Source: a virus
Lineage: Duplodnaviria; Heunggongvirae; Uroviricota; Caudoviricetes
IMG/VR virus record: IMGVR_UViG_3300031853_000004
Coordinates: 1-37,318 of that record
Reading direction: 5' to 3' (one strand)
Length of the DNA: 37,318 nucleotides
Shown here: positions 1 to 37,318 of the stretch, piece after piece
Layout: the number at the start of each line of letters is the position of its first letter
Position numbering within the stretch: position 1 is the stretch's first letter
Translations under genes and position numbers: made by a program
The notes under the pieces: model-generated
Told to the model about the DNA's origin: nothing
What the model saw: the letters and a program-made list of their open reading frames with translations, nothing else
Database searches by the model: none

Positions 1-324
1 TGCCCCCAGAATTTTAAAAATTTTTTCATCCAATAGAAGCTAAAAATTTTAGGAAAAAATTGTCGCGGGCTTATCATTTCAACCTTAAAAATAGCATAAA
101 AACCAAGTAGATTTAAACGGAAAAATAGCATAAAAAGCTAGTCATGACAAATTATACGTAAAAAAATTTTATCGAGCTTCTTTTAAGCTTTTTATGCTTT
201 TTCATGTATAAAATTAATTATACTGGATGATCATTTTCGATCGAACAGGAAAAATAAGAAATGCTTGACAGGAGGGTGGGGTATGTGCGACCCAGATTTC
301 ATCTGGATACCACATTTTAGCTTT

Positions 325-486
325 TTAACCTTCCCTAACCTTCCTACGAGCTTTCTTCATTAATGTAATATAAGTATTCACAGCAAACTTAATAAAACCT
401 GATAATGTCATACCTCTTTGATCTGCATATTTTTTCCACTCTTCCTTTAACTCTTCAGGAAGTGTTACAGTTATCTTAACAGACAT
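325..486 (-). CDS. Ribbon-helix-helix (CopG/MetJ-like) DNA-binding protein, 53 aa
   Basis: Not in ORF track. Manual translation MSVKITVTLPEELKEEWKKYADQRGMTLSGFIKFAVNTYITLMKKARRKVREG fits the RHH pattern (beta strand KITVTLP, helix, GMTLSxFI turn). GAGG upstream of ATG. Confidence 0.7.
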   Translation of the reverse strand: MSVKITVTLPEELKEEWKKYADQRGMTLSGFIKFAVNTYITLMKKARRKVREG

Positions 487-533
487 ACTATACCTCTTAC
501 TTTCTAGCTTAATTCTTGCTTGAATATTCGATT

Positions 534-1478
534 TTAACTATTTTTGCACTTCAAAGTATCACAATAATCTTTACCATATATTGCTATACAAGCTTCTCTC
601 ATAGAATCAGTAACTTCTAATTCTATGGGTTGTCCTTCAAAATAATTATGAAACTGCTCCCACAAAATACATGCTTCTTTATAATAAGGGGTATTATACT
701 CATTTAATCCTCTAGTACATTCGACTAACTCTTCTAATGTTTTATCTATTCCAATTTGAATCATTCCTTTTTCTACTGCTTCAGGAAATTCTTTAATAAC
801 ATCTGGAGCAAAATCTAAATAATTCTCTCTATTAATTCTCCCACCAACACTAAGATATTGATGATCGGCCTCTTTCTTTACTTTAGGAATTAAATTTACT
901 TTTAATAATTCAAAATAATAGGCTTTACTTTTCTTTCCATTTTTATCAATTCTCTTCTTAGGACCATCATACTCAATAAAACCTAATTTTTTAAGGATAA
1001 CTAAAGCTTCATCTGCTATATGCAAATTTCTAGCATTATTAGTATAACCGACTCCTTCTAATAATTCTTTTTTACTAAAAAAATAATTTTCACTATATCC
1101 ATAATATTTATGTTTATTAAACATATTAAGCAACACACAATATACTTTAAAATCTAGATCACCCATATGCTCTAGACAAAACTTAACAGTTGAAATAGGA
1201 ATTTTTAAATAAGGTGGCTTAGCTTTATGAACAATATAATCGTAGCCTTTTACTTCTAATATACCAAGATCAATAAAATTATTCAATAGTCTAGTTGTTT
1301 TTCGACTATCTATTTTTAAACTTTCTACAAGAATCTTTCTTAAATCCTTTTTTTTAATCATTCTTACAGTTTGATCATCGTTCATTCAGCTATTATAGAC
1401 AATCAAAGATAATACATCTAATTGATATTTTTTATTATCTAATTTTTTAACTTCAACATTCAACGTTTTTTCTTCCAT
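534..1478 (-). CDS. Putative DNA-binding / replication-initiator-like protein, 314 aa with one in-frame TGA
   Basis: Track ORF 534..1385 extends in frame through TGA (1386-1388) to ATG at 1478, which has a strong RBS (AAGGAGGG). Two wHTH-like segments judged by eye; adjacent to iteron-like repeats. Function is inferred. Confidence 0.5.
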
Positions 1479-1499
1479 AAGCCCTCCTTAAAATATCTG

Positions 1500-1667
1500 A
1501 TGTGAAAAATTGTATATTTACATTTATATAGAAAGAATTATATATTAATTATATAGGAATGTGAAAAATTGTATAAAATCAAGCTAGTCTAATGTGAAAA
1601 ATTGTATAAATCTAATGTGAAAAATTGTATATTTTTACTAGCTTAATATCTGATGTGAAAAATTGTA
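1500..1667. repeat. Five direct repeats of ATGTGAAAAATTGTA (iteron-like, candidate origin)
   Basis: Copies start at 1500, 1559, 1592, 1615 and 1653 in an AT-rich intergenic region directly upstream of the 534..1478 gene. Confidence 0.85.
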
Positions 1668-1793
1668 CATTTTTAGCACATATCATCAATTGATAATTCC
1701 CATAATAAGAAATCTCGATCCATAATAAAAATAAAGATTACGATTACCATAACAAAAAACAAATTAGTAAAACTACTTTTATCCTAACAAAAT

Positions 1794-1880
1794 TTAATCA
1801 TCATCTTCCGTGAATATAATACACCAAACTCCGCACACAAGAATAAAAGCACCTATCCAATCCATTAAACCTCAATCCAT
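1794..1880 (-). CDS. Small hydrophobic peptide, 28 aa, TGA at codon 3
   Basis: MD*GLMDWIGAFILVCGVWCIIFTEDDD with an AG-rich sequence upstream. Confidence 0.35.
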
Positions 1881-1987
1881 TTCTTACCTTTCTCTTGGAC
1901 TAATATATGAAAAAAGAATTAAGACACTTATAGCATCGCTACTCCACTTTGTTCCGTAGCTCAGCTATAAGGTCTTAATCTTTTTTC

Positions 1988-2233
1988 CTAATCGTTACAA
2001 TAAATTTCGTCTTGTAAAAATTCCTTAAAAGTATAAGTTTTATCCTCTTCCTTATACTTCATATATCGCTTAATCATAAAATCAAACGATTCAGCTGAAA
2101 ATCCTGCAAACTCCACAACCTTTACAAGATCATAAAGAACCTCAGTAAGAAAAGTTTCCTTATCATCAATCATTATAGTTGCTGATTCTTCCACACCATT
2201 GGTATATCTGATCTCAATCATTTCTCTCTCCAA
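1988..2233 (-). CDS. Hypothetical protein
   Basis: Track ORF, 81 aa, on the coding strand. Confidence 0.7.
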   Translation of the reverse strand: MEREMIEIRYTNGVEESATIMIDDKETFLTEVLYDLVKVVEFAGFSAESFDFMIKRYMKYKEEDKTYTFKEFLQDEIYCND

Positions 2234-2342
2234 TCAATCCCAAATCTTTATCCAAATGATAAAATAAAACTCCATTAACTGCTAATACAATAACCCAATT
2301 AAGAAATACATCATACATATCTAAATCTCCTACAATTCTAAA

Positions 2343-2378
2343 ATATCGCGGCCTTGCCATGGGATGTTACATATCAAG
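2343..2378 (-). promoter_or_regulatory. Conserved 36-bp intergenic motif, copy 1
   Basis: Minus strand CTTGATATGTAACATCCCATGGCAAGGCCGCGATAT; aligns without gaps to copies at 4397 and 5110. Confidence 0.6.
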
Positions 2379-2651
2379 ACTCTGTTCATAGTAATCATAA
2401 GAAGTTCCCCTATTAGCCCAACGAATAGGGTCTACAACCCACTTACCATCTGCAATAATAGTATATGATCCATCAAAAAAATCTACCTCACGATAATCAC
2501 AACTATCAAAGCTATAAAACTCTCCATCTTTTGTTGTAATATTTAAAATCTCATCTCCTGTGATAATATTAATAGTAGCAACCGCAATATCCTCTAACTT
2601 AAAATTAAAATCAATATCAATCTTTTTGTTTTCATAATTTAGTAAAAACAT
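2367..2651 (-). CDS. Hypothetical protein (likely start MFLLNY)
   Basis: C-terminal part of track ORF 2367..2813. ATG at 2651 follows AAGGGG; the upstream part overlaps the next gene. Confidence 0.65.
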   Translation of the reverse strand: MFLLNYENKKIDIDFNFKLEDIAVATINIITGDEILNITTKDGEFYSFDSCDYREVDFFDGSYTIIADGKWVVDPIRWANRGTSYDYYEQSLDM

Positions 2652-2661
2652 AATTACCCCT

Positions 2662-3042
2662 TTAAACTTGCGTCCATCCATTAATAGTACGTACCAGCGT
2701 CTCGTCATGCCATTCGTCTGGCATACTCTCAAAACCAAGAGTCTTGGCAAGACAAAAGAAATCATATGCTGAAGGAGCCCACTTCCTCCATGGATTCCAA
2801 CGATGATATGCAATAAGATGTAGATGTGCTACTTCATGAGCAATCCCTGCAATAGCTCCAAACAAATCCATTGCAAGTCCATACCACTCATGTTCGTCTA
2901 TTGCCAAATAATATTGCGCTTTGGCGAATACTTCACGAGCAGCAGGTGAATGACGAAGAACGTACAATTCGTCCTCGAACATTTCTTGATCAACCCTCAT
3001 AAGTTCTGCTTTGGTGAAGTCATCCTTCTTCCAGTATTTCAT
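2662..3042 (-). CDS. Hypothetical protein with HExxH (possible zinc metallopeptidase-like) motif
   Basis: AHEVAHLH motif; AAGGAG RBS. Confidence 0.6.
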   Translation of the reverse strand: MKYWKKDDFTKAELMRVDQEMFEDELYVLRHSPAAREVFAKAQYYLAIDEHEWYGLAMDLFGAIAGIAHEVAHLHLIAYHRWNPWRKWAPSAYDFFCLAKTLGFESMPDEWHDETLVRTINGWTQV

Positions 3043-3075
3043 ACTTATTCTCCTTTTTTGATATCAAAACTTGAA

Positions 3076-3927
3076 TTAGTCATTTTCATCTATATCAGAT
3101 ACAAACTCTTCCATATCATCAAGCCGCAATATACTAATACACTTTCTACCAGTATCAATACAATGCTTCTTTACCCCCTTTCCAAAATGAATAATTTCTT
3201 TTCCTTTTTCTATTGGAATAGGATTCCCTCCATCAATCTTAATCCAATCATTCATATCTTCAATAATTTTATAGGTATAACTACTAGGAGTATGACCAAA
3301 CACTACATCACAAGGCAAATCCTCTGCATTAAGCATCCAATTCTCTCTAATCCAAAGCAAACTTTGACTATGTTGAGTTGGAAAATCATCTATGTCAACC
3401 CATATCTGTAATCCTCTATCATAACGATCATCGCCCATACGTATACCATTCATAGCTAAGCCCGCATGAACCAATACAAATCTGCGGCCTTGCACAATGA
3501 TATCGTAAAACAAAGGCCAAGATTGGATCCAATTCAACAAATCTTCTCTATGTTCTCTTGGAAGATTCATCAAATATTCAAAAGTTTTCAATCCACCATT
3601 GTACGCAGTCCAAACATTATTATAAGCAAAATCATACCTATAATAAGCTTCTTCTTCCTCACAACTCCTTACTCCATTGCTCTTAATAAAACGTTCATAA
3701 TCTCTAATAGTTACAAGCATCATATCTTCATGATTACCCATAATAAACTTCACAGAACTTGGAGCATTATAAGCCCACTCAAGCATCTCTGCATTATGCG
3801 GACCACGATCTACGATATCTCCGCACACGAACAATTCATCCTCTGTTGGATTAAAACTAGCTTTAGCAAGACAATCTTGGAATCTATAAAAATATCCATG
3901 AATATCAGATACTACATAAGTTGCCAT
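3076..3927 (-). CDS. Calcineurin-like metallophosphoesterase (lambda NinI / Ser-Thr phosphatase-like)
   Basis: SDIHG, GDIVDRG, GNHE, VHAG and FGHT motifs. Confidence 0.9.
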   Translation of the reverse strand: MATYVVSDIHGYFYRFQDCLAKASFNPTEDELFVCGDIVDRGPHNAEMLEWAYNAPSSVKFIMGNHEDMMLVTIRDYERFIKSNGVRSCEEEEAYYRYDFAYNNVWTAYNGGLKTFEYLMNLPREHREDLLNWIQSWPLFYDIIVQGRRFVLVHAGLAMNGIRMGDDRYDRGLQIWVDIDDFPTQHSQSLLWIRENWMLNAEDLPCDVVFGHTPSSYTYKIIEDMNDWIKIDGGNPIPIEKGKEIIHFGKGVKKHCIDTGRKCISILRLDDMEEFVSDIDEND

Positions 3928-3928
3928 T

Positions 3929-4015
3929 TTAATCTCTCTTTCTAAATAATATTACATTAAAAAATACAATCAATAAATTAAAAAATACAATTACAGGAGT
4001 TAAATCAATTGCCAT
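3929..4015 (-). CDS. Small single-TM peptide, 28 aa
   Basis: MAIDLTPVIVFFNLLIVFFNVILFRKRD with AAGGAG RBS. Confidence 0.45.
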   Translation of the reverse strand: MAIDLTPVIVFFNLLIVFFNVILFRKRD

Positions 4016-4152
4016 TTTAGTTCTCCTTTAAAATAAATCATATCAAAACTCCTTAATATCTTTCTCTCTTTCAACTATATATATTATACCATATATTTCT
4101 AGTGTCGTCAAGTAAAAAAAATAGAGCTAGATAAATAAATATCTAACTCTAC

Positions 4153-4227
4153 TTAAAAATTAAAATCTGCAATATAGTACATAGTTCCTAATATAGTAAT
4201 AAAAATTAATCCAATTATAAATTCCAT
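4153..4227 (-). CDS. Small single-TM peptide, 24 aa
   Basis: MEFIIGLIFITILGTMYYIADFNF; resembles the neighbouring peptide. Confidence 0.4.
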   Translation of the reverse strand: MEFIIGLIFITILGTMYYIADFNF

Positions 4228-4239
4228 AATATTTTCCCT

Positions 4240-4305
4240 TTACAGAGTAATATATAATACAATTGCTAAAGCAACAATAAAAATCATTCCTACTACAAAC
4301 TCCAT
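4240..4305 (-). CDS. Small single-TM peptide, 21 aa
   Basis: MEFVVGMIFIVALAIVLYITL with a GGAAGG-type RBS. Confidence 0.4.
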   Translation of the reverse strand: MEFVVGMIFIVALAIVLYITL

Positions 4306-4396
4306 ATATTTCCTTCCAATAGAAGATATAAATTAAAATTATACTAAAAATTATATTAAAAATAGTAAAAATTATACTAAATAAAAATATATTAAG

Positions 4397-4432
4397 ATAT
4401 CGCGGCGTTGCGATGTGAAATCACATGACAAG
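4397..4432 (-). promoter_or_regulatory. Conserved 36-bp intergenic motif, copy 2
   Basis: Minus strand CTTGTCATGTGATTTCACATCGCAACGCCGCGATAT. Confidence 0.6.
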
Positions 4433-4465
4433 CTAAATGAAGTTGTCCTTAACTTTATTATTAAT

Positions 4466-5095
4466 TCATTCTTTAGAAAAAACTTCACCTACCACAGGTA
4501 AAACTTCAATATCGTCATGACTAACAACATCAATCTGGCAACTCCGCATAACATCTAGAGCTGCTTTATGTTTTTCAGGAGAAGTACCTGCGCACCCATC
4601 TTCTATTACTACTATTGGAATTTCATTTTCAAACTCTGCTTGAGTAATTAATACATTAGAAATTACGCAAATATCAGTACAAAAACCAACAAAAACAATG
4701 CACTCAAGGTTTTCAATCTTTTTAAGAACAGCAGGTAAAACTAAAGAACCAAAACTATGTTTATTAATTTTAGCATAAATAGTTTTATCAGAAAGAACTC
4801 TATCTAATCTAAAATGAAGATCCCAACCATCATTTACATAATCATCAATAATGCAATGTTTAATAGGGAGTTTCTGACCTTCTCTACTATTAAGGTATTC
4901 TTCATCATAATGAGTATCGGCAGTAGCATATGCATACTTCATAGGGATATCAGCTACATCTTCAATTACTTTTAGAGCTTTTTGAGCTTCTATATCTCCA
5001 AGAGTACCAGTAATAAAATCATTTTGACAATCAATAAAAACAAAAGCTACATGATCGAGATCAAATTCTTTTTCATTAACCTTTAATACTAACAT
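4466..5095 (-). CDS. pncA: Nicotinamidase / isochorismatase-family cysteine hydrolase
   Basis: IDCQNDF, DTH, HC, K and GFCTDICV catalytic motifs. Ends at TGA; read-through would add 12 residues up to a TAG. Confidence 0.85.
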   Translation of the reverse strand: MLVLKVNEKEFDLDHVAFVFIDCQNDFITGTLGDIEAQKALKVIEDVADIPMKYAYATADTHYDEEYLNSREGQKLPIKHCIIDDYVNDGWDLHFRLDRVLSDKTIYAKINKHSFGSLVLPAVLKKIENLECIVFVGFCTDICVISNVLITQAEFENEIPIVVIEDGCAGTSPEKHKAALDVMRSCQIDVVSHDDIEVLPVVGEVFSKE

Positions 5096-5109
5096 ATTCC
5101 TCCTTCAAG

Positions 5110-5145
5110 ATATCGCGGCTTTGCCTTACGACATCACATAACAAG
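5110..5145 (-). promoter_or_regulatory. Conserved 36-bp intergenic motif, copy 3
   Basis: Minus strand CTTGTTATGTGATGTCGTAAGGCAAAGCCGCGATAT, immediately before the AAGGAGG RBS of the nicotinamidase. Confidence 0.6.
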
Positions 5146-5153
5146 CATTTACA

Positions 5154-5516
5154 TTACTCTTCTTCATCTATTGGATCAGGCAGTGCACACTCTTCGCAAT
5201 CTTCAATAACTTCTCCTTCAGTTTCAATAACTTCAGAATCCATATTATCCATTAAACCGTTAAATAGAGCATCCATACCATTAGTAGAGTTCTCTAGCTC
5301 ACTGATTTTTTCTTCAATTTGATATAAATCTGACCAATCCCTAAAAATTAATTCTATACAATCTTCTAACATATACGTTTCATTAAATCCACATTCAGGA
5401 TTGGCATGTAAAATAGTAATAGCATTTGCCACAGTTGATTCATCATCTTCTGAAGTTTTTTGATGCCTTACAAAAAACTTAATATCTTCAGTACTTCCAC
5501 ATTTAGGACATTTCAT
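5154..5516 (-). CDS. Hypothetical protein, N-terminal zinc-ribbon-like CPKC, acidic tail
   Basis: Track ORF; AGGAG RBS. Confidence 0.7.
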   Translation of the reverse strand: MKCPKCGSTEDIKFFVRHQKTSEDDESTVANAITILHANPECGFNETYMLEDCIELIFRDWSDLYQIEEKISELENSTNGMDALFNGLMDNMDSEVIETEGEVIEDCEECALPDPIDEEE

Positions 5517-5533
5517 TTTTTATACTCCTATCA

Positions 5534-5794
5534 TTAATGGATGGATATCCATTCTTTGTTTATCTTATATTTATTATTAGTCTTTAAATTCCTATCTTTA
5601 TTAATTTTACCTTTTAACCACCAAAAAAGTTTTATAATAGATGATATAACTAAAACAATAATTAAACTAAATATTAAAAGATTACGCAGAATTGCAGAAT
5701 TATAAAGGACAAATAAGATGAAAGCTGATATTGCAAATAAACAAATAATAAATGTAGCTAATTCTATAGCTTTCGTCCAACTATGTTCATACAT
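5534..5794 (-). CDS. Hypothetical membrane protein (2 TM)
   Basis: Two hydrophobic segments followed by a basic tail. Confidence 0.6.
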   Translation of the reverse strand: MYEHSWTKAIELATFIICLFAISAFILFVLYNSAILRNLLIFSLIIVLVISSIIKLFWWLKGKINKDRNLKTNNKYKINKEWISIH

Positions 5795-5799
5795 ATTTA

Positions 5800-6255
5800 C
5801 TATTTACCCTCTCTATATTTATTATATTCCTTTAATCCATCATCCCATTTAGCTTGTCTTTTAGCTTCACAGTCAGGGCAAGCAAAATGTACCCAGCCAC
5901 CATAACATTGTACATCCTCAGTGGTCCCGCAATCACAGCACACTTTTTCAGTAGCTTCTTCAAGCCGCCAGACTATATCATCAAAAATTCTAATTCCAGC
6001 TGCTTGCCATGAAGAAAAATCTTTATCTTCATCTGGAACAAAATCATAATAAAATCTTAATCCGCCAAACTTTTCTTTTACTTGCACTATATACAAATTA
6101 TCTGTAAGATTATACTTTTTAAGCACTCCATTTAGCTTACTAACACCTTTATACAGAACATCAGCCCAGCCATCATAAAGATAATCAAACCAACCACCAT
6201 ATTCATCTTTTGTCCAAGAAAAGTCTCTGACGATATCAGTAAGTTTATGTTCCAT
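5800..6255 (-). CDS. Phage hypothetical protein (QVKEKFGGLRFY motif, C-terminal CxxC...CxxC)
   Basis: Track ORF; motif is familiar from phage hypothetical proteins. Confidence 0.75.
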   Translation of the reverse strand: MEHKLTDIVRDFSWTKDEYGGWFDYLYDGWADVLYKGVSKLNGVLKKYNLTDNLYIVQVKEKFGGLRFYYDFVPDEDKDFSSWQAAGIRIFDDIVWRLEEATEKVCCDCGTTEDVQCYGGWVHFACPDCEAKRQAKWDDGLKEYNKYREGK

Positions 6256-6259
6256 TTCT

Positions 6260-6514
6260 TCACCTCTCTATAACAACAATTCCACCACGAATAGTAATTG
6301 TTTTACCATCAAGTTCAAATGTAGTTGCGGCATCTCCAACATTACTTCTCATAGTAATGTCTCCACTCCAAGTCTGTAATACTACCCCACGCGCATCTTG
6401 AAGAGTAATAGTACAGGCCTGTCCACCATTAGCAATATTATTACTTGCACAACTATACAATCCTAGAACACTAGATAAAATAACTACTACCGTTGCAATT
6501 TTTAGTTTATTCAT
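6260..6514 (-). CDS. Putative small lipoprotein
   Basis: Basic N-terminus, hydrophobic stretch and LYSC lipobox-like sequence. Confidence 0.6.
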   Translation of the reverse strand: MNKLKIATVVVILSSVLGLYSCASNNIANGGQACTITLQDARGVVLQTWSGDITMRSNVGDAATTFELDGKTITIRGGIVVIER

Positions 6515-6517
6515 TTA

Positions 6518-6703
6518 TTACAACCTCTCAATCGCCACTATTTTATTTAAATTAATTGCGGCGTTCTCTATCAATAACATCTTCATCTTGGTTGCGGGTG
6601 ACTCATAAGAGTGCTGATTTAAAAAAACTGCAATATCTCTAGTAGTATCATCCTTTACAGTCCACCGCGTACCAGTATCAGTCATAATTCTAAAAAAAGC
6701 CAT
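6518..6703 (-). CDS. Hypothetical protein
   Basis: Track ORF, 61 aa, tightly packed in the operon. Confidence 0.6.
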   Translation of the reverse strand: MAFFRIMTDTGTRWTVKDDTTRDIAVFLNQHSYESPATKMKMLLIENAAINLNKIVAIERL

Positions 6704-6723
6704 TTTTCTTCCTTTCTATTGGA

Positions 6724-7659
6724 TTAAGCTAATCCAAGATATTCTCTTCCCTTTAAATACACACCCTGCCGCAACAATCCAAAGTTAATAGTAGGATTCT
6801 TTAGCTTCTTTAGGATAGTCCAAAGTTCTTCTTTAATTAAATCCTGATACAGAGCATTAAGATAAAATCCCATAGTACCATTATTAACTTCAAACTCTTC
6901 AAGATCAAACTTAACACATGCTTTTTGCTTAGCCTTCTCGCAATCAGCATCAGTTACATACGCATCAATGATATTTTTCTCTACCTCTTGGAGAGGAACT
7001 TTAGTCTTAATGCGGCCCTTGCCTACCTTGGACTCCGCATTAACAATCTTCGCTACTTGATAATGACCCCATTGATTAACATAGTCATAATTCTTAATTA
7101 CGATACCCTCTCCAAGGACATCCTCGGGAAGATTGAAATGATTCTCTACCATCTCTTGGATATCTTTGTAGCTAGGATGATCAACAATGTAAAGTGGAGG
7201 CTCTACCTGATCATATACAGGCTCAAGCCACTCTCTATATTGCGGGTATGGTACGTACTTGCCAGTCTCAGTATCAAATACGTCAATGACCCATAGACCT
7301 GGCTTCTCATATCCCTTAATAGTCCCCGTTTGCTTCGCTCCGTGCAATCCATGCAGCCACTCACCATAAAGAATATATTGAGGATTCTCGGCCAGCCACT
7401 TTCTCAAACCAGCATACTTTCCTTCAGTAGTAAAATACAAAAAGGACTGAGCATTATCACGATTCTCAAAAATCTCCCTCTTCCTAGACCCGCAATGAAT
7501 GTCTCCATCACTGTCTGCCCAGGCGCAAAAATTCGTTCCGTCTAATTTTCCAAATACAAACACCATATTATTTAGAAAAGCATGGATGTTAAACTTAGAA
7601 TCCTCAAACCTTTCAACATGAATAAACGATTTATACTGTGCCATTTTATATCCTTTCAA
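6724..7659 (-). CDS. ATP-dependent RNA ligase, Rnl2-like nucleotidyltransferase
   Basis: Motif I KLDGTN, motif III YGEW, motif IV EGIVIK, motif V AKIVNAE. Confidence 0.8.
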   Translation of the reverse strand: MKGYKMAQYKSFIHVERFEDSKFNIHAFLNNMVFVFGKLDGTNFCAWADSDGDIHCGSRKREIFENRDNAQSFLYFTTEGKYAGLRKWLAENPQYILYGEWLHGLHGAKQTGTIKGYEKPGLWVIDVFDTETGKYVPYPQYREWLEPVYDQVEPPLYIVDHPSYKDIQEMVENHFNLPEDVLGEGIVIKNYDYVNQWGHYQVAKIVNAESKVGKGRIKTKVPLQEVEKNIIDAYVTDADCEKAKQKACVKFDLEEFEVNNGTMGFYLNALYQDLIKEELWTILKKLKNPTINFGLLRQGVYLKGREYLGLA

Positions 7660-7704
7660 ACATTCAAGTTAAACTTTAATGTTACTTTAATCTACTTTAA
7701 ACTT

Positions 7705-7878
7705 TTAGTCAATAAAATCAAATTCAAGATCAAAAAATTCCCAAGCAAGTTGTGCGCACTTATTTGCTAAACGAATATAATGATTACGAATTTCATAATC
7801 ATCAAACCTTTGCGCAAATTTAATAATTGTATCAGCCATATCATTCATAATGCGAAAATCAGTCGGCAGATAATTCAT
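7705..7878 (-). CDS. Hypothetical protein (likely start MNYLPT)
   Basis: Part of track ORF 7705..7962; ATG at 7878 follows AAGGAG and lies downstream of the promoter at 7919-7947. Confidence 0.6.
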   Translation of the reverse strand: MNYLPTDFRIMNDMADTIIKFAQRFDDYEIRNHYIRLANKCAQLAWEFFDLEFDFID

Positions 7879-7918
7879 TAGAAACTCCTTAATCTCTTTT
7901 CTCTTTCTTTCTATATAT

Positions 7919-7968
7919 ATTATATCATAAATAAAAAAGGTCGTCAAGAAAAATTTTCTCAACGACCT
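7919..7968 (-). promoter_or_regulatory. Sigma70-type promoter (TTGACG-17-TATAAT) whose -35 lies inside a terminator hairpin
   Basis: -35 at 7942-7947, -10 at 7919-7924; inverted repeat 7938-7944 / 7962-7968. Confidence 0.75.
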
Positions 7969-7975
7969 AAAATTT

Positions 7976-9121
7976 TTAATTTACAATATACTTATCATAA
8001 CTTATATAAGCTGCTTGATTTAATAAATCACTATTATAGTATTCATTAGCATGAGTTAATGCAATTGTTTTATTAAAACGATAATCTTCAGCAACTATTG
8101 AAAAATCTTTATCTATTCTTTCAAAGGTATCTTTAGATAAATGTCCAAATCGTAAATTACCTTGAAAATCATTAAAGATGTTCGTTTTATCAACGATATT
8201 TAAGCGACATTCGTCTTTAAGTGGTCCCTCTCCATGTCTTGTAATATATGGTCTAGTAACATAACAAACTTCAGCTTTAAACCCTTCTTTATCTTTAAGC
8301 ATATTAAAAGGATTAAGCATACCGGTATTAGATGTAGTAGTCCATATATTATTTACATTCTGATCAAGTCCTAATCCCTGACCATTTTCAAAAATAATAG
8401 TATCAAAAATTTTATATACTTTATTAAAAGGATAAAAAATAACATTTTCAAAAAAGAAATTAATATCATTGATAAAATGAGCAACTATTTTTTCCCAATA
8501 GACAGAAGTAGTATCAAAATAATACTTATATTTTGTTTTTTCAATTTCAATATTGCGGCTCTTGAGCAACGATACGCAATCTTTAGTGACTTTTTCTAAC
8601 ATTTTTATTTTTTCATTATTATCTGTTGAACGAAAAAAATCATATATTTTATATGTATAAAAGGGATATCGATCTGTCGCACACCATGTACCAAAACCGC
8701 ATGAACCAAATTCTTTTTGTCCATTCTGTAAAGCAATCCAATCTTCAGTAGCATGATCCGCAATCATATCAAAGGGCGTAATGACTAAAGTATTAGGATC
8801 ACAATAGGCGAAAGGAGGGACTATTCCTTCATCTAAAAGTTCATAATATTCTCTGACAAATTCCATAGGGTGAACCCAAAATGTATCTGCAAAAAATGTA
8901 GGTATACCTTCCGCAGTACCGGAACAAAAATGATGATAAACATGCCTTAAATTATCACTATAATCAACGGTATGACCTCTTTGAGCAGTCCCATTATGAA
9001 AAACTACAATAGCATTCTCATTAGACTTTTCTTTACAAAAATGCCTTACCATCAATCCTTTAGATTCATCGCCATAGTTACTACCTATAACAATCTTAAT
9101 ATCTTTAGTCATTCTATCCAC
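7976..9121 (-). CDS. Divergent adenylosuccinate-synthetase-like (PurA-like) protein
   Basis: IVIGSNYGDESKG P-loop, NGTAQRGHTV, GSCGFG, IFENGQGLGLD, YITRHGEGP and GNLRFG motifs. Confidence 0.85.
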   Translation of the reverse strand: MDRMTKDIKIVIGSNYGDESKGLMVRHFCKEKSNENAIVVFHNGTAQRGHTVDYSDNLRHVYHHFCSGTAEGIPTFFADTFWVHPMEFVREYYELLDEGIVPPFAYCDPNTLVITPFDMIADHATEDWIALQNGQKEFGSCGFGTWCATDRYPFYTYKIYDFFRSTDNNEKIKMLEKVTKDCVSLLKSRNIEIEKTKYKYYFDTTSVYWEKIVAHFINDINFFFENVIFYPFNKVYKIFDTIIFENGQGLGLDQNVNNIWTTTSNTGMLNPFNMLKDKEGFKAEVCYVTRPYITRHGEGPLKDECRLNIVDKTNIFNDFQGNLRFGHLSKDTFERIDKDFSIVAEDYRFNKTIALTHANEYYNSDLLNQAAYISYDKYIVN

Positions 9122-9131
9122 CTTTTAACTA

Positions 9132-10001
9132 TTACCACTCAATTGTCTCTTCTTCCTCTTGGACAAAAGTAGTAGCAGTTCCTCTATTTGTTACAATTCC
9201 TATAATATTTGCAGCCAAATTATTTAAATTACTGACAATATAATTTTGACCAAGAAGCTTTTTCCATTCTTCGTCAAGATGAAGCGAATTTTTATATAAA
9301 CCATAACAATTATCTCTATCATCAATAGAGATATGATAAACATCATATTTTTCAGTAACTAATTTATAAAGATTTTCAGTATCTAAAAATCCTTTCTGAA
9401 CTTTGTCTCCAACAAGTGTTTCAATTCTATACTCGGGAAGATATGGATTTGGCAATTCATCACCCATTGTAATGATAATACCTTTCCTACCTCTCTTCCA
9501 ACAATCAAGAGCACAATGTTTTAATCCCATATACCAAGCAGCAGTATAAGATTCATAAGTATTTCCTCCACCGCCACCTTCAAAATAAATTTTATCTAAT
9601 TGCTCTATAATTCTAACATCAGATTCAAATTGAGAAATTTGAATTGGAGCTTCATCATAAGCTAAATCACCAATACCTATTGTACAAAATTCCACATCAT
9701 TAACTTCATTATAAAGAGTGGTCATAATTTCATTAAGAGCTTGAGCAGTTTTTACTGCGGCTTCTCCCATGCTTCCAGTCACATCAAGTCCTAGAATGAC
9801 TGGAACAGTATTAGGATGCTCTTCAGAATCACAACATTCCCGCATTACCTTATAGGGGTTGAGTTCTTTTACTAATTGTCTTTGAGTAAAAATATCTTGA
9901 GTTGTAAAGTCACTATCTGTAAAATCTCGTAGAGACGACACTCCATATGTGGTAGTAGCATAATCAGTTACAGCACGAGCATTCCAAATTCCGCTACCCA
10001 T
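9132..10001 (-). CDS. von Willebrand factor A (vWA) domain protein
   Basis: MIDAS LDVTGSM, GIGD, GGGGNTYESY and MGDE motifs. Confidence 0.85.
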   Translation of the reverse strand: MGSGIWNARAVTDYATTTYGVSSLRDFTDSDFTTQDIFTQRQLVKELNPYKVMRECCDSEEHPNTVPVILGLDVTGSMGEAAVKTAQALNEIMTTLYNEVNDVEFCTIGIGDLAYDEAPIQISQFESDVRIIEQLDKIYFEGGGGGNTYESYTAAWYMGLKHCALDCWKRGRKGIIITMGDELPNPYLPEYRIETLVGDKVQKGFLDTENLYKLVTEKYDVYHISIDDRDNCYGLYKNSLHLDEEWKKLLGQNYIVSNLNNLAANIIGIVTNRGTATTFVQEEEETIEW

Positions 10002-10005
10002 TTAA

Positions 10006-10788
10006 TTACACCTCTTCATCTTCATCATCATCTATTGGAGTTGTAATTTCATTTCCGAAATTGAAAGCTCCATCAAACATTCCTTCAAATATATTATTAT
10101 TACCCATCATCATGAACATCATAGGATTAATTCCATTTGTATTATTATTATACCCATGATTATCATTATTAAACATTTGACTCATCATCATCATGATCAT
10201 CATGTTTTGCATACCACTGTCATTCTTGGTCATATTCATAAAAGGACTAAAGAGTTTCCCATAACAATAAGTCTTACCCATAAAAACATGATGCTCTGGA
10301 ACTACTTCATCAATAGTAGACTCATCATAGGAGAAAGTCTTAATAGAATTAGAATGAACCTCAATTACACATCGTGGCTTATTATTAACAAGAATAATAT
10401 CTCCTACCTCTACTTTAAAAGTAGGAACAATCCAAAACATACCATCCATATCAAATGCAAAATTTGCACAATTTACAAGCCTATTCTTTTTAAAGTCATA
10501 TACCTTATATCCATTAGCTGTCTTAATTGCTGGTTGACCATTCATACTAATTTTACAATATCCTGGCTTTACTTGCTTAAACATTCCATTAAACATACCA
10601 TTAAAATCAAACATATCTTTCTCCTTTTCTTGTTGTTTTACCAATTCCATTGCTCCTAAAAGCTCTGACATAATGTTAAAAGTTTCTTTAGTTGAGTATG
10701 AATATTCATTTAAAGCTGAAGAAAAAGCTGCTACAGATTCAGTTGGCATAATTATTTCATCAAATCTTTGCTTCTTTGCTCAACCCAT
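10006..10788 (-). CDS. Hypothetical protein with Met/Asn-rich C-terminus; first gene of the vWA/PurA-like module
   Basis: Track ORF 10006..10749 extends through TGA (10780-10782, codon 3) to ATG 10788 with a GGAGG RBS. A second RBS-led ATG occurs at 10614 (MFDFNG). Confidence 0.65.
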
Positions 10789-10797
10789 AATAACCTC

Positions 10798-11001
10798 CTA
10801 TTCATAAAGAGAACGACAAATTACAGCAAATCTTTGCGGCAGACCTGCTTCTTTAGCAGCTTCATTAAGCCTATGCGCGTAATCATCAGCCGCATACTGG
10901 TTAGAAAAAACATTGATTACATTTTTACTCTTAGAGTCAACTCTTAAAATAATAAAAACATCTCCAACATAAGAATAGCTATTTTTCATTCTATCCTCCA
11001 T
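10798..11001 (-). CDS. Hypothetical protein
   Basis: Track ORF, 67 aa. Confidence 0.65.
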   Translation of the reverse strand: MEDRMKNSYSYVGDVFIILRVDSKSKNVINVFSNQYAADDYAHRLNEAAKEAGLPQRFAVICRSLYE

Positions 11002-11164
11002 ACAGATCAGGAACTAATCCAGCCATCCAACCAATACCTGCGGCAATCCAAGCAATAGAAGCAAGTAAGTCTCTAAATTCATCACTTTTTTCATAAACAA
11101 GGTAATTTAGATAAGCAACAATAAAATTTAAAACTATAATAATCAATTTAATAGAAACAATCAT
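10991..11164 (-). CDS. Small membrane protein, 57 aa
   Basis: Not in track; MIVSIKLIIIVLNFIVAYLNYLVY...LASIAWIAAGIGWMAGLVPDLYGG has two hydrophobic segments. Confidence 0.5.
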   Translation of the reverse strand: MIVSIKLIIIVLNFIVAYLNYLVYEKSDEFRDLLASIAWIAAGIGWMAGLVPDLYGG

Positions 11165-11167
11165 TAA

Positions 11168-11380
11168 CTACTCCTCAAAATAAATATATTCTTCAAGAGA
11201 AGAGTAATTAGGAATTAGAGTGACAACATATTCATATCGTGTTTGAGTATTATTTAGATAACTAGCGATATCTCTAGCAATACCGCTATCTTCACAAATA
11301 CACTTTATCTGCTTGTAATGCTTCCACTTACCATGACGTTTGGTCCAACGAATACCCAACACTACATAAAACTCTTCCAT
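11168..11380 (-). CDS. Hypothetical protein
   Basis: Track ORF; AGGAG RBS; downstream of a sigma70-like promoter. Confidence 0.65.
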   Translation of the reverse strand: MEEFYVVLGIRWTKRHGKWKHYKQIKCICEDSGIARDIASYLNNTQTRYEYVVTLIPNYSSLEEYIYFEE

Positions 11381-11467
11381 GGAGAACTCCTAACTTTTCT
11401 CTCCCTTAACTTTAATTATATTATACCATATTTATAGCGAGAAGTCAAGAAGAAAATTTACACTAAA

Positions 11468-12136
11468 TTAAGCTTCAATTCCTTTTTGACCACCTAGCCT
11501 ACCACTGCGGACAGCGTCTCTACCAGCTTGTACGCCCTTATCATAATTTACGTGACCAAAAGAAGTCATACTAATATTTCTTACACGCCCAAAACCTGCG
11601 GTAATTTCTGCAAAAGAATCATCTACTTCCTTTGGACGTACAAGCATCAATTCCTTGGACTGTTTTTCTAGCTCTGCCTTAATCCCATCCATATATGCAA
11701 TTGCAGCACTATTAAAGTAATTCCCATACAAGCCTCTACCTTTTCCGCGGTACATCCTAGATTCGCTATTAGCATAATCGTTAGTAGCTTCATATAATTT
11801 ATTAAAAATAAGCGAAGCCGCAGTTGCATCAACAGTTCTACCCACAAATACCATTTTATGCTTTCGACCAACAGGCGTGATGTAATAACGGCAACGATAG
11901 TTATCTGCAATAATAGCAGCAAGAGTATACTTAAACTTACGAAACACAGGATCTGATGCAACTTCTACTACTTCATAATCCTCTACTGTGAATAGTTCAT
12001 TCTCTTGGATATCATATTTAGAAATAAAACGTTGTGCCATAAGAGCTGCTGAAATGGCTTCTTGTTTAGAAGAACCATTAGCTTCAGTAATGTTAAAAAG
12101 TGCTTGAATTTTAGCAATTACATCTTCACGAGTCAT
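11468..12136 (-). CDS. DUF2786-like protein (likely start MTREDVI)
   Basis: KIQALF...EAxSAALMAQRFISKY N-terminus typical of DUF2786; C-terminal YDKGVQAGR. Confidence 0.75.
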   Translation of the reverse strand: MTREDVIAKIQALFNITEANGSSKQEAISAALMAQRFISKYDIQENELFTVEDYEVVEVASDPVFRKFKYTLAAIIADNYRCRYYITPVGRKHKMVFVGRTVDATAASLIFNKLYEATNDYANSESRMYRGKGRGLYGNYFNSAAIAYMDGIKAELEKQSKELMLVRPKEVDDSFAEITAGFGRVRNISMTSFGHVNYDKGVQAGRDAVRSGRLGGQKGIEA

Positions 12137-12204
12137 AATATAAGTTCCTTTCTCTTTTGAACTATATATTATACCATAAATAATAGAGATTGTCAACAAC
12201 GATT

Positions 12205-12555
12205 TTAAGAAACTTCTTCAATAAAAACAATAACTTTTCCGCTATAAACAAGCTCTACAAAACGAGCCATCTTTTCAATATCATCAACTATTGGAATTGA
12301 AAAACCATAATCTCTAATACATTCAGGACAATCAAAAGTATACCAATTATTGTTCAAATCAAAATCAAACATATAAGTATCAGCAATTTCATATTTAAAG
12401 TCAAAAGACTTAAATATCTCTACAGCCTCATTTATATACGGATCACCGAAAGAACCATTAACAGCTCGTATGTGAATATAAAGATGGTATGGATCAGTAC
12501 CTTTATAGTAATTATAGCTATCTGCAATATTTATAACAATATCGTCAAGAAGCAT
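12205..12555 (-). CDS. Hypothetical protein
   Basis: Track ORF; AAGGA RBS. Confidence 0.65.
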   Translation of the reverse strand: MLLDDIVINIADSYNYYKGTDPYHLYIHIRAVNGSFGDPYINEAVEIFKSFDFKYEIADTYMFDFDLNNNWYTFDCPECIRDYGFSIPIVDDIEKMARFVELVYSGKVIVFIEEVS

Positions 12556-12569
12556 ATTAATATTCCTTT

Positions 12570-12776
12570 CTAAGCTCCTGTAATAACAAAATCAATGGAA
12601 GGATTTTCAGTACAATATGCGGCTGCTACAAAAAAAGTAGAAAAAGCAGGACCAACAATTATATTAGCGTCCCAATTATTACTAATTACAACAAGCCATT
12701 CGATATCTTCATCATACCTAAAATCCATAAGATTTGCGGGAAAAAGCTTGTAGTTCTTTTCCATATTTTTCTCCAA
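12570..12776 (-). CDS. Hypothetical protein
   Basis: Track ORF downstream of the promoter at 12804-12832. Confidence 0.6.
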   Translation of the reverse strand: MEKNMEKNYKLFPANLMDFRYDEDIEWLVVISNNWDANIIVGPAFSTFFVAAAYCTENPSIDFVITGA

Positions 12777-12803
12777 TATTTTTTTCTCTTTTGAACTATA
12801 TAT

Positions 12804-12851
12804 ATTATACCATAAGAAAATAAGGTCGTCAAGAAAAATCTTAACGACCTT
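12804..12851 (-). promoter_or_regulatory. Sigma70-type promoter with -35 embedded in a terminator hairpin
   Basis: TTGACG at 12827-12832, 17-nt spacer, TG-TATAAT at 12804-12809; inverted repeat 12822-12829 / 12844-12851. Confidence 0.75.
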
Positions 12852-12856
12852 AAAAA

Positions 12857-13348
12857 TTAATCACCATAAAGCCAAACAGTCTTTACACCATCTTCAAGCA
12901 TTTTCATATAGGCATCATAAAGTGCAGTAATAATATCACGTCCATATTCAAAAGCATCAAATAACTCAACACAAATTCTATCAATAGTATCATTAGCATG
13001 ATCAAGAATAAATGCAAGCCGCAAGTCAGCTTTTTCTTCTACAGAAAGAGAATTAATATAAGTTTGCACAAAATCATCATCAAAAATGCATAACTTAACA
13101 ATTTTTTCATAATGCTTATTAGTATGAAGCTGCTCAAAAAGCGATGGAATAAAGTTTAACTTCTCTACACCAATTTCGTATTCATAAAACTTCATATATT
13201 CATCTTCTGCTACTAGAATGGGAGTCCCAAGCAGTGAAAAAGCTTTATAAAGATCATAATGCTCTCTTCCGCACCAGAAAAAATATGGATCTATCCCAAA
13301 ACTATTTTCATCATACTTACGTTTAGCAAAGCCAAATTCAAATGACAT
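12857..13348 (-). CDS. Hypothetical protein
   Basis: Track ORF, 163 aa. Confidence 0.7.
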   Translation of the reverse strand: MSFEFGFAKRKYDENSFGIDPYFFWCGREHYDLYKAFSLLGTPILVAEDEYMKFYEYEIGVEKLNFIPSLFEQLHTNKHYEKIVKLCIFDDDFVQTYINSLSVEEKADLRLAFILDHANDTIDRICVELFDAFEYGRDIITALYDAYMKMLEDGVKTVWLYGD

Positions 13349-13350
13349 TT

Positions 13351-13686
13351 TTACTCCCCTTTCGTCATATCAATCTGATAAATATCATCTTCAAAATCAA
13401 AGTCATCTACAAGTGTGCAAATAACAGCTTCCATTTTTTCGCAAGCAAAAGCAACAGCTTCATCCCATGTTTCAAAAAGCCAAAAAGTAGTTCCACCGTT
13501 CTCAAGAGAATCACGAGAACAAGTCACACCATAAGCAATATCTTTTGTCCATTCTTTTACTTCATAATGCCACCAATATTGTCCCATGTAACGATGCCGC
13601 ATAAGATAATTTTCCGCAGCCTTTTCAGTTGCAAAACCAATTGCTACTACATCTTTAAAAGTCTTATCAGCAATATAGAAGCTCAT
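13351..13686 (-). CDS. Hypothetical protein
   Basis: Track ORF; AAGGAG RBS. Confidence 0.7.
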   Translation of the reverse strand: MSFYIADKTFKDVVAIGFATEKAAENYLMRHRYMGQYWWHYEVKEWTKDIAYGVTCSRDSLENGGTTFWLFETWDEAVAFACEKMEAVICTLVDDFDFEDDIYQIDMTKGE

Positions 13687-13726
13687 ATTTAACTCCTTCT
13701 ATCTTTTTCTTTTTTTCTTTAATTAT

Positions 13727-13775
13727 ATTATACCATATAAAAAAGAAGCCGTCAAGAAAAATTCTCAACGACTTC
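13727..13775 (-). promoter_or_regulatory. Sigma70-type promoter with -35 embedded in a terminator hairpin
   Basis: TTGACG at 13750-13755, 17-nt spacer, TG-TATAAT at 13727-13732; hairpin 13745-13752 / 13768-13775. Confidence 0.75.
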
Positions 13776-13782
13776 CAATTTT

Positions 13783-14280
13783 TTATCAAGCTGTCTTTTT
13801 TGATTTCTTATCAAGGATACCCGCATACCCAAGACAAATCGCATCACATTCGTCTTCACTAGCAGTTACATCGAAATGATCTTTAACAAACTGTTTCGCG
13901 GCAGCTTTTTGATCGGCCCTTTTACGTCCAAAAGTAATACCATATTTTTCTTTTAAAATTCTTCTTCAATGAGAAGGGCTAGAACATTCATATGGTATTT
14001 TTACTGCTCCGCACCAATATAAGATCATTGCTTTAACCATGGATAACTTATGATAAGTTTGTAAATTTCTATTTGATTGCGCTTGACAATCTTCAAATAA
14101 AAGCATATCAAACTTATATGTAGAATAAAGTATATCTAAATTATCTATAATTTTTCCAAGTCTTTCTTCAATTGGATCAACTGCCGCAGTAGTAAATTTT
14201 CCTCATTTAACTAATTTCTCATCTTCAAAAAATGCTCAACCACTAACAGCTAAAGCATTATCAATTGCTAGATATTTCAT
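13783..14280 (-). CDS. RuvC-like Holliday junction resolvase (needs TGA=Trp)
   Basis: Absent from track. MKYLAIDNALAVSG*AFFED...LLFEDCQ...SPSH*RR...DECDAICLG has the RuvC acidic motifs; TGA at 14236, 14203, 13966 and a final TGA-TAA. AAGGAG RBS. Confidence 0.85.
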
Positions 14281-14291
14281 GTGAACTCCTT

Positions 14292-14798
14292 TTAAATATA
14301 AATATAATCTCCAACACTAAATTTATTATATTGTTGCTTTGTTATTTCATATTTTACTTCATTACTAACAATATAATATCGTTCTTCTCTCTTAGAAACT
14401 CTCACATCTCCAATAGAAGGATAACTTCTATTTAATTCACTAGTATGAATTTCAGGCCAAAATTCTATATCTCCTTTGCTGCCACTTGATGTGTAAAACT
14501 CACTAGGAAGCCATTCATTTACACTATAGGAATACCAATAATCATATTCTGTATGATTTTGATAAACGTTTTTAGGCTTTTTAGTTTTTGTAATTAAATT
14601 AGCATTAAAAGGAATATCCTCTTCCCAACACTCCTTAACAACTAATTCATATTTTTCAGTGTATACGTCTTTAGTCCATAACATTTCATCTATTTTAACA
14701 TTTTTAGACATTAAAACAAAGGAATAGAATGTAATTGCTGCAACAACAACTAGAGAAGAAATTATTTGCAAAACACTATATATCTTAAATCTGTTCAT
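14292..14798 (-). CDS. Hypothetical protein with N-terminal TM anchor
   Basis: Track ORF 14292..14834; likely start MNRFKI. Confidence 0.65.
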   Translation of the reverse strand: MNRFKIYSVLQIISSLVVVAAITFYSFVLMSKNVKIDEMLWTKDVYTEKYELVVKECWEEDIPFNANLITKTKKPKNVYQNHTEYDYWYSYSVNEWLPSEFYTSSGSKGDIEFWPEIHTSELNRSYPSIGDVRVSKREERYYIVSNEVKYEITKQQYNKFSVGDYIYI

Positions 14799-15939
14799 TT
14801 TTAATAAAACCTTTCCCCACCTTACTGATTCCAAACTTCTTAATCAATTGCATTACAGTCATATCAGGATTATCTACAGCCATAAAACCAAAAGCCTTAA
14901 ACTTATCATCCTTAATTTTTAATGCAAACTCCTTGCGGGAACCGCATGAAGGATAAACATTACGAACATAATTGACATATATCTCAAGTTCATATAGAAA
15001 TTTAGTTACTTGCCAATCATAATACTTAAACTGAACCTTCAGACGTGGATAAGAAAGAAGAGCCATAATCTTTTCTTCATCATTAAGAATAATAGCTTCT
15101 ACAACATCATCCTTGGAGACAGAATCCTTGGTAAGTGAATGATGAAGCATTAAATATTCAGGATTCTTTACTTTAATTCGATGATAGTCAGAATCACAAA
15201 CTACAAATCCTTCATGCTCACATACTCCATTATTTAAATGTTTAGCTTCCTCTATAACTTTTTCCAGATTTGGATCAGCAATATTATAAATATGCGGCTT
15301 TTCAATTCCAATGAAGTTATTAAATTCTACTCCTGTAAGATTAGAACGAGTTCCAAGATGATAAAGATGAGTCTTATCATATTCAACTACTACACGAGTC
15401 TCAGGAGAAACTAATTCAAAAATATAAGTATTATATTTATCAAGAATATCATAATTAATGCTACCAAAATTATCAGCAGATTCAATCACATCCTGAAAAG
15501 TGCGGCCGATCAGAGGAGTATTTGCATCACAAGCATCAATGCATCCATTAGTAGCCCAATGCCATTGACCATTGTAACGATACAGCTTCAGGATCGATCC
15601 ATCTATTTTAGCCTGAACCTGTGCAGTGTTCCAATTAATGTCATCTGCATAAGACTCGCCCCAGTTTCCAAATTTTCTAAAAGGCCAGCACACTACGCGC
15701 CAATCTGAAATCTTGGACACATCCTCCGCACCCATGTCCATAATTATACCGCGAGCTTCCTGCACAACAGGATTAGAAAAGTCCGCACCAATAGTATAGT
15801 TAAAAATAATACGATTATCTTTAGTCTTACACTTAATATCAATCTTTTCCATTAACTCTTTAACCTCTTGGACAGAAACCTCTCCCTCAAGATGTTTAAG
15901 AATATATGAAATAATCTTTGAATTAAAATTAATAGGCAT
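14785..15939 (-). CDS. T4 Rnl1-like RNA ligase
   Basis: CWPFRKFGNWGE, KIDGS (motif I), FELVSP, EGFVV and IKVKNPEY motifs; likely start MPINF after AAGGAG. Confidence 0.85.
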   Translation of the reverse strand: MPINFNSKIISYILKHLEGEVSVQEVKELMEKIDIKCKTKDNRIIFNYTIGADFSNPVVQEARGIIMDMGAEDVSKISDWRVVCWPFRKFGNWGESYADDINWNTAQVQAKIDGSILKLYRYNGQWHWATNGCIDACDANTPLIGRTFQDVIESADNFGSINYDILDKYNTYIFELVSPETRVVVEYDKTHLYHLGTRSNLTGVEFNNFIGIEKPHIYNIADPNLEKVIEEAKHLNNGVCEHEGFVVCDSDYHRIKVKNPEYLMLHHSLTKDSVSKDDVVEAIILNDEEKIMALLSYPRLKVQFKYYDWQVTKFLYELEIYVNYVRNVYPSCGSRKEFALKIKDDKFKAFGFMAVDNPDMTVMQLIKKFGISKVGKGFIKNEQI

Positions 15940-15949
15940 AAAAACTCCT

Positions 15950-16957
15950 TTAATGCGCTTGACGGTCAGCTTCTCCAAGCAATTCTAAACAATACAAATC
16001 ATAATTATTAAATAATTTCTTTTCACGTTTAGCGCACTTACCATCAGGATACTGGCGCCAAGTAAAACTAACCCGCATATGAAAATTAACATAAGTTGCC
16101 ATTTTTACAAAAACTTCTTCAGTAATATACGTTTCTATATCGTAAGAAGATAAAAAAGGAAATTCTGAAAGAATTAAATAGGCTCCAGCATTCTCATGCC
16201 CATAATAATGAGCAGTTTCAGTAGGACGTCCTTTTCTATCATGATAATCTTTAGTGATCAATTTGCCAATATCATGATATTTAGCAGCTTCAAATAAAGG
16301 CTTACATCCCCAAAAATCGTTTTCTGGTACAGAAGGATTATAATGCTTAACAACATATTTGTAAGTATTTTGCATATGCTGCCCAAGAGTCATGGTATGA
16401 AATGGATTATCTTGATTAAAAGAATCAAGTATATCAAAATTAACAGATGCATATTCTTTTTTAATCCAAAAACTTCCTGCTTTTATTGTGCAATAAGCTT
16501 CTTTATTAGGATAAAAATAATAAATCCCATCAAATCCTTCTTTTTCAAGAGGAATCTGAAAACTTCTTACCATGTTATCAATTACTTTTTCAGGCACACA
16601 ACCAAACTCATCACGACGAGAATTCTGCTCTTTACAAAGCTTAATAGGAACTATAATCACATCAGCTTCATAAAAAACATTAGGAAACTTAGCACGTAGT
16701 TCAGTAAGTAAATTCATACGAAACTTTCTTTGAATATTAGTTGCGTTAAATACAACATTTTTTCCAAGAGAAAGAGAATCTATAATCATATCGTGAGCAA
16801 TTTGAAAAACATCTTCTTTAGTACCTTGCTTATATCCATTATCCTTGCGGATTTGGTCAGTAGAAACTATTACATGATTTTTAAAGCTATCATCATGCTC
16901 TATAAAATAATCTTTGCCACTTCCAGGCAAACCAATCATCATTACGAATTCTTGCAT
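15950..16957 (-). CDS. Polynucleotide-kinase-like P-loop (AAA_33) fused to HD phosphohydrolase
   Basis: GLPGSGKD, STDQIR and NATN in the N-terminal half; HTMTLGQH, YHDIGK and GHEN in the HD domain. Confidence 0.88.
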   Translation of the reverse strand: MQEFVMMIGLPGSGKDYFIEHDDSFKNHVIVSTDQIRKDNGYKQGTKEDVFQIAHDMIIDSLSLGKNVVFNATNIQRKFRMNLLTELRAKFPNVFYEADVIIVPIKLCKEQNSRRDEFGCVPEKVIDNMVRSFQIPLEKEGFDGIYYFYPNKEAYCTIKAGSFWIKKEYASVNFDILDSFNQDNPFHTMTLGQHMQNTYKYVVKHYNPSVPENDFWGCKPLFEAAKYHDIGKLITKDYHDRKGRPTETAHYYGHENAGAYLILSEFPFLSSYDIETYITEEVFVKMATYVNFHMRVSFTWRQYPDGKCAKREKKLFNNYDLYCLELLGEADRQAH

Positions 16958-17053
16958 ATTTTCTCCCTTCAATCTATATATATTATACCATATATAGAAG
17001 AAGTTGTCAATAAAAAAATACCTAAAACCTCAAAAAGATTTTAGGTATTTTAC

Positions 17054-17491
17054 TTATTTTTCTTTATTCATTTCAGCAATCTTGCGGCGAGTCTTAATTG
17101 TAGAAGTAACTGTATCTTTAAAATATTTTTCTGCAAAAAAATATACATCTTTACTATGACTTGCTTCTCTTTTAGCAACTTTTACTTGCCGGAGTAGTTT
17201 CTGCATGACAGGATCATCTTTGCTAATGCCAGATTTTAACAGAACATTATATGCATGTTCAACACCAATTGCTCTTTGCTCCATTAACTTGGCTCTATGT
17301 TTTAGTGCTTGAAAATCACATTTACACTCCGCGAAAATAAATCCATCAAGGTCATTTTCAACATCGAGATCCTCATCCGCACAGGTAACTTTGCCGTGAA
17401 ATGTGCCATATTTTGTTTGCTTCGTGACATACGTATCTCTTCCATCTCTTTTGGTATTAAGGATTTTACCTTTCATTATTCTCCTATCCAT
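17054..17491 (-). CDS. Hypothetical protein
   Basis: Track ORF, 145 aa. Confidence 0.7.
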   Translation of the reverse strand: MDRRIMKGKILNTKRDGRDTYVTKQTKYGTFHGKVTCADEDLDVENDLDGFIFAECKCDFQALKHRAKLMEQRAIGVEHAYNVLLKSGISKDDPVMQKLLRQVKVAKREASHSKDVYFFAEKYFKDTVTSTIKTRRKIAEMNKEK

Positions 17492-18237
17492 TCTTCTATA
17501 TCAATTGGAATTTGATAAACCATTGTATACTTATCATTCAAAACTCTTGTATCATGAAAATGACCAAAGAAATATTGTTTAAAATATGGATTTGTTTCAA
17601 ATAAATCAGACATTGAGTCAAGCCATTGTTCTGTTCTATGGTCTACTGTAGATTGATCAATTGAAGATAAAAATAAATCAGAATATAGTGGCTCAAGCTT
17701 TTGCGGAGCAGTGTGCGCTACAACGAAATCAATTGGACTACAATCTAGATTCCAATCAGCTACATAGTCATACAAATCATACATAGACTTCTTATCAAGC
17801 TGTTCATTAATATTATATGGGTATCCATTACGGAGTCTGTAATATTTGTCTACGCTATAGGCACCAGGCAGAAAAAGAAAATAATATCCGTTAATTTCAT
17901 AAATTCCACCTTTATCATTCACATAAAGAATGTTTGGATATTTATTTTGAAAAACTATATTATCTGCAATAGACCTTGACCATCCACTGTCATTGTATTT
18001 TATATGGTCCCAATAACAATTATCATGATTACCACGCATCACAATCCATCTACCAGGGAACTTCTTCGCAGCCTTCTTTGCAGCACCCATAATATGATCA
18101 CCATATTCAAACCCAGCATCCCCAGCTATAATAATAATATCATTCTTTGAAGGTTTATCAATCTTTTTAATAACTTGTTCAATAGCATAAGCGCTACCAT
18201 GAATATCTGCGCAAATAAAAATTCTTCCATTAGCCAT
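17476..18237 (-). CDS. Calcineurin-like metallophosphoesterase
   Basis: ADIHG, AGDAG, RGNHD, AHTAP and FGHFH motifs. Confidence 0.9.
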   Translation of the reverse strand: MANGRIFICADIHGSAYAIEQVIKKIDKPSKNDIIIIAGDAGFEYGDHIMGAAKKAAKKFPGRWIVMRGNHDNCYWDHIKYNDSGWSRSIADNIVFQNKYPNILYVNDKGGIYEINGYYFLFLPGAYSVDKYYRLRNGYPYNINEQLDKKSMYDLYDYVADWNLDCSPIDFVVAHTAPQKLEPLYSDLFLSSIDQSTVDHRTEQWLDSMSDLFETNPYFKQYFFGHFHDTRVLNDKYTMVYQIPIDIEEWIGE

Positions 18238-19030
18238 TTTTAAGTTCCTTCCTCAGAGAACGAGTCATTATTTGCGTTAAAACATCATCCAATAGAGCAG
18301 AAGTTTCTTCATCATCTTCATTCTTAAATTCAACACTGTCAACAATTGAATCAATCTTCTTATAATATTCTAAAGCTAAACTGCGGGCTTTCTTTTCTGA
18401 ATATCCTCCGCAATTCTTCTTTAAACTAATAACATAGTCTCTATCTTCATCAACTCGAATACAATCTTTATACGGTTTACCTTCAATATACTTTGATAAA
18501 AATAAATAAACTCTTACCAAATGAGACAACTGTTTAGGATCTATACCATATTTCATTAACTTCTCATAATTTGTTGAAGTGATATGGTCAAGATTATGAA
18601 ATACATTATTAGCCCTACCACGCATACATTGCACAGTTCTGTATTCATTTAATCTAGCAATCTTTTCTCTGTTCTCTTGGAGGATGTTCCATAAATCTTG
18701 ATATTCAGAATTTACAATAAAATAATTTGTAAACAAAATCTGTATAAAATTAATATCTTGTTTGCGGAAAATTTTAAAATAATTTCTAATATCTTTACAC
18801 TCAATATGTTCTAATTTATCGCCAATCTCATATACTTTATTATAAGGTTTAGTATTAAAAATCAAATCTTGTAATGTTGGAATTACTAAAATTTTAGTAT
18901 CAACATCAGAATCCTCATCTGCAAGATTATAATTTTGTGATCCATACAGAGCTAATACAAAATAATCTTTATCATTTACTGCTTTATAATATGCATGATG
19001 TTCATATACTCTATCTAAAATCTTCATCAA
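18230..19030 (-). CDS. Pol-beta-superfamily nucleotidyltransferase (RlaP / T4 NrdC.11-like)
   Basis: YGSQNYNL...DSDVD signature; K.LSHLVRV helix. Confidence 0.8.
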   Translation of the reverse strand: MMKILDRVYEHHAYYKAVNDKDYFVLALYGSQNYNLADEDSDVDTKILVIPTLQDLIFNTKPYNKVYEIGDKLEHIECKDIRNYFKIFRKQDINFIQILFTNYFIVNSEYQDLWNILQENREKIARLNEYRTVQCMRGRANNVFHNLDHITSTNYEKLMKYGIDPKQLSHLVRVYLFLSKYIEGKPYKDCIRVDEDRDYVISLKKNCGGYSEKKARSLALEYYKKIDSIVDSVEFKNEDDEETSALLDDVLTQIMTRSLRKELKNG

Positions 19031-19217
19031 AATCGTTCTCCATGTTTTGAATATCAGTTTTTTGTTTGCGGAGCTTCTTTCGTTGTTTACTGATTTGCTT
19101 TTTATGTTGGCTATGCTCTGATCTTTCTTCTATTGGAATTCTAAAACGCTTTTGACTAACTTCTTCTTCAAAATCATAATCATCTTCATCAAGAAGATCA
19201 ATTAGGTTTTTTGCCAT
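19011..19217 (-). CDS. Hypothetical charged protein
   Basis: Track ORF, 68 aa. Confidence 0.6.
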   Translation of the reverse strand: MAKNLIDLLDEDDYDFEEEVSQKRFRIPIEERSEHSQHKKQISKQRKKLRKQKTDIQNMENDFDEDFR

Positions 19218-19535
19218 TCTTTATTTCTCTCCTATAAAATAAAATAAAATTACAAAATGGTTAATTTTTTTACTCACGCACAAAACACATTAACCACCAA
19301 AAATGCGGTCTATTTTTTTAAGTGATTGTTATACGGCGTTATACTTCTTCTAACTCTATTAATTAGCAATCACGAGTAATTAAATAGACAAAAACTGCCA
19401 CGCACCCCCAATAAGTAAAATCCCACTAAACTACAATAGAATCGTCTAGCTTTGAGAGAGATCATCCTCTGTTGAGGGAAGTCTTAAGACTATAGCTTCT
19501 GCATACCCCCGACCTATTTTTAAATAATAAAATTA

Positions 19536-19730
19536 TTATTTAACAAAATCAAAGAGATACCAATTTTTACAGCTTGAACAAGCCATAGCATTAGTACCTT
19601 CAATGCGGATCATAGGTTCGCCGCATTTTGTACATTTAAAAATTTTAAGTTTAGGAGCCTTATCTTTTCGAGGCTTTTTAATTAGGTGTTTAGCATTCAA
19701 TGCTTTTTCAAGTTGATTACCGAGTAACAA
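19536..19730 (-). CDS. Small zinc-ribbon protein
   Basis: CTKC...CSSC. Confidence 0.65.
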   Translation of the reverse strand: MLLGNQLEKALNAKHLIKKPRKDKAPKLKIFKCTKCGEPMIRIEGTNAMACSSCKNWYLFDFVK

Positions 19731-19779
19731 ACCTATCTCCTTTTCTAATATTATAACATATATTTTTTAAGTTGTCAAA

Positions 19780-19950
19780 TTAAATTTTAGGAACTCTTTT
19801 ATCAATTTCATTCTCAAAAACTTTAGTAAGACGTAAATTATATCCTTCTTCTTTTAAAAATAGCTCCTTAATGAGTCCATCTACTCTTCCTAACATTTCA
19901 GCTGCATTAGGAGCTTCAATTTCACAAATTCATAGACCAGGTACTTTCAT
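19780..19950 (-). CDS. Hypothetical protein, 56 aa, TGA at codon 7
   Basis: MKVPGL*ICEIEAPNAAEMLGRVDGLIKELF...; fills the gap between the deaminase and the next promoter. Confidence 0.45.
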
Positions 19951-19953
19951 AAA

Positions 19954-20400
19954 CTAATCCATCCTTTCATAAATATAAGAATCATTTCCAGTATAATAGA
20001 AATGACGAATACCCTTATCCCTCAAAGCTCTTTCACATGCAGGACAAGCTCTTGACAGACCTCTTGAAGTAATACGCCCATTTGAAATTCTGAAAGTATA
20101 AACATGTACGTCCTTCCAGTCAATCTGCTGAGCTACGGGATAGGGGATAGAATTAAGCGCTGCTATCTCTGCATGAGAAGCATGAACCGCAGGCTTTCCA
20201 TCCTGTCTAGAAAACTTACGATAACGCTTATTATAATATTTTTGAGTTGGGCATGTCTTACTACTATTACTACCTTGTCCAATAATATGATGCTTGTAAG
20301 TGATAACACATCCTACATGGAAATGCGGAAAATTAGAACCTTCCGCAACTTCCTTAGCCTTGGTGAACATCCGCAAATCAAAATTAGTAAAGTTAGCCAT
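19954..20400 (-). CDS. Zinc-dependent deaminase (cytidine/dCMP/TadA superfamily)
   Basis: HVGCVI, HAEIAAL and ACPAC zinc-binding motifs. Confidence 0.85.
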   Translation of the reverse strand: MANFTNFDLRMFTKAKEVAEGSNFPHFHVGCVITYKHHIIGQGSNSSKTCPTQKYYNKRYRKFSRQDGKPAVHASHAEIAALNSIPYPVAQQIDWKDVHVYTFRISNGRITSRGLSRACPACERALRDKGIRHFYYTGNDSYIYERMD

Positions 20401-20653
20401 TTATAAAACCTCACTAACAATCTACGATAGTATAAAAACTATCGCCATAAATTTCTGCGGCGCCACCTCCATTATCTTGTAACATTTCTTTTACTTTTTC
20501 AGCAATGATATGATTTTCTCCCCTCATACCAATCTTAATAGTGCTACCATTCAAGCAATACAAATAAACAGAATACAATCGCATAATTAAACCTTTCTCT
20601 TTCTTACGATATATATATTATATCATAAATTTTAAAGGTTGTCAAGAAAAAAA

Positions 20654-20923
20654 TTATTGTTCTGGTAAAATAAAAATATCATTCAATAAAATATTATCAA
20701 TAACAACTGCGGTAAAATATTTGTGATAGCTATGTCTATTAATATAATCTCTAATTTTATTCTCTACAGCTCTATTAATCCATAAATCATCAAATCTATA
20801 ATTCTTAACAGAATTTTCCAGCTTACGTCTAGAATATGTATCTGTATCTGTAACTTTTACATCGTCTATTGCAATGTTTTGTCCGTTTTCATTAAACCAA
20901 TGAACTTCTACATATACCGCCAT
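20654..20923 (-). CDS. Hypothetical protein
   Basis: Track ORF; AAGGAG RBS. Confidence 0.65.
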   Translation of the reverse strand: MAVYVEVHWFNENGQNIAIDDVKVTDTDTYSRRKLENSVKNYRFDDLWINRAVENKIRDYINRHSYHKYFTAVVIDNILLNDIFILPEQ

Positions 20924-21095
20924 TTTTAATTATCTCCTTTTACATTATTTTTAAACCTTCCACAGGCAGGAGTTGAATTATAAATAACTAAAATATGATC
21001 CTGCCCTTCTTTACTAAATTTAATTGGAATACTTTTATCACATGTGCCATATTCATCATTTAGCTCTCTAAAGAAAACACAGTCTCCACAGCACA

Positions 21096-21659
21096 TTATC
21101 TCCACCTTCTTGAATATTCATACTCAACAACAGTTGCTGCGCATGCTACATTCAAAGACCGCACACTTCCAAACATTTGAATGTATACCATTTTATCACA
21201 TAGCTCTATTTCTCTCTTGGAAAGTCCATTACTTTCTTCACCAAATAAAAAAGCAGACTTTTTAGGAAAATCCTCATCTAAAATATTGATAGGATTATAT
21301 TCCATAATATTATCTACAGCATAAACTGTATATCCAAGAGAATGGAGATAATCAACAACCTCTTCCAAATCATCACAGTGATAAACATTCTCATAATGAT
21401 TTGTCCCCGCGCAACCTCTAGTATCTAACCTGCGGCGACCTACTACGTAGACTTCTCTACCAAGGAAAGCATTATTACTACGAATCACACTACCTATATT
21501 AATATTATAGTCAACATGTTGAAGAATCATAACAACATCTGTGCGGCGAGGTTGCAAATCAGCCCGCACTTCTTCGGCTAATTGTCCTTTGTAATAATTA
21601 ATTACATTTTCCTTACCAGAGACAATTTTATTTTGACCATAACTATACTTGGTAATCAT
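21096..21659 (-). CDS. SpoU/TrmH-family RNA 2'-O-methyltransferase
   Basis: NIGSVIRS, FGEESNGLS and SLNVACAA SPOUT motifs. Confidence 0.9.
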   Translation of the reverse strand: MITKYSYGQNKIVSGKENVINYYKGQLAEEVRADLQPRRTDVVMILQHVDYNINIGSVIRSNNAFLGREVYVVGRRRLDTRGCAGTNHYENVYHCDDLEEVVDYLHSLGYTVYAVDNIMEYNPINILDEDFPKKSAFLFGEESNGLSKREIELCDKMVYIQMFGSVRSLNVACAATVVEYEYSRRWR

Positions 21660-21973
21660 TAATCCTCCAATAAGATAGGAATATACTTCATATCAAAGAG
21701 AATCTTAAAATCTTCTACTTTAAAATATCTTCCACTCTTTTTTAGCCTTGTTATTGTTTCTTGATTTGCAAGAAAATTCATATTATTAATCTTCCCACAA
21801 ATGCTACAATAGTTTATTAATACGTCCTCTTTAAAAGTATATTCTTTAAAATGAACAGATGCTACACAATATTTATCATAGATATGTTTATGATTAGACC
21901 TTTTAACTTTCTTCTTTTTATTCTTTGGTTTTACATATCTTGCATCTTCTTCACCAAAATAAACATCGTCCAT
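21659..21973 (-). CDS. Hypothetical protein (likely start MDDVYF)
   Basis: Part of track ORF 21659..22066; AAGGAGG RBS; promoter at 22007-22035. Confidence 0.65.
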   Translation of the reverse strand: MDDVYFGEEDARYVKPKNKKKKVKRSNHKHIYDKYCVASVHFKEYTFKEDVLINYCSICGKINNMNFLANQETITRLKKSGRYFKVEDFKILFDMKYIPILLED

Positions 21974-22006
21974 ATTTTCCTCCTTACAGTTTTTTTCTTT
22001 AATTAA

Positions 22007-22054
22007 ATTATACCATAAAAAAGAAAGGCAGTCAAGTAAAAACTTGACCGCCTT
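22007..22054 (-). promoter_or_regulatory. Sigma70-type promoter overlapping the terminator hairpin after the lysin genes
   Basis: TTGACT at 22030-22035, 17-nt spacer, TG-TATAAT at 22007-22012; hairpin 22025-22036 / 22043-22054. Confidence 0.75.
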
Positions 22055-22084
22055 AAAAATAGACAAATATTAATTTATCAAATT

Positions 22085-22969
22085 TTATTTCCAAAGACCT
22101 GCATTAAGTGACTCTTGAAGCCCGCACACACTGTCATGGCCGAAATAACCATCAGCTCCGCAATCTCCAACAGAGAAGCCATTATCAATTAGATATTGTT
22201 GAATCTTGGTAGAAGTCTCACGACCCCAGATACCATCAATCTCTGCTCCAACTTCCTCTTGGATTGCACTGACTAGTTGTGAACCATTTTCTTCAAAAGT
22301 AATATTATAAATATTAGAGTAGAATTCTTTATTATCACTATCTTGACCACTGATCCAGCCATCTTCATAAGTGCCTAGTTGATTTTGCCAATCAATAATA
22401 GTATTCCAACCTCCAATACCATCTACATCAAGTGTACCACCATCACGATTGTTCTTTGGATCAGTATTTACACTAGGTTCAGTATCAGAGCTTGCAGAAG
22501 AACTGCCGTTAAATGGAGGCCGCAGTACGTAAGCTACATTCCCTAAAGTACGGTATTTTTCTTGAACCGCATTTCCTACATTGCCTTCAATAGTTGGGAA
22601 ACCATAACCGTCATAGCTACCAGTAGCAAAACCAATATGGTCAGTATAGCTATCCCAATTCCAGTTAAAGATAATAACGTCACCTCTCTGGACGTCATAT
22701 TTATTAACTGAATATTGTCTTGCTCCACCATTTAGAGCAAGATCAGTGTTTTGAGAAGGGAAACCTTTCATGTATACGCCAGCTCTATCTAGAACTCATG
22801 AAGTATACATGCAACACCATCAAATTTCAGAAGAAGGGCCGGCTAACCAATCCTCTCCAGTTATTTCAGCCATCCAACGGCCATATTTAGAGCCACGTTC
22901 AGGATCGTCAGGTGCATAATATCCCAATTCTCCAAAAGCAACTCTCATTACATCTTCAGCTGTCGCCAT
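22085..22969 (-). CDS. CHAP-domain endolysin with C-terminal peptidoglycan-binding repeats, 294 aa (needs TGA=Trp)
   Basis: MATAEDVMRVAFGELGYYAPDDPERGSKYGRW...SEI*WCCMYTS*VLDRAG: TGA at 22820 and 22796 flank the catalytic Cys. GDVIIFNW, DHIG and TIEGN motifs; LDVDGIGG / DGIWG / DGYFG binding repeats. Confidence 0.92.
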
Positions 22970-22981
22970 ATTAATCACTCC

Positions 22982-24019
22982 TTACGCCCATTTTCCATCA
23001 TTTAGGGAACGTTGTAAAGCACAACAGGTATTAAAACCAAAATATCCATCTACTGCTAGACCATAATCAAATCTATTAAGATACTCTTGCATTTTCTTAA
23101 TAGTTTGCGGACCAATGATGCCGTCTACATAAGCACCAATTTGCTCTTGCATAGCTCTAACCATTGGTGAACCAGACTCATCCCATCTTACAGTAGAGAA
23201 ACGTTCCATATACTCTTCATTTGCACTATCCTGACCGTCAATCCAACCATCAACATAAGTGCCGAGCTGTCTCTGTAATTCAGAAATAGTTAGCTCACCT
23301 GCCCAACCATCAATATTAAGTTCCATATCGCCAGGCTCTTGTGGAGTAACCACTGGTTGTTCAGGAGTTCCATTTGGTGAAGTGTTGTTCTTATATCCTT
23401 CCTTAATTCTAGTAGGATAATCAATTTGGCATCAATTACAATCTACATATCCTGAAACATCATCATACACAACGTCACCATCTGAAAGTCTTATACCGCC
23501 TTGCTGCCATAAGCCAGCATCATCGCCATAAGAAGGCCAATTTCTACCTCAAGCTGCGATTCAGTCTGCATATGGAAGTAACTCATCACTATATACGTTA
23601 TTGTTTCAGGTTGAACCATTTACATAGATACCTGAATAAAATCCATTATTATTTAATGTGTCACAGAAAGTCTTAATAACATCTGTAAGAGCTCTGCGAG
23701 AAAGAGCGTATTGGCGTGGATCTTCAACGTCCATGTATACGGGAAGATCGAAAGCTTTACCAGTTAAAAGACCACCAAAGTGTTCTGCATCTTTTCTAGC
23801 TTCTGAAGTACTTGTAGTAACAGTGTAATAATATGCTCCAATATGGAGTCCTGCGGCTTTGGCGTTGCGGTAATGTGTTTCAAAGGAAGAATCTTTATAT
23901 CTTCCACCTTCATTCCCGCCAGCTTTGATAATTACACCCCATAGACCACGCTTATTTTTTCAAGCATTAAAATCTACGTTAGCGTCTCATCGAGAGACAT
24001 CAATGACTAGCTCACGCAT
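22982..24019 (-). CDS. GH25 muramidase endolysin with peptidoglycan-binding repeats, 345 aa (needs TGA=Trp)
   Basis: IDVSR*D, IIKAGG, IGAYYY, YMDVE, D*IAA*, LWQ and VDCN* motifs; six TGAs at 23987, 23960, 23606, 23561, 23549 and 23432; AAAGGAG RBS. Confidence 0.93.
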
Positions 24020-24037
24020 ATCATTCTCCTTTCTATT

Positions 24038-25600
24038 TTAATCTATTCTTTTAAGAACAGATTCACCAAAACCAAAAACAAAAAATACAAAAAGATAAAC
24101 GGAAGCAAAAACAAAAGGTACAATAAAAGTTTTCGTTATTAAGAACGAAAACACAAGTCCCGCAGTAAATTCAACTATATATTGAACTAATTCATATTTT
24201 CTTCTCTTGGAAACATAGATTAATAATCCAATAGAAAGAATGAAAATAAAGTTAATTAAGAATCAATCATTAAGACTTTCATCTGCGGTTTTAGCTTTAG
24301 CATATTCATCAATTCTCATAACAGAAGTTTTATATTCTTTAGTATCATTTAATTTAGATGATTCGGTTTGTGAAGAAGTAATATTAACTGAATTTACTTC
24401 TTTAACAGCTTGAATTAGTGTAGGCTCATTCGTAGAAACTGGAATTTTTTCTTTATTTTCCTCTTTTTGATTCTCTTCTTCAGGAATTTTTTCTTTTTCT
24501 TTTGGATCTTCTTTATCTTTTTCAGGAGTTTTTTCTTTATCTTTTTCAGGAGTTTTTTCCTCTTCTTTTTCAGGAACTTTTTCAGGAGTTTTAGGAGGTC
24601 TTACAATATTGTCCATTTTAGGAAGATATGCTAAATAAATTTGTTCTTCTGGGTAATCTAAATAATTTGGATTATATTTCTCAACTCTAGTTGGCTCTAC
24701 ACCATATCTAAGGAAACTATATGTATACAAATTAATAATATTTTTAAGTGGTGCGCCATCTGTAGTTCCATCATTGTAAGAAACTATTGTAATTGGACCA
24801 TCATTCCAAGAATCCTCAATATTTACAGCTGTCGATGCTATAAATTGTGTTGGTATTCAGTAACCATTTGTATATCCTTCTAATCTGCGGACAAATAATG
24901 CTCCACTATGAGGATATAAATTGCCTTGAGAATAAATTGATACTACATCATTGTTACCAGTATTAATAGTTTCTCATTCTCCTAAAACCATATGTTCTTT
25001 AACTGCATCATTAATATAAAAATTGCTATCTGTTACATCAGGAAAGTCAGAATCTTCAAAATTTTCATCTAAATAAATATGTACATTTGAAATTTTATAC
25101 TGTTCTGTTGAATCATTCTTTTCTACAGACATTGTCTTTGGCTCTTGAGTATTTTCAACCCAAGAGTCAGGTAAATTATCTGAATTAGTAGTTTGTTCAA
25201 CTAATTTAGAAACCGAATCCGCGGCTTTTGCTTTATCGAGTTTTTCTTGTTTTTCTAATTGTTTATTATTTTCTTCTACCTTAATATCTTCTTCTTCATT
25301 ATGTTTAGTTACTTCTTCGACATTAGTATCATATTCTTCTTTTCTTTTTGCATTTTCTTCTTCTGCATATTTATTATATTCATCAACTTTATTGTTATAA
25401 TCGTTTATTAAATTATTAGCTTCTTCTTCTGTCATATCATCTGTGATAGTGGGAGCTTGCGGCTCTACTATCTCGGTAGCAATTTCTTCTGAAGGTACTT
25501 GATTTTGTTCAAGTTCAGAAGCAATCGCAATATTTGGAATAAAGCCTATAAATATTATCATCGCTAATATTAGAAAAATAGGCATAACTATCCTTTTCAT
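24038..25600 (-). CDS. Secreted, membrane-anchored surface protein, 520 aa (joins track ORFs 24974..25600 and 24263..24730 via TGA=Trp)
   Basis: One frame open except for TGA at 24974, 24857 and 24263. Signal peptide, coiled coil, Pro/Glu/Lys repeats, then KTAD + TM + KRRK and two further hydrophobic segments. Confidence 0.8.
24510..24557. repeat. Two exact tandem 24-bp repeats encoding EKTPEKDK-type units
   Basis: TCTTTATCTTTTTCAGGAGTTTTT at 24510 and 24534, with degenerate copies to about 24595. Confidence 0.85.
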
Positions 25601-25694
25601 AATTTTTCCCCTTTCTCTTTTAAAAATTTATATAAAAATTCTTCTTGGTTTAACAAAAAAGGCTCCCATAAAGGAAGCCTTGAAAGTTCGGTAC

Positions 25695-25769
25695 TGGAGC
25701 TCCGTGAGGGTAACGCTCCCCCGTCTGATGATTACAAGTCAACTGTAATAGCTATTATACTAACGGAGC
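25695..25769 (-). tRNA. tRNA-Thr(UGU)
   Basis: Acceptor GCTCCGT/ACGGAGC, loop CT-TGT-AA, encoded CCA; atypical T-loop AGCGTTA. Confidence 0.85.
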
Positions 25770-25775
25770 TTAAAA

Positions 25776-25961
25776 TTAAGTTCATATTTGAACAAATTTA
25801 ACTTTGTTATCTTCTTGGTTTTTAACTTTGTTAAATTCTTTATCAAGCCATACTTGATATTCTTTACAGCCTTCAATTCATATTGGAGTTTTATCACACC
25901 TTTGACTGCCGCATCTAAAACAAAAATCTGTTTCTTTTAAAAATCTATCTTTTAAATCCAT
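25776..25961 (-). CDS. Small Cys-containing hypothetical protein, 61 aa, two TGA
   Basis: MDLKDRFLKETDFCFRCGSQRCDKTPI*IEGCKEY...; fills the gap between two tRNAs. Confidence 0.45.
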
Positions 25962-25973
25962 TTTAATCCAATC

Positions 25974-26051
25974 TGATCGCGCGACGCATGAATCGAACAT
26001 ACCTACTCTTATGCTTATGAGACATAATTGGACACCAGCCCACCGCCCGCA
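25974..26051 (-). tRNA. tRNA with CAU anticodon (Met or Ile2), imperfect acceptor stem
   Basis: Anticodon arm TATGT-CTCATAA-GCATA; T arm GTATG-TTCGATT-CATGC. The acceptor stem needs a bulge and there is no clean CCA. Confidence 0.6.
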
Positions 26052-26058
26052 ATATAAT

Positions 26059-26196
26059 TAAGAGGAAATAATTAGAATAGTGTAAAATACGCGCTCTACC
26101 CTTGAGCTACAAAAACGTACTGTGCTTTTGGCAAGATTCGAACTTGCAATAACGTGTCTCCTAGACATGAAGTAACTATTCTATCCATCACTCTTA
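26059..26196 (-). ncRNA. Y-RNA-like hairpin RNA 1 carrying a circularly permuted tRNA-like domain (YrlA-like topology)
   Basis: End-paired scaffold encloses, in order, T arm GCAAG-TTCGAAT-CTTGC, acceptor 3' strand CAAAAGC, short loop, acceptor 5' strand GTTTTTG and D arm GCTC-AAGGGTA-GAGC. Confidence 0.75.
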
Positions 26197-26390
26197 TTTA
26201 ATTGTTTTCAAAGTCAATCTATATTTCTATCTTGAGGGTCTGAATGGAAATAATAATCTATCCAACCAAAATCATCTTCATACATCATTTCTAGACATCC
26301 CACTGGAACTCAGATATTTTGATCTTCTTCTTCCATCTTTTGGATTTCATTTATAATCATATGAAAATTATTTTTTGAAAATTTTGCCAT
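26181..26390 (-). CDS. Small acidic hypothetical protein, 69 aa, three TGA
   Basis: MAKFSKNNFHMIINEIQKMEEEDQNI*VPVGCLEMMYEDDFGWIDYY...; GAGGG RBS. Confidence 0.4.
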
Positions 26391-26448
26391 TCATTCCCTC
26401 CTTTTATTATCACTAACTGGATGTTAAAATTTTATATTTCTGGATGCT

Positions 26449-26544
26449 TGGCAGCCCCGTCCTGTACCGCCCAGGAATAGACGAGTTTGGACCTCGCCAC
26501 ATGGTTTTGAAGACCATCTCGGTTCTTAACCGATAAGCGGGGCT
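26449..26544 (-). tRNA. Opal-decoding tRNA, anticodon UCA, long variable arm (suppressor / Sec-like)
   Basis: Acceptor AGCCCCG/CGGGGCT + G + CCA; D stem TCGGTT/AACCGA; anticodon arm ATGGT-CTTCAAA-ACCAT (anticodon 26508-26510); variable arm GGCGAG/CTCGTC; T arm TCCTG-GGCGGTA-CAGGA. Confidence 0.88.
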
Positions 26545-26546
26545 AG

Positions 26547-27290
26547 TTATATTTTCATCCATTCTTCAAAAGAATATTTTTCAATATCCCTCCTTAATTT
26601 AGGTAATTTATAAGCTACACACCATTTTTTAATAGTCGTATCTGAAACATTAAAACGCTTACCTAATTCAACAAAAGAATTATTATAAACCATTTCTTTA
26701 AAACTTTCTCGGTCAGGTCTTTCCACAGTTCTTTGAAGAAAAGAAACACACTCAGGACAATGAACACTTGTTAATTTAATTTCTTTTCCACATCTTTTAC
26801 AATAATTTTTCTTTTTTGGTTTTTGATTATGTTTTTTATTCTTACTTCCAAAAGTATCTAACTGTCTATCACAATTAGGACATACCCATCTTAAATTTTC
26901 TAATCTATTATCGTTATGAACACCATTTATGTGATCTAAAGTTAAAGTTAATTCTTTATTATTTCAAAAAGGTTCCTGTCCACAAATAGAACATTTATAA
27001 TTATTCTTTGTAGTAAAATCATCTTTAAAATGTTTTCTAATATAACCCGATGAAGCGTTTGAATCTTTGCAGAATGAATTTTCAAAAGTTCTTTCTTCTT
27101 TATTTGAAGGTATTATTGTGAAATGACTATAATCTATATCGTAATTATCTAACCTTGTTTTTATAACTTTTGAAACATTCCCTGTTAAAGATTGATAACC
27201 TAAATTTTTCGCTAATTGTATAAAATTTGTAGACTTTTTAACTCAATCTTCTAATTCTTCTTTTGAAAAATTATCAACTCTTGCTACCAT
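26547..27290 (-). CDS. HNH homing endonuclease with zinc fingers and C-terminal HTH, 247 aa (needs TGA=Trp)
   Basis: Absent from track. CSICGQEPF*NNKELTLTLDHINGVHNDNRLENLRWVCPNCD; TGA at 27243 and 26964. Confidence 0.9.
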
Positions 27291-27479
27291 TTTTATCTTC
27301 CAATCTCTTCCAAATAAACAACAATAATATTAAATAAGTAAGAAGCGTTGGAAGATTCGCTTTCAGCAAGTTAGCTATTTCTTGCCTATCTTACTTATTT
27401 ATAAATAAAAATTTTAGATGACTTTAGCCGCGTATGCGTTGATGACATGAACCGCGTAGAGGTATCATCCTGTCATGTC

Positions 27480-27552
27480 TCTACCTGGTTGGACTCGAAC
27501 CAACGATTTCCTCGTCCCAAGCGAGGAGCCTTAGCCACTGGGCCACAGGTAG
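27480..27552 (-). tRNA. tRNA-Pro(UGG)
   Basis: Acceptor CTACCTG/CAGGTAG; CCTCG-CTTGGGA-CGAGG; GTTGG-TTCGAGT-CCAAC; no encoded CCA. Confidence 0.9.
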
Positions 27553-27582
27553 TTTTATTTATTCTTTAAAAAGAGACTATTA

Positions 27583-28218
27583 AAAAGTTTCTTGCGACCT
27601 TCGCCGTACTCTTTTATTGTGTGTTAATTTTCAGTCACGTAGGAGATAAAAGTGAGCCATACGGAGCGACCGCATAACTTTTTACCCCAGTCTAAAGCTA
27701 TAAAATACACAGGTGTATTTTATATTCTCCATTGAAGGATAACTTTATTACCAAATCTACGCCAGGATTGATTACAAACTGGAACTTTCACCCATCATTC
27801 ACAAAATAATATCATATCTTCAAATGATCTTCCGTATGCCATTTTACCGCAGGCTTCGCGTTTTTTCATTCCAGCTTTGGGCTACTTGTACATTGACCTC
27901 GTCTTATTGATATATTACTATATCTTAACTGGAAACTCTCTTATTGGTATTTCCAACGTTCCTGCTTTGGGCACCACCCCGCACAGACGTTTGGATTCAA
28001 ATCCCGCTGGGACGCCTATTATGAGAGCGACGAGACACTACCTTTTAATCGCACAATAATCGAGCGCTACCTACATTTCGTTGAAATCATTTAATTTCTT
28101 CTTACTATTGGATTACTCCAACAATAAAAGCCAACCATCTAAAGTATCCCATAGATTTCGACTTACTGAGTAGATACGCATGACCGCATGATATTGCGAA
28201 TACACATGCTTCAAAAAC
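27583..28218 (-). ncRNA. Large structured ncRNA of about 630 nt, ROOL-like
   Basis: No long minus-strand ORF, higher GC and many hairpins. 5' TTGAAG..CAATATCATGCGGT..GTAAGTCG, central AAGTAGCCCAAAG and 3' GGTCGCTCC..GGCTCA..GAGTACGGCGAAGGT resemble ROOL as I recall it. Size and tRNA-cluster location fit. Needs a covariance-model search. Confidence 0.62.
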
Positions 28219-28250
28219 TTTTTAATATTCTCTTTTCAAAGAATATTTAA

Positions 28251-28329
28251 GATAAGAGAAATACTAAAGAAAGAAAAATCCTACACCGTAACCTATGAAT
28301 TGAAGTATCTTTCTTTCAATCATCTTATC
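28251..28329 (-). ncRNA. Y-RNA-like hairpin RNA 2 (minimal)
   Basis: GATAAGA-TGATTG-AAAGAAAGA-TACTTCA ... TTCTTTCTTT-AGTA-TTTC-TCTTATC. Confidence 0.7.
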
Positions 28330-28362
28330 AAGAATATATTTCTCACCAAATATATTCTTTTT
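28330..28362. terminator. AT-rich hairpin between hairpin RNAs 3 and 2 (terminator or processing site)
   Basis: AAGAATATATT / AATATATTCTT inverted repeat followed by T's on the plus strand. Confidence 0.4.
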
Positions 28363-28369
28363 GTACACA

Positions 28370-28498
28370 TTTAGAAAGGAAATACTAGAAATAGTACAAT
28401 ACGCTTCTGCTCGTGAAGTGAAGGAAGTGAGCTTTAATTTAAATATTTTTTAAATACTTTTATCATTTGAAGTAACTATTTCTCAATCACTTTCTAAA
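28370..28498 (-). ncRNA. Y-RNA-like hairpin RNA 3
   Basis: TTTAGAAAG-TGATTG-AGAAATAGT-TACTTCA ... ACTATTTCT-AGTA-TTTC-CTTTCTAAA; starts just downstream of a consensus promoter. Confidence 0.75.
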
Positions 28499-28502
28499 TA
28501 AT

Positions 28503-28531
28503 ATTATAATATATTATTTTAATTTTGTCAA
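28503..28531 (-). promoter_or_regulatory. Consensus sigma70 promoter driving hairpin RNA 3 and downstream RNAs
   Basis: TTGACA (28526-28531), 17 nt, TATAAT (28503-28508). Confidence 0.85.
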
Positions 28532-28540
28532 GAACTTTTT

Positions 28541-29032
28541 TTACTCATCCTCTAAATTAATTTCAGTACAAAAACAAATTGCATCGTCACCAATGTCAAA
28601 AACATCACGAGCAATATTTTCTGCTAAAGTTGACTCAGCACCATAAAAATCACTTAAATCATCGTTAAAAAATGAAAGGACTTCACGATTAAAAATGACG
28701 TAGTTAACAGGACCATTTTGTGCAGGAGTAACAGTCTCAATTCGGTTCAGAATTGGATTTCCAGCAAAAGCATTGCGGAAAAGTGTAATACGATTAACAA
28801 AATCTTCATTTGCAGGAATTACTGTTACTTTTACAGTGACATTACCAAAAGTCTTTTCTTTAGGAACAATAGCTGCAATTGCATCTGCTTTTACATAATT
28901 ATCTACATAAATCTTAATTTCTTTATCGTCATTTTGATATACAACAGTAACTTCTGGATCTTTTGAAAAAAGAGTATCAATCTTTCTTGCAAAAGTAACC
29001 CAAGGCGTTGATAGACCTAGAATATCTGTCAT
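28541..29032 (-). CDS. Hypothetical protein (likely start MTDILG)
   Basis: Track ORF 28541..29047; AAGGAG RBS; sits among the hairpin RNAs. Confidence 0.75.
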   Translation of the reverse strand: MTDILGLSTPWVTFARKIDTLFSKDPEVTVVYQNDDKEIKIYVDNYVKADAIAAIVPKEKTFGNVTVKVTVIPANEDFVNRITLFRNAFAGNPILNRIETVTPAQNGPVNYVIFNREVLSFFNDDLSDFYGAESTLAENIARDVFDIGDDAICFCTEINLEDE

Positions 29033-29110
29033 ATAAACTCCTTTCATTTCCTTATATTATATAAAAAATAAATATATTAAATTATATTATTTTGCCCTAA
29101 AAATTTTATA

Positions 29111-29217
29111 ATGCGGAAATATTTAAAATAGTTGTTACTGTTAGAATCGAACTAACTTTATTTGATTAAGAGTCAAAGGCTTTCCATAAGCGAAGTAACT
29201 ATTTTACCATCACGCAT
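29111..29217 (-). ncRNA. Y-RNA-like hairpin RNA 4 carrying a tRNA-Lys(CUU)-like cloverleaf
   Basis: ATGCG-TGATGG-TAAAATAGT-TACTTC, D-like GCTT-ATGGA-AAGC, anticodon arm TTTGA-CTCTTAA-TCAAA, T arm GTTAG-TTCGATT-CTAAC, then AGTAACA-ACTATTTTA-AATA-TTTC-CGCAT. Confidence 0.78.
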
Positions 29218-29234
29218 TATTTTCGTTTAATAAT

Positions 29235-29335
29235 GAAAAGGAAACAATAAAGATAGTATATTTTACGAATAGCAGGTTTTGGCGCTATTTTCTTTTAAAA
29301 TAATCCTTGAAATAACTATCTTTCCATCACTTTTC
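29235..29335 (-). ncRNA. Y-RNA-like hairpin RNA 5
   Basis: GAAAAG-TGATGG-AAAGATAGT-TATTTCA ... ACTATCTTT-ATTG-TTTC-CTTTTC. Confidence 0.72.
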
Positions 29336-29380
29336 TCTATATATTTATAAATTTTAAATATTAATTAATAAAAAAATATC

Positions 29381-29503
29381 CTACTTTTTCTCTAACTTTC
29401 TAATTTTTCTATCAATCTTACGAATAACACCACTACCTTCTGTATTCTTACCATTTTGTAGCAATCTATTACGTTTCTCGATTAATACTTCTAAATGTGA
29501 CAT
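29381..29503 (-). CDS. Small basic peptide, 40 aa
   Basis: MSHLEVLIEKRNRLLQNGKNTEGSGVIRKIDRKIRKLEKK; GAGAAAG upstream. Confidence 0.55.
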   Translation of the reverse strand: MSHLEVLIEKRNRLLQNGKNTEGSGVIRKIDRKIRKLEKK

Positions 29504-29518
29504 TAAAATTCTTTCTCT

Positions 29519-30536
29519 AAGAGTTGGTACCGCTTTTTTGGCAAGCGGTCAGCCATTTAAGTTAGAACATTGGAACCACCTTCTTTAATAGAAAACTTTA
29601 AGTTTATCGTATAACTTAAAAGCGCAATGGAACCATCTCCTTTCTCAAGAATAGTTCTAACATAATTAATAAAACGTCCCTAGCAGAGCAAGTTACTAAG
29701 GCTCTGACACCGCATTTTCGGGTATGCGGTGACCATCCGACCTCTTGCGGAGTCACTATGATAGATTAGTTTAAACAGATACGCCACGTGAAGGCTCTAT
29801 CATGTATCCATAACGCAGTAATTTCACCACGCGTAGCTACTATTACCACTCGCACAACTGTTTGTATGCCTACTACCCAGCTGTCCCTTTAATAAAGGTT
29901 AGTGCTAACTAGACTATTTTAACCAATTAAACTACCATGCCAGGCGCGGCACAGGTTGGATTTGAACCAACAGCTTTCCAGTTTATAGTTGATATTTTTA
30001 CCTTTTAAACTATTACTTCGCACAATCGAAGTAAACGGCTTTCGATACCGTATCTCCAACTTTTAATTCCCTTTTGTGGCCTGTGGGATAACAGACTTCG
30101 ACGACCTCTAGACCACGATTTATTTTAAAGTCTGCACGGTATTTGAGGCACTCCGCAGACTACTAATGAAACCGACCTACATCTTAATTTCTATAGCGCG
30201 TAGATACTCCGCGTTCATTCACATCGCTTCCCATCCGCGCATATTGTTTTGTAACGATTCATATTTAATGTCTACATCGTTACAAGCAGACAAAAATTTT
30301 GGCTTTGCAACACTTTTTAGAGGTCCAGCTTCCACTAATTCTATCCTCTAGAGCTTCCGCAAGTGATCAATCTCGCTATTCTGGAACATCCTTTGGCTTT
30401 CACTCTGCCAACCAGATGGGTGTTTGCGCTCTGAAAAGTTTTCGGCCGATTCTTTCCAGTTGCTCTTGCCAATTAAAGCAAAGAGAGATTTTTATCGTCA
30501 GCTATCTAATAAGTAGTAAGGCAATTTTCAACTCTT
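29519..30536 (-). ncRNA. About 1,018-nt end-paired structured ncRNA (GOLLD-like or novel) with embedded tRNA-like parts
   Basis: Starts about 20 nt after a consensus promoter. 5' AAGAGTTG pairs perfectly with 3' CAACTCTT. No credible minus-strand ORF; many hairpins. Confidence 0.55.
29945..30022 (-). pseudogene. Degenerate tRNA-like element inside the 1-kb RNA
   Basis: D-like AGTTTAAAAGGTAAAA and intact T arm GTTGG-TTCAAAT-CCAAC; anticodon and acceptor stems poorly paired. Confidence 0.45.
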
Positions 30537-30557
30537 TTCCCTCTTTTCTTTACTAAT

Positions 30558-30586
30558 ATTATATCATATAATTTTTGGTTTGTCAA
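30558..30586 (-). promoter_or_regulatory. Consensus sigma70 promoter upstream of the 1-kb ncRNA
   Basis: TTGACA (30581-30586), 17 nt, TG-A-TATAAT (30558-30563). Confidence 0.85.
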
Positions 30587-30715
30587 GAAGTTTTTTTGAA
30601 ACTCTAAAATATTTTTTATTAGATTTTAATCACTTCCTTTCTTTTACTTTAATTATATTATACAATATCTTTTTAAGTTTGTCAAGAAAAAATTTTTCTT
30701 GACTTGAAAATTCTT

Positions 30716-30791
30716 TGGAGCGGATGACGGGCAACGATCCCGCAACCTCTGCCTTGGCAAGGCAGCACTCTACCAATTGAACTACATCCGC
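30716..30791 (-). tRNA. tRNA-Gly(GCC)
   Basis: Acceptor GCGGATG/CATCCGC + T + CCA; CTGCC-TTGCCAA-GGCAG; T-loop ATCGTTG. Confidence 0.92.
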
Positions 30792-30794
30792 GTT

Positions 30795-30911
30795 AAAAAA
30801 GAGAGAACAGAATCGAACTGCTCCAGAAGACCAGGCTATAACAGCAACATGTTCTTCTCACTACCAATTGAATTAAATATCAGTGTTATTAATTAATATC
30901 TCTCTCTTTCT
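30795..30911 (-). pseudogene. Distorted tRNA-like sequence
   Basis: D-loop-like TTCAATTGGTAG, T arm GCAG-TTCGATT-CTGT and terminal GAGAGAGA/TCTCTCTT pairing, but no standard anticodon arm. Confidence 0.4.
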
Positions 30912-31014
30912 CTTTATTAATATTATATCATAATTTTTTCTGGTATGCAAGAATTTTTTTCTTTTTACAAAGAAAATTTTTATTAAGTGTTTTACCTTTT
31001 AAACTAACCGCCCG

Positions 31015-31050
31015 CGGAGGACAGTACCGGAGTCGAACCAATATCTCCTA
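31015..31050 (-). other. Isolated tRNA 3'-half-like fragment (T arm plus acceptor strand)
   Basis: ATTGG-TTCGACT-CCGGT-ACTGTCCTCC directly after a promoter, with no D or anticodon arm. Confidence 0.4.
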
Positions 31051-31119
31051 ACCTTTATTAATATTATATCATTAATTTTTATGGAAGTCAAGTATTTTTT
31101 TCCAAGAGAAAAGAAAAAT

Positions 31120-31395
31120 TTAAAGGACTAATTGCGGACCTTCATGTTTTTCATTCTTACTATGTAAATCAATAGCATCGACCGCATAATCATCTAAATT
31201 TTCAATTACTTTAGCAAGTTCTTCTTGTTTTTCTGGAGAAATAGCAAATAAATTATCTGATGTAATTTTTTCTACATCATTCATCCAACTTTCTACGTCA
31301 AAAAATTTTCCCTCATTGTGATCTGCGAAAATTTTATTAAAAATATACTGTTGTTGCGCTCCTGAAAAAATCATTGCTTTTTCTTGATCGGTCAT
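31120..31395 (-). CDS. Hypothetical protein
   Basis: Track ORF; TAATG coupling to the upstream gene. Confidence 0.7.
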   Translation of the reverse strand: MTDQEKAMIFSGAQQQYIFNKIFADHNEGKFFDVESWMNDVEKITSDNLFAISPEKQEELAKVIENLDDYAVDAIDLHSKNEKHEGPQLVL

Positions 31396-31922
31396 TAAAA
31401 TAAAACCTCCGTAAATTCTTTAACAAATTCATCTGATATCTTTTTAACTATTGTTGAAAAATTAGAATCAAAAAGATTTTTTAAAGTATTATAATTATCG
31501 TTTGCCTGTTTAAGATCAATAAATAAATCATCTATCTTCTCTTGGAGGAGTAAATTATCAGACATAGCCTTCTCATATTCTTCTGTTAATAAATCAAAAT
31601 CTTTTATTAATTCTTCGTTTTCATTTTCTAAATCTTCGATATACTCTGACTGGTCATTAATAATATCAATTAATTCTTCTTTTGAACAATCTTCTAAAGA
31701 AGGCTCTTCATAGCACTTTTCTTCATCTTCCATATTGCTAATTAGATTATCTATAGCCTCATCAGGGGTATCTCCCACACCATGATAAATATAAAAATTA
31801 TCACCATCTTCATCATCAATAAGACACGTCGTATGATACTTATCATCTATAGAACTATCTCTTTCTATAATAAAAGTTGTAGTATCATCTAGTTTTGCAG
31901 TCATTCTTTTTTGATTAAACAT
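31395..31922 (-). CDS. Acidic coiled-coil hypothetical protein
   Basis: Heptad-like acidic C-terminal half. Confidence 0.72.
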   Translation of the reverse strand: MFNQKRMTAKLDDTTTFIIERDSSIDDKYHTTCLIDDEDGDNFYIYHGVGDTPDEAIDNLISNMEDEEKCYEEPSLEDCSKEELIDIINDQSEYIEDLENENEELIKDFDLLTEEYEKAMSDNLLLQEKIDDLFIDLKQANDNYNTLKNLFDSNFSTIVKKISDEFVKEFTEVLF

Positions 31923-31923
31923 T

Positions 31924-32718
31924 TTAAATCCTCTCCTTTTTATACTCTATATTTTTACTTTTTAAATCACGAGCAATTTCAACAAACTGCTCACATTTAT
32001 TGCAAGATGATCCGCGCGCACACCGATATCCGCAATTCATTTTTGATTCAATAAAGTTAGGAATTAAACTTTCATTTGGAATATCTATTTCCAAATCTTT
32101 GTATATATATTTTAAATTTTCACGCCATTCTTGTCTTTCAAACCAGATTCTATATAAAGTACCAATCTTCACCCAAGAATTAACATTAAATTCTCCAACG
32201 TCAATATATTTAGATAACTCTTCTATACATTCTGGTATAAAAATTGGGGCTTTTGGATTAATGCCTTTATCAAATCTTTTACTTGGAATCTCATTTAAAA
32301 TTAATCTAGTTTGAACATTATTCTTTTCACATATATTTTTTACATACTCTAAATTATAACACAAATCATCGCATACATAAATATCTGTAGTTCCTAAAAT
32401 TATTTGTTCTTCCAATAGAGAAAGAGAAGAAGGTGCGGAGCTTGCGTTAAAGAAAAACTTTAAGCCTCTTTTTTTCATTTCTTCTACAACTTTATAGGAT
32501 AAATCAATTTTAAAATAAATAAAAGGATTAATGTTGTCTATAGCTTCCATTTGTTGATAATTCATATTATCTGGTTGAATATTAAACCTAATATCTTTAT
32601 ATTTTGAAACAAAATCAAATAACTTATCAAAATTATTGCGAAGTTCATTAAATGTAATGTTATATTCATTACCATATCTATTTTTAACATCCGTTGATCA
32701 AGGAATTGCTACTTTCAT
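31924..32718 (-). CDS. Hypothetical protein, 264 aa, TGA at codon 7, C-terminal Cys cluster
   Basis: Track ORF 31924..32565 extends in frame through TGA (32698-32700) to ATG 32718 with an AAAGGAGG RBS; KMNCGYRC...CNKC. Confidence 0.7.
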
Positions 32719-34570
32719 AATCCCTCCTTTCATTATACCGATAGTAAGAAAGATTGTCTATTTCATTTAAAACATGCATTACTTCTTTGTTTAGCATAAA
32801 TCCATTTTTAGTATTGAGCCAATAAAAATAAGAATTCTTATCTCCGACTGTATTAAAAATTTTAATATTTCTAGTAACTGAAACAAAGTCTCTATACGGA
32901 ACTTTATTTATATTTAAAATATCCGCTTTTATTAAAGCATTTGGTACAGTTTTTATTATATAATGATCGCCGCAAAAGAAACCTTCTTTACTCAATGTAT
33001 GTTTTATATGTTTTTCATTAAACATTTTTCTTATAAAATCTTGTCTTTTTTCATATGAATCAAAAGATTTTGAAGTATTAGAAAGTATTAAATTATGTGA
33101 ATTAGCTAAACAATTATTTATTTTTTCATAACAATCTTCATTCTTTGCAAATATTAAAAAAGATGAATCTATTTTAGATAAAAATTTAGTTCTGCTTATA
33201 ATACGATTTTGCCCCGGAAAGACCAAAGCATCGTCTTTACATTCTTCAGAACATAAATGATATTTATTATCATTACTATAATTAATAACTCCGCAAATTG
33301 GACATTTCCTTCCAAACGAGCAGTCTTCACAAATTTTCTCTGAACCTAAATAAGGCTCTTCATAATCATAGTCATAATCATCTGTTTCAATGCGTTGTCC
33401 GCAACATATACAAGTATTCTTACCGCTCAAATTTATCCTCAAACCTTTTGTTACATTACGACAACACCAATATTTAAAAGATGTATCTTCAATCATGTCA
33501 TTATACATACCATTAGTATAAATTACAATCTTCTTACTCTTGTAATGATAATTTGGGGAACAATAATCTTTTAAAAAAGAATTATTATGAAAATTTTTAA
33601 TATCTTTATATTGTTGATTTTTAAACCTATACGTCCATCCAAACGATTTTTCAACAACCTCCCGCATAAAATCTAAAGCTGCTAAAGAGATTTCTTCTTT
33701 ATAGTATGGATATGACTTACCAGTTAAAATCATTTGTTTGTGACAATAGATCAAACTCCGCCAACTTTTATTTGGCATTATTAGCTTATTATCTTCATCT
33801 AAAGTAATGCTAAAATTTTTCTTAGCTTCAAGATATGCTACTACTGCGACATTGCTATTCATCATTTCAATTGTTCCAGCACTATGACATCCTGGATTGA
33901 TCCATGACATACAAGAAGTCCAATTACATTGATTATCACTCATAGTCATAAAATCAATTGGATTAATGCTTAAAACCAAAGTAGCTTCATTAATATTGTT
34001 AGAATTAGCGGTATTAATATCATTACGCCATTCGTTAAATAATTTAACATTGTCATAACTTAAAGCTTTTATACATTTTTGAATAGTTCTGATAGTCTTA
34101 GCACCTTTTCTAACAGAAAAACTATAATGTTCAAGTTTAAAATTATAGTCAATATATCCATCAATAATATACATTGGATTAAACATATTTAAAATATATA
34201 TTTTTTCTTCATTACTTATATTAGGATAATCAATAATATAAAGGAAAAAATCTTCATAAAAATCTTTTTCCATTTTTTTATTCTTGATAGCTCTTTTGTA
34301 AAAATCTAAGTCATAATCAGTCGTTAAATAATTGTATTCATATATAGATTGAAGTTGTCTAGCTATATATCCGCTATCTTTTTTTAATTTAATTTTCTTT
34401 TTAATTCTTAACTGATTTCCAAAAGCATGATATAATCTACGTTTAGCATAATTCCACTCTCTTAGAACAATATCAAGTGGCCCGCATTTACAATTATTAA
34501 AAAGATAAATATATTTGCGGATATTGTATCTATCTTGCTTTGTAAGACTATCAAGAGGTTGATTTTTCAA
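32684..34570 (-). CDS. Large phage hypothetical protein with zinc-finger-like Cys pairs
   Basis: 628 aa; LSINPIDFMTMS..WTSC motif and three CxxC pairs. Confidence 0.8.
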   Translation of the reverse strand: MKNQPLDSLTKQDRYNIRKYIYLFNNCKCGPLDIVLREWNYAKRRLYHAFGNQLRIKKKIKLKKDSGYIARQLQSIYEYNYLTTDYDLDFYKRAIKNKKMEKDFYEDFFLYIIDYPNISNEEKIYILNMFNPMYIIDGYIDYNFKLEHYSFSVRKGAKTIRTIQKCIKALSYDNVKLFNEWRNDINTANSNNINEATLVLSINPIDFMTMSDNQCNWTSCMSWINPGCHSAGTIEMMNSNVAVVAYLEAKKNFSITLDEDNKLIMPNKSWRSLIYCHKQMILTGKSYPYYKEEISLAALDFMREVVEKSFGWTYRFKNQQYKDIKNFHNNSFLKDYCSPNYHYKSKKIVIYTNGMYNDMIEDTSFKYWCCRNVTKGLRINLSGKNTCICCGQRIETDDYDYDYEEPYLGSEKICEDCSFGRKCPICGVINYSNDNKYHLCSEECKDDALVFPGQNRIISRTKFLSKIDSSFLIFAKNEDCYEKINNCLANSHNLILSNTSKSFDSYEKRQDFIRKMFNEKHIKHTLSKEGFFCGDHYIIKTVPNALIKADILNINKVPYRDFVSVTRNIKIFNTVGDKNSYFYWLNTKNGFMLNKEVMHVLNEIDNLSYYRYNERRDYESSNSLINGC

Positions 34571-34580
34571 AATTAAACTC

Positions 34581-34799
34581 CTAATCTAGTATAGTATCTA
34601 GTACAGTATCAATCCAATTTTTCGCTTCATCATCAAGCAAATCATAAATAATATATCCATTACTTAAATAAATATCAAGTCTAACCGCAATCTCTTCTAT
34701 TGGATCACCACTTAATAGTGTATATTCAAACCTTTGTTGGCTATCGTTTTTTACAAAATCTTGAAACATTAGAGAATCTTCAATATTCATTCCAAACAT
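34581..34799 (-). CDS. Hypothetical protein
   Basis: Track ORF; AAAGGA RBS; promoter upstream. Confidence 0.65.
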   Translation of the reverse strand: MFGMNIEDSLMFQDFVKNDSQQRFEYTLLSGDPIEEIAVRLDIYLSNGYIIYDLLDDEAKNWIDTVLDTILD

Positions 34800-34860
34800 T
34801 TTTTTTCCTTTCTCTTTTACTTTAATAATTATAACATATTTTTAGTAAGCTGTCAAGAAT

Positions 34861-34896
34861 AAAAAAAATAGCCCTAAAGAAAAAATCTTTAGGGCT
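34861..34896 (-). terminator. Rho-independent terminator after the Ro60 gene
   Basis: AGCCCTAAAGA / TCTTTAGGGCT 11-bp stem followed by a T tract on the minus strand. Confidence 0.8.
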
Positions 34897-34922
34897 TCAC
34901 CAAGAAGAAAGGGGAAACAACA

Positions 34923-36374
34923 TTAACCGAAGCTAATGTTATTTATAAGATTGACAATGTTCTCTTTTCCATTTACTAAATCAATATATTTAAATATTGA
35001 ATCATTTAAAGAAGTTAAGAACATAAAATTATCAGATGGAGGTTCGATCTGACCATCATAATTTGCTAAATCAAAACTGTATGTCATGATATTGCCATAT
35101 CTTTTATTCCAATTATAAATTGAATCAGTTCTAGATCCGGCATAATAGCTATTATAATTAGTCCAAAAAATTTGCATATCACTTATAACAAAAATTCTAT
35201 CATAAGTATCTTTCATTATTTCAATTGCAGATTGTATGTTAGTACCCCATCCACAATTACTATTACTACACATAGCATCAATGATACTAAAAGGATTATT
35301 TAATCTAGAAAAATTATTAAATCTTTTAGCGTCGGTACCAAATTTAATAAAATCTATATTTGAACCATTTAAGAATAACGCAGTCGCGAAACAAGCTCCA
35401 ATTTCTTTTAAAGTTATATTACTATTTGAACTAATATAATTTTCCATAGAACCAGATACATCAAGTACAATAGCATTAATACCATCAAATTTAGGGATAT
35501 TATAAGTTGCAATTCCAAAAGCTCTTCCAAGAGCCTCCTCAATTAAAAGATTATTAATCTTTAAATTTTTATGTGCAGTATAAATTCGATATGGAAAAAC
35601 TAATGATTTACGAATTTTATTTTCATTAATAAGTTGAGGATAAAGATATTCCCCAATCCATTCATTGTCAATATTTGGATTATCAAGAATATTATTTAAA
35701 TTGCGGAGAAGCGCCATGTATCCAAGTTTACCTTCTTCAACCATTTCCTTCCAGGTTGCTTGACGTGATTCCTTAGACTGTTTCTTTGCAACACTAACCT
35801 CCCAAGTATCTGGAGCTTTAAGAAGGTTATTCTTAAAATCATTAATAACTTTTGAATTTGCATGTGTAAGATTAATTAAATCATACATATTATACGTATG
35901 ACCAATCATTTTATATTTAGTAATTTCATACTGTCCAAGAGAAGAAAGATAATTAGCAGAACCTTTAATTAAAGCATGAGATCTCTTTCCATCAAGATAT
36001 TTAACAGCACCAAAGATTTCTGAAACATCATCAGGACGCCGCATAAAACTACGATAAAATTCTCTTTTCTCTTGGAAAGATTTATCATTAAGCCATGCGG
36101 CGATTAGTTGTGAGACAGACCGCATTCCAAGTTCATTACGAGCAAAAATTGCGGCTTTGCCTACAAATGCATAATCATATTGGTCAGCAACAGCTTCTGT
36201 CAGATTTAAAAGTCTATCAATTTGATCTGAAGACTTTTCGTAATATTGATTTTCTAAGAAAGATGAAAAAAGCATATTAAACCAAGCTTCTACAGTATTT
36301 CTTTTATAAAGGATAGTTCCTTCATATGATTGCACTCGTTCTTGAACTTTCTTTTCATTAAACTTTGCCATCAC
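34923..36374 (-). CDS. rsr: Ro60 / TROVE-vWA RNA-binding protein (Rsr-like)
   Basis: TROVE features (FLENQYYE, AIFARNELGMRS, RRPDD, ITKY, LTH, PDTWE, GYMALLRNL, PYR) followed by a vWA MIDAS LDVSGSM, T and FVISDMQ. Confidence 0.9.
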   Translation of the reverse strand: MMAKFNEKKVQERVQSYEGTILYKRNTVEAWFNMLFSSFLENQYYEKSSDQIDRLLNLTEAVADQYDYAFVGKAAIFARNELGMRSVSQLIAAWLNDKSFQEKREFYRSFMRRPDDVSEIFGAVKYLDGKRSHALIKGSANYLSSLGQYEITKYKMIGHTYNMYDLINLTHANSKVINDFKNNLLKAPDTWEVSVAKKQSKESRQATWKEMVEEGKLGYMALLRNLNNILDNPNIDNEWIGEYLYPQLINENKIRKSLVFPYRIYTAHKNLKINNLLIEEALGRAFGIATYNIPKFDGINAIVLDVSGSMENYISSNSNITLKEIGACFATALFLNGSNIDFIKFGTDAKRFNNFSRLNNPFSIIDAMCSNSNCGWGTNIQSAIEIMKDTYDRIFVISDMQIFWTNYNSYYAGSRTDSIYNWNKRYGNIMTYSFDLANYDGQIEPPSDNFMFLTSLNDSIFKYIDLVNGKENIVNLINNISFG

Positions 36375-36394
36375 AACATCCTTTCTGTTGGAAA

Positions 36395-36652
36395 TTAAAT
36401 TCTTGTATATGCAACAATTTCGTAATTATCTTCATTAATTTTATACATTTGAACATACCCACCATCAAAATATTCAATAACTGAAATATAGCTATTATAG
36501 ATTTTTTCTGCATATTCAAATGTATTAATAGGATCAGAGTAAAAACGTGTGCCGCTATCAGTGTGAGCAGCTATAAAATAAAAACCTTCTATATCTTTAT
36601 ATTGATGAGTTAGTGCAAGATCAGTTTGTGCTTTAATATTTTCAGCAATCAT
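36395..36652 (-). CDS. Hypothetical protein
   Basis: Track ORF; AAGGAG RBS; upstream of and probably co-transcribed with Ro60. Confidence 0.65.
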   Translation of the reverse strand: MIAENIKAQTDLALTHQYKDIEGFYFIAAHTDSGTRFYSDPINTFEYAEKIYNSYISVIEYFDGGYVQMYKINEDNYEIVAYTRI

Positions 36653-36968
36653 CTTTTATCTCCTTAGCTGGAATTACTTTACTCTTACTATTATAAAAAT
36701 TTTTTATTGGTTTGTCAAATATATTTTTTTCTAAAAATTGAATAATTTCTGAATATTGTTCATTAACTAAATCTTGATTTTTCATGATTTGCCAAAAAGG
36801 TACTATTTCATTGATATAATGATAATATTTTTCAAAATCATCTATTAAAATGTCTCTTGAACATCCTTGTTTAGATGAATCATTTATGTATCCAAGGTAC
36901 TTTCAAAAAAGGCAATTTGTACTATCACAATCATGACAATAAAATCTTACATTAACCTTTTCGCACAT
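36633..36968 (-). CDS. Possible Cys-containing hypothetical protein with in-frame TGA
   Basis: MCEKVNVRFYCHDCDSTNCLF*KYLG...; fills an otherwise empty gap but overlaps its neighbours. Confidence 0.35.
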
Positions 36969-37167
36969 CGAATTCTAAAAGTCCTAATATAATATTGTCT
37001 TGAATTTCAGGCTTATTTAAAATTTCTAGAGCATCTTCTCTTGTTGCATAGGCCATAGCATCTTTAAGTTTATTTACTCTAACTCCATTATGGTCTAACG
37101 CTCTAAAAGTTTTATCATATTTATTATTGAAGCCAGTTCTTCTGCCATAGATAATATAAACTGCCAT
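36952..37167 (-). CDS. Hypothetical protein
   Basis: Track ORF; AAGGAG RBS. Confidence 0.7.
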   Translation of the reverse strand: MAVYIIYGRRTGFNNKYDKTFRALDHNGVRVNKLKDAMAYATREDALEILNKPEIQDNIILGLLEFDVRKG

Positions 37168-37318
37168 TTTAATACTCCTTTAAACGTTCAATCTCCTTTC
37201 CAAAATAAAGTACAGGAGAATAAGTTTCAATTTCTGTGAAAAAATAAATATCATGTCGTCCTGATATATCACTAGTTGATTTTAACATATTATCAAATAC
37301 TAAAATTCTTTTAGTTTC

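What the first reader, a model, noticed from the sequence alone, without database searches (positions are those of the whole stretch)
534..36968. TGA is reassigned to Trp, but only a subset of genes uses it
Seen: in-frame TGAs lie at positions where the families have Trp: GH25 IDVSR*D and *IAA*, CHAP *WCCMYTS*V, RuvC SG*A and SH*RR, HNH EPF*N. Reading them through restores full genes with RBS-led starts. By my reading, 44 of 46 credible minus-strand track ORFs (excluding the two surface-protein fragments) end in TAA or TAG. The other two (4466, 6260) meet an in-frame TAG or TAA within 13 codons. Trp-rich accessory enzymes such as 3076..3927 use only TGG. Established: stop-codon-recoded gut phages are known and enrich the recoded codon in late and lysis genes. 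Inference: the lysins imply a walled host, so this is likely a phage-controlled code switch rather than a Mollicute host code.
Basis: partly seen in the sequence, partly recalled or inferred. Interest (0 to 1): 0.82.

Follow-up and report, generated by a model that had tools for sequence, protein, structure and literature searches.

The report
Phage reads TGA as tryptophan late
This is the first 37 kb of a 143.5-kb phage of Gram-positive gut or rumen bacteria that reads the stop codon TGA as tryptophan, almost only in its lysis, packaging and virion genes. That kind of recoding is already described, but here the likely decoder is an oddly shaped tRNA that carries a second, tryptophan-anticodon-like arm.

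Summary
In-frame TGAs lie in the GH25 and CHAP lysins, the RuvC-like resolvase, an HNH nuclease and several small ORFs. With the TGAs masked, they align to Trp or other aromatic residues in homologs. Across related phages, 337 aligned codons were TGG 139, TGA 72 and Tyr 34, with no Gly, Ser or Cys signal.

Use is strongly stage-biased over the whole 143.5-kb genome. TGA makes up 72% of Trp codons in the structural block and 6% in the replication block (p about 1e-33). In the window it is 39% in the lysis cassette against 7% in the RNA-repair block.

Some sister phages use the standard code and have TGG at the same sites, so these genes are not pseudogenes.

ARAGORN found no suppressor. An Rfam scan found one opal tRNA(UCA) at 26449-26544 (-), about 850 nt upstream of the lysis cassette. 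It has A1-U72, G73, an encoded CCA end, and a long variable arm whose loop copies the tRNA-Trp anticodon loop. The family is widespread in phage contigs and covaries.

No RF1 or TrpRS gene is present. The host is inferred to be a standard-code Bacillota.

The phenomenon is known (Borges et al.), and this scan had already reported it, and the tRNA class, from another window of the same genome. This is a new member of a known kind.

The parts
22982..24019 (-). GH25 muramidase endolysin with PG_binding domains; 6 in-frame TGA (codons 11, 20, 138, 153, 157, 196)
   Evidence: Pfam PF01183, E 4e-26. PDB alignments put W at codons 11 and 153, and W/Y at 157. Relatives at codon 11: TGG 8, TGA 1, TAT 1; at codon 153: TGG 9, TGA 1.
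22085..22969 (-). CHAP-domain endolysin; 2 in-frame TGA (codons 50, 58) flanking the catalytic Cys motif
   Evidence: Pfam PF05257. Relatives show TGG, TAT or TTC at these sites. A 64% identical copy lies in a rumen Bacillota MAG contig.
24038..25585 (-). 515-aa secreted/membrane protein at the head of the lysis cassette; 3 in-frame TGA; read as two fragments under code 11
   Evidence: ORF lists under code 11 and code 4, translation, coding score 299. Function is not established.
13783..14280 (-). RuvC-like Holliday junction resolvase; 4 TGA (codons 15, 26, 105 and the last codon, 165)
   Evidence: PHROG 827/159. In 54 full-length homologs: codon 15 is W 47, Y 6, F 1; codon 105 is W 54/54; codon 26 is mostly Y; codon 165 is F 41, W 12.
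26547..27290 (-). HNH endonuclease directly upstream of the opal tRNA; 2 TGA
   Evidence: Pfam HNH_3, below cut-off. Codon 109 in relatives: TGG 2, TGA 2, ATA 1. HNH homologs sit directly upstream of tRNA(UCA) in three other phage contigs (L130, L074, L137), and a weak match to the HNH C-terminal part lies a few hundred bases from tRNA-Trp(CCA) in standard-code relatives.
26449..26544 (-). Candidate opal suppressor tRNA(UCA). It has a 7-bp acceptor stem with A1-U72, G73 and an encoded CCA end. A 4-nt linker leads to a 6-bp D stem with a 3-nt loop. The anticodon loop is CUUCAAA. The 6-bp variable arm has loop GUCCAAA, and the T loop is the unusual GGCGGUA.
   Evidence: Rfam tRNA-Sec model, 25.2 bits, E 0.11. 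MFE is a cloverleaf at -38.7 kcal/mol, z -2.6. It is the only UCA cloverleaf in the genome. In the five-member alignment, 13 of 21 pairs have compensatory changes and 99% of cells are paired, against 38-51% in slid controls. ARAGORN misses it.
26181..26390 (-). 69-aa ORF just downstream of the tRNA; 3 TGA
   Evidence: Homologs lie next to tRNA genes in L086, L066 and L068; codon 27 aligns to TGG in all 3.
25776..25961 (-). 61-aa Cys-rich ORF; 2 TGA
   Evidence: One homolog has TGG at codon 28.
36633..36968 (-). 111-aa CxxC small protein; 2 TGA; it fills a gap that has no ORF under code 11
31924..32718 (-). 264-aa protein with a TGA at codon 7
   Evidence: A homolog in L086 (43% identity, aligned from residue 1) also has TGA at this codon.
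4433..5095 (-). Isochorismatase-family enzyme; TGA at codon 210 of 220. It may be Trp, or a stop in the early phase; undecided.
   Evidence: Pfam PF00857 covers residues 17-195. No homolog alignment reaches the TGA.
6245..6514 (-). 89-aa lipoprotein-like ORF; TGA at codon 85; undecided in the same way
3076..3927 (-). Metallophosphoesterase with 8 TGG and 0 TGA; an example of the TGA-free early/accessory set
28503..28531 (-). Perfect sigma-70-type promoter (12/12) upstream of ROOL, tRNA-Pro, HNH and tRNA(UCA). It is the likely host-RNAP promoter for the decoder; this is an inference.
25659..25681 (-). Intrinsic terminator between the RNA-gene island and the lysis cassette

Best explanation
The window belongs to a complete, roughly 143.5-kb siphovirus-like phage of a Bacillota host. 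In this phage TGA is a tryptophan codon, and it is used mainly in genes needed late: lysis, resolvase, terminase, portal, a sigma factor, and tail and virion proteins. Early genes (RNA repair, nucleotide metabolism, replication) are written so that the host's standard code reads them correctly; they use TGG only and end in TAA or TAG. The phage supplies its own decoder, a non-canonical tRNA(UCA) at 26449-26544 in an RNA-gene island with consensus host-type promoters, just upstream of the lysis cassette. As this tRNA builds up it outcompetes host RF2 at UGA, so the TGA-interrupted late genes can be translated in full. The tRNA has the tRNA-Trp acceptor identity set (A1-U72, G73). It also has a variable arm whose loop copies the tRNA-Trp anticodon loop (xU-CCA-AA). 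I infer that this arm gives host TrpRS the CCA determinant that the real UCA anticodon has lost. Shown: the TGA positions, Trp equivalence, the module bias, and the tRNA and its conserved family. Inferred: the timing, competition with RF2, charging by TrpRS, and the role of the variable arm.
For: 1. Trp identity. With own TGAs masked as X, codons in related phage loci aligned to them are TGG 139, TGA 72, TAT/TAC 34, ATT 14 and TTC 9 out of 337. Own TGG positions give the same profile. RuvC codon 105 is W in 54/54 homologs and codon 15 is W in 47/54. The GH25 motifs DVSxW and WIA are W in solved structures.
2. Sense-codon behaviour. ORFs of at least 150 codons cover 53% of the structural block under code 11 and 93% with TGA as sense; TAG as sense gives 54%. 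The share of Trp-like codons is 1.0-1.4% in every module only if TGA is counted. The base after TGA has the same distribution as the base after TGG (p 0.13).
3. Subset use. TGA as a fraction of TGA+TGG is 72% in the structural block against 6% in replication (p 1.4e-33), and 39% in the lysis block against 7% in window 1-22 kb (p 9e-5).
4. Decoder. There is a single UCA cloverleaf with G73 and an encoded CCA end, and its family shows compensatory changes. NUCCANN occurs in the variable region of 42 of 58 distinct phage UCA tRNAs but in only 1 of 56 Ser/Leu/Tyr class II controls from the same loci. An HNH-tRNA gene order recurs in other phages.
5. Phage rather than host code. Sister phages (TerL 60% identical) have 0 TGA and 43-50 TGG in the same genes, and carry a tRNA-Trp(CCA) beside a weak HNH-like match where ours has HNH-tRNA(UCA). 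Portal relatives are phAss-1 and Enterococcus, Bacillus and Clostridioides phages.
6. Literature. The pattern matches TGA-recoded Agate and Jade phages (bioRxiv 10.1101/2021.08.26.457843).
Against: The tRNA scores below Rfam cut-offs, ARAGORN does not call it, and its T loop lacks the usual TΨC sequence. A long variable arm plus G73 is also the SerRS signal, so some Ser insertion cannot be excluded. The recoded close relatives G001 and G005 showed no UCA tRNA in my model searches, but both records are incomplete. The HNH gene upstream of the tRNA itself contains TGAs. No RF1 or TrpRS gene is present, so how RF2 is overcome is unknown. The host is inferred only from similarity.
Confidence: 0.85

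Rival explanations
1. The host itself uses TGA = Trp (a Mollicute-like or other code-4 organism), and the phage simply follows the host code.
For: Read with code 4, the whole genome has all genes ending in TAA or TAG. No RF or TrpRS gene is needed in the phage.
Against: The early and replication modules almost never use TGA (8 of 129 Trp-like codons) although they use TGG freely. Sister phages are fully standard-code. Two peptidoglycan hydrolases with PG-binding domains imply a walled host. Relatives infect standard-code Bacillota. The phage carries its own tRNA(UCA).
Confidence: 0.04
2. TGA is read through, but the inserted residue is not Trp, or not only Trp. The long variable arm plus G73 would make the tRNA a SerRS substrate like allo-tRNAs and tRNA-Sec, so Ser (or Sec/Cys) would go in.
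For: The tRNA has a long variable arm, G73 and a Sec-like 6-bp D stem. The Rfam tRNA-Sec model is what found it, and ARAGORN labels family members 'SeC'. tRNA-Sec-like opal tRNAs that insert Ser or Cys are documented (PMC5389517). The closest recoded relative, G001, has an 8/4 tRNA-Ser(GCU)-like gene with a similar T loop.
Against: Ser, Cys and Gly codons are rare at TGA-aligned sites: about 9 Ser, 4 Cys and 1 Gly of 337. Invariant Trp positions in RuvC and GH25 are encoded by TGA. The acceptor/T domain is 7/5, not 8/5, 8/4 or 9/3. A genome with about 175 in-frame TGAs cannot rely on SECIS and SelB. The variable-arm loop conserves CCA, a Trp determinant, and class II controls lack it.
Confidence: 0.07
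3. There is no dedicated decoder. Late genes would be read through by host tRNA-Trp(CCA) near-cognate decoding once the phage disables or titrates RF2, and the UCA tRNA-like element would have another role, for example as one of the tRNA-like or Y-RNA-like modules in this island.
For: Only 35% of TGA-recoded phages had a detectable suppressor tRNA in Borges et al.. The recoded relatives G001 and G005 gave no UCA hit. The island holds several non-standard tRNA-like RNAs (YrlA-like, ROOL).
Against: The element has everything a working tRNA needs, including G73, an encoded CCA end and a perfect UCA anticodon arm. It belongs to a covarying family found in many TGA-using phage contigs. No candidate anti-RF2 gene was identified. 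A protein with 21 TGAs in 1835 codons needs efficient decoding.
Confidence: 0.05
4. The TGA-interrupted genes are pseudogenes or assembly errors in a decaying or chimeric contig.
For: Under code 11 the lysins, the resolvase and most virion genes are fragmented.
Against: TGA is the only interruption: there are no frameshifts and no in-frame TAA or TAG. Coding potential runs unbroken through ORFs of up to 2806 codons. The TGAs sit at Trp sites and are shared with independent contigs. CheckV rates the record 100% complete.
Confidence: 0.01

Closest known systems
TGA-recoded 'Agate' and 'Jade' gut phages with stage-biased stop-codon recoding (Borges et al., bioRxiv 10.1101/2021.08.26.457843; later Nat Microbiol 2022, the journal reference from my own knowledge)
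   Same: A large (127-140 kb class) phage of Firmicutes. TGA is read as Trp, concentrated in structural and lysis genes, while replication genes stay in standard code. Close relatives use the standard code. The decoder gene lies just upstream of the lysis cassette, as in the Jade 'code change module'.
   Different: There is no RF1 or TrpRS gene. The suppressor tRNA is non-canonical and is missed by a standard tRNA finder. Clade membership in Agate was not tested, because no Agate sequence was available to me.
phAss-1 / proposed Phassvirus (PMC10607447)
   Same: The portal is 36% identical. Both have genomes of about 136-143 kb, a very long tape-measure-size protein, recoded late genes, phage-encoded suppressor tRNA, no aaRS, and a predicted Clostridia/Bacillota host.
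   Different: phAss-1 reads TAG as Gln using three tRNA(CUA) genes. This phage reads TGA as Trp using one tRNA(UCA).
tRNA-Sec-like, allo-tRNA and selC* opal tRNAs (Mukai et al. 2017, PMC5389517)
   Same: UCA anticodon, long variable arm, G73 or A1-U72, and a long D stem with a tiny loop. Some of these occur in phages and rumen Clostridia.
   Different: Those have 8/4 or 9/3 (or 8/5) acceptor/T domains and insert Ser or Cys. This tRNA is 7/5 with a 4-nt linker. Its variable-arm loop conserves the Trp anticodon loop sequence, and the codon it reads sits at Trp sites.
Mycoplasma/Spiroplasma genetic code 4 with tRNA-Trp(UCA)
   Same: UGA is decoded as Trp by a UCA-anticodon tRNA.
   Different: In those organisms the whole genome uses TGA and RF2 is absent. 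Here only late genes use it, and the host is inferred to keep the standard code.

Membership tests
Stage-biased TGA-to-Trp recoded phages (Borges et al. type) | In-frame TGA in conserved phage genes at positions where homologs have Trp | tested here: met
   TGG or TGA at 211 of 337 aligned codons; W 54/54 at RuvC codon 105.
Stage-biased TGA-to-Trp recoded phages (Borges et al. type) | Recoded codon enriched in structural and lysis genes and rare in replication/early genes | tested here: met
   72% against 6% (p 1.4e-33); in the window 39% against 7% (p 9e-5). Functions.
Stage-biased TGA-to-Trp recoded phages (Borges et al. type) | TGA is not used as the regular terminator | tested here: met
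   All 186 called genes, including the 175 with a coding score of at least 15, end in TAA or TAG. Near-terminal TGAs are no more common than near-terminal TGGs (OR 0.9, p 0.87). Two early genes remain ambiguous.
Stage-biased TGA-to-Trp recoded phages (Borges et al. type) | Phage-encoded suppressor tRNA(UCA) | tested here: met
   Window 26449-26544 (-). It is non-canonical and below Rfam cut-offs.
Stage-biased TGA-to-Trp recoded phages (Borges et al. type) | Host uses the standard code | tested here: inconclusive
   Indirect only: early genes avoid TGA, sister phages are standard-code, cultured relatives infect Bacillota, and a rumen Bacillota MAG holding related phage contigs has prfB. That MAG looks like a mixed bin.
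Jade-type code-change module | RF1 and TrpRS genes next to the suppressor tRNA | tested here: not met
   No PF00472 or PF00579 match in the 143.5-kb genome in six-frame searches.
Code 25 (TGA = Gly) phages of Gracilibacteria/Absconditabacteria | TGA aligned to Gly in homologs | tested here: not met
   One GGA among 337 aligned codons.
Selenocysteine recoding | Sparse TGA at Cys/Sec sites; tRNA-Sec with an 8/5 acceptor/T domain | tested here: not met
   About 175 in-frame TGAs; 4 TGC among 337 aligned codons. The tRNA is 7/5. SECIS and SelB were not searched.
Canonical bacterial tRNA-Trp | A1-U72, G73, CCA anticodon, 4-5-nt variable loop, GG in the D loop and TΨC in the T loop | tested here: not met
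   A1-U72 and G73 are present. The anticodon is UCA, the variable region is 24 nt, the D loop is AAG and the T loop is GGCGGUA. It may work like a tRNA-Trp, but it is not a standard member.
allo-tRNA (8/4 or 9/3) | 12-bp acceptor/T domain split 8/4 or 9/3 | tested here: not met
   The eighth pair would be C-A in this tRNA and in L053. A 7/5 split pairs 100% of cells across the family.

The most novel reading that the evidence does not exclude
The opal suppressor belongs to a widespread class of phage tRNA(UCA) that I did not find described in the papers I could search. Its variable arm is a structural copy of the tRNA-Trp anticodon stem-loop (loop xU-CCA-AA). This second 'anticodon' would act as a relocated identity element, letting host TrpRS charge a tRNA whose real anticodon has been changed to read UGA. 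That would separate the codon read from the amino acid attached, within one molecule.
Probability: 0.4. Interest if true: 0.85.

Novelty: new member of a known kind. Interest (0 to 1): 0.45.

Why it matters
For annotation, code 11 fragments the lysins, the resolvase and nearly the whole virion module of this phage, so it must be called with TGA as a sense codon. For biology, it adds a well-resolved case of stage-specific recoding in which standard-code, TGA-recoded and (in one rumen bin) TAG-recoded sisters can be compared. A phage sigma factor gene is itself heavily recoded, which hints that the code switch sits upstream of late transcription. The most useful by-product concerns why most TGA-recoded phages seem to lack a suppressor tRNA. 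Here the decoder exists, but it is non-canonical: ARAGORN does not call it, and Rfam's tRNA and tRNA-Sec models score it below their cut-offs. Its Trp-anticodon-like variable arm suggests a testable way to keep Trp identity after the anticodon changes, which is also of interest for engineering orthogonal UGA decoding.

Tried and rejected
- ARAGORN on the window and the whole genome found 9 tRNAs and none with UCA.
- The Rfam gathering-threshold scan missed the opal tRNA. Only the E-value scan showed it.
- nhmmer and blastn with the tRNA against the first set of related loci found nothing, because those loci did not span the tRNA regions.
- The Rfam tRNA-Sec search and my own covariance-model search of relatives G001-G006 returned Leu, Ser, Cys, Glu and Trp(CCA) tRNAs but no UCA tRNA.
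- A short-pattern search of G001 and G002 for TTCAAA was uninformative and wasted a call.
- PDB sequence searches for the RuvC-like and CHAP proteins returned nothing.
- Stop-to-stop ORF cover as a test of the code is misleading in the window alone, because treating TAA as sense inflates it most in AT-rich DNA. The module-level contrast and the homolog codons are the valid tests.
- Near-terminal TGAs as leftover stop codons: TGA is not enriched in the last 12 codons relative to TGG, and the last-codon TGA of RuvC aligns to a conserved F/W. I dropped this idea as a general rule.
- Context-dependent readthrough: there is no bias in the base after TGA.
- Literature searches for a description of the anticodon-like variable arm found none in the held library. 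This is not proof that none exists.

Full report
**What the window is.** The window is bases 1-37318 of a single-contig IMG/VR virus record of 143,542 bp, rated 100% complete by CheckV. All credible window genes lie on the minus strand, and GC content is about 31%. PHROGs and Pfam name the following genes.
- RNA ligases at 6724-7644 and 14785-15939.
- Metallophosphoesterases at 3076-3927 and 17476-18237.
- A P-loop kinase at 15950-16957 and a SpoU methylase at 21096-21659.
- An isochorismatase at 4433-5095 and an adenylosuccinate-synthetase-like protein at 7976-9112.
- A Ro60/TROVE protein at 34923-36371 and a RuvC-like resolvase at 13783-14280.
- A lysis cassette at 22085-25585 with a CHAP lysin and a GH25 lysin.

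Between 25.6 and 31.1 kb lies an island of RNA genes: tRNAs, a ROOL RNA and YrlA-like RNAs.

**Checking the observation.** Each quoted motif is present, with TGA in frame.
- GH25 has 6 TGAs, CHAP 2, RuvC-like 4 and HNH 2.
- The protein at 24038-25585 has 3. It appears as two fragments under code 11 and as one 515-aa ORF when TGA is read through.
- Several small ORFs also carry TGAs: 26181-26390, 25776-25961 and 36633-36968.
- 3076-3927 has 8 TGG and no TGA.

My own gene calls, made with TAA and TAG as the only stops, give 186 genes in the genome with unbroken coding potential. 4466 and 6260 run on for 11 and 5 codons after their TGA.

Two single-TGA genes are doubtful, because an ATG follows the TGA closely: 534-1478 and 10006-10788. 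One other, 31924-32718, is supported by a homolog with TGA at the same codon.

**Is TGA tryptophan?** I masked every own TGA as X and aligned all genes by tblastn to 19 related phage loci fetched through the GH25 lysin and the large terminase.
- Codons opposite own TGAs were TGG 139, TGA 72, TAT/TAC 34, ATT 14 and TTC 9, out of 337.
- Own TGG codons gave the same spectrum: TGG 95 and TGA 19 of 187.
- Gly, Ser and Cys codons were rare.

Individual genes agree.
- In 54 full-length homologs of the resolvase, codon 105 is W in all 54 and codon 15 is W in 47.
- Codon 26 is mostly Y. The very last codon, a TGA followed directly by TAA, aligns to F 41 and W 12.
- Solved GH25 structures have W at the DVSxW and WIA motifs, where this gene has TGA.

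**Is it only a subset of genes?** Yes, and the whole genome shows this more clearly than the window.

| Block | Internal TGA | Internal TGG | TGA share |
|---|---|---|---|
| Structural/packaging, 76.7-128.5 kb | 125 | 49 | 72% |
| Replication, 39.6-71.7 kb | 8 | 121 | 6% |
| Lysis cassette, 22.05-25.65 kb | 11 | 17 | 39% |
| Window 1-22 kb | 6 | 86 | 7% |

- Structural against replication gives Fisher p 1.4e-33. Lysis against window 1-22 kb gives p 9e-5.
- The structural block includes the large terminase (8 TGAs), the portal (4), a sigma factor (8), and proteins of 1835 and 2806 aa with 21 and 18 TGAs.
- The share of Trp-like codons is 1.0-1.4% in every module only if TGA is counted.
- ORFs of at least 150 codons cover 53% of the structural block under code 11 and 93% with TGA as sense, while TAG as sense gives 54%. 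The lysis block goes from 54% to 98%, and the replication block only from 72% to 76%.
- The base after TGA is distributed as it is after TGG, so this is not context-dependent readthrough.
- TGA is not enriched in the last 12 codons relative to TGG. There is therefore no sign that TGA still serves as a regular terminator. For 4433-5095 and 6245-6514 the question stays open.

**The decoder.** ARAGORN finds nine tRNAs in the genome and none with UCA. An Rfam scan at the E-value threshold gave a weak tRNA-Sec hit at 26453-26544 (-) with anticodon loop CUUCAAA.

Reading the sequence shows these features.
- A 7-bp acceptor stem starting with A1-U72, then G73 and an encoded CCA end.
- A 4-nt linker and a 6-bp D stem with a 3-nt loop.
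- A perfect anticodon arm.
- A 6-bp variable arm with the 7-nt loop GUCCAAA.
- A 5-bp T stem with the odd loop GGCGGUA.
- The minimum-free-energy fold is exactly this cloverleaf, at -38.7 kcal/mol.

It is the only UCA cloverleaf in the genome.

Exact-pattern scans of IMG/VR found homologous long-arm tRNA(UCA) genes in many phage contigs. In a five-member alignment, 13 of 21 stem pairs carry compensatory changes and 99% of cells pair, against 38-51% when the partner is slid.

- Among 54 distinct long-arm UCA tRNAs selected without any constraint on the variable arm, the arm's hairpin loop is GUCCAAA in 15, CUCCAAA in 13, UUCCAAC in 3 and GUCCAUA in 2. This is the tRNA-Trp anticodon loop.
- In ARAGORN calls from the same loci, NUCCANN occurs in the variable region of 42 of 58 UCA tRNAs but in only 1 of 56 Ser/Leu/Tyr class II tRNAs.
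- Many members have an otherwise ordinary tRNA-Trp body.

Gene order also recurs. An HNH gene lies directly upstream of the tRNA in three other contigs, and the small ORF downstream recurs as well.

The tRNA lies about 850 nt upstream of the lysis cassette. A terminator at 25681-25659 separates them, and perfect sigma-70-type promoters lie further upstream in the island. No RF1-domain or class Ib synthetase gene exists in the genome.

**Relatives and host.**
- Phages with TerL 68-72% identical (L027-L032), and L018, also use in-frame TGA.
- Phages with TerL 60% identical (G002-G004) have no TGA at all and 43-50 TGG in the same genes.
- G002 and G004 carry an unusual 82-nt tRNA-Trp(CCA) with the same A1-U72 start and 4-nt linker. 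A weak match to the HNH C-terminal part lies a few hundred bases away, where this phage has HNH followed by tRNA(UCA).

The lineage therefore contains both codes, as Borges et al. reported for Agate phages. This also suggests that the opal tRNA descends from a phage tRNA-Trp.

Portal relatives in GenBank are a human-gut contig (51% identity), the TAG-recoded phAss-1 (36%), and phages of Enterococcus, Bacillus, Clostridioides and Staphylococcus. phAss-1 is predicted to infect Clostridia (PMC10607447).

A rumen 'Bacillota' MAG has a CHAP lysin 64% identical to this one. It also holds seven portal homologs on separate contigs: two with TGA, four with TAG and one with neither. It has prfB as well. 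It looks like a bin rich in phages of this lineage, so it is only weak evidence about the host.

**Mechanism.**
- *Shown:* TGA is a sense codon equivalent to Trp. It is concentrated in late genes. The phage encodes one structurally conserved tRNA(UCA).
- *Inferred:* Host RNA polymerase transcribes the RNA island. The tRNA accumulates and competes with RF2. Late genes, including a recoded sigma factor, then become translatable, so the code change gates lysis and assembly. Host TrpRS charges the tRNA through A1-U72, G73 and, perhaps, the CCA loop of the variable arm.
- *Main uncertainty:* The amino acid actually attached is unknown, because a long variable arm plus G73 is also what SerRS recognises (PMC5389517).

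**Comparison and novelty.** Stage-biased TGA-to-Trp recoding in large Firmicutes phages, with suppressor tRNAs and standard-code sisters, is described. This scan had already reported it for another window of this same genome, together with the tRNA class with the extra arm (e1-1834747). The finding as given is therefore a new member of a known kind.

I did not find the anticodon-like variable arm described in the papers I could search. Borges et al. explicitly suspected that non-canonical suppressor tRNAs were escaping detection. That part is the novel reading, and it belongs to the separate tRNA finding on this window.

**Verdict.** Interest is moderate for the recoding itself and higher for the decoder.

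Noticed in passing
window 27575-28233 (-): Full-length ROOL RNA (Rfam RF03087, 284 bits, E 3e-64), directly upstream of tRNA-Pro(UGG) and downstream of a perfect sigma-70-type promoter at 28531-28503.
   Followed up: partly
window 26065-26179 (-) and 30964-31058 (-); 34923-36371 (-): YrlA-like (Y-RNA-like) hits below cut-off (37 and 23 bits), in the same window as a TROVE/Ro60 + VWA protein. Together they suggest a phage Ro60-Y RNA system beside RNA ligases, a kinase and phosphoesterases (an RNA-repair set).
   Followed up: partly
window 25698-25769 (-), 25977-26049 (-), 29947-30019 (-): tRNA callers disagree here. Rfam calls a tRNA-Thr(UGU) that ARAGORN misses. ARAGORN calls a 'tRNA-Met' that Rfam misses. 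A 27.8-bit tRNA-like element has a poor acceptor stem. Several of these may be non-standard or non-chargeable tRNA-like RNAs.
   Followed up: no
window 27417-27479 (-): A weak hit (23.9 bits; cut-off 44) to the F. prausnitzii HDV-like ribozyme, immediately 3' of tRNA-Pro. It may be a processing element or a chance match.
   Followed up: no
window 7976-9112 (-): Adenylosuccinate-synthetase-like protein matching PHROG 1211, which is annotated as a PurZ-type enzyme (E 1e-35). If it is a real PurZ, the phage might replace adenine with 2-aminoadenine. DatZ and MazZ were not searched.
   Followed up: no
G000:C1:127385-128458 (-) (L016:14985-16058): A phage sigma factor gene (PHROG 5767) with 8 in-frame TGAs and 1 TGG. 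Making it would depend on the code switch, which would put translation recoding upstream of late transcription.
   Followed up: partly
L063/L064 (G004:44311-44395, G002:16213-16297): Standard-code sister phages carry an unusual 82-nt tRNA-Trp(CCA): 4-nt linker, small extra hairpin in the variable region, T loop UGCAAUA, A73 and no encoded CCA end. A weak match to the HNH C-terminal part lies nearby, so this may be the same site as this phage's tRNA(UCA).
   Followed up: partly
L066 (G001:115750-115839) and L068 (G001:115350-115436): The closest recoded relative has an 8/4-type tRNA-Ser(GCU)-like gene with T loop GGCGGGA, and a tRNA-like element whose arm carries a CCUCCAAAC loop. No UCA tRNA was found in this 90%-complete record, so its decoder is unknown.
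   Followed up: partly
G007 (rumen MAG 'Bacillota bacterium Tb.RUG.116'), contigs C57, C110, C13, C72, C24, C107, C11: One 2.2-Mb MAG holds seven different portal homologs of this phage lineage: two with in-frame TGA, four with in-frame TAG (up to 11) and one with none. The bin seems to collect many phages of one lineage that use three different codes.
   Followed up: partly
L130, L074, L137, L078 and window 26547-27290: HNH endonuclease genes (or, in L078, the RuvC-like resolvase gene) sit directly upstream of long-arm tRNA(UCA) genes in unrelated-looking phage contigs. The suppressor tRNA may travel as a homing-endonuclease-linked cassette.
   Followed up: partly

What the first reader, a model, noticed from the sequence alone, without database searches (positions are those of the whole stretch)
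26059..36374. Phage Ro60 with a five-member family of Y-RNA-like hairpins carrying interchangeable cargo
Seen: five minus-strand elements (26059-26196, 28251-28329, 28370-28498, 29111-29217, 29235-29335) share the scaffold stem1-TGAT(G/T)G-stem2-TA(C/T)TTC...stem2'-ANT(A/G)-TTTC-stem1'. Stem sequences differ between copies yet keep pairing, which is compensatory variation within one genome, while the internal loop is conserved. Apical cargo differs: permuted tRNA, tRNA-Lys cloverleaf, AU-rich or pyrimidine-rich loops, or minimal. A TROVE-vWA gene lies 5.6 kb away. Established: Ro60/Rsr binds an end-paired bulged stem of Y RNAs, and bacterial YrlA RNAs mimic tRNA. Inference: a modular phage RNP in which one protein displays several RNA baits or adaptors, possibly against tRNA-cleaving defences. 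The loop does not literally match the Y-RNA consensus as I recall it, so Ro60 binding is unproven.
Basis: partly seen in the sequence, partly recalled or inferred. Interest (0 to 1): 0.93.

Follow-up and report, generated by a model that had tools for sequence, protein, structure and literature searches.

The report
Phage Ro60 with modular Y RNAs
This uncultured 143-kb phage encodes a Ro60 ring protein and five small hairpin RNAs that share one conserved double-stem "handle" but carry different tips (tRNA look-alikes, a whole tRNA, plain loops). They are a new sequence subtype of the known Y RNAs, and the same handle accompanies Ro60 genes in dozens of related phages.

Summary
Exactly five minus-strand elements in the 143.5-kb genome share the scaffold stem1, bulged U, invariant G-C/A-U, asymmetric loop, stem2, UUACUUC, cargo, stem2', NNNN-UUUC, stem1'. 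A covariance model built only from other phages recovers these five and nothing else (46-69 bits). Covariation is strong: 96-97% of cells are paired against 61-71% in shuffles, and 13 of 15 pairs show double changes.

The gene at 34923-36374 is a true Ro60: Pfam TROVE, a vWA domain with a MIDAS motif, and TM 0.66-0.74 to solved Ro60 structures.

The scaffold tracks Ro60. All 10 other records found through the RNA alone encode TROVE. Of TROVE phages found through the protein, 35 of 42 carry 1-7 elements, including 17 of 17 that are at least 90% complete. In at least 19 loci the elements lie directly upstream of the Ro60 start, including phages whose Ro60 is only 32% identical.

The best reading is lineage-specific phage Y RNAs, comparable to YrlA/YrlB/Yrn1 and to Thermus phage phiLo Yrl1/2. 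Their handle lacks the canonical CGAA motif and matches no Rfam family.

The scan has noted this family before on other DNA (e1-1601681). I rate it a new variant of a known kind.

The parts
26059..26196 (-). Element E1: the handle plus a circularly permuted tRNA-like domain in the order T arm, closed 7-bp acceptor-like hairpin, D arm (YrlA topology).
   Evidence: R1 70.2 bits and R2 58.1 bits. Rfam YrlA 37.4 bits, E 1e-5, below the gathering score of 69. Fold.
28251..28329 (-). Element E2: a minimal member with about 26 nt of cargo and the ATACTTC variant of the post-stem motif. It ends 18 nt before ROOL.
   Evidence: R1 60.3 bits and R2 46.1 bits. The cargo motif is shared with L065 2093-2167.
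28368..28500 (-). Element E3: the handle plus an AU-rich hairpin and a hairpin with a pyrimidine-rich loop. Its closing stem extends to 11 bp.
   Evidence: R1 80 bits and R2 61.2 bits. Fold z -2.5. It lies immediately downstream of a 12/12 consensus promoter.
28503..28531 (-). Consensus sigma-70-type promoter (TTGACA, 17 nt, TATAAT). The predicted start falls at the base of E3's closing stem, and the promoter probably drives E3, E2, ROOL and tRNA-Pro as one transcript.
   Evidence: (12 of 12 matches) and the sequence. A like promoter precedes the Ro60-adjacent element of G003.
29108..29220 (-). Element E4: the handle enclosing a native-order tRNA-Lys(CUU) cloverleaf at 29131-29200. The 5' acceptor strand overlaps the UUACUUC motif, the 1-72 position is an A-A mismatch, and no CCA is encoded.
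   Evidence: ARAGORN. Rfam tRNA 51.7 bits. R1 72.7 bits and R2 69.4 bits. Fold z -3.1.
29235..29335 (-). Element E5: the handle (UUAUUUC variant) with a simple hairpin as cargo.
   Evidence: R1 75.5 bits and R2 57.1 bits. Fold.
34923..36374 (-). Ro60 ortholog of 483 aa (TROVE HEAT-repeat ring plus a vWA domain with the MIDAS motif D-x-S-x-S). It contains no in-frame TGA.
   Evidence: Pfam TROVE 2e-14 and VWA_2 1.3e-5. PDB profile hit to phiLo Ro60 (9KOP/9L5Y), E 2.9e-38. AlphaFold model pLDDT 83; the top 13 PDB matches are all Ro60/Rsr, with TMq 0.60-0.74. DVSGS is invariant in 33 homologs.

Best explanation
The five elements are phage-encoded Y RNAs, small non-coding RNAs whose shared handle is the docking module for the phage's Ro60 ring protein. 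The handle consists of paired 5' and 3' ends, a bulged U, invariant G-C and A-U pairs, an asymmetric internal loop, a second helix and the single-stranded UUACUUC motif. The tips are exchangeable effector modules. E1 carries a permuted tRNA mimic (YrlA type) and E4 a native-order tRNA-Lys(CUU) body (Yrn1-like topology). E3 carries a pyrimidine-rich or AU-rich hairpin (YrlB/Yrn2 type), and E2 and E5 carry minimal hairpins. By analogy with characterised systems (Deinococcus and Salmonella Rsr-Y RNA-PNPase; Thermus phage phiLo Ro60-Yrl-PNPase), each Y RNA would sit on the outer face of the Ro60 ring. There it would gate the central cavity and tether Ro60 to a different partner enzyme or RNA, so that one protein forms several distinct RNPs early in infection. 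The tRNA-shaped modules most plausibly engage tRNA-recognising enzymes, including the phage's own RNA repair and modification set. Shown here: the conserved, covarying structure, the family's distribution, its linkage to Ro60 genes, consensus promoters, and the Ro60 fold. Inferred: binding, stoichiometry, processing, partners and biological role.
For: (1) Structure. Two helices are supported by compensatory changes in 13 of 15 pairs, with 96-97% of cells paired against 61-71% in shuffles and 44-59% when slid.

(2) Independent recovery. A model built only from elements beside Ro60 genes of other phages finds exactly these five in the window.

(3) Co-occurrence in both directions. Every record found through the RNA alone encodes TROVE: G001-G007, G050 and G051. 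Of 42 TROVE records found through the protein, 35 have R1 hits, including 17 of 17 that are at least 90% complete; the seven without hits are 4-72% complete fragments.

(4) Adjacency. Within 10 kb of Ro60, all 62 hits are on the Ro60 strand. In 18 loci the arrays end 10-760 nt before the Ro60 start codon. The same holds in G003 with its own promoter, in G006 and in provirus G051, whose Ro60 is only 32% identical. Variant elements also occur in G050, whose Ro60 is 28% identical.

(5) Specificity. ROOL, another RNA of the island, is present in only 5 of 20 near-complete relatives. In 845 kb of decoy viral loci that share part of the motif, only two TROVE-bearing records hit.

(6) Y RNA hallmarks from the literature. 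Species have two or more Y RNAs, one tRNA-like and one a hairpin with a pyrimidine-rich loop, and the 5' strand carries the conserved motif (PMC4201824). E1 matches Rfam YrlA at E 1e-5. The handle keeps the bulged pyrimidine followed by G-A that is seen in GGUC-C-GA and GN-C-GA-A.

(7) The protein is a genuine Ro60.

(8) Precedent. phiLo Ro60 binds two phage Y-like RNAs encoded upstream of its gene (PMC12135203).
Against: The canonical Ro60-contact motif (GGUCCGA, GNCGAAN0-1G or CGAA) is absent. The handle reads GUGAYNG, and the best-conserved block, UUACUUC, has no counterpart in described Y RNAs, so which part contacts Ro60 is unknown. In this genome the elements lie 5.6-8.7 kb from Ro60, inside a tRNA/ncRNA island rather than beside the gene. 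Most positive records belong to one broad clade of roughly 140-kb phages, so co-occurrence is partly shared descent. E4 scores as a normal tRNA and might simply be processed into a working tRNA-Lys.
Confidence: 0.8

Rival explanations
1. The handle is a Ro60-independent processing or stabilising cassette of the tRNA/ncRNA operons, for example a double-stranded clamp recognised by RNase III or RNase P/Z that defines the ends of small RNAs. On this view it co-occurs with Ro60 only because both are inherited in the same phage clade.
For: In this window the elements sit among tRNAs, ROOL and other structured RNAs in long promoter-driven units with few terminators. Some enclose complete tRNAs: Val and Thr in G001, Lys here. 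They lie 5.6 kb or more from Ro60.
Against: A plain clamp does not explain the invariant internal-loop bases (UGA, UUUC) or the UUACUUC block, which are kept at 64-79 of 82 unique copies while the stems vary freely. It also does not explain repeated placement directly upstream of Ro60 in lineages down to 32% protein identity. Ordinary tRNAs in the same arrays lack the handle.
Confidence: 0.08
2. The handle docks a different phage protein, such as an RNA ligase, a kinase or the conserved 628-aa neighbour of Ro60, and Ro60 is only a bystander in the same early gene module.
For: RNA ligase, an AAA_33 kinase, a phosphoesterase, a deaminase and a SpoU methylase lie in the same 37 kb. A 628-aa ORF of no known family follows Ro60 in 12 relatives. 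The canonical Ro60 motif is missing.
Against: The 628-aa ORF is found in only 12 of the 54 loci screened, whereas TROVE is present in every element-bearing record. Arrays abut the Ro60 start codon itself. Ro60 proteins are the one family known to use such end-paired, bulged RNAs.
Confidence: 0.07
3. The elements are cis-acting leaders that let Ro60 autoregulate its own mRNA rather than trans-acting RNAs.
For: In at least 19 loci the arrays lie in the 5' region of the Ro60 transcript, on the same strand.
Against: In this genome and its closest relatives (G005, G008) a protein-coding ORF occupies the position upstream of Ro60, and the elements lie kilobases downstream in a separate promoter-driven unit. 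Two to nine diverged copies with tRNA-like cargo are not expected of a leader.
Confidence: 0.03

Closest known systems
Bacterial and mycobacteriophage YrlA/YrlB (Rfam RF02553) and Deinococcus Yrn1/Yrn2, bound by Rsr (Chen et al. 2014, PMC4201824)
   Same: Both are encoded with a Ro60 ortholog, often just upstream of it. The 5' and 3' ends pair into a stem with a bulge or loop, and the conserved bases lie on the 5' strand. Each genome has several Y RNAs, one with a tRNA-like domain and one a hairpin with a pyrimidine-rich loop. E1 has the YrlA permuted order and E4 the Yrn1-like native order.
   Different: The handle sequence is GUGAYNG ... UUUC plus UUACUUC instead of GNCGAAN0-1G. There are two covarying helices rather than one. 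Only E1 touches the Rfam model, at 37 bits against a gathering score of 69. Genomes hold up to 9 paralogs. The cargo includes complete tRNAs and a bare Lys anticodon stem-loop.
Thermus phage phiLo Ro60 with Yrl1/Yrl2 (NAR 2025, PMC12135203; PDB 9KOP, 9L5Y)
   Same: Both are phage-encoded Ro60 proteins with phage-encoded stem-bulge-stem RNAs. phiLo Ro60 is the closest solved structure to this protein (profile E 2.9e-38, TMq 0.66). Binding and a ternary complex with host PNPase were shown experimentally there.
   Different: phiLo has two RNAs with a CGAA motif. Models of the present family find nothing in phiLo (best 11.5 bits). The aligned proteins are about 22-25% identical.
Listeria phage CKA15/P100: three very highly transcribed non-coding regions less than 2 kb upstream of an Rsr-like gene (mSystems 2025, PMC12282133)
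   Same: This is a roughly 130-kb phage with tandem promoter-driven hairpin RNAs next to the tRNA region and upstream of a Ro60-like ORF. It supplies expression evidence for an analogous arrangement.
   Different: P100's three hairpins share a different motif (AACAGCAAUUACUA) and a single stem. R1 finds nothing significant there. The P100 protein matches the Ro60 profile only at E 1e-3. Earlier scan notes link that handle to Dictyostelium Class I RNAs, but no Rfam family other than YrlA or tRNA overlaps any of the five elements here.

Membership tests
Y RNA (Ro60-associated ncRNA, functional class) | Encoded in a genome with a Ro60 ortholog, typically close to it | tested here: met
   Ro60 lies 5.6-8.7 kb away in this window. 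In relatives the arrays directly abut the Ro60 start. Co-occurrence is 17 of 17 in complete genomes.
Y RNA (Ro60-associated ncRNA, functional class) | The 5' and 3' ends pair into a long stem interrupted by a bulge or internal loop; size about 80-130 nt | tested here: met
   RNAalifold and the pair counts support the structure. The window elements are 79-138 nt.
Y RNA (Ro60-associated ncRNA, functional class) | Conserved Ro60-contact motif on the 5' strand (GGUCCGA, GNCGAAN0-1G or CGAA) | tested here: not met
   The motif is GUGAUGG, GUGAUUG or GUGAUAG in 57 of 82 unique copies. Only the bulged pyrimidine plus G-A is shared. The published motifs are taken from PMC4201824 and PMC12135203.
Y RNA (Ro60-associated ncRNA, functional class) | Physically bound by Ro60 and stabilised by it | not testable with these tools
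   No RNA-protein modelling or experimental data are available here.
Y RNA (Ro60-associated ncRNA, functional class) | Accumulates as a discrete small RNA | not testable with these tools
The only indirect evidence is a 12/12 consensus promoter placed at the base of E3's stem.
YrlA (Rfam RF02553) | Score at or above the family's gathering threshold (69 bits) | tested here: not met
   E1 scores 37.4 bits (E 1e-5, or 4e-7 on the short stretch). E2-E5 give no hit.
YrlA (Rfam RF02553) | Permuted tRNA-like domain: T arm, closed acceptor-like stem, D arm | tested here: met
   This holds for E1 only. At least 16 of 82 unique family members have this order.
Ro60 / TROVE protein | TROVE HEAT-repeat ring plus a C-terminal vWA domain with a MIDAS motif | tested here: met
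   Pfam TROVE 54 bits against a cut-off of 23; VWA_2 26.2 bits, just under its cut-off of 27. D305-x-S307-x-S309 is invariant. The fold matches all solved Ro60 structures at TMq 0.60-0.74.
Functional tRNA (for the cargo of E4) | Cloverleaf scoring above the tRNA thresholds | tested here: met
   Rfam tRNA 51.7 bits against a gathering score of 29; ARAGORN calls tRNA-Lys(CUU).
Functional tRNA (for the cargo of E4) | Free, fully paired acceptor end that can be matured and charged | tested here: inconclusive
   The 1-72 position is an A-A mismatch and no CCA is encoded. The acceptor strand continues into handle helix 2. Whether RNase P can release it is unknown.

The most novel reading that the evidence does not exclude
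The handle is a universal adaptor that lets one Ro60 ring display a host-tuned panel of tRNA bodies and anticodon stem-loops (Lys-CUU, Val, Thr and Ser-like). These would act as decoys or sensors for host tRNA-cleaving defence nucleases, or would deliver cleaved tRNAs to the phage's ligase, kinase and phosphatase repair set. On this view the cargo repertoire of each phage mirrors the defence repertoire of its host.
Probability: 0.15. Interest if true: 0.85.

Novelty: new variant of a known kind. Interest (0 to 1): 0.6.

Why it matters
Ro60-Y RNA particles are conserved from bacteria to humans, where Ro60 is a lupus and Sjogren autoantigen, but what the variable Y RNA module does is still poorly understood. 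This phage family offers a natural experiment: one invariant handle with dozens of swapped modules, well over 100 copies across about 46 phage records. The modules include complete tRNAs, permuted tRNA mimics and bare anticodon hairpins. The family gives a covariance model suitable for a new Rfam entry. It also defines a Ro60 recognition element that departs from the canonical CGAA motif, and it provides defined RNA-protein pairs for binding and structural work. Finally, it links Ro60 with RNA-repair genes, suppressor tRNA and ROOL in a clade of stop-codon-recoded phages.

Tried and rejected
K-turn or C/D-box reading of UGAUGG: rejected, because the 3' strand has no GA (it reads NNNN-UUUC).

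Hammerhead reading of UGAUG: rejected, because there is no GAAA core or third stem.

Sarcin-ricin reading of AGUA: rejected, because those four bases vary.

Other Rfam families: a permissive scan of the island returned only YrlA and tRNA over these elements.

Repeat or mobile element: rejected, because the copies keep their pairing through different sequences and not through sequence identity.

A single-protein search of IMG/VR for Ro60 found nothing; an alignment query was needed.

The loose 5'-motif pattern gave mostly chance matches in viral contigs.

R1 was tested and found absent in Thermus phage phiLo, crAss-like cr111_1, a 635-kb megaphage (one marginal hit far from TROVE) and Listeria phage P100.

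ROOL as the true partner of the elements: rejected, because it occurs in only 5 of 20 relatives.

A Terminase_6N search, meant to anchor a survey of TROVE-less relatives, found no match, and I did not pursue that survey.

PHROGs and Pfam gave nothing for the ORFs next to Ro60.
Full report
SETTING. The window is the first 37.3 kb of a 143,542-bp IMG/VR phage record that CheckV rates as complete. Positions 25.6-31.1 kb on the minus strand form a non-coding RNA island. It holds tRNAs for Met, Pro, Gly and Lys plus a Thr-like one. It also holds a full-length ROOL RNA at 27575-28233 (284 bits), several perfect sigma-70-type promoters and further tRNA-like pieces. Late genes, including the GH25 and CHAP lysins, contain in-frame TGA codons, whereas the Ro60 gene has none.

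OBSERVATION. Read on the minus strand, the five elements all follow one order: stem1, UGAU(G/U)G, stem2, (U/A)UA(C/U)UUC, cargo, stem2', A-N-U-(A/G), UUUC, stem1'. A strict motif scan with a closing-stem test over the whole genome finds only these five. Their minimum-free-energy folds form the nested two-helix handle.

I found relatives by a motif scan of IMG/VR. I aligned 17 elements from four genomes (A2).

Model R1, built from that alignment, finds the five window elements at 60-80 bits and no other match at E <= 1 in the 143 kb. Because R1 contains the window's own copies, I built R2 from 62 elements lying within 10 kb of Ro60 genes in other phages (A5). Run with filters off, R2 again finds exactly the five at 46-69 bits, and the next hit scores 18 bits.

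Pair counts give 97.1% (A3) and 96.5% (A5) standard pairs. Column shuffles give 71% and 61%, and sliding the partner gives 44-59%. There are 116 and 272 cells with changes on both sides, and 0 of 500 shuffles reach the observed values. These alignments were fitted to the model, which favours the structure, but the MAFFT-only alignment A2 gives the same picture.

THE PROTEIN. ORF 34923-36374 matches Pfam TROVE (2e-14) and VWA_2. A profile of five orthologs hits the Thermus phage phiLo Ro60 structures 9KOP and 9L5Y at E 2.9e-38, and Xenopus Ro60 weakly. An AlphaFold model (pLDDT 83, pTM 0.80) has all solved Ro60/Rsr structures as its 13 best PDB matches: phiLo, Xenopus, human and Deinococcus, with TMq 0.60-0.74. 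The MIDAS motif D-x-S-x-S is invariant. More than 2,000 homologs exist in metagenomes, many on contigs of 125-147 kb. No cultured phage has a relative above 30% identity.

LINKAGE OF THE RNA FAMILY TO Ro60. Three lines of evidence bear on this.

(a) Starting from the RNA. Every record with true elements encodes one TROVE ORF. This holds for G001-G005, G006 and G007, and for G050 and G051. The last two were the only records hit in 845 kb of decoy loci that share part of the motif.

(b) Starting from the protein. Of 42 further TROVE records (42-52% identity; one short fragment at 26%), 35 carry 1-7 elements. This includes 17 of 17 records that are at least 90% complete, and the seven without hits are 4-72% complete fragments.

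(c) Position. Within 10 kb of Ro60, all 62 hits are on the Ro60 strand, and in 18 loci the arrays end 10-760 nt before the start codon. In G003 a consensus promoter is followed about 10 nt later by an element with a permuted tRNA-like cargo, and then by Ro60. In G006 four elements precede the gene. In provirus G051 (Ro60 32% identical) two short variants end about 20 nt before the ATG. G050 (Ro60 28% identical) has variant elements that keep UUACUUC.

In this window and its nearest relatives a small ORF occupies the upstream slot, and the elements lie 5-6 kb beyond the other end of Ro60. ROOL, by contrast, is present in only 5 of 20 near-complete relatives, so the elements track Ro60 and not the island as a whole. 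One caveat applies: most records belong to one broad clade, so part of the co-occurrence is shared descent. The repeated but not universal adjacency, and the 28-32% identity outliers, argue for a functional tie.

ANATOMY ACROSS 82 UNIQUE COPIES.
- The base before the bulge is G in 78 of 82 copies. UGA follows in 80 of 82 copies; the fifth to seventh positions vary (GUGAUGG 26, GUGAUUG 19, GUGAUAG 12, GUGAUGA 9, and C at position 5 in 10).
- The 3' strand ends UUUC in 70 of 82 copies.
- The block after helix 2 is (G/C)UUACUUC in 64 of 82 copies and GAUACUUC in 9.
- Conservation therefore lies mainly on the 5' strand, as in described Y RNAs, where Ro60 contacts mostly that strand (PMC4201824).
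- The bulged pyrimidine followed by G-A recalls GGUC-C-GA (vertebrates) and GN-C-GA-A (YrlA). The literal motif is absent, however, and UUACUUC has no described counterpart. Which block touches Ro60 is open.

CARGO CLASSES.
- Permuted tRNA-like domains: at least 16 copies, including E1.
- Complete native-order tRNAs: Val-UAC and Thr-UGU in G001, and Lys-CUU in E4.
- A bare Lys(CUU) anticodon stem-loop (L065 1974-2055).
- A few other anticodon-like hairpins.
- T-arm-only forms.
- About 30 short hairpins of 61-90 nt.
- Pyrimidine-rich loops (E3 and one G005 element).

MECHANISM. Shown here: a structured, selected RNA family with its own early-type promoters, whose presence and position follow a bona fide Ro60 gene. 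Inferred from Deinococcus/Salmonella RYPER and from phiLo Ro60-Yrl-PNPase (PMC12135203): the handle docks on the Ro60 ring, and the variable module recruits partners or gates the cavity.

The same 37 kb encodes an RNA ligase, an AAA_33 kinase, a calcineurin-type phosphoesterase, a deaminase and a SpoU methylase. In Salmonella, rsr and yrlA lie in the RtcBA repair operon that responds to damaged tRNAs (PMC7790460, listed). A role in tRNA surveillance or repair, or as decoys for anticodon nucleases, is therefore plausible. It rests only on context and on the Lys, Val and Thr cargo.

COMPARISON WITH KNOWN SYSTEMS. Phage Ro60 with Y RNAs is known: YrlA-like RNAs were reported in 22 phages (PMC4201824), and phiLo Yrl1/2 were shown to bind (PMC12135203). 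In Listeria phage CKA15, three very abundant transcripts upstream of an Rsr-like gene were suggested to be Y RNAs (PMC12282133). The present handle is a different sequence family. R1 finds nothing in phiLo, a crAss-like TROVE phage or P100, and only E1 touches Rfam YrlA, below threshold. P100 carries its own three-hairpin family with the motif AACAGCAAUUACUA.

Earlier notes of this scan describe the same two-helix family on related DNA (e1-1601681) and many other Ro60-plus-handle pairings. I re-derived the family independently here.

VERDICT. I rate this a new variant of a known kind, with binding and function still to be tested.

Noticed in passing
window 27575-28233 (-): A full-length ROOL RNA (Rfam RF03087, 284 bits) starts 18 nt after element E2 and is followed by tRNA-Pro. 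It is probably co-transcribed from the promoter at 28503-28531. In G001, ROOL is likewise flanked by two elements, but only 5 of 20 near-complete relatives have ROOL.
   Followed up: partly
window 26449-26544 (-); L065 1868-1963: A candidate opal-suppressor tRNA with anticodon loop CUUCAAA (UCA) and a long variable arm (Rfam tRNA-Sec 25 bits, E 0.11). A homolog in G001 is called tRNA-SeC(tca) by ARAGORN and sits between two Y-like elements. In-frame TGA codons occur in the lysins (22085-24019), in the 520-aa ORF and in the HNH ORF, but not in Ro60.
   Followed up: partly
window 27417-27479 (-): A weak match to the HDV-like ribozyme of F. prausnitzii (RF02682, 23.9 bits against a gathering score of 44, E 0.3) lies directly 3' of tRNA-Pro. 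It may be a processing element or a chance match.
   Followed up: no
window 30964-31058 (-) and 29892-30019 (-): Further tRNA-like modules without the handle. One is a promoter-driven permuted T-arm/D-arm RNA (YrlA 22.7 bits, E 0.2). Another is a degenerate tRNA (27.8 bits) inside a structured non-coding stretch of about 1 kb (29.5-30.5 kb).
   Followed up: no
window 6724-7659, 15950-16972, 17476-18237, 19954-20400, 21096-21659 (all -): An RNA repair and modification gene set: RNA_ligase (PF09414), an AAA_33 kinase, a calcineurin-like phosphoesterase, a cytidine deaminase-like protein and a SpoU methylase.
   Followed up: partly
window 32684-34570 (-): A 628-aa ORF just downstream of Ro60 with no Pfam or PHROG match. 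It is conserved at the same relative position in 12 related loci (31-44% identity).
   Followed up: partly
window 26547-27290 (-): An HNH endonuclease ORF of 247 aa with two in-frame TGA codons is embedded in the ncRNA island between the suppressor-like tRNA and tRNA-Pro. Homologs occur in the ncRNA islands of some relatives.
   Followed up: no
L360 (Listeria phage P100, reverse strand, about 400-700 of the locus): Three tandem hairpins with variable closing stems and the shared motif AACAGCAAUUACUA lie behind a consensus promoter, directly upstream of a 508-aa ORF that matches the Ro60 profile weakly (E 1e-3). These are probably the abundant transcripts reported for phage CKA15. They are a different handle family from the one in this window.
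   Followed up: partly
window 25698-25769 (-): A tRNA with anticodon UGU (Thr) scores 47.6 bits in Rfam but is missed by ARAGORN. It is followed by the only strong terminator-like hairpin of the island (25659-25681).
   Followed up: no

What the first reader, a model, noticed from the sequence alone, without database searches (positions are those of the whole stretch)
26059..26196. Circularly permuted tRNA mimic in hairpin RNA 1
Seen: the tRNA 3' half (T arm, acceptor strand CAAAAGC) precedes the 5' half (GTTTTTG, D arm GCTC/GAGC). The acceptor end is closed by a 7-nt loop and the conserved scaffold stem takes the place of the anticodon arm. Established: this is the topology described for YrlA Y RNAs. 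It is the best single evidence that the hairpin family are Y RNAs.
Basis: partly seen in the sequence, partly recalled or inferred. Interest (0 to 1): 0.75.

Follow-up and report, generated by a model that had tools for sequence, protein, structure and literature searches.

The report
Phage Y RNA, whole permuted tRNA
This phage small RNA is a complete tRNA shape with its ends rotated and a handle, probably for the phage's Ro60 ring protein, grafted into the anticodon stem; it is a known kind of tRNA mimic (YrlA), but the data show that such RNAs often keep the anticodon arm that the papers I could read say they lack.

Summary
The element is real (minus strand, 26059-26196). T arm, 7-bp acceptor stem with 7-nt loop and D arm are as described. 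Rfam YrlA matches below its cut-off (37.4 of 69 bits). About 150 distinct relatives covary in the acceptor stem and Levitt pair. The phage encodes a Ro60/Rsr-fold protein 8.7 kb upstream, and 15 of 18 phage records with this RNA encode TROVE.

The anticodon stem is split at tRNA position 28/29. Pairs 27:43 and 28:42 use the strand after the D arm; pairs 29:41 to 31:39 and a 7-nt loop lie 5' of the T arm. Rejoined in silico, the query is a flawless 72-nt cloverleaf (triplet AGG). The layout also occurs in canonical bacterial YrlAs, whose hairpin was published as a variable arm. The triplet drifts freely, so decoding is unlikely. The published Rsr-binding motif is absent; a GUGAUGG...UAGUUACUUC handle stands in its place.

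Verdict: new variant of YrlA; expression, binding and processing untested. This scan has noted the same family and the 28/29 split on other phages.

The parts
26059..26196 (-). Y RNA (YrlA type): complete circularly permuted cloverleaf on a Ro60-type handle; ends inferred from the terminal stem
26168..26196 (-). 5' strand of the handle (GUGAUGG stem with bulge) plus unpaired UACUUCA linker; presumed Rsr-binding strand
   Evidence: shared by the other hairpins of this genome; ACUUC in 118 of 150 relatives, partly imposed by the search pattern
26153..26167 (-). tRNA positions 29-43: distal anticodon stem 29-31/39-41, 7-nt loop 26164-26158 with triplet AGG (26162-26160), and 42-43
26148..26152 (-). 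5-nt class I variable region (44-48); U48 faces A15 as the Levitt pair
26131..26147 (-). T arm (49-65)
26110..26130 (-). 7-bp acceptor stem (66-72, then 1-7) capped by a 7-nt loop that starts A73-C74-A75
26090..26109 (-). U8-A9, D arm (10-25), G26, and C27-G28, which pair back with G43-C42 to complete the anticodon stem
26059..26089 (-). 3' linker and 3' strand of the handle
34923..36374 (-). Ro60/Rsr homolog (TROVE + vWA, 483 aa; DxSxS and KYK...D...H invariant or nearly so in 120 homologs)
28503..28531 (-). Perfect sigma-70-type promoter, likely start of the polycistronic RNA (hairpins, ROOL, tRNAs, this RNA)
   Evidence: consensus match only
25659..25681 (-). Intrinsic terminator-like site closing the cluster
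   Evidence: consensus match only
25977..26049 (-). tRNA-Met(CAU) starting 10 nt after the Y RNA; its 5' maturation could create the Y RNA's 3' end
   Evidence: processing is inference
29111..29217 (-). Paralog on the same handle carrying D, anticodon (CUU) and T arms in normal order (called tRNA-Lys by ARAGORN)
29235..29335 (-). Paralog on the same handle without tRNA arms
28370..28495 (-). Paralog on the same handle without tRNA arms
28251..28329 (-). Short paralog with a variant handle
   Evidence: motif and closing strand; not folded separately

Best explanation
The element is a phage-encoded YrlA-type Y RNA. Shown by sequence comparison: it is a complete tRNA cloverleaf opened between positions 28 and 29. 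Residues 29-73 come first, a loop caps the acceptor end, residues 1-28 follow, and the two free ends extend into a long handle that makes a three-way junction in the anticodon stem. The L-shaped core is under selection. Inferred: it is transcribed with the ROOL/tRNA cluster and released by processing of its neighbours; the handle binds the outer face of the phage's Rsr ring, which stabilises the RNA; the stable tRNA-shaped head is displayed to a host RNA-handling factor. By analogy with Salmonella YrlA and phage phiLo the most likely partner is host PNPase, forming a RYPER-like particle that redirects or dampens host RNA decay during infection (about 0.45 for this last step alone). The anticodon loop is an inherited structural element whose triplet is not read. 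The 7-bp acceptor may be nicked by RNase P and gain CCA, as in M. smegmatis YrlA, but this cannot be general in the family. The confidence given is for 'Rsr-partner, non-decoding tRNA mimic with a split anticodon arm'.
For: Rfam YrlA E = 8e-5 over the full model. Levitt 15:48: 23 A-U, 23 G-C, 0 mixed in 46 homologs; MI 0.77 in 150; 15 of 15 double changes compensatory in independent sister pairs. Split stem: 27:43 and 28:42 with the post-D strand are 87% Watson-Crick, MI 0.94 and 1.22 (shuffle max 0.14); the alternative pairing with the 5' strand gives MI 0.05-0.07. 29:41, 30:40 and 31:39 give MI 0.95-1.18 in the 70 members with a Y32-U33-R37 loop. Sister pairs: 27/36, 41/45, 6/6, 10/10 and 10/11 double changes stay Watson-Crick. 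A 5/5 anticodon stem is most frequent when joined after 28 (70 of 150, against 13-43 for other joins), and the rejoined query is called a tRNA by ARAGORN at default settings. G46 in 142/150 and U47 in 128/150 mark a normal short variable region. Rsr: Pfam TROVE 2e-14, phiRo60 1e-22, model pLDDT 84.5 matching Ro60/Rsr structures. TROVE in 15 of 18 viral records (11 of 14 after removing near-duplicates by eye) against 85 of 50,697 cultured-phage records matching this Rsr (a different and less sensitive test). In 15 of 45 short loci the gene lies within the DNA held, always on the same strand. Literature: PMC4201824, 10.1101/312249, PMC12135203.
Against: GNCGAAN0-1G is absent in the query (3 mismatches) and exact in only 9-10 of 150 relatives; single changes in CGAA weaken phiRo60 binding 3-4-fold (PMC12135203). 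The score is far below Rfam's gathering cut-off, and no relative tested reached it. Rsr lies 8.7 kb away, beyond the 4 kb typical in PMC4201824. Nearest-neighbour energy slightly prefers a fold without 27:43/28:42 (-33.9 against -31.0 kcal/mol) and with the loop zipped by C32-G38 and U33-A37. Only 53 of 150 relatives have the complete arm. One 95%-complete phage with the RNA had no TROVE hit. No expression, binding or probing data.
Confidence: 0.8

Rival explanations
1. Decoy for host anti-phage anticodon nucleases or other tRNA-attacking factors: the RNA (still Rsr-bound) exposes a tRNA-like anticodon loop that absorbs cleavage, and the phage's Pnk/Rnl1 repairs it. Compatible with the main reading; it differs in which end does the work.
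For: Loop architecture is kept (U33 changes in 0 of 19 close pairs, A38 in 1) while the triplet changes often (5-8 of 19 per position). U36 is enriched (37/54 against 731/1919 real tRNAs, p = 1e-5; not corrected for kinship). A paralog displays a Lys(CUU) arm. Rnl1-like and kinase genes lie at 14785-16972.
Against: In the query the loop can zip (C32-G38, U33-A37), and AGG is not a usual bacterial anticodon (own knowledge). About two thirds of relatives lack a complete arm. Free drift also fits neutrality.
Confidence: 0.2
2. Cofactor of RNA repair: the Rsr-Y RNA particle delivers damaged tRNAs to the phage's own ligase/kinase, as proposed for the bacterial rsr-yrlBA-rtcBA operon.
For: Rnl1-like ligase and polynucleotide-kinase-like genes in the window; the proposal is cited in 10.1101/312249.
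Against: The ligase genes are about 9 kb from the RNA and 18 kb from Rsr; in related loci Rsr is linked to tRNA arrays, and I did not test linkage to ligases.
Confidence: 0.12
3. A true permuted tRNA gene: the handle is excised at 28/29, the ends are ligated, the acceptor loop is opened and a working tRNA results, as in algal and archaeal permuted tRNAs.
For: Rejoining gives a flawless 72-nt cloverleaf; 7-bp acceptor; CCA at 74-76 in 15 of 150 relatives; the phage has an RNA ligase; 10.1101/312249 raises the possibility.
Against: The triplet varies between otherwise identical sisters (TCT, TGT, TAT, GAT, TGA). A34 triplets are over-represented (7/54 against 76/1919, p = 0.006). The acceptor here starts G1-C72, not the C1-G72 of bacterial tRNA-Pro (own knowledge). 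45 of 150 acceptor loops are 4 nt or shorter. The query has A46. No splicing endonuclease is known in bacteria (10.1101/312249).
Confidence: 0.04
4. Chance juxtaposition of the 3' half of one decayed tRNA gene and the 5' half of the next in a tRNA array.
For: It sits in a tRNA cluster; true tandem tRNAs also give partial YrlA hits (genome 142312-142372; controls ring in 6 of 14 genomes at E 1e-4).
Against: Cross-half covariation of the acceptor, Levitt and 27:43/28:42 pairs, the enclosing handle, and conservation in about 150 sequences. This may describe the origin, not the present state.
Confidence: 0.01

Closest known systems
YrlA Y RNA (Rfam RF02553; Chen et al. 2014 PMC4201824; structure 6CU1, Wang et al. 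10.1101/312249)
   Same: T-acceptor-D order, capped acceptor, Levitt covariation, YUAY after the handle, terminal stem, encoded with Rsr on the same strand; already reported from 22 phages.
   Different: GNCGAAN0-1G replaced by a GUGAUGG...UAGUUACUUC handle; below the Rfam cut-off; Rsr 8.7 kb away. The hairpin published as a long variable arm is the distal anticodon arm in exact tRNA register, whereas Salmonella YrlA lacks the anticodon loop.
Mycobacterium smegmatis YrlA (PMC4201824)
   Same: [quoted passage not shown]
   Different: Cleavage untested here; the acceptor is weak (four U-A, one G-U) and is rewritten between close sister phages (L147, L179).
Thermus phage phiLo Ro60 with Yrl1/Yrl2 (PMC12135203; PDB 9KOP, 9L5Y)
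   Same: Phage-encoded Ro60 ring; closest solved relative of this Rsr (E = 1e-22; Foldseek 1e-16); binds phage Y-like RNAs and host PNPase.
   Different: Yrl1/2 were chosen by a CGAA motif and no tRNA-like domain or anticodon is discussed. Of the phiRo60 RNA contacts R137, K141, K142 and R178, only K142 aligns to a basic residue here.
Circularly permuted tRNA genes of red/green algae and Thermofilum (as summarised in 10.1101/312249)
   Same: All cloverleaf positions present, 3' half before 5' half, acceptor closed by a loop.
   Different: Those are spliced and matured into working tRNAs; here the break carries a conserved handle and the triplet is unconstrained.
Deinococcus radiodurans Yrn1 (PMC4201824)
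   Same: Its D-anticodon-T order on the Ro stem matches the paralog at 29111-29217.
   Different: Yrn1 and YrlA were judged separate lineages; here both topologies sit on one handle in one genome.

Membership tests
YrlA | T stem-loop 5' of D stem-loop with an acceptor-like hairpin between them | tested here: met
YrlA | Conserved tertiary-core residues: T loop, D-loop GG, U8-A9, compensated Levitt pair | tested here: met
   A15-U48 in the query; 142/150 A-U or G-C. T-loop and U8-A9 letters were partly imposed by the search patterns; the Levitt pair was not.
YrlA | Long stem formed by the 5' and 3' ends | tested here: met
   pair probabilities 0.65-1.0
YrlA | 5' motif GNCGAAN0-1G (presumed Rsr site) | tested here: not met
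   3 mismatches in the query; exact in 9-10 of 150 relatives, some of which also carry the UACUUC linker
YrlA | YUAY following the Rsr module | tested here: met
   UUAC at 26176-26173
YrlA | Rfam RF02553 gathering score of 69 bits | tested here: not met
   37.4 bits; no YrlA hit at the cut-off in 16 related loci
YrlA | Rsr gene on the same strand, nearly always within 4 kb | tested here: inconclusive
   same strand but 8.7 kb here; within about 2.5 kb in 14 related loci; TROVE in 15 of 18 records
Y RNA (functional definition) | Expressed and bound by Ro60/Rsr | not testable with these tools
YrlA | Psi55 and dihydrouridine modification | not testable with these tools
   U55 and D-loop U are present in sequence only
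Ro60/Rsr (partner protein) | TROVE ring plus vWA domain with MIDAS DxSxS | tested here: met
Permuted tRNA gene (functional) | Complete cloverleaf after rejoining | tested here: met
Permuted tRNA gene (functional) | Conserved anticodon consistent with acceptor identity | tested here: not met
   free triplet drift and excess A34; G1-C72 with AGG
Permuted tRNA gene (functional) | Excision, ligation and aminoacylation in vivo | not testable with these tools
   no reads available

The most novel reading that the evidence does not exclude
In at least some phages of this family the handle is removed at 28/29 and the phage ligase joins the halves, or the RNase P-opened, CCA-tailed form enters tRNA pathways with its handle on. 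That would be the first bacterial-type permuted tRNA maturation, with Ro60 as chaperone. A milder form: the fast-changing anticodon loops are baits against host anticodon nucleases.
Probability: 0.06. Interest if true: 0.9.

Novelty: new variant of a known kind. Interest (0 to 1): 0.5.

Why it matters
The function and origin of YrlA's tRNA-like domain are open questions. The covariation shows that many YrlAs, phage and bacterial, are whole cloverleaves broken at one fixed bond (28/29). This revises the published 'long variable arm, no anticodon loop' picture as a general description. It fits the proposed origin from tandem tRNA genes (residual CCA at 74-76 in 10%), and it gives exact junctions and mutations to test. 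It also defines a large phage branch that Rfam misses, with a different candidate Ro60-binding handle carrying interchangeable tRNA parts. The class itself (YrlA beside phage Ro60) has been known since 2014, and no new function is shown.

Tried and rejected
The search for related loci with the Rsr protein found nothing; relatives came from DNA patterns instead. Single-sequence AlphaFold of Rsr failed (pLDDT 33); the alignment-based model was used. RF02553 scans of bacterial groups were insensitive (22 candidates scored per genome) and gave only a handful of canonical YrlAs, so the statement about bacterial members rests on about 8 loci. The reviews of Sim and Wolin 2018, Sim et al. 2020 and Boccitto and Wolin 2019, and the supplements of Chen 2014, are not held; the anticodon-arm reading may be stated there. 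My first model, a self-contained 5-bp anticodon hairpin 5' of the T arm, was rejected because 27':43 and 28':42 show no covariation. ARAGORN calls on rejoined sequences do not discriminate join points (137, 132 and 129 of 150) and are not used to place the break. A degenerate version of GNCGAAN0-1G can be aligned by eye, but mismatch counts are close to shuffles except for exact matches, so I do not count it as met. No complex prediction was run, since the tool does not score RNA partners.

Full report
Context. The window is the first 37 kb of a 143.5-kb phage record. The element lies on the minus strand in a cluster with a ROOL RNA (27575-28233, 284 bits) and several tRNAs, between a perfect sigma-70-type promoter (28531-28503) and a terminator-like site (25681-25659). 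tRNA-Met starts 10 nt after its 3' end. Close relatives of the RNA occur on contigs binned with a Bacillota MAG; the host is not established.

Observation. Every quoted element is present at the stated place. Rfam YrlA matches over its whole length at 37.4 bits, E = 8e-5, below the gathering score of 69. A structural scan finds this architecture once in the genome and never in 60 shuffled genomes. Because true tandem tRNAs can mimic the order T arm then D arm (second hit), I tested whether the two halves evolve together.

Family. Pattern scans of viral, metagenome and genome contigs, filtered by structure, gave first 46 and then 181 distinct sequences, 150 after dereplication at 85%. In the first set the acceptor stem averages 6.6 of 7 pairs with unrelated sequences, against 3.3 for swapped strands. 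The Levitt pair, which no search pattern imposed, is 23 A15-U48, 23 G15-C48 and never mixed. In 90 independent sister pairs all 15 double changes at 15:48 are compensatory. The L-shaped core is therefore under selection. The filters did require T, D and at least 5 acceptor pairs, so pairing levels there are partly selected; the diversity of pair types is not.

Correction of the topology. The segment 5' of the T arm, which Chen et al. call the V arm (PMC4201824) and Wang et al. compare with class II variable arms (10.1101/312249), is in exact tRNA register an anticodon loop. Y32-U33-N3-R37 occurs in 29 of 46 (shuffles: mean 3.5, max 10) and is followed by a normal 5-nt variable region. Its stem is built from two strands. 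Positions 43 and 42 pair with the second and third bases after the D stem (MI 0.94 and 1.22; 27/36 and 41/45 double changes compensatory). Positions 41-39 pair with the three bases before the loop (MI 0.95-1.18 in the 70 loop-bearing members; 6/6, 10/10 and 10/11). The alternative registers show little or no signal, though post-D 29:41 has a weak one (MI 0.35) that fits members lacking the hairpin. A full 5-bp stem is most often obtained by joining after position 28 (70 of 150). In the query all five pairs are Watson-Crick, and the rejoined 72 nt are called tRNA-Pro(agg) by ARAGORN at default settings. The handle is thus an extra arm inserted at 28/29, not a substitute for the anticodon arm. 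The same layout appears in canonical YrlAs: L200 (71.2 bits, above the cut-off, exact GNCGAAN0-1G) has the complete arm; all 10 exact-motif members keep 27:43/28:42 and 5 keep the distal stem. Caveats: 53 of 150 have the complete arm; energy models put the split fold 2.9 kcal/mol above the minimum, without tertiary terms; and in the query the loop can zip via C32-G38 and U33-A37.

Not a decoder. Among 19 close sister pairs the triplet changes at 5-8 pairs per position while U33, G46 and U47 never change. A34 triplets are over-represented relative to 1919 tRNAs called in the same loci (7/54 against 76). Acceptor loops range from 0 to 23 nt, and 45 of 150 are 4 nt or shorter. CCA at 74-76 survives in 15 of 150 (about 2 expected at 1/64). 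This, and the retained anticodon arm, fit the dimeric-tRNA origin cited in 10.1101/312249: positions 29-76 from the first gene and 1-28 from the second (inference).

Partner. ORF 34923-36374 has TROVE and vWA domains. Its closest solved relative is phiLo Ro60, and an alignment-based model (pLDDT 84.5) matches phiRo60, Xenopus and human Ro60 and Deinococcus Rsr. DxSxS, K152-Y153, D164 and H170 are invariant or nearly so in 120 homologs (numbering of P0001); that this helix is the Y-RNA-binding one of Xenopus Ro60 is my own knowledge. TROVE is found in 15 of 18 viral records carrying the RNA, and within the held DNA of 15 of 45 short loci, always on the same strand. Cultured phages of Caulobacter, Xanthomonas, Rhizobium and Streptomyces have permuted modules just upstream of their Rsr genes, several with the same linker. 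The published Rsr motif is absent in the query; a GUGAUGG stem with bulge and a UAGUUACUUC linker is shared instead by five hairpins in this genome, which carry no tRNA arms, arms in normal order, or the permuted cloverleaf.

Mechanism. Shown: structure, conservation, gene linkage. Inferred: co-transcription and release by processing of neighbours; Rsr binding at the handle; display of a stable tRNA-shaped head. From established cases (Salmonella YrlA co-purifies with Rsr and PNPase; phiLo Ro60 and its Yrls bind host PNPase and attenuate it, PMC12135203) a RYPER-like role is the leading guess. Decoy, repair-cofactor and true-tRNA readings are ranked below.

Comparison and verdict. It works like YrlA and shares its tRNA-like core, but fails two formal tests (motif, Rfam cut-off), so I file it as a new variant of the YrlA kind rather than a plain member. 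I found no paper describing the 28/29 split or this handle, but three key reviews could not be read. Earlier AI notes of this scan report the same family and the same split on other phages; I read the notes on the split after and do not count them as evidence. Interest 0.5.

Noticed in passing
window 29111-29217 (-); L179 17230-17350 and 17540-17640; L096, L177, L183: The same handle carries D, anticodon and T arms in normal order (Yrn1-like topology). ARAGORN and Rfam call the window copy tRNA-Lys(CUU), probably wrongly. Both Y RNA topologies on one handle in one genome sit awkwardly with the published view of independent origins.
   Followed up: partly
window 26181-26390 (-): A 69-aa ORF open only with TGA read as Trp (3 TGA) ends inside the first 16 nt of the Y RNA; a similar ORF lies at the same place in L179.
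   Followed up: partly
window 26547-27290 (-): 247-aa ORF with HNH-like and Cys-rich motifs (by eye), open only with TGA = Trp, inserted in the tRNA cluster; not seen at this place in L179.
   Followed up: no
window 26453-26544 (-): Sec-like tRNA with a UCA anticodon (Rfam weak hit here, above cut-off in L179 18849-18938); consistent with TGA recoding.
   Followed up: no
window 27575-28233 (-): ROOL RNA directly downstream of two handle hairpins; the same arrangement is seen in L179 and L004.
   Followed up: partly
window 14785-16972 (-): Rnl1-like RNA ligase and polynucleotide-kinase-like gene pair.
   Followed up: partly
L147 and L179 against window 26110-26130: The acceptor stem is almost wholly rewritten, with pairing kept, between sister phages whose RNAs are otherwise nearly identical.
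   Followed up: partly
L451 5790-5860 (phage phiLo, upstream of its Ro60 gene): A UUUACUUC sequence lies close to one CGAA motif in the region of the published Yrl RNAs; whether it is the same linker was not established.
   Followed up: no
G000 137982 (-), outside the window: An isolated exact copy of the linker motif in a short hairpin far from the cluster; probably not a family member.
   Followed up: partly
L052 / G014 (120.5-kb phage, 95% complete): Carries the permuted RNA with ACCA in the acceptor loop but has no Pfam TROVE hit; either a divergent Rsr or an orphan RNA.
   Followed up: no

Follow-up and report, generated by a model that had tools for sequence, protein, structure and literature searches.

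A putative phage opal suppressor tRNA with a tryptophan anticodon loop copied into its extra arm

Introduction

When the anticodon of a tRNA is altered, how does a host synthetase that recognises this very part still charge it? This question was raised explicitly by Borges and colleagues, who detected a suppressor in no more than 35% of TGA-recoded phages and suspected that odd tRNAs are involved (10.1101/2021.08.26.457843). The major identity elements of bacterial TrpRS are the anticodon bases, G73 and A1-U72, and the Bacillus subtilis enzyme additionally favours G-C pairs over the run from G2-C71 to G5-C68 (PMC9976931). An opal suppressor that is to insert tryptophan thus alters one of the marks by which its synthetase knows it.

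The window analysed here is the whole 37,318-nt stretch at positions 1 to 37,318 of IMG/VR record IMGVR_UViG_3300031853_000004, and it contains a phage tRNA with a UCA anticodon. An earlier note, made from the sequence alone, described this tRNA as a hybrid and proposed either a tRNA-Sec-derived scaffold re-used as a Trp suppressor or a suppressor that inserts serine. Here we ask what the tRNA is, which amino acid it would carry and how it might be charged.

Results

A 7/5 tRNA(UCA) on an unusual body

The tRNA gene starts 3 nt past the stop codon of an upstream HNH ORF. The features of the locus are as follows.

26449..26544, minus strand: whole tRNA(UCA) gene, 96 nt, with encoded G73-CCA, from its fold and covariance model R1
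26544-26538 with 26459-26453, minus strand: acceptor stem, 7 bp, 5' strand AGCCCCG paired with CGGGGCU
26519..26537, minus strand: 4-nt linker CUUA, then the D arm ('Type B' body)
26501..26517, minus strand: anticodon arm AUGGU-CUUCAAA-ACCAU, 5-bp stem
26480..26498, minus strand: extra (variable-position) arm, 19 nt, 6-bp stem GGCGAG/CUCGUC, 7-nt loop
26460..26476, minus strand: T arm UCCUG-GGCGGUA-CAGGA, 5-bp stem
26449..26452, minus strand: discriminator G73 at 26452 and encoded CCA end at 26451-26449
22085..25600, minus strand: downstream lysis cassette, three ORFs with in-frame TGA
26547..27290, minus strand: upstream HNH-like endonuclease ORF with 2 in-frame TGA (Pfam HNH_3, 20.9 bits, under the cut-off)

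All of the features listed in the earlier note (UCA, A1-U72, G2-C71, G73-CCA, the 6-bp D stem, the long arm, the 7 + 5 bp branch and the odd T loop) were recovered in place on the minus strand. The acceptor stem opens with A1-U72 and G2-C71 and continues with C3-G70, C4-G69 and C5-G68. Its branch is of the 7/5 type (7 + 5 bp): position 8 (C) lies opposite A65 as a C-A mismatch, with no eighth acceptor pair. The D stem UCGGUU/AACCGA (26533-26528 with 26524-26519) closes a 3-nt loop, AAG, in which an A occupies the usual place of G18, and the T loop GGCGGUA lacks the usual UUCRA, retaining C56 alone. The anticodon UCA (26510-26508) is displayed in the 7-nt loop CUUCAAA (26512-26506), with U33 and a purine at 37. 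The variable region spans 24 nt in all; the loop of its arm reads GUCCAAA (26492-26486) and holds a CCA at 26490-26488, on which the earlier note was silent.

The minimum free energy (MFE) structure is a cloverleaf at -38.7 kcal/mol (z = -2.6), and an equally good fold arose in 2 of 200 shuffles. ARAGORN made no call on this tRNA and the Rfam tRNA model left it below threshold; the best Rfam family was tRNA-Sec (RF01852), at 25.2 bits against a cut-off of 47. The allo- or Sec-like body explains why standard tRNA finders miss it. In contigs from four rumen metatranscriptome runs, ROOL was heavily covered and the tRNA almost uncovered, ordinary RNA-seq being a poor means of capturing tRNAs.

A covarying family of two-arm tRNAs

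This tRNA and the five sequences most like it were used to build covariance model R1. The model scores the tRNA at 99.5 bits (E 1e-23), and gives 44-68 bits to 37 more distant family members that were left out of model building. The tRNA belongs to a family of phage tRNA(UCA) with 43 distinct sequences. In their alignment, which had been fitted to the structure of the model, 94% of cells are paired, and covariation reaches 0.72, a value attained by 0 of 500 shuffles, against 0.18 in shuffled alignments and at most 0.13 for slid partners. All helices covary, the acceptor helix at all 7 pairs, and all 5 aligned pairs of the extra-arm stem vary on both sides (96% of cells paired in the same structure-fitted alignment). 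G73 is found in 43/43 members and A1-U72 in 37/43.

We defined the two-arm (UCA + CCA) family by a 7/5 cloverleaf, G73, an extra arm of 5-8 bp and a 7-nt loop of the form N-U-C-C-A-(A/U)-N, and the phage tRNA falls within it by its loop GUCCAAA and its R1 score. Its layout of a 4-nt linker, a 6-bp D stem that covaries and a 3-nt loop is common to L238, L275, L302 and L303; L277 has a 5-bp D stem with a larger loop, and L342 has a long D stem too. Most Type A relatives retain the acceptor stem AGGGGC. The gain in ORF coverage under code 4 at the family loci is confounded by GC content.

Searches beyond this family gave little. Blastn with this tRNA found no match among the GenBank phages of INPHARED. 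BLAST and a loose two-loop pattern yielded no copy in relatives G001-G005, all pattern matches being chance; a copy in G001, interrupted by an insert, was found later. The pattern CTTCAAA N11-16 GTCCAAA was too loose, and among the matches listed most were chance. The scan of bacterial genomes placed 7/5 two-arm tRNAs solely on small MAG contigs and found no cultured host that carries one. Matches in Streptococcus and many other bacteria proved to be chance hits within coding sequence, and the 8/5 tRNA-Sec of Caulobacteraceae and others with UCCAAA in an extra-arm loop of about 9 nt, having been selected by the pattern, are probably chance as well.

The extra-arm loop as a copy of the tRNA-Trp anticodon loop

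The extra-arm loop G-U-C-C-A-A-A is a copy of the anticodon loop of tRNA-Trp. We drew two samples of viral contigs by anticodon arm alone, blind to the extra-arm loop. Together they held at least 12 distinct 7/5 long-arm tRNA(UCA), and every one of these carried N-U-C-C-A-(A/U)-N in a 7-nt loop (variants GUCCAAA, CUCCAAA, GUCCAUA, GUCCAAG and UUCCAAC), with the U-CCA loop kept atop unrelated stem sequences. The samples also contained six genuine 8/5 tRNA-Sec, which lack a CCA loop. The resemblance extends beyond the loop. The standard-code relative G002 has a tRNA-Trp(CCA) with the anticodon-arm core GGU-CUCCAAA-ACC, and an identical core forms the extra hairpin of 11/43 family members; the anticodon arm of the phage tRNA has the core GGU-CUNCAAA-ACC with N34 = U. 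GGU-CUNCAAA-ACC is also the core of bacterial tRNA-Trp generally. Taken together, the sequence comparisons indicate that selection keeps the extra arm similar to an anticodon arm.

Two such similar hairpins could in principle exchange roles. Linkers of 1, 2 and 3 nt would let either of them stack below the D stem, so that TrpRS (or even UGG codons) would meet CCA in one conformer, and UGA codons would meet UCA in the other. The hairpins are indeed near-duplicates in many relatives (GGU...ACC core, stems of 5 bp or more, 7-nt loops, U33 and A37), the 3' spacer that precedes the T arm, GGU or UAU, looks like the short variable loop of an ordinary tRNA, and the order of the arms alone leaves the stacking partner of the D stem unfixed. 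Against this, the MFE and centroid structures agree on a single cloverleaf, and no precedent is known on the ribosome for an extra arm that follows position 26 and precedes the anticodon stem. We consider such a two-way adaptor highly improbable, and its pair of exchanging conformers equally so.

UGA stands for tryptophan

When TGA was treated as sense, the long ORFs of all six frames summed to 129 kb, up from 79 kb. The 143.5-kb phage genome has 179 in-frame TGA, and the late block accounts for 129. In alignments with G002, the TGA columns hold W in 48/95 cases, Y in 6, F in 5 and S in 3, with Cys in 1/95, and this profile matches that of the TGG columns in the same comparison (W 78/140). Against the recoded relative G001, the TGA columns hold TGA in 29/86 and W in 22/86. 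At two TGA sites of the phage endolysin, GH25 enzymes in the PDB have W. A Pfam search of seven late proteins returned no families, hence no Pfam columns for TGA. These alignments support the claim of the earlier note that the proteins imply Trp at UGA, and show that this is the meaning of the codon in the late and lysis genes of the phage.

The tRNA lies just upstream of a TGA-rich lysis cassette that would depend on it, comprising a 520-aa membrane protein with 3 TGA, a GH25 endolysin with 6 and a CHAP peptidoglycan hydrolase with 2. The 'code change module' described for Jade phages is placed similarly (10.1101/2021.08.26.457843). A synteny search with the 520-aa neighbour protein found no relatives.

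The codon evidence bears directly on the two other amino acids that the tRNA might carry. A serine-inserting suppressor, for which host SerRS would read the long arm, G73 and G2-C71 and UGA would mean Ser or a Ser/Trp mix, is compatible with SerRS rules; long-arm G73 allo-tRNAs are thought to be Ser acceptors (PMC5389517), and the D arm here is like that of the 8/4 tRNA(GCU) in G001. At the TGA columns, however, Ser is far outnumbered by Trp and the profile mirrors TGG, and TGA occupies conserved Trp sites of GH25. The invariant CCA loop would have no role in SerRS recognition, and the 7/5 branch matches neither the 8/4 and 9/3 branches of allo-tRNAs nor a canonical class II tRNA-Ser body. This second proposal of the earlier note has therefore become very unlikely. 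R1 does not pick up the tRNA-Ser(AGA) that the phage also encodes (genome position 53455-53545), whose D arm is ordinary.

A tRNA-Sec that serves SECIS-dependent selenoprotein genes would account for the UCA anticodon, the 6-bp D stem with its tiny loop, the long extra arm and G73, as well as for the best Rfam family and for the label 'SeC(tca)' that ARAGORN gives to 39/43 relatives. We counted the tRNA-Sec pattern of a 6-bp D stem with a 4-nt loop, a long arm and G73 as present, the loop here being 3 nt. But the branch is 7/5 rather than 8/5, the RF01852 score falls well short of its cut-off, and the in-frame TGA align to Trp, not Cys. SelA and SelB, which the earlier note named as a possible explanation, are both missing from the phage, and the true 8/5 tRNA-Sec from the anticodon-arm scans differ in acceptor branch and in loop. 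As far as sequence can tell, the selenocysteine reading is refuted. Of the Sec-derived scaffold re-used as a Trp suppressor, the Trp opal part is supported and descent from tRNA-Sec is not. The body is nonetheless a hybrid, as the earlier note had it: acceptor end and anticodon arm are Trp-like, and D arm and long extra arm are like those of tRNA-Sec or allo-tRNA-Ser.

Which enzyme charges the tRNA?

The earlier note had suggested looking through the rest of the genome for a TrpRS, a release factor or a second UCA tRNA. The phage genome, which is 100% complete, was searched, and no TrpRS, release factor, SelA or SelB was found; by R1 the tRNA is single-copy. As the phage has no TrpRS, the host must charge the tRNA. 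Across records, a TrpRS accompanies 0/37 with two-arm tRNAs (this genome counted) and 3/11 with short-arm tRNA(UCA) (Fisher p = 0.0095), an association that draws on one TrpRS lineage (58-64% identity), many incomplete contigs and few independent events. Wherever a tRNA(UCA) adjoins a phage TrpRS, its variable loop is short (4-5 nt).

For a host TrpRS, the phage tRNA offers G73, A1-U72 and G2-C71; pairs 3-70, 4-69 and 5-68 are C-G, where the B. subtilis rules favour G-C. Escherichia coli TrpRS fails to charge certain phage tRNA(UCA), which require a phage TrpRS, and thirteen short-arm phage tRNA(UCA) without a second, decoy arm are charged with Trp in E. coli extract (PMC12636597). The extra arm is consequently not a universal need.

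These thirteen tRNAs lend some weight to a Trp opal suppressor that TrpRS accepts through G73, A1-U72 and C35-A36 while the CCA hairpin has another job. Candidate jobs are recruitment of a MiaA-type enzyme, stabilisation of the core, a block to SerRS, LeuRS or TyrRS, and a decoy for an anticodon nuclease. Both loops carry A36-A37-A38, the context used by MiaA, and the reach of TrpRS to a variable arm is geometrically unproven. The conserved letters, on the other hand, are exactly U33 and the three Trp anticodon bases, not those of any stable loop, and in the 11 members noted above the hairpin core is that of the Trp anticodon arm. The arm also never occurs beside a phage TrpRS, which fits charging better than a structural role. 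We regard another job for the hairpin as rather unlikely.

Discussion

Our preferred reading, to which we assign a probability of roughly 0.6, is that this is a phage-borne opal suppressor charged with Trp by the host TrpRS through a CCA decoy arm. The UCA arm, in the normal anticodon position, would read UGA on the ribosome, so that the TGA-rich late and lysis genes are translated with Trp. The UCA anticodon costs the tRNA C34, a main mark for bacterial TrpRS. With C34 lost and no TrpRS from the phage, we propose that the tRNA carries a second hairpin showing U33-C-C-A-A37, and that the host TrpRS would recognise this hairpin, along with G73 and A1-U72, via its anticodon-binding domain and so charge the tRNA with Trp. 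Binding of the second arm by TrpRS is inferred, as are expression, charging and use of the tRNA. The 'variable arm', taken as a second anticodon-like hairpin with the Trp anticodon, would directly answer the charging puzzle that the earlier note had posed. The geometry of TrpRS reach is unproven because a 6-bp arm leaving the tRNA core lies away from the place of the anticodon loop.

More broadly, the two jobs of an anticodon may have been split, with the UCA arm serving the ribosome and a portable CCA arm serving as a tag for the host TrpRS. The decoy would have been grafted onto at least two tRNA bodies, and phages would recode either with a TrpRS or with the decoy. We hold this wider proposal to have slightly better than an even chance. 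Within it, one recipient body of the module would be allo- or Sec-like with its own non-canonical D-loop/T-loop elbow; here the two-arm module sits on a body whose linker has 4 nt, whose D arm consists of a 6-bp stem and a 3-nt loop, and whose T loop is GGCGGUA.

The closest known systems are the opal suppressor tRNA(UCA) of TGA-to-Trp phages (10.1101/2021.08.26.457843; PMC12636597), which share a phage-borne UCA tRNA, a low-GC phage, in-frame TGA at Trp positions in late and lysis genes, a tRNA upstream of the lysis cassette and expected Trp charging. Neither of these reports mentions a second CCA hairpin, which the present tRNA has. The tested or TrpRS-linked phage tRNA(UCA) that we inspected have a short variable loop, whereas this one has two anticodon-like arms, an allo- or Sec-like D arm and a non-canonical T loop. 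With bacterial tRNA-Trp(CCA) and the code-4 (Mycoplasma) tRNA-Trp(UCA) it shares A1-U72, G2-C71, G73, the GGU-CUNCAAA-ACC core and the 7/5 branch. In those tRNAs the variable loop is 4-5 nt long, D arm and T loop are normal, and CCA or UCA stands in a single anticodon arm; the phage tRNA differs by its CCA in an extra hairpin and by C-G at 3-70 to 5-68.

Bacterial tRNA-Sec (selC, RF01852) is alike in UCA, G73, a long extra arm and a 6-bp D stem that closes a very small loop, and unlike in its 8/5 branch (7/5 here) and 2-nt linker (4-nt here); in the phage tRNA, moreover, the extra loop is an invariant copy of the Trp anticodon and the codons are those of Trp. The allo-tRNAs and 8/4 tRNA-Ser of rumen bacteria and phages (PMC5389517) likewise combine a long D stem and tiny loop with a long arm and G73, in a rumen phage setting and with non-standard anticodons. 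The 8/4 tRNA(GCU) of G001 has the T loop GGCGGGA, similar to GGCGGUA here, and the D loop GAG. Unlike allo-tRNAs, the phage tRNA has a 7/5 branch and the codon it decodes stands for Trp, not Ser.

Mimicry of an anticodon arm outside tRNA is seen in the E. coli thrS mRNA operator, a regulatory element bound by ThrRS. There too a synthetase recognises an anticodon-like hairpin other than the decoding arm, the difference being that the hairpin is part of an mRNA. Engineered, hairpin-tagged variable arms, where another protein recognises an aptamer hairpin apart from the decoding arm, demonstrate that a functional hairpin can be tolerated without killing translation, albeit in man-made tRNAs (PMC7590224). 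Our literature search for a second or decoy anticodon arm found no natural tRNA with a decoy of its own identity and no published description of one.

If the proposal is true, it would represent a new principle of tRNA identity, in which decoding and charging signals lie on separate hairpins. A tRNA that carries its own copy of the cognate anticodon arm would be a simple natural answer to how an anticodon-reading host synthetase can charge it despite a changed anticodon. It may also explain missing decoders, as many TGA-recoded phages seem to have no suppressor, and this tRNA is invisible to ARAGORN and Rfam and the copy in a relative is split by an intron. For genetic-code expansion it suggests a design in which a charging handle in the extra arm frees the suppressor anticodon to change. 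For the phages themselves, it would mean that they hold two alternative kits for recoding UGA, either a TrpRS of their own or a decoy arm on the tRNA.

The fold of tRNA(UCA) and the loop of its extra arm

The tRNA(UCA) is a 96-nt tRNA at 26544-26449 on the minus strand, as read from the sequence of the window, with these parts from the 5' end:

Acceptor 5' strand, AGCCCCG
Linker between acceptor strand and D arm, CUUA (4 nt)
D arm, UCGGUU-AAG-AACCGA, then one G
Anticodon arm, AUGGU-CUUCAAA-ACCAU, then GU
Extra arm (a second hairpin in the variable-arm position), GGCGAG-GUCCAAA-CUCGUC, then UAU
T arm, UCCUG-GGCGGUA-CAGGA
Acceptor 3' strand, CGGGGCU, then G73 and an encoded CCA

This cloverleaf is both the minimum-energy fold and the centroid (-38.7 kcal/mol, z = -2.6). 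Sequence and fold confirm the observation in an earlier note, which listed A1-U72, G2-C71, G73-CCA, a 6-bp D stem with a tiny loop, a long arm, a 7+5 branch and an odd T loop. Its interpretation held in part: the reading as a Trp suppressor with a hybrid body stands, the Sec and Ser options it offered are not supported, and the loop of the extra arm was overlooked. In this loop, G-U-C-C-A-A-A, the places of U33 and A37 are taken by U and A, with CCA between them; judged by its letters, it is the anticodon loop of tRNA-Trp.

ARAGORN called four other tRNAs in the window and not tRNA(UCA), and Rfam at gathering thresholds returned ROOL and four tRNAs there, again without it. A local Rfam scan of the tRNA gave tRNA-Sec alone, whose 25.2 bits fall short of the cut-off of 47.

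Genome setting

The phage record (IMG/VR, 143,542 bp, 32% GC, rated 100% complete) has the window as its first 37 kb, and the DNA runs that contain at least one fifth of the words sampled from the stretch come from gut metagenomes of cattle and sheep. Once TGA is taken as sense, the ORFs of at least 150 aa (six frames) add up to 129 kb instead of 79 kb. A simple code-4 ORF set for the whole genome contains 179 in-frame TGA across 113 ORFs, with 129 of them in the late/structural block (76-128.5 kb), which has fewer TGG (56), and almost none in the replication block. The order along the minus strand is:

27575-28233, minus: ROOL RNA, full length (284 bits against a cut-off of 99)
tRNA-Pro
HNH-like ORF (2 TGA)
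tRNA(UCA)
26065-26179, minus: YrlA-like (Y RNA-like) element, a sub-threshold match (37.4 bits against a cut-off of 69, local E 2e-6) between tRNA(UCA) and tRNA-Met
tRNA-Met
25698-25769, minus: tRNA-Thr(UGU), 47.6 bits in Rfam, missed by ARAGORN
25681-25659: terminator-like hairpin
Lysis cassette: 520-aa membrane protein (3 TGA), GH25 endolysin (6 TGA), CHAP hydrolase (2 TGA)

The arrangement is the same as that described for recoded phages by Borges et al. (10.1101/2021.08.26.457843), with the decoder directly upstream of TGA-rich lysis genes.

Rumen metatranscriptome contigs cover the ROOL RNA at high depth, and some RNA contigs of two studies join its ends head to tail (28217 to 27591, 28223 to 27644, 28243 to 27578), which could mean that relatives carry it in tandem, that the RNA is circular or that the contigs are misassembled. 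RNA contigs of relatives also cover 25979-26405 at ~92% identity. A tRNA-Lys(CUU) at 29131-29200 (minus) is just 70 nt long; its pair 1-72 is an A-A mismatch and its D loop is very small.

The meaning of UGA

Translations of all code-4 ORFs, with TGA rendered as X, were searched by tblastn against two relatives identified via a late protein, G001 (recoded) and G002; X scores equally against every residue, so that tblastn itself has no bias to W. G002 (46% GC) apparently uses the standard code, since it carries a tRNA-Trp(CCA) and aligns no TGA to the phage's TGA or TGG columns. Its residues under the phage's TGA (n = 95) include W 48, Y 6, F 5, L 5, A 5 and S 3, and under TGG (n = 140) W 78, Y 15 and F 14. 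The corresponding G001 columns hold TGA 29 and W 22 under TGA (n = 86), and W 71, Y 19, TGA 10 and F 8 under TGG (n = 138). PDB GH25 enzymes compared with the endolysin have W at X11 and X153 and Y at X157.

From the relatives' TGA columns and these GH25 residues, UGA is read as Trp in the phage genes; the earlier note's view that the proteins imply Trp is borne out by W in 48 of the 95 G002 columns and by the GH25 W sites. Serine and cysteine, the latter found in 1/95 of those columns, are not supported.

The two-arm family and its second hairpin

Viral contigs were scanned for the 14-mers GGTCTTCAAAACCA and GGTCTTCAAAACCG, which specify the anticodon arm alone and leave the extra-arm loop free. 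The matches listed were mostly coding sequence, with tRNA-like ones in three classes: at least 11 short-arm 7/5 tRNA(UCA) with a 4-5-nt variable loop; at least 12 distinct long-arm 7/5 tRNA(UCA), all with U-CCA at positions 2-5 of a 7-nt loop (GUCCAAA, CUCCAAA, GUCCAUA, GUCCAAG or UUCCAAC); and at least six genuine 8/5 tRNA-Sec, whose arm loops are unrelated to the U-CCA loop. A larger set, from the pattern plus TCCAAA, gave 55 loci and 43 distinct family members. Because these 43 were picked by the loop motif, we base the claim of CCA-loop conservation on the two loop-blind samples only.

A covariance model built from tRNA(UCA) and its five nearest look-alikes was used to align all 43. In this alignment, which is fitted to the model's own structure, 94.1% of cells pair, both sides have changed in 25 of 29 pairs, and covariation is 0.723, against 0.179 in shuffles (0/500 reach it) and at most 0.13 with slid partners. 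The extra-arm helix shows double changes in 5/5 pairs and is 96% paired, and thus the stem sequences are unrelated and the loop is fixed. G73 is present in 43/43 members and A1-U72 in 37/43; the hairpin core GGU-CUCCAAA-ACC equals the Trp anticodon-arm core in 11/43.

True 8/5 tRNA-Sec in bacterial genomes (Caulobacteraceae, Skermanella, Bryobacteraceae and others) also carry UCCAAA in an extra-arm loop of ~9 nt, at L437, L440, L445 and about 20 more loci, picked by the search pattern itself. This is probably chance, and is a warning against searches by motif alone.

Two tRNA bodies

Most members (Type A) resemble an ordinary tRNA-Trp with an arm inserted, having an AGGGGC-type acceptor stem, the D arm GUGU-AAUGGUA-GCAC and the T loop UUCGA. 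The smaller Type B comprises the window's tRNA(UCA), L238, L275, L277, L302, L303 and L342, and has a linker of 3-4 nt (CUUA in 4/6 aligned members), a covarying D stem of 6 bp in most members (5 bp in L277), a D loop of 3 nt ending in G in most (larger in L277 and L342) and UAU before the T stem. The branch is 7/5 throughout; an eighth acceptor pair would face C with A. ARAGORN labels 39/43 family members 'tRNA-SeC(tca)', and the sole Type B member that it misses is the window's.

Within Type B, the window's tRNA(UCA) alone has the T loop GGCGGUA with the D loop AAG, the others having mostly UUCGA-type T loops with AGG or GGG (L238: CUCGAUA). Its elbow retains C56 and the last D-loop G, and the G18/U55 and U54/A58 positions are altered together. 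The same unusual letter pairing (GAG with GGCGGGA) occurs in an 8/4 tRNA(GCU) of G001 (L035:15750-15836, plus strand), which has a 6-bp D stem and a long arm, is missed by ARAGORN and belongs to the allo-tRNA-Ser type that Mukai et al. (PMC5389517) described in bacteria and phages of the rumen. The GGCGG-type elbow would seem to serve as a functional alternative among these phages. Since that tRNA shares the elbow, and given the Type B layout, 'Ser/Sec-like arms' was a fair account of the body.

The tRNA-Trp(CCA) of G002 (L037:16216-16297, minus strand) has a Type-B-like body, with a 4-nt linker UAUA, a 5-bp D stem, a small 3-bp extra arm, the T loop UGCAAUA and A73; a relationship to the body of the window's tRNA(UCA) is possible.

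A split decoder gene in G001

In G001, the nearest recoded relative, the decoder at first seemed missing. A Type A two-arm gene is present, split in the anticodon loop:

L035:15149-15437 (G001 115149-115437): split suppressor; the spliced product would be a Type A two-arm tRNA

Exon 1 runs to ...GCGGU-CUU at position 115181, after the CUU of the anticodon loop, and is followed by an insert of ~192 nt; exon 2 resumes with CAAAACCGU, then a hairpin with the loop CCUCCAAAC. The exon end U and insert end G are as in group I introns, and no Rfam intron family matched the insert at E below 0.1. With this gene found, two related phages therefore share the UCA and CCA design and differ in the tRNA body that carries it and in its genome position.

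Charging and the proposed mechanism

Bacterial TrpRS recognises its tRNA by the anticodon bases, G73 and the first base pair (PMC9976931), so that the change of C34 to U removes one TrpRS identity mark. TrpRS, release factor, SelA and SelB are all absent from the complete phage genome, whose single UCA tRNA is that of the window; the earlier note's proposed search for a TrpRS, release factor or second UCA tRNA elsewhere thus found none. Without its own TrpRS, the phage must have tRNA(UCA) charged by a host enzyme. The Sec-derived and Ser-inserting alternatives are unsupported, as the tRNA is neither a tRNA-Sec nor a tRNA-Ser by the features that define them, serine occupies 3/95 TGA columns and SelA and SelB are absent. 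Nor is it an allo-tRNA by the features defining that class.

The window's tRNA(UCA) would work like the suppressor tRNAs of recoded phages, and we put the probability that it is a functional UGA-to-Trp decoder at about 0.9. In the proposed mechanism, the UCA arm would decode UGA and the second hairpin would give the missing CCA to host TrpRS. This TrpRS handle is the best-supported mechanism, which we consider somewhat better than an even bet, presuming that the TrpRS anticodon-binding domain reaches the 6-bp arm.

As an independent line of evidence, TrpRS (PF00579) was sought in the whole records, many of them fragments, of 36 two-arm tRNAs and 11 short-arm tRNA(UCA). It occurred in 0/36 two-arm records (0/37 with this genome) versus 3/11 short-arm records (Fisher p = 0.0095 overall, and 0.05 when restricted to records of at least 90% completeness). 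TIGR00233 identifies all three as trpS (304-322 bits); being 58-64% identical to one another, they represent one lineage. From the reverse start, 24 phage TrpRS loci, the UCA tRNAs next to a TrpRS all have variable loops of 4-5 nt. Viral contigs L545-L548 carry 'code-change' modules in large tRNA arrays, with a short-arm tRNA(UCA) 0.1-3 kb upstream of a phage trpS.

Relation to known systems

In the literature searched, no tRNA(UCA) was found described with a second arm, a decoy arm or one resembling the anticodon arm, and the pertinent passages of Borges et al., Seki et al., Mukai et al. and a 2026 paper on tRNA-Trp that reads UGA do not mention one. Borges et al. detected suppressors in just 35% of the phages recoded at TGA and suspected non-canonical tRNAs. 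According to Seki et al. (PMC12636597), some phage tRNA(UCA) are uncharged by E. coli TrpRS and need the phage TrpRS, which parallels the distribution of TrpRS by arm type seen here. This distribution fits two alternative recoding kits, in which a phage would bring either its own TrpRS or a decoy arm on the tRNA.

What the first reader, a model, noticed from the sequence alone, without database searches (positions are those of the whole stretch)
29111..29217. Non-chargeable tRNA-Lys(CUU) cloverleaf grafted onto the Y-like stem
Seen: D-like arm, a perfect 5-bp anticodon arm with loop CU-CUU-AA (anticodon at 29168-29170) and a perfect T arm. The acceptor stem (GTTACT/AGTAAC) runs straight into the conserved scaffold, leaving no free CCA end. 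This is the opposite topology to RNA 1 and to YrlA, which lack an anticodon. Established: tRNA-Lys is the target of anticodon nucleases such as PrrC and PARIS AriB. Inference: an anticodon-displaying decoy, held by Ro60 and re-ligatable by the phage ligases.
Basis: partly seen in the sequence, partly recalled or inferred. Interest (0 to 1): 0.85.

Follow-up and report, generated by a model that had tools for sequence, protein, structure and literature searches.

The report
tRNA-Lys mimic on phage Y-like RNA
A 143-kb phage that encodes the RNA-binding ring protein Ro60 makes a small rod-shaped RNA whose tip is a complete tRNA-lysine shape without free ends; related phages mount other tRNA pieces on the same rod, so it is probably a tRNA look-alike used in phage-host conflict, not an ordinary tRNA gene.

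Summary
On the minus strand at 29131-29200 lies a good tRNA-Lys(CUU) cloverleaf (Rfam 51.7 bits; ARAGORN). It is enclosed by a rod scaffold spanning 29220-29108.

The scaffold is a real RNA family:
- It has invariant 5' G-UGAYNG...UACUUC and 3' RUUUC-C, with covarying outer and inner helices.
- It occurs 5 times in the window and as 34 distinct copies in 9 of 12 related phage records, all of which encode Ro60.
- In two phages it lies directly upstream of the Ro60 gene.

Cargo is modular: YrlA-like permuted tRNA mimics, T arms, hairpins, whole cloverleaves (Lys here; Val/UAG and Thr(UGU) in relatives) and a Lys(CUU) anticodon arm without a T arm.

Two metagenomic orthologues of this RNA keep the anticodon arm identical and the T stem by a compensatory change. 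The top of the acceptor stem and the discriminator are not kept. No scaffold-borne tRNA encodes CCA.

I read it as a Y-RNA-like, probably non-chargeable tRNA-Lys mimic (0.55). The anticodon-nuclease decoy idea is plausible, since Rnl1 and a kinase are present, but untested. A rival reading is maturation into a working tRNA (0.25).

This scan has noted analogous handle-plus-tRNA-piece RNAs beside Ro60-like genes in other phages. I found no published description.

The parts
29108..29220 (-). RNA C: whole rod RNA with the tRNA-Lys(CUU) cargo (outer helix to outer helix)
   Evidence: Folds. Orthologues L209:1794-1910 and L173:548-665. Pair counts on alignment A2: 96.6% paired, 4 compensatory pairs.
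29213..29220 (-). Outer helix, 5' strand (AUAAUGCG); pairs with 29108-29115
   Evidence: It covaries among the 34 scaffolds and among the three orthologues, GCG/CGC against AUG/CAU.
29207..29212 (-). Conserved 5' core UGAUGG (family consensus G-UGAYNG)
   Evidence: Present in all 34 distinct scaffolds; it was part of the search motif. Control matches 0.
29198..29206 (-). Inner helix, 5' strand (UAAAAUAGU); its last three bases are tRNA positions 1-3
   Evidence: Minimum-energy fold. Inner helix positions 0-6 pair in 34 of 34 scaffolds with 4-5 pair types each.
29192..29197 (-). UACUUC motif (search criterion); here it forms tRNA positions 4-9
   Evidence: Near-invariant in the 34 scaffolds whatever the cargo (33 UACUUC, 1 UAUUUC). 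It was required by the search pattern, so this is not an independent finding.
29179..29191 (-). D arm (GCUU-AUGGA-AAGC)
   Evidence: invariant pairs in the orthologues.
29161..29177 (-). Anticodon arm UUUGA-CUCUUAA-UCAAA; anticodon CUU at 29170-29168
   Evidence: Identical in the window, L209 and L173. The same 11-nt GACUCUUAAUC sits in the T-arm-less scaffold RNA of G002-G004.
29140..29156 (-). T arm GUUAG-UUCGAUU-CUAAC
   Evidence: Compensatory change at 52:62, A-U to G-C, in L209 and L173.
29133..29139 (-). Acceptor-like 3' strand AGUA plus a variable 3-4 nt bulge (ACA here; AUUC in L209, UAAC in L173)
29108..29132 (-). 3' half of the scaffold: inner helix ACUAUUUUA, core AAUAUUUC, outer helix CGCAUUAU
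29235..29335 (-). RNA B: same scaffold with hairpin cargo, immediately upstream of C and probably co-transcribed
   Evidence: Same order in L209.
28370..28498 (-). RNA D: same scaffold, behind a consensus promoter (28531-28503)
28251..28329 (-). RNA E: same scaffold with a short cargo; its closing pair is A-U instead of G-C
26059..26196 (-). RNA A: same scaffold with a YrlA-like permuted tRNA mimic (T arm, hairpin, D arm)
   Evidence: Rfam YrlA 37.4 bits, below the gathering score of 69, E 5.7e-7 locally. Fold.
34923..36374 (-). Ro60 (TROVE + vWA) gene, the presumed protein partner
   Evidence: Pfam TROVE 2.1e-14. PHROG 850 1.5e-23. Full-length match to Thermus phage phiLo Ro60, PDB 9KOP, E 1.4e-22. 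Homologues in all 12 records studied.

Best explanation
RNA C is one member of a phage family of Y-RNA-like rod RNAs. A constant handle is formed by the 5' and 3' ends. It consists of an outer helix, the core G-UGAYNG opposite RUUUC-C, an inner helix, and the motif UACUUC. This handle is most likely the docking site of the phage Ro60 (inferred from linkage only).

Different cargo modules are inserted at its tip. In RNA C the cargo is a full tRNA body: a D arm, an authentic tRNA-Lys(CUU) anticodon arm and a T arm. Its 'acceptor' helix is the handle itself, so there is no free 5' end and no CCA 3' end.

I think it works as a non-aminoacylated tRNA-Lys look-alike that presents the Lys anticodon arm and the L-shape to a factor that recognises tRNA-Lys, while being held on Ro60. 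The leading candidate for that factor is a host or rival tRNA-Lys-directed anticodon nuclease, which the RNA would soak up or divert. The phage's own Rnl1, kinase and phosphoesterase set could reseal it.

Shown here: the structure, the family, the modular cargo, the linkage to Ro60, and the selective conservation of the anticodon arm and T arm but not of the acceptor top. Inferred: Ro60 binding, lack of charging, and the decoy action.
For: 1. Family and structure.
- 34 distinct scaffolds occur in 9 Ro60-encoding phage records.
- Outer helix positions 2-5 and inner helix positions 0-6 pair in 34 of 34, with 4-5 pair types each. G.U pairs make the structure strand-specific, that is, RNA.
- 0 of 57 control motif hits have a partner, against 44 of 97 real hits.

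2. Ro60 linkage.
- Every scaffold-bearing long record has Ro60.
- The scaffolds end less than 700 nt upstream of Ro60 in G008 and G009.

3. Cargo is modular and includes known Y-RNA-type tRNA mimics.

4. Sister RNA in G002-G004.
- It has the same handle and the same GCG/CGC outer helix.
- It keeps GACUCUUAAUC in a 5-bp/7-nt hairpin but has no T arm.
- An ordinary tRNA-Lys(CUU) with CCA lies about 270 nt downstream.

5. Orthologues L209 and L173.
- The anticodon arm is identical and the T stem is kept by a compensatory change.
- The tRNA-register pairs 1:72, 2:71 and 3:70 are AxA, GC, UA in the window; AU, GU, UA in L209; and none in L173.
- The discriminator is A in the window and C in L209, with none in L173.
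- Rfam aligns L173 only over model positions 4-67, and ARAGORN does not call it.

6. CCA. It is encoded in 62 of 68 conventional tRNAs of G002-G004 but in 0 of 6 scaffold-borne ones, and not in RNA C.

7. Energy. The scaffold register is 2.8 kcal/mol better than the tRNA register.

8. Context.
- Rnl1-like (phrog_562, 5.6e-47), PNK-like kinase, metallophosphoesterase, nucleotidyltransferase and Rnl2-like genes are present.
- T4 uses such enzymes to repair tRNA-Lys cut by PrrC (PMC10264068).
- AriB cuts Lys(UUU) and Thr(UGU) at U36AAUC|A41 (10.1101/2025.02.04.636281). RNA C carries UAAUCA, and the other scaffold-borne cloverleaves include Thr(UGU).
- A Ro60-like protein of phage Bas63 counters a defence system (PMC11482910).
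Against:
- The cloverleaf is complete and scores like a working tRNA. L209 has a full 7-bp acceptor stem.
- RNA C is the window phage's only Lys(CUU) species, while 7 of its 11 relatives carry a conventional one.
- M. smegmatis YrlA is cut by RNase P and receives CCA in vivo (PMC4201824), so a Y-like RNA can be processed.
- The handle lacks the GNCGAAN0-1G motif thought to contact Ro60.
- Three Ro60-positive records (G005, G006, G010) have no detectable scaffold, and in G007 and G011 the scaffolds lie 16-18 kb away on the other strand.
- Conservation of the T-arm-less RNA within G002-G004 (2 differences in 82 nt against about 7% genome divergence) is only weakly above neutral.
- Documented Lys-directed nucleases act on the UUU isoacceptor.
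- The host is unknown.
Confidence: 0.55

Rival explanations
1. RNA C is a precursor of a working tRNA-Lys(CUU). The rod is only a leader-trailer duplex, a processing or stabilising cassette that Ro60 may chaperone. RNase P, a 3' nuclease and the CCA-adding enzyme would release a chargeable tRNA that reads AAG.
For: - The Rfam tRNA score is 51.7 bits, and 61.2 for L209.
- All tertiary-contact bases are present: U8, A14, G18G19, U33, the T-loop UUCGA and G53:C61.
- A73 is present in the window and U at -1.
- L209 has a 7-bp acceptor stem.
- The genome has no other Lys(CUU) gene, while 7 of 11 relatives keep a conventional one.
- Half of this phage's conventional tRNAs also lack an encoded CCA.
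- Val(UAC) in G002 and G004 is scaffold-borne and is the only Val tRNA of a set of 25.
Against: - The acceptor top is not conserved: L173 has none of the pairs 1:72 to 3:70 and is not called by ARAGORN.
- The discriminator varies between A and C.
- tRNA positions 1-9 are simply the family's constant handle sequence.
- The sister RNA without a T arm cannot be a tRNA, yet it keeps the Lys anticodon arm.
- The scaffold-borne 'Val' changes its anticodon to UAG in G003.
- There is a 1:72 mismatch here and in the scaffold-borne Thr.
- AAG makes up only 22% of Lys codons.
Confidence: 0.25
2. RNA C is a Y-RNA-type partner of Ro60 in which the tRNA body serves only as a stable, nuclease-resistant fold or as a generic effector-binding domain (for example for PNPase or tRNA-modifying enzymes, as proposed for YrlA). 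The Lys anticodon would be a relic of the tRNA gene from which the cargo was copied.
For: - The same handle carries YrlA-like cargos without any anticodon arm.
- The roles proposed for YrlA are of this kind (PMC4201824; PMC12135203).
- The anticodon of the scaffold-borne Val RNA is not fixed among close relatives.
Against: - The anticodon arm is the most conserved part across the window, L209 and L173. Position 26, the variable loop, the D loop and the acceptor top all change.
- It is the only tRNA part kept in the T-arm-less sister RNA.
Confidence: 0.15
3. RNA C is a decaying tRNA gene that happens to lie between repeated sequences, with no function of its own.
For: Its G+C content is low (33%), the D loop is short, and there is a 1:72 mismatch.
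Against: - All arms are intact.
- A compensatory change maintains the T stem.
- Three orthologues exist in different contexts.
- The flanks match a 34-member covarying family.
Confidence: 0.03

Closest known systems
YrlA-type bacterial and phage Y RNAs bound by Rsr/Ro60 (Rfam RF02553; Chen et al. 2014, PMC4201824)
   Same: Encoded near a Ro60 orthologue. The 5' and 3' ends form a long stem with a conserved interrupted helix. The tip is a tRNA-like module with canonical T and D arms and no free CCA end. There are several different RNAs per genome. RNA A of this window gives a sub-threshold YrlA match (37.4 bits).
   Different: The handle sequence differs: GUGAYNG/UACUUC instead of GNCGAAN0-1G. 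RNA C gives no YrlA match. Its topology is reversed, with the stem at the acceptor position and a true 7-nt Lys anticodon loop displayed. One constant handle carries many alternative cargos.
Deinococcus radiodurans Yrn1 (Chen et al. 2014, PMC4201824)
   Same: It is modelled with the Y stem in the acceptor position and a 5-bp 'anticodon arm' between D-like and T-like elements. This is the same orientation as RNA C.
   Different: The Yrn1 loop has 6 nt, there is no V region, the D arm is doubtful, and no specific anticodon identity is claimed. RNA C is a complete cloverleaf that passes tRNA detectors.
M. smegmatis YrlA, cut by RNase P and given CCA (PMC4201824)
   Same: It shows that a Ro60-bound tRNA mimic with a 7-bp acceptor stem can be processed by tRNA enzymes while staying on Rsr. 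This is a possible fate for RNA C or L209.
   Different: There the acceptor stem is a closed hairpin that gets opened. Here cleavage would detach the cargo from the handle.
Phage tRNAs that defeat tRNA-targeting defences (T5 tRNAs against PARIS AriB, PMC11464382 and 10.1101/2025.02.04.636281; Retron-Eco7, PMC11555353; hypothesis of PMC10264068)
   Same: They are phage-encoded Lys and Thr(UGU) tRNA species linked to anticodon-nuclease conflict. RNA C carries the AriB-type site UAAUCA. The phage also carries Rnl1 and a kinase, like T4.
   Different: Those are ordinary, chargeable, nuclease-resistant replacement tRNAs. RNA C would act as a non-translating look-alike. No decoy of this kind has been published, as far as my searches show.
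Phage Ro60 homologues with Y-like RNAs (Thermus phage phiLo Ro60 with Yrl1/Yrl2, PMC12135203; Bas63 gp130, PMC11482910)
   Same: The protein here matches phiLo Ro60 over its full length (E 1.4e-22). The Bas63 authors suggest that some annotated tRNA genes next to the Ro60-like gene are really Y RNAs, and that the protein counters a defence system.
   Different: The phiLo Yrl RNAs were picked by a CGAA motif and are not tRNA cloverleaves. The Bas63 suggestion was not followed up at the RNA level.

Membership tests
Elongator tRNA-Lys gene | Cloverleaf with conserved tertiary bases that passes tRNA detectors | tested here: met
   Rfam tRNA 51.7 bits (gathering score 29) and an ARAGORN call.
Elongator tRNA-Lys gene | Lys anticodon loop (C/U32 U33 CUU A37 A38) | tested here: met
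   The loop is CUCUUAA.
Elongator tRNA-Lys gene | 7-bp acceptor stem maintained by selection, with unpaired leader and trailer | tested here: not met
   The window has 6 bp plus A.A, L209 has 7 bp, and L173 has only 4 bp. Positions 1-3 pair with the trailer in all three, and positions 1-9 are the family's constant handle.
Elongator tRNA-Lys gene | Discriminator A73 and a 3' CCA (encoded or added) | tested here: inconclusive
   The window has A73 and L209 has C73. No CCA is encoded here or in any scaffold-borne tRNA, against 62 of 68 conventional tRNAs in G002-G004. Half of the window phage's ordinary tRNAs also lack it, and post-transcriptional addition cannot be tested.
Elongator tRNA-Lys gene | Processing by RNase P and 3' nucleases, and charging by LysRS | not testable with these tools
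   Read data were unavailable.
Y RNA / YrlA (RF02553) | Encoded near a Ro60 orthologue, usually on the same strand | tested here: met
   RNA C lies 5.7 kb downstream of Ro60 on the same strand. The scaffolds lie directly upstream of Ro60 in G008 and G009. All 9 scaffold-bearing records have Ro60. Chen's 4-kb criterion is met only in some genomes.
Y RNA / YrlA (RF02553) | Terminal stem of paired 5' and 3' ends with a conserved interrupted helix | tested here: met
   Covariation over 34 copies and a conserved core.
Y RNA / YrlA (RF02553) | GNCGAAN0-1G motif near the 5' end (putative Ro60 contact) | tested here: not met
   It is absent. The constant 5' motifs are GUGAYNG and UACUUC (motif from PMC4201824).
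Y RNA / YrlA (RF02553) | Score at or above the Rfam gathering threshold (69 bits) | tested here: not met
   There is no YrlA hit on RNA C even at E 10. RNA A scores 37.4 bits.
Y RNA / YrlA (RF02553) | tRNA-like module with T and D arms, a closed acceptor, and the stem in place of the anticodon arm | tested here: not met
   T and D arms are present, but the topology is reversed in RNA C. RNA A has the YrlA topology.
Y RNA / YrlA (RF02553) | Bound by Ro60 in vivo | not testable with these tools
   Genomic linkage only.
Anticodon-nuclease decoy (hypothetical class) | Carries the target's recognition elements but cannot serve in translation | tested here: inconclusive
   The anticodon arm is conserved and carries UAAUCA, the AriB site. 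Non-chargeability is inferred, not shown.
Anticodon-nuclease decoy (hypothetical class) | A cognate nuclease in the host, and protection when the RNA is present | not testable with these tools
   The host is unknown and there is no experiment.

The most novel reading that the evidence does not exclude
Phage Ro60 with its handle RNAs is a modular display system for tRNA parts. The phage mounts whole tRNA bodies or bare anticodon arms (Lys CUU, Thr UGU, Val/Leu) on one constant Ro60-binding handle. These would sponge, mis-trigger or sense tRNA-cleaving immune nucleases, with the Rnl1/kinase set resealing the cut decoys. Cargo swapping would then retarget the system as host defences change.
Probability: 0.2. 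Interest if true: 0.9.

Novelty: new variant of a known kind. Interest (0 to 1): 0.72.

Why it matters
Why bacteria and phages keep Ro60, and why its Y RNAs imitate tRNA, has been open since 2014. This family offers a natural series on one constant handle: permuted mimic, T arm alone, bare anticodon arm, and whole cloverleaf. That series makes it testable which tRNA features matter.

If the Lys, Thr and Val modules are decoys or sensors for tRNA-targeting immunity, this would be a new RNA-based counter-defence. It would also give phage Ro60 a function.

There is a warning for annotation too. Some 'tRNA genes' in phage tRNA islands, including the only Val or Lys(CUU) 'tRNA' of a genome, may not be tRNAs.

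Tried and rejected
- BLAST of the ncRNA island against GenBank phages found only HNH and tRNA-Gly fragments.
- The first Ro60 search with a single protein found nothing in viral contigs. An alignment-based search worked.
- My first scaffold pattern (UGAUKG) missed the UGAUAG and UGACAG cores, and so missed the scaffold-borne Val, Thr and anticodon-arm RNAs (against 56, 57).
- The viral-contig scan with a strict 5' motif returned mostly chance hits: 42 loci, about 6 real.
- A loose duplex scan for variant scaffolds in G005, G006 and G010 gave only noise. Those three Ro60-positive records remain without a detected scaffold.
- RtcB and T4-type Rnl1 Pfam models found nothing. Nothing matched the Rnl1 Pfam model in any genome, controls included, so that search is uninformative. 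Rnl1 was found through PHROGs instead.
- The records behind L205, L209 and L173 could not be searched for Ro60.
- The 628-aa neighbour of Ro60 gave no family in Pfam, PHROGs or the protein atlas.
- I rejected a DNA-level inverted repeat or mobile-element end, because G.U pairs and one-strand motifs point to RNA.
- I rejected chance, because of the reversed-sequence control.

Full report
**Setting.** The window is the first 37 kb of a 143.5-kb IMG/VR phage record (G000) with 32% G+C. Some genes need TGA read as a sense codon. All features below lie on the minus strand. A Ro60 gene lies at 34923-36374. It matches Pfam TROVE (2.1e-14) plus vWA and PHROG 850. It also matches the solved Ro60 of Thermus phage phiLo over its full length (9KOP, E 1.4e-22). 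Downstream, between 31.1 and 25.6 kb, is an island with few protein-coding genes. It holds tRNAs, a ROOL RNA (284 bits), near-consensus promoters and several structured RNAs.

**The observation.** ARAGORN and Rfam both call a tRNA-Lys(CUU) at 29131-29200 (51.7 bits).
- The acceptor has six pairs and an A1.A72 mismatch. No CCA is encoded.
- The flanks pair. The whole RNA (29220-29108) folds into a rod made of an outer helix, a small interrupted helix, an inner helix and then the cloverleaf.
- The three top 'acceptor' bases can pair either with 70-72 (tRNA register) or with the trailer (scaffold register). The scaffold register is the predicted minimum: -24.5 against -21.7 kcal/mol.

**The scaffold is a family.** The same rod occurs at 26196-26059 (A), 28329-28251 (E), 28498-28370 (D) and 29335-29235 (B).
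- Pattern scans and Ro60-based searches brought in eleven related phage records, G001-G011, with Ro60 at 41-52% identity. I fetched them whole.
- A motif-plus-pairing search finds 44 scaffold RNAs, 34 of them distinct, in 9 of the 12 records.
- Constant parts are G-UGAYNG and UACUUC on the 5' side and RUUUC-C on the 3' side.
- Outer-helix positions 2-5 and inner-helix positions 0-6 pair in 34 of 34 copies, with up to five pair types per position, including G.U.
- Part of this pairing was required by my filter. However, in reversed control sequence 0 of 57 motif hits pass the filter, against 44 of 97 real hits. The genome search controls were also 0.
- In G008 and G009 the scaffold RNAs sit directly upstream of the Ro60 gene.
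- Every scaffold-bearing long record encodes Ro60. Three Ro60-positive records (G005, G006, G010) show no scaffold.

**Cargo is modular.** The cargo classes are:
- YrlA-like permuted mimics (T arm, hairpin, D arm), such as RNA A, which gives a sub-threshold YrlA match of 37.4 bits;
- T arms alone;
- small hairpins;
- cloverleaves in normal tRNA order.

Besides Lys(CUU) here, G002-G004 carry a scaffold-borne Val(UAC), whose anticodon reads UAG in G003, and a scaffold-borne Thr(UGU).

Most telling is a further scaffold RNA in G002-G004, near G002:37976-38051. It has the same GCG/CGC outer helix as RNA C. It keeps a small D-like hairpin and a 5-bp/7-nt hairpin with the exact 11-nt GACUCUUAAUC of tRNA-Lys(CUU). 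It has no T arm. It cannot be a tRNA. An ordinary tRNA-Lys(CUU) with CCA lies about 270 nt downstream.

**Orthologues of RNA C.** A metagenome scan found two.
- L209:1794-1910 is from a close relative with the same gene order.
- L173:548-665 is from a different context.

On the three-way alignment A2:
- The anticodon arm is identical.
- The T stem is kept by a compensatory A-U to G-C change, and the outer helix by two or three further compensatory changes.
- The bases that would complete a tRNA acceptor stem are not kept. For pairs 1:72, 2:71 and 3:70 the window has AxA, GC, UA; L209 has AU, GU, UA; L173 has none. These were read from the sequences; the column counts misplace L209's 1:72 because of a gap.
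- The discriminator is A in the window and C in L209. L173 has none.
- Rfam aligns L173 only over model positions 4-67, and ARAGORN does not call it.
- In the scaffold register these bases form a bulge of variable sequence, as in the other family members.
- tRNA positions 1-9 of RNA C are simply the family's constant AGU-UACUUC.
- CCA is encoded in 62 of 68 conventional tRNAs of G002-G004, but in none of the six scaffold-borne ones and not in RNA C. In the window phage itself only 4 of 8 conventional tRNAs encode it, so this point is weaker here.

**Interpretation.** Selection acts on the handle, the tRNA body and above all the Lys anticodon arm. It does not act on the features needed for end processing and charging. 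This fits a Y-RNA-like, non-charged tRNA-Lys mimic.

Its functional reading, a decoy for anticodon nucleases, remains inference. The following are consistent with it:
- An Rnl1-like ligase (phrog_562, 5.6e-47), a PNK-like kinase, a metallophosphoesterase, a nucleotidyltransferase, a SpoU methylase and an Rnl2-like ligase lie in the same window. This recalls the T4 repair of PrrC-cut tRNA-Lys (PMC10264068).
[quoted passage not shown] RNA C has UAAUCA, whereas the phage's conventional tRNA-Lys(UUU) has UAAUUC.
- Lys and Thr(UGU) are two of the three identities found on scaffolds.
- A Ro60-like protein of phage Bas63 counters a defence system, and its authors suspected that neighbouring 'tRNA genes' are Y RNAs (PMC11482910).

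Against over-reading:
- The known nucleases act on the UUU isoacceptor in E. coli.
- The host here is unknown.
- Conservation inside G002-G004 is only slightly above neutral.

**Rival.** RNA C could still be matured into a working tRNA.
- It scores as a tRNA.
- L209 has a full acceptor stem.
- The phage has no other Lys(CUU) gene, while 7 of its 11 relatives do.
- M. smegmatis YrlA is cut by RNase P and receives CCA in vivo (PMC4201824).

I give this 0.25, a generic stabilising or effector-binding fold 0.15, and a decaying gene 0.03.

**Comparison with the known.** The closest kinds are YrlA and Yrn1 Y RNAs.
- Shared features: linkage to Ro60, a terminal stem, a tRNA-like tip, and no free CCA.
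- Differences: the handle lacks GNCGAAN0-1G, RNA C gives no YrlA hit, its topology is the reverse of YrlA, and one handle carries many cargos.
- Yrn1 was modelled in the same orientation, but with a 6-nt loop and a doubtful D arm.
- My literature searches found no description of a Y-like RNA with an authentic anticodon arm or of handle-plus-cargo arrays.

This scan's own notes report analogous families with other handles beside Ro60-like genes in other phages. I did not test those. No look-alike of this RNA was on record.

**Verdict.** It is a new variant of a known kind, with interest 0.72.

Noticed in passing
G002:C1:37733-37854, 37976-38051, 38192-38309 (same in G003, G004): Three adjacent scaffold RNAs carry a Val(UAC) cloverleaf (anticodon UAG in G003), a bare Lys(CUU) anticodon arm and a Thr(UGU) cloverleaf with a U1.U72 mismatch. 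The Val one is the only Val tRNA call in a 25-tRNA set.
   Followed up: partly
window 27417-27479 (-): A weak HDV-like ribozyme match (HDV-F-prausnitzii, 23.9 bits against a gathering score of 44, E 0.3) lies immediately 3' of tRNA-Pro(UGG), which lacks an encoded CCA. If real, it would cut out the tRNA 3' end.
   Followed up: no
window 26453-26544 (-): A long-variable-arm tRNA with anticodon UCA (Rfam tRNA-Sec 25.2 bits, below threshold). Together with in-frame TGA codons in the lysin, HNH and other genes, it points to TGA recoding. Relatives carry a similar tRNA that ARAGORN calls 'SeC(tca)'.
   Followed up: partly
window 29519-30536 (-): About 1 kb behind a consensus promoter has no ORF of at least 60 aa on the sense strand and no Rfam family above threshold. 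It contains tRNA-like pieces (tRNA 27.8 bits at 29947-30019; weak YrlA hit at 29892-30004).
   Followed up: no
window 30964-31058 (-): A promoter-driven small RNA has a T arm, a closed GC hairpin and a D arm (YrlA 22.7 bits, E 0.22), but I did not find the GUGAYNG handle. It may be a second type of Y-like RNA.
   Followed up: no
window 27575-28233 (-): A ROOL RNA (284 bits) lies directly downstream of scaffold RNAs D and E and upstream of tRNA-Pro, probably in one transcript from the promoter at 28531-28503.
   Followed up: partly
window 31924-34570 (-): Two genes of unknown function (628 aa and 269 aa, the latter with one TGA) follow Ro60. They keep that position in G001-G005 and G008. No family was found in Pfam, PHROGs or the protein atlas. 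They are candidate partners of the Ro60 system.
   Followed up: partly
window 14785-21659 and 6724-7659 (-): A cluster of RNA-repair and RNA-modification genes: Rnl1-like ligase, PNK-like kinase, metallophosphoesterase, nucleotidyltransferase, cytidine-deaminase-like protein and SpoU/TrmH methylase, plus a separate Rnl2-like ligase.
   Followed up: partly
window 26547-27290 (-): An HNH endonuclease ORF with two in-frame TGA codons sits between the UCA tRNA and tRNA-Pro inside the ncRNA island.
   Followed up: no
window 28251-28329 (-): Scaffold RNA E replaces the G-C pair that closes the core in the other 34 copies with A-U. This is a covariation at a position that otherwise looks invariant.
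   Followed up: no
G002:C1:43483-43611 and G004 equivalent: In a YrlA-like cargo the first hairpin is 5 bp with the loop CUGAAAA, which is a tRNA-Phe(GAA)-like anticodon loop. This could be chance: about 1 in 16 seven-base loops fit the YU...RN pattern.
   Followed up: no

Follow-up and report, generated by a model that had tools for sequence, protein, structure and literature searches.

A region of about 1 kb in a rumen phage (positions 29,519 to 30,536, minus strand) most probably encodes a cassette of RNA modules that are transcribed together and each fold independently. The cassette is placed in an island of tRNAs and a ROOL RNA; the probability of this reading is roughly 0.7. The window, i.e., the whole stretch of DNA that was analysed (37,318 nucleotides), makes up the first 37 kb of a phage record 143.5 kb long, and the runs that hold it are mostly from cattle and sheep gut samples. 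A preliminary description had proposed one giant RNA closed by a terminal helix, either a variant of GOLLD or a new class. The region is real and under selection, and it is an array of modules and no GOLLD-like giant. In about 20 related rumen-phage loci, which represent roughly 8-10 lineages and so are not 20 independent samples, the cassette consists of about 13 autonomously folding modules of 35-190 nt.

In this phage TGA encodes tryptophan: the coding density is 0.71 in genetic code 4 versus 0.48 in code 11, and six TGA codons are read through in a GH25 endolysin with a peptidoglycan-binding domain. The TGA reading is an observation on the whole genome, placed at window positions 22982-24019. 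The phage host possesses peptidoglycan. ARAGORN found no tRNA with a TCA anticodon in the phage genome; several relatives have a 96-nt TCA tRNA, labelled SeC, and a homologous ORF has TGG in L012 and TGA in L014.

The cassette region sits in a non-coding island with tRNAs, the ROOL RNA and the Ro60 gene. The preliminary description was right that this is a structured, promoter-driven phage region that contains tRNA-like modules and adjoins ROOL. Its consensus promoter is a perfect sigma70 match, and the sense strand is indeed non-coding, with no ORF of at least 80 aa in code 11 and none longer than 52 aa in code 4 (29519-30536). The features are as follows:

30558-30586, minus strand: sigma70-type promoter TTGACA-17-TG-TATAAT, 12/12 consensus with TG
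30474-30551, minus strand: module Z, optional leader of about 75 nt, closed by a stem of its own and containing the 5' arm of the proposed terminal helix; restricted to the window and L062
30301-30470, minus strand: module A, 170-nt multi-helix RNA with a three-way junction, a multiloop and a 5-bp pseudoknot
30246-30291, minus strand: module B, 46-nt H-type pseudoknot; 11 copies, both-side changes in 7/9 pairs of the second helix
30165-30243, minus strand: module C, 79-nt hairpin with a probable 6-bp loop-to-3' pseudoknot; 10 copies
30122-30163, minus strand: module D, 42-nt hairpin with an A-rich tail; 11 copies, 75/77 cells paired, z -3.2
30064-30121, minus strand: module E, 58-nt hairpin with a possible CCC/GGG pseudoknot; 10 copies, little covariation
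29987-30061, minus strand: module F, circularly permuted tRNA-like domain without anticodon loop or CCA end; 13 copies
29908-29982, minus strand: module G, second permuted tRNA-like domain; 3 copies
29810-29907, minus strand: module H, unclassified multi-helix RNA of about 98 nt; 8 copies, main helices with 48/48 and 32/32 cells paired
29759-29809, minus strand: module I, minimal HDV-like (theta) ribozyme that is predicted to cut just 5' of G29809; catalytic C at 29769
29671-29757, minus strand: module J, two hairpins and an H-type pseudoknot; 3 copies, both-side changes in 3/7 pairs of the second hairpin
29561-29662, minus strand: module K, rod of about 100 nt with an 8-bp closing stem; 10 copies, stem with 56/56 cells paired
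29529-29554, minus strand: module Lk, small H-type pseudoknot; 6 copies with every cell paired and a both-side change in each helix
29381-29503, minus strand: conserved 40-aa basic ORF closing the cassette; 21 protein hits
30982-31051, minus strand: third permuted tRNA-like RNA, free-standing, with its own promoter at 31091-31063
27575-28233, minus strand: ROOL RNA, a separate neighbour (284 bits)
34923-36374, same strand as the cassette: Ro60 (TROVE plus VWA)

Transcription would start near 30551. A second promoter of the same kind lies at 30685-30657 on the minus strand, and relatives have an equivalent promoter ahead of module A. Between the tandem promoters there is a short hairpin RNA (30587-30650) with a TGATT motif like that of the phage's Y-like scaffold; it is retained in relatives with a changed stem. 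No terminator was seen at 29519. Directly past this position come a Shine-Dalgarno-like site and the 40-aa ORF, which has a third-position substitution pattern in one related contig.

Further structured elements were noted. An unclassified element directly upstream of tRNA-Gly (30795-30920) is closed by purine-rich and pyrimidine-rich ends and has a T-arm-like hairpin inside; positions 30700-30989 are skipped in one related contig. An RT-2 RNA (146 bits) occurs at L009:5702-5924, in a phage with a common 168-aa ORF.

The cassette among related phages

Relatives were collected through the protein hits of the 40-aa ORF (n=21), whose contigs gave loci L012-L031, and pattern scans added L047, L048, L062, L067, L072, L156, L157 and L097. 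Protein-anchored scans using Ro60 and a 269-aa ORF returned no relatives, an exact 18-mer from module C gave a single chance hit, and when the region and the L097 array were compared with cultured phages by BLAST, only promoter-like matches came up.

Similarity among these loci is broken into blocks. With the module library mapped on 17 cassettes, the order in the window is Z A B C D E F G H I J K Lk ORF. In L016, A and B precede three other modules, after which come C D E F and, directly, I; L012 is without C, D, E, G and J; in L027, D, E, G, I and J are present and C, F, H and K absent; L023 and L024, from two samples, share the reordered C-F-D-E-G. About 18 further blocks are confined to relatives. 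The F-to-D joint was also found in an independent RNA-library contig, and the F-to-ribozyme joint in a DNA run. Since the same junctions occur in contigs of unrelated runs, the mosaic is not the artefact of one assembler.

Reordering at module borders was seen in one lineage. Apart from this the arrays are largely colinear, and a single RNA carrying optional insertions may therefore also fit. For all module pairs present in at least five phages, no inter-module helix of at least 6 bp with more than one compensatory pair was found; the same search inside A, B and F gives 3-6 such pairs. The comparison thus shows that it is whole modules that are conserved, gained, lost and reordered. This argues against the single RNA of about 1 kb, as does the failure to find a covarying long-range helix, on which the preliminary description had made its own case depend.

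Most modules are 85-97% identical from phage to phage, against 66-90% for the ORF relatives of these phages. Together with the strong compensatory change, this makes it extremely unlikely that the cassette is a neutral accumulation of selfish or decayed RNA fragments with no common function, even though modules are freely gained and lost and have no known target. Single-sequence folding z-scores, weak in the case of pseudoknotted modules, were not counted as support. Modules C, D, E and K hardly vary, so that little covariation backs their folds: C has one compensatory pair and its structure is mostly a prediction, and D has no both-side changes in its 11 copies. E always stands immediately ahead of F or G. 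Module K has two copies of a AGRAGRTGGTTCCA-like motif; this motif is Shine-Dalgarno-like and contains GGTTCCA, and its copies lie on opposite strands of one rod. Weak hits of K to M23 (21-24 bits) did not hold in its own genome. Searches of the window and relatives with Rfam gathering and E-value thresholds gave no family for A-E, H, J, K or Lk.

The perfect 8-bp inverted repeat on which the terminal helix was founded is present (30536-30529 with 29526-29519). The helix, for its part, is not conserved and the match carries little weight: a terminal match of 8 bp arises in 3-15% of shuffles, and all nine relatives show unrelated end matches of 6-8 bp. The 5' arm, which was found in none of the nine, lies in the optional Z, and the Z of L062 differs in sequence there. 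A near copy of the 3' arm occurs in one of the nine, L067, which has neither the 5' arm nor module Z. A second long-range helix had been proposed as part of another tRNA-like frame. Its motifs are where they were said to be, namely CCTGGCA (29944-29938), a D-loop-like stretch (29935-29916) and TGCTAGG (29685-29679), but the helix is not conserved and its arms have conserved local partners. CCTGGCA belongs to the acceptor stem of G and TGCTAGG pairs locally in the pseudoknot of J; in L027, the only relative with both modules, 4/7 pairs remain. The predicted ribozyme cut at 29809 falls between the arms of both helices.

The GOLLD model (RF02032) has no match at E<=10 in the genome and none in relatives, and there is no conserved 3' domain, which disposes of the GOLLD variant. 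The other models named in the preliminary description likewise have no match in 29519-30536: ROOL (RF03087) gave no hit there, and tmRNA, RNase P and group I intron models none at E<=10. ARAGORN detected no tmRNA, and 29519-30536 has no above-threshold match to any Rfam family. A single GOLLD-like RNA of 1,018 nt with a closing terminal helix would fit the promoter, the length, the perfect arms in this phage and the context, as the region, like GOLLD, is phage-borne and near tRNAs. Given the missing GOLLD match, the unconserved arms, the predicted cut inside and the modular turnover, this reading is hardly credible.

Three studies have RNA-library contigs that match parts of the cassette and bridge the Z-A-B, C-D-E and F-G-H junctions; in run X2, two of them are identical to the window (30054-30242 and 30265-30530). 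These contigs fit with co-transcription, while transcription itself, its level, strand and ends go beyond what they prove. Nothing was concluded from the flanking genes or the 3' part being without RNA-contig cover in run X2.

Two more distant arrays were noted. L097:2420-3540 is divergent and has the same architecture, with A, pseudoknots, a permuted tRNA-like module and a theta-like ribozyme, followed by tRNAs. In a distant 165-kb phage, an apparently analogous array (L010:10510-11060) comprises a promoter, a structured stretch, a theta-like ribozyme and a permuted tRNA-like module without any sequence match to the cassette modules. This phage has ROOL too, and a long tRNA-like gene at 12602-12749.

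Module A and the theta ribozyme

Module A opens the cassette in every relative with a 5' end, standing after the optional Z in the window and L062. In an alignment of 13 sequences, 96.8% of cells are paired and 20 of the 39 pairs have both-side changes, a count that the kinship of the sequences inflates somewhat. None of 500 shuffles reaches this covariation, and slid controls likewise come nowhere close. The pseudoknot (30385-30381 with 30328-30324) also covaries. A model built from A alone recovers three out-of-sample members with 64-92 bits, and members found after model building have new palindromes in both of the self-complementary loops, loop 1 (30448-30443) and loop 2 (30369-30364).

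Loop 2 is self-complementary in 16/16 rows (8.7 expected; 0/5000 shuffles), with five different perfect palindromes (TGATCA, TGGCCA, TAGCTA, TAATTA and TCATGA) or TGGCTA with two G.U pairs. Loop 1 has four (CGGCCG, CCATGG, CCGCGG and TCGCGA). Loop 2 is unable to pair in this way within one molecule, so intermolecular pairing is the simple reading; loop 1 could in part form a tetraloop hairpin. Loops that stay self-complementary while their sequence changes indicate kissing-loop oligomers, in which copies of module A would be joined by two kissing loops into dimers, rings or chains. Such retention through several sequence changes is a strong sign of natural oligomers, and module A is ready for cryo-EM.

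A paralog, n2, scores 32-42 bits with the A model and has the same helix order. It was seen at L019:197-386 (190 nt), is absent from the window, and occurs in eight cassettes, six of which also have A. Most of these share TAGCTA as loop 2, which makes mixed pairing possible. There is no Rfam family for module A, no match between it and manA (RF01745) or EGFOA (RF02955), and none of the 18 matches to its pattern in bacterial genomes is real.

The ribozyme descriptor has one hit in the genome and none in 30 simulated genomes. Module I shows P1, P2, P3, a 7-nt L3, a G for P1.1 and a short P4 in HDV order. In 14 cassettes, P1 and P3 are paired in 72/72 and 36/36 cells, respectively, and P1 covaries. 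J4/2, with the catalytic C first, is invariant (CTAA in all 12 distinct aligned copies). G1 of the ribozyme follows H, F or G depending on the phage, and the cut site does not lie within 5 nt of a tRNA 3' end. Module I is thus placed in the non-tRNA-associated theta subclass, and by analogy with published members (PMC10879173) it would be expected to cleave. Its position after non-tRNA modules points to a possible use for the many theta ribozymes that are not associated with tRNAs, namely to set the 3' end of a non-coding operon.

The dinucleotide AT stands ahead of the cut in 9/10 cassettes, whichever module is upstream (window 29810-29811). It could lengthen P1 by two pairs and hide the P1.1 G, and might tune cleavage. 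A second theta-like ribozyme (G000:C1 142478-142425, minus strand) starts exactly at the 3' end of tRNA-Leu; it escaped the strict descriptor, probably because of a bulged P2.

The proposed mechanism begins with one transcript from the promoter. The ribozyme would set the 3' end of a 5' RNA by cutting before 29809, giving an RNA of about 740 nt that ends in a 2',3'-cyclic phosphate if the chemistry is HDV-like; in relatives, the 5' RNA would be about 670-890 nt counted from the -10 box. The cut would uncouple this RNA from the downstream modules, the ORF and the tRNAs, and oligomers would form via A. The linkers between modules are short and AU-rich, and host nucleases might cut there as well.

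An alternative treats the RNA of about 740 nt as a single unit, in which A builds a cage or filament and the downstream modules are covalent cargo, comparable to the tRNAs carried by the variable linker of GOLLD (10.1101/2024.12.08.627333). It is consistent with the leading position of A, with a ribozyme that fixes the 3' end in 10/10 complete cassettes, with RNA-library contigs across module junctions and with two self-pairing loops that permit higher-order assembly. However, A has no covarying contact with other modules, the second A-type domain (n2) is internal in some relatives, and the free-standing permuted module has its own promoter; we regard the single unit as unlikely. Similarly low odds are given to the bolder proposal that A is a new two-handed self-assembling RNA class that polymerises the ribozyme-ended transcript into a cage or filament displaying exchangeable tRNA mimics and pseudoknot decoys. 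If true, it would be an RNA-only anti-defence platform with cassette-like evolution. The preferred reading remains a co-transcribed cassette of independently folding modules.

The permuted tRNA-like modules

Module F folds as a T arm, a loop-closed acceptor stem and a D arm within an anticodon-stem-like helix. RNAalifold yields this fold unprompted, and both-side changes occur in 7/23 pairs. In module G, the T, acceptor and closing stems are paired in all cells, with both-side changes in 2/5 pairs of the T stem and 2/7 of the acceptor. The degenerate tRNA seen earlier at 29945-30022 turns out to be a chimera of these tandem permuted mimics, taking its D arm from F and its T arm from G. Read as a linear tRNA, it has 4/7 acceptor and 1/5 anticodon stem pairs, and the model hit is weak and under the cut-off (29947-30019, 27.8 bits). 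ARAGORN at a lowered threshold accepted both the re-permuted and the linear readings and is non-discriminating here. The free-standing RNA at 30982-31051 has a D arm in common with F.

A YrlA-like role would make E with F or G a YrlA-type RNA, and the cassette a source of Y RNAs and of partners that serve the phage Ro60 and an RNA repair system. The T-acceptor-D order is that of YrlA, Ro60 is encoded on the same strand, and the window contains genes for an RNA ligase (PF09414) and an AAA_33 kinase-like protein. The Ro-binding motif (GNCGAAN0-1G, sought near the 5' end) has a counterpart in E, GTCGAAG at 30102-30096, 40 nt upstream of the tRNA-like part; so short a motif is expected by chance, and it is broken in L062. 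F is present without a full E in L012, L026, L048, L067 and L156. The YrlA model scores 18.7 bits at the cassette, against a cut-off of 69 bits for RF02553 and 37.4 bits for the best match of the genome, at 26065-26179. Ro60 is about 4.9 kb away, the limit used for YrlA being 4 kb. The phage's Y-like stem does not enclose F and G, and the proposal accounts for just 2-3 of 13 modules. It is quite improbable, and any action of F and G like that of YrlA effector domains is putative, with a YrlA score far below the cut-off.

Members of the phage's Y-like scaffold family lie at 26065-26179, 28251-28498 and 29111-29335, one copy having tRNA-Lys (29131-29200) inside. The RNA ligase and AAA_33 genes (6724-7659 and 15950-16972) are a possible RNA repair pair that might heal ribozyme or nuclease ends. 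RtcB and DUF3800 genes were searched for and are absent from the phage genome.

Possible roles and known systems

For the cassette of separate modules, a role as decoys against host RNA-recognising defences is a tentative suggestion, with the odds somewhat against it. Firstly, tRNA-elbow mimics without an anticodon or CCA end are unable to decode. Secondly, small RNA pseudoknots serve as decoys in phage PhiTE (PMC3475682). Swappable decoys, comprising tRNA-elbow mimics and compact pseudoknots, would occupy host tRNA-cleaving or RNA-sensing defence proteins, and an arms race with the host would drive module turnover. Searches with ToxI and DUF3800 RNA models, which match no module, and for RtcB and DUF3800 genes revealed no decoy target or partner, and no cognate toxin or target was found for the cassette pseudoknots. 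If the modules are decoys, the array records the RNA-sensing defences used by rumen bacteria.

What was taken for a giant RNA resolves into about ten structured RNA classes that are uncatalogued, have clear borders and are individually small enough to be made and tested. Structured-RNA clusters in phage tRNA islands are an already known kind, to which the cassette adds at least one new RNA class. A description of such an RNA array was not found in the literature, in a search that reached few subscription journals.

Short self-assembling phage RNAs have precedent (10.64898/2026.07.01.735769), and the two-loop oligomers of module A resemble other natural RNA assemblies. Like manA and EGFOA, module A is shorter than 200 nt and has kissing-loop potential, and manA is found in phages too (10.64898/2026.07.01.735769). 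In manA, however, different loops pair, whereas the loops of module A are each self-complementary.

Module I shares with the theta ribozymes of Kienbeck et al. 2024 (PMC10879173) the nested double pseudoknot, the G.U first pair, the invariant J4/2 C, the minimal P4, the gut-phage setting and a code-4 genome. It differs in what precedes it, which is the non-tRNA module H here and, in five relatives, a permuted tRNA mimic, and not a tRNA 3' end. The cassette pseudoknots are, like Pseudo-ToxI of PhiTE (PMC3475682), small, phage-encoded and potential decoys. Unlike Pseudo-ToxI they are heterologous: B and Lk are not in tandem repeats, and RF02519 (ToxI) has no hit in the region. With YrlA (RF02553; PMC4201824), F and G have in common the permuted T arm, closed acceptor stem and D arm, and Ro60 in the same phage. 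They differ in having no recognisable Ro-binding helix around them and in being two tandem modules inside an array.

In setting, the cassette resembles GOLLD (RF02032) and ROOL (RF03087), which are also phage non-coding RNAs of tRNA islands with probable intermolecular loop pairing (10.1101/2024.12.08.627333; PMC5737381) and have variable inserts, tRNA-like parts among them. In contrast to both, the cassette has no model match, conserved 3' domain or long-range covarying helix, and its modules of 35-190 nt turn over singly.
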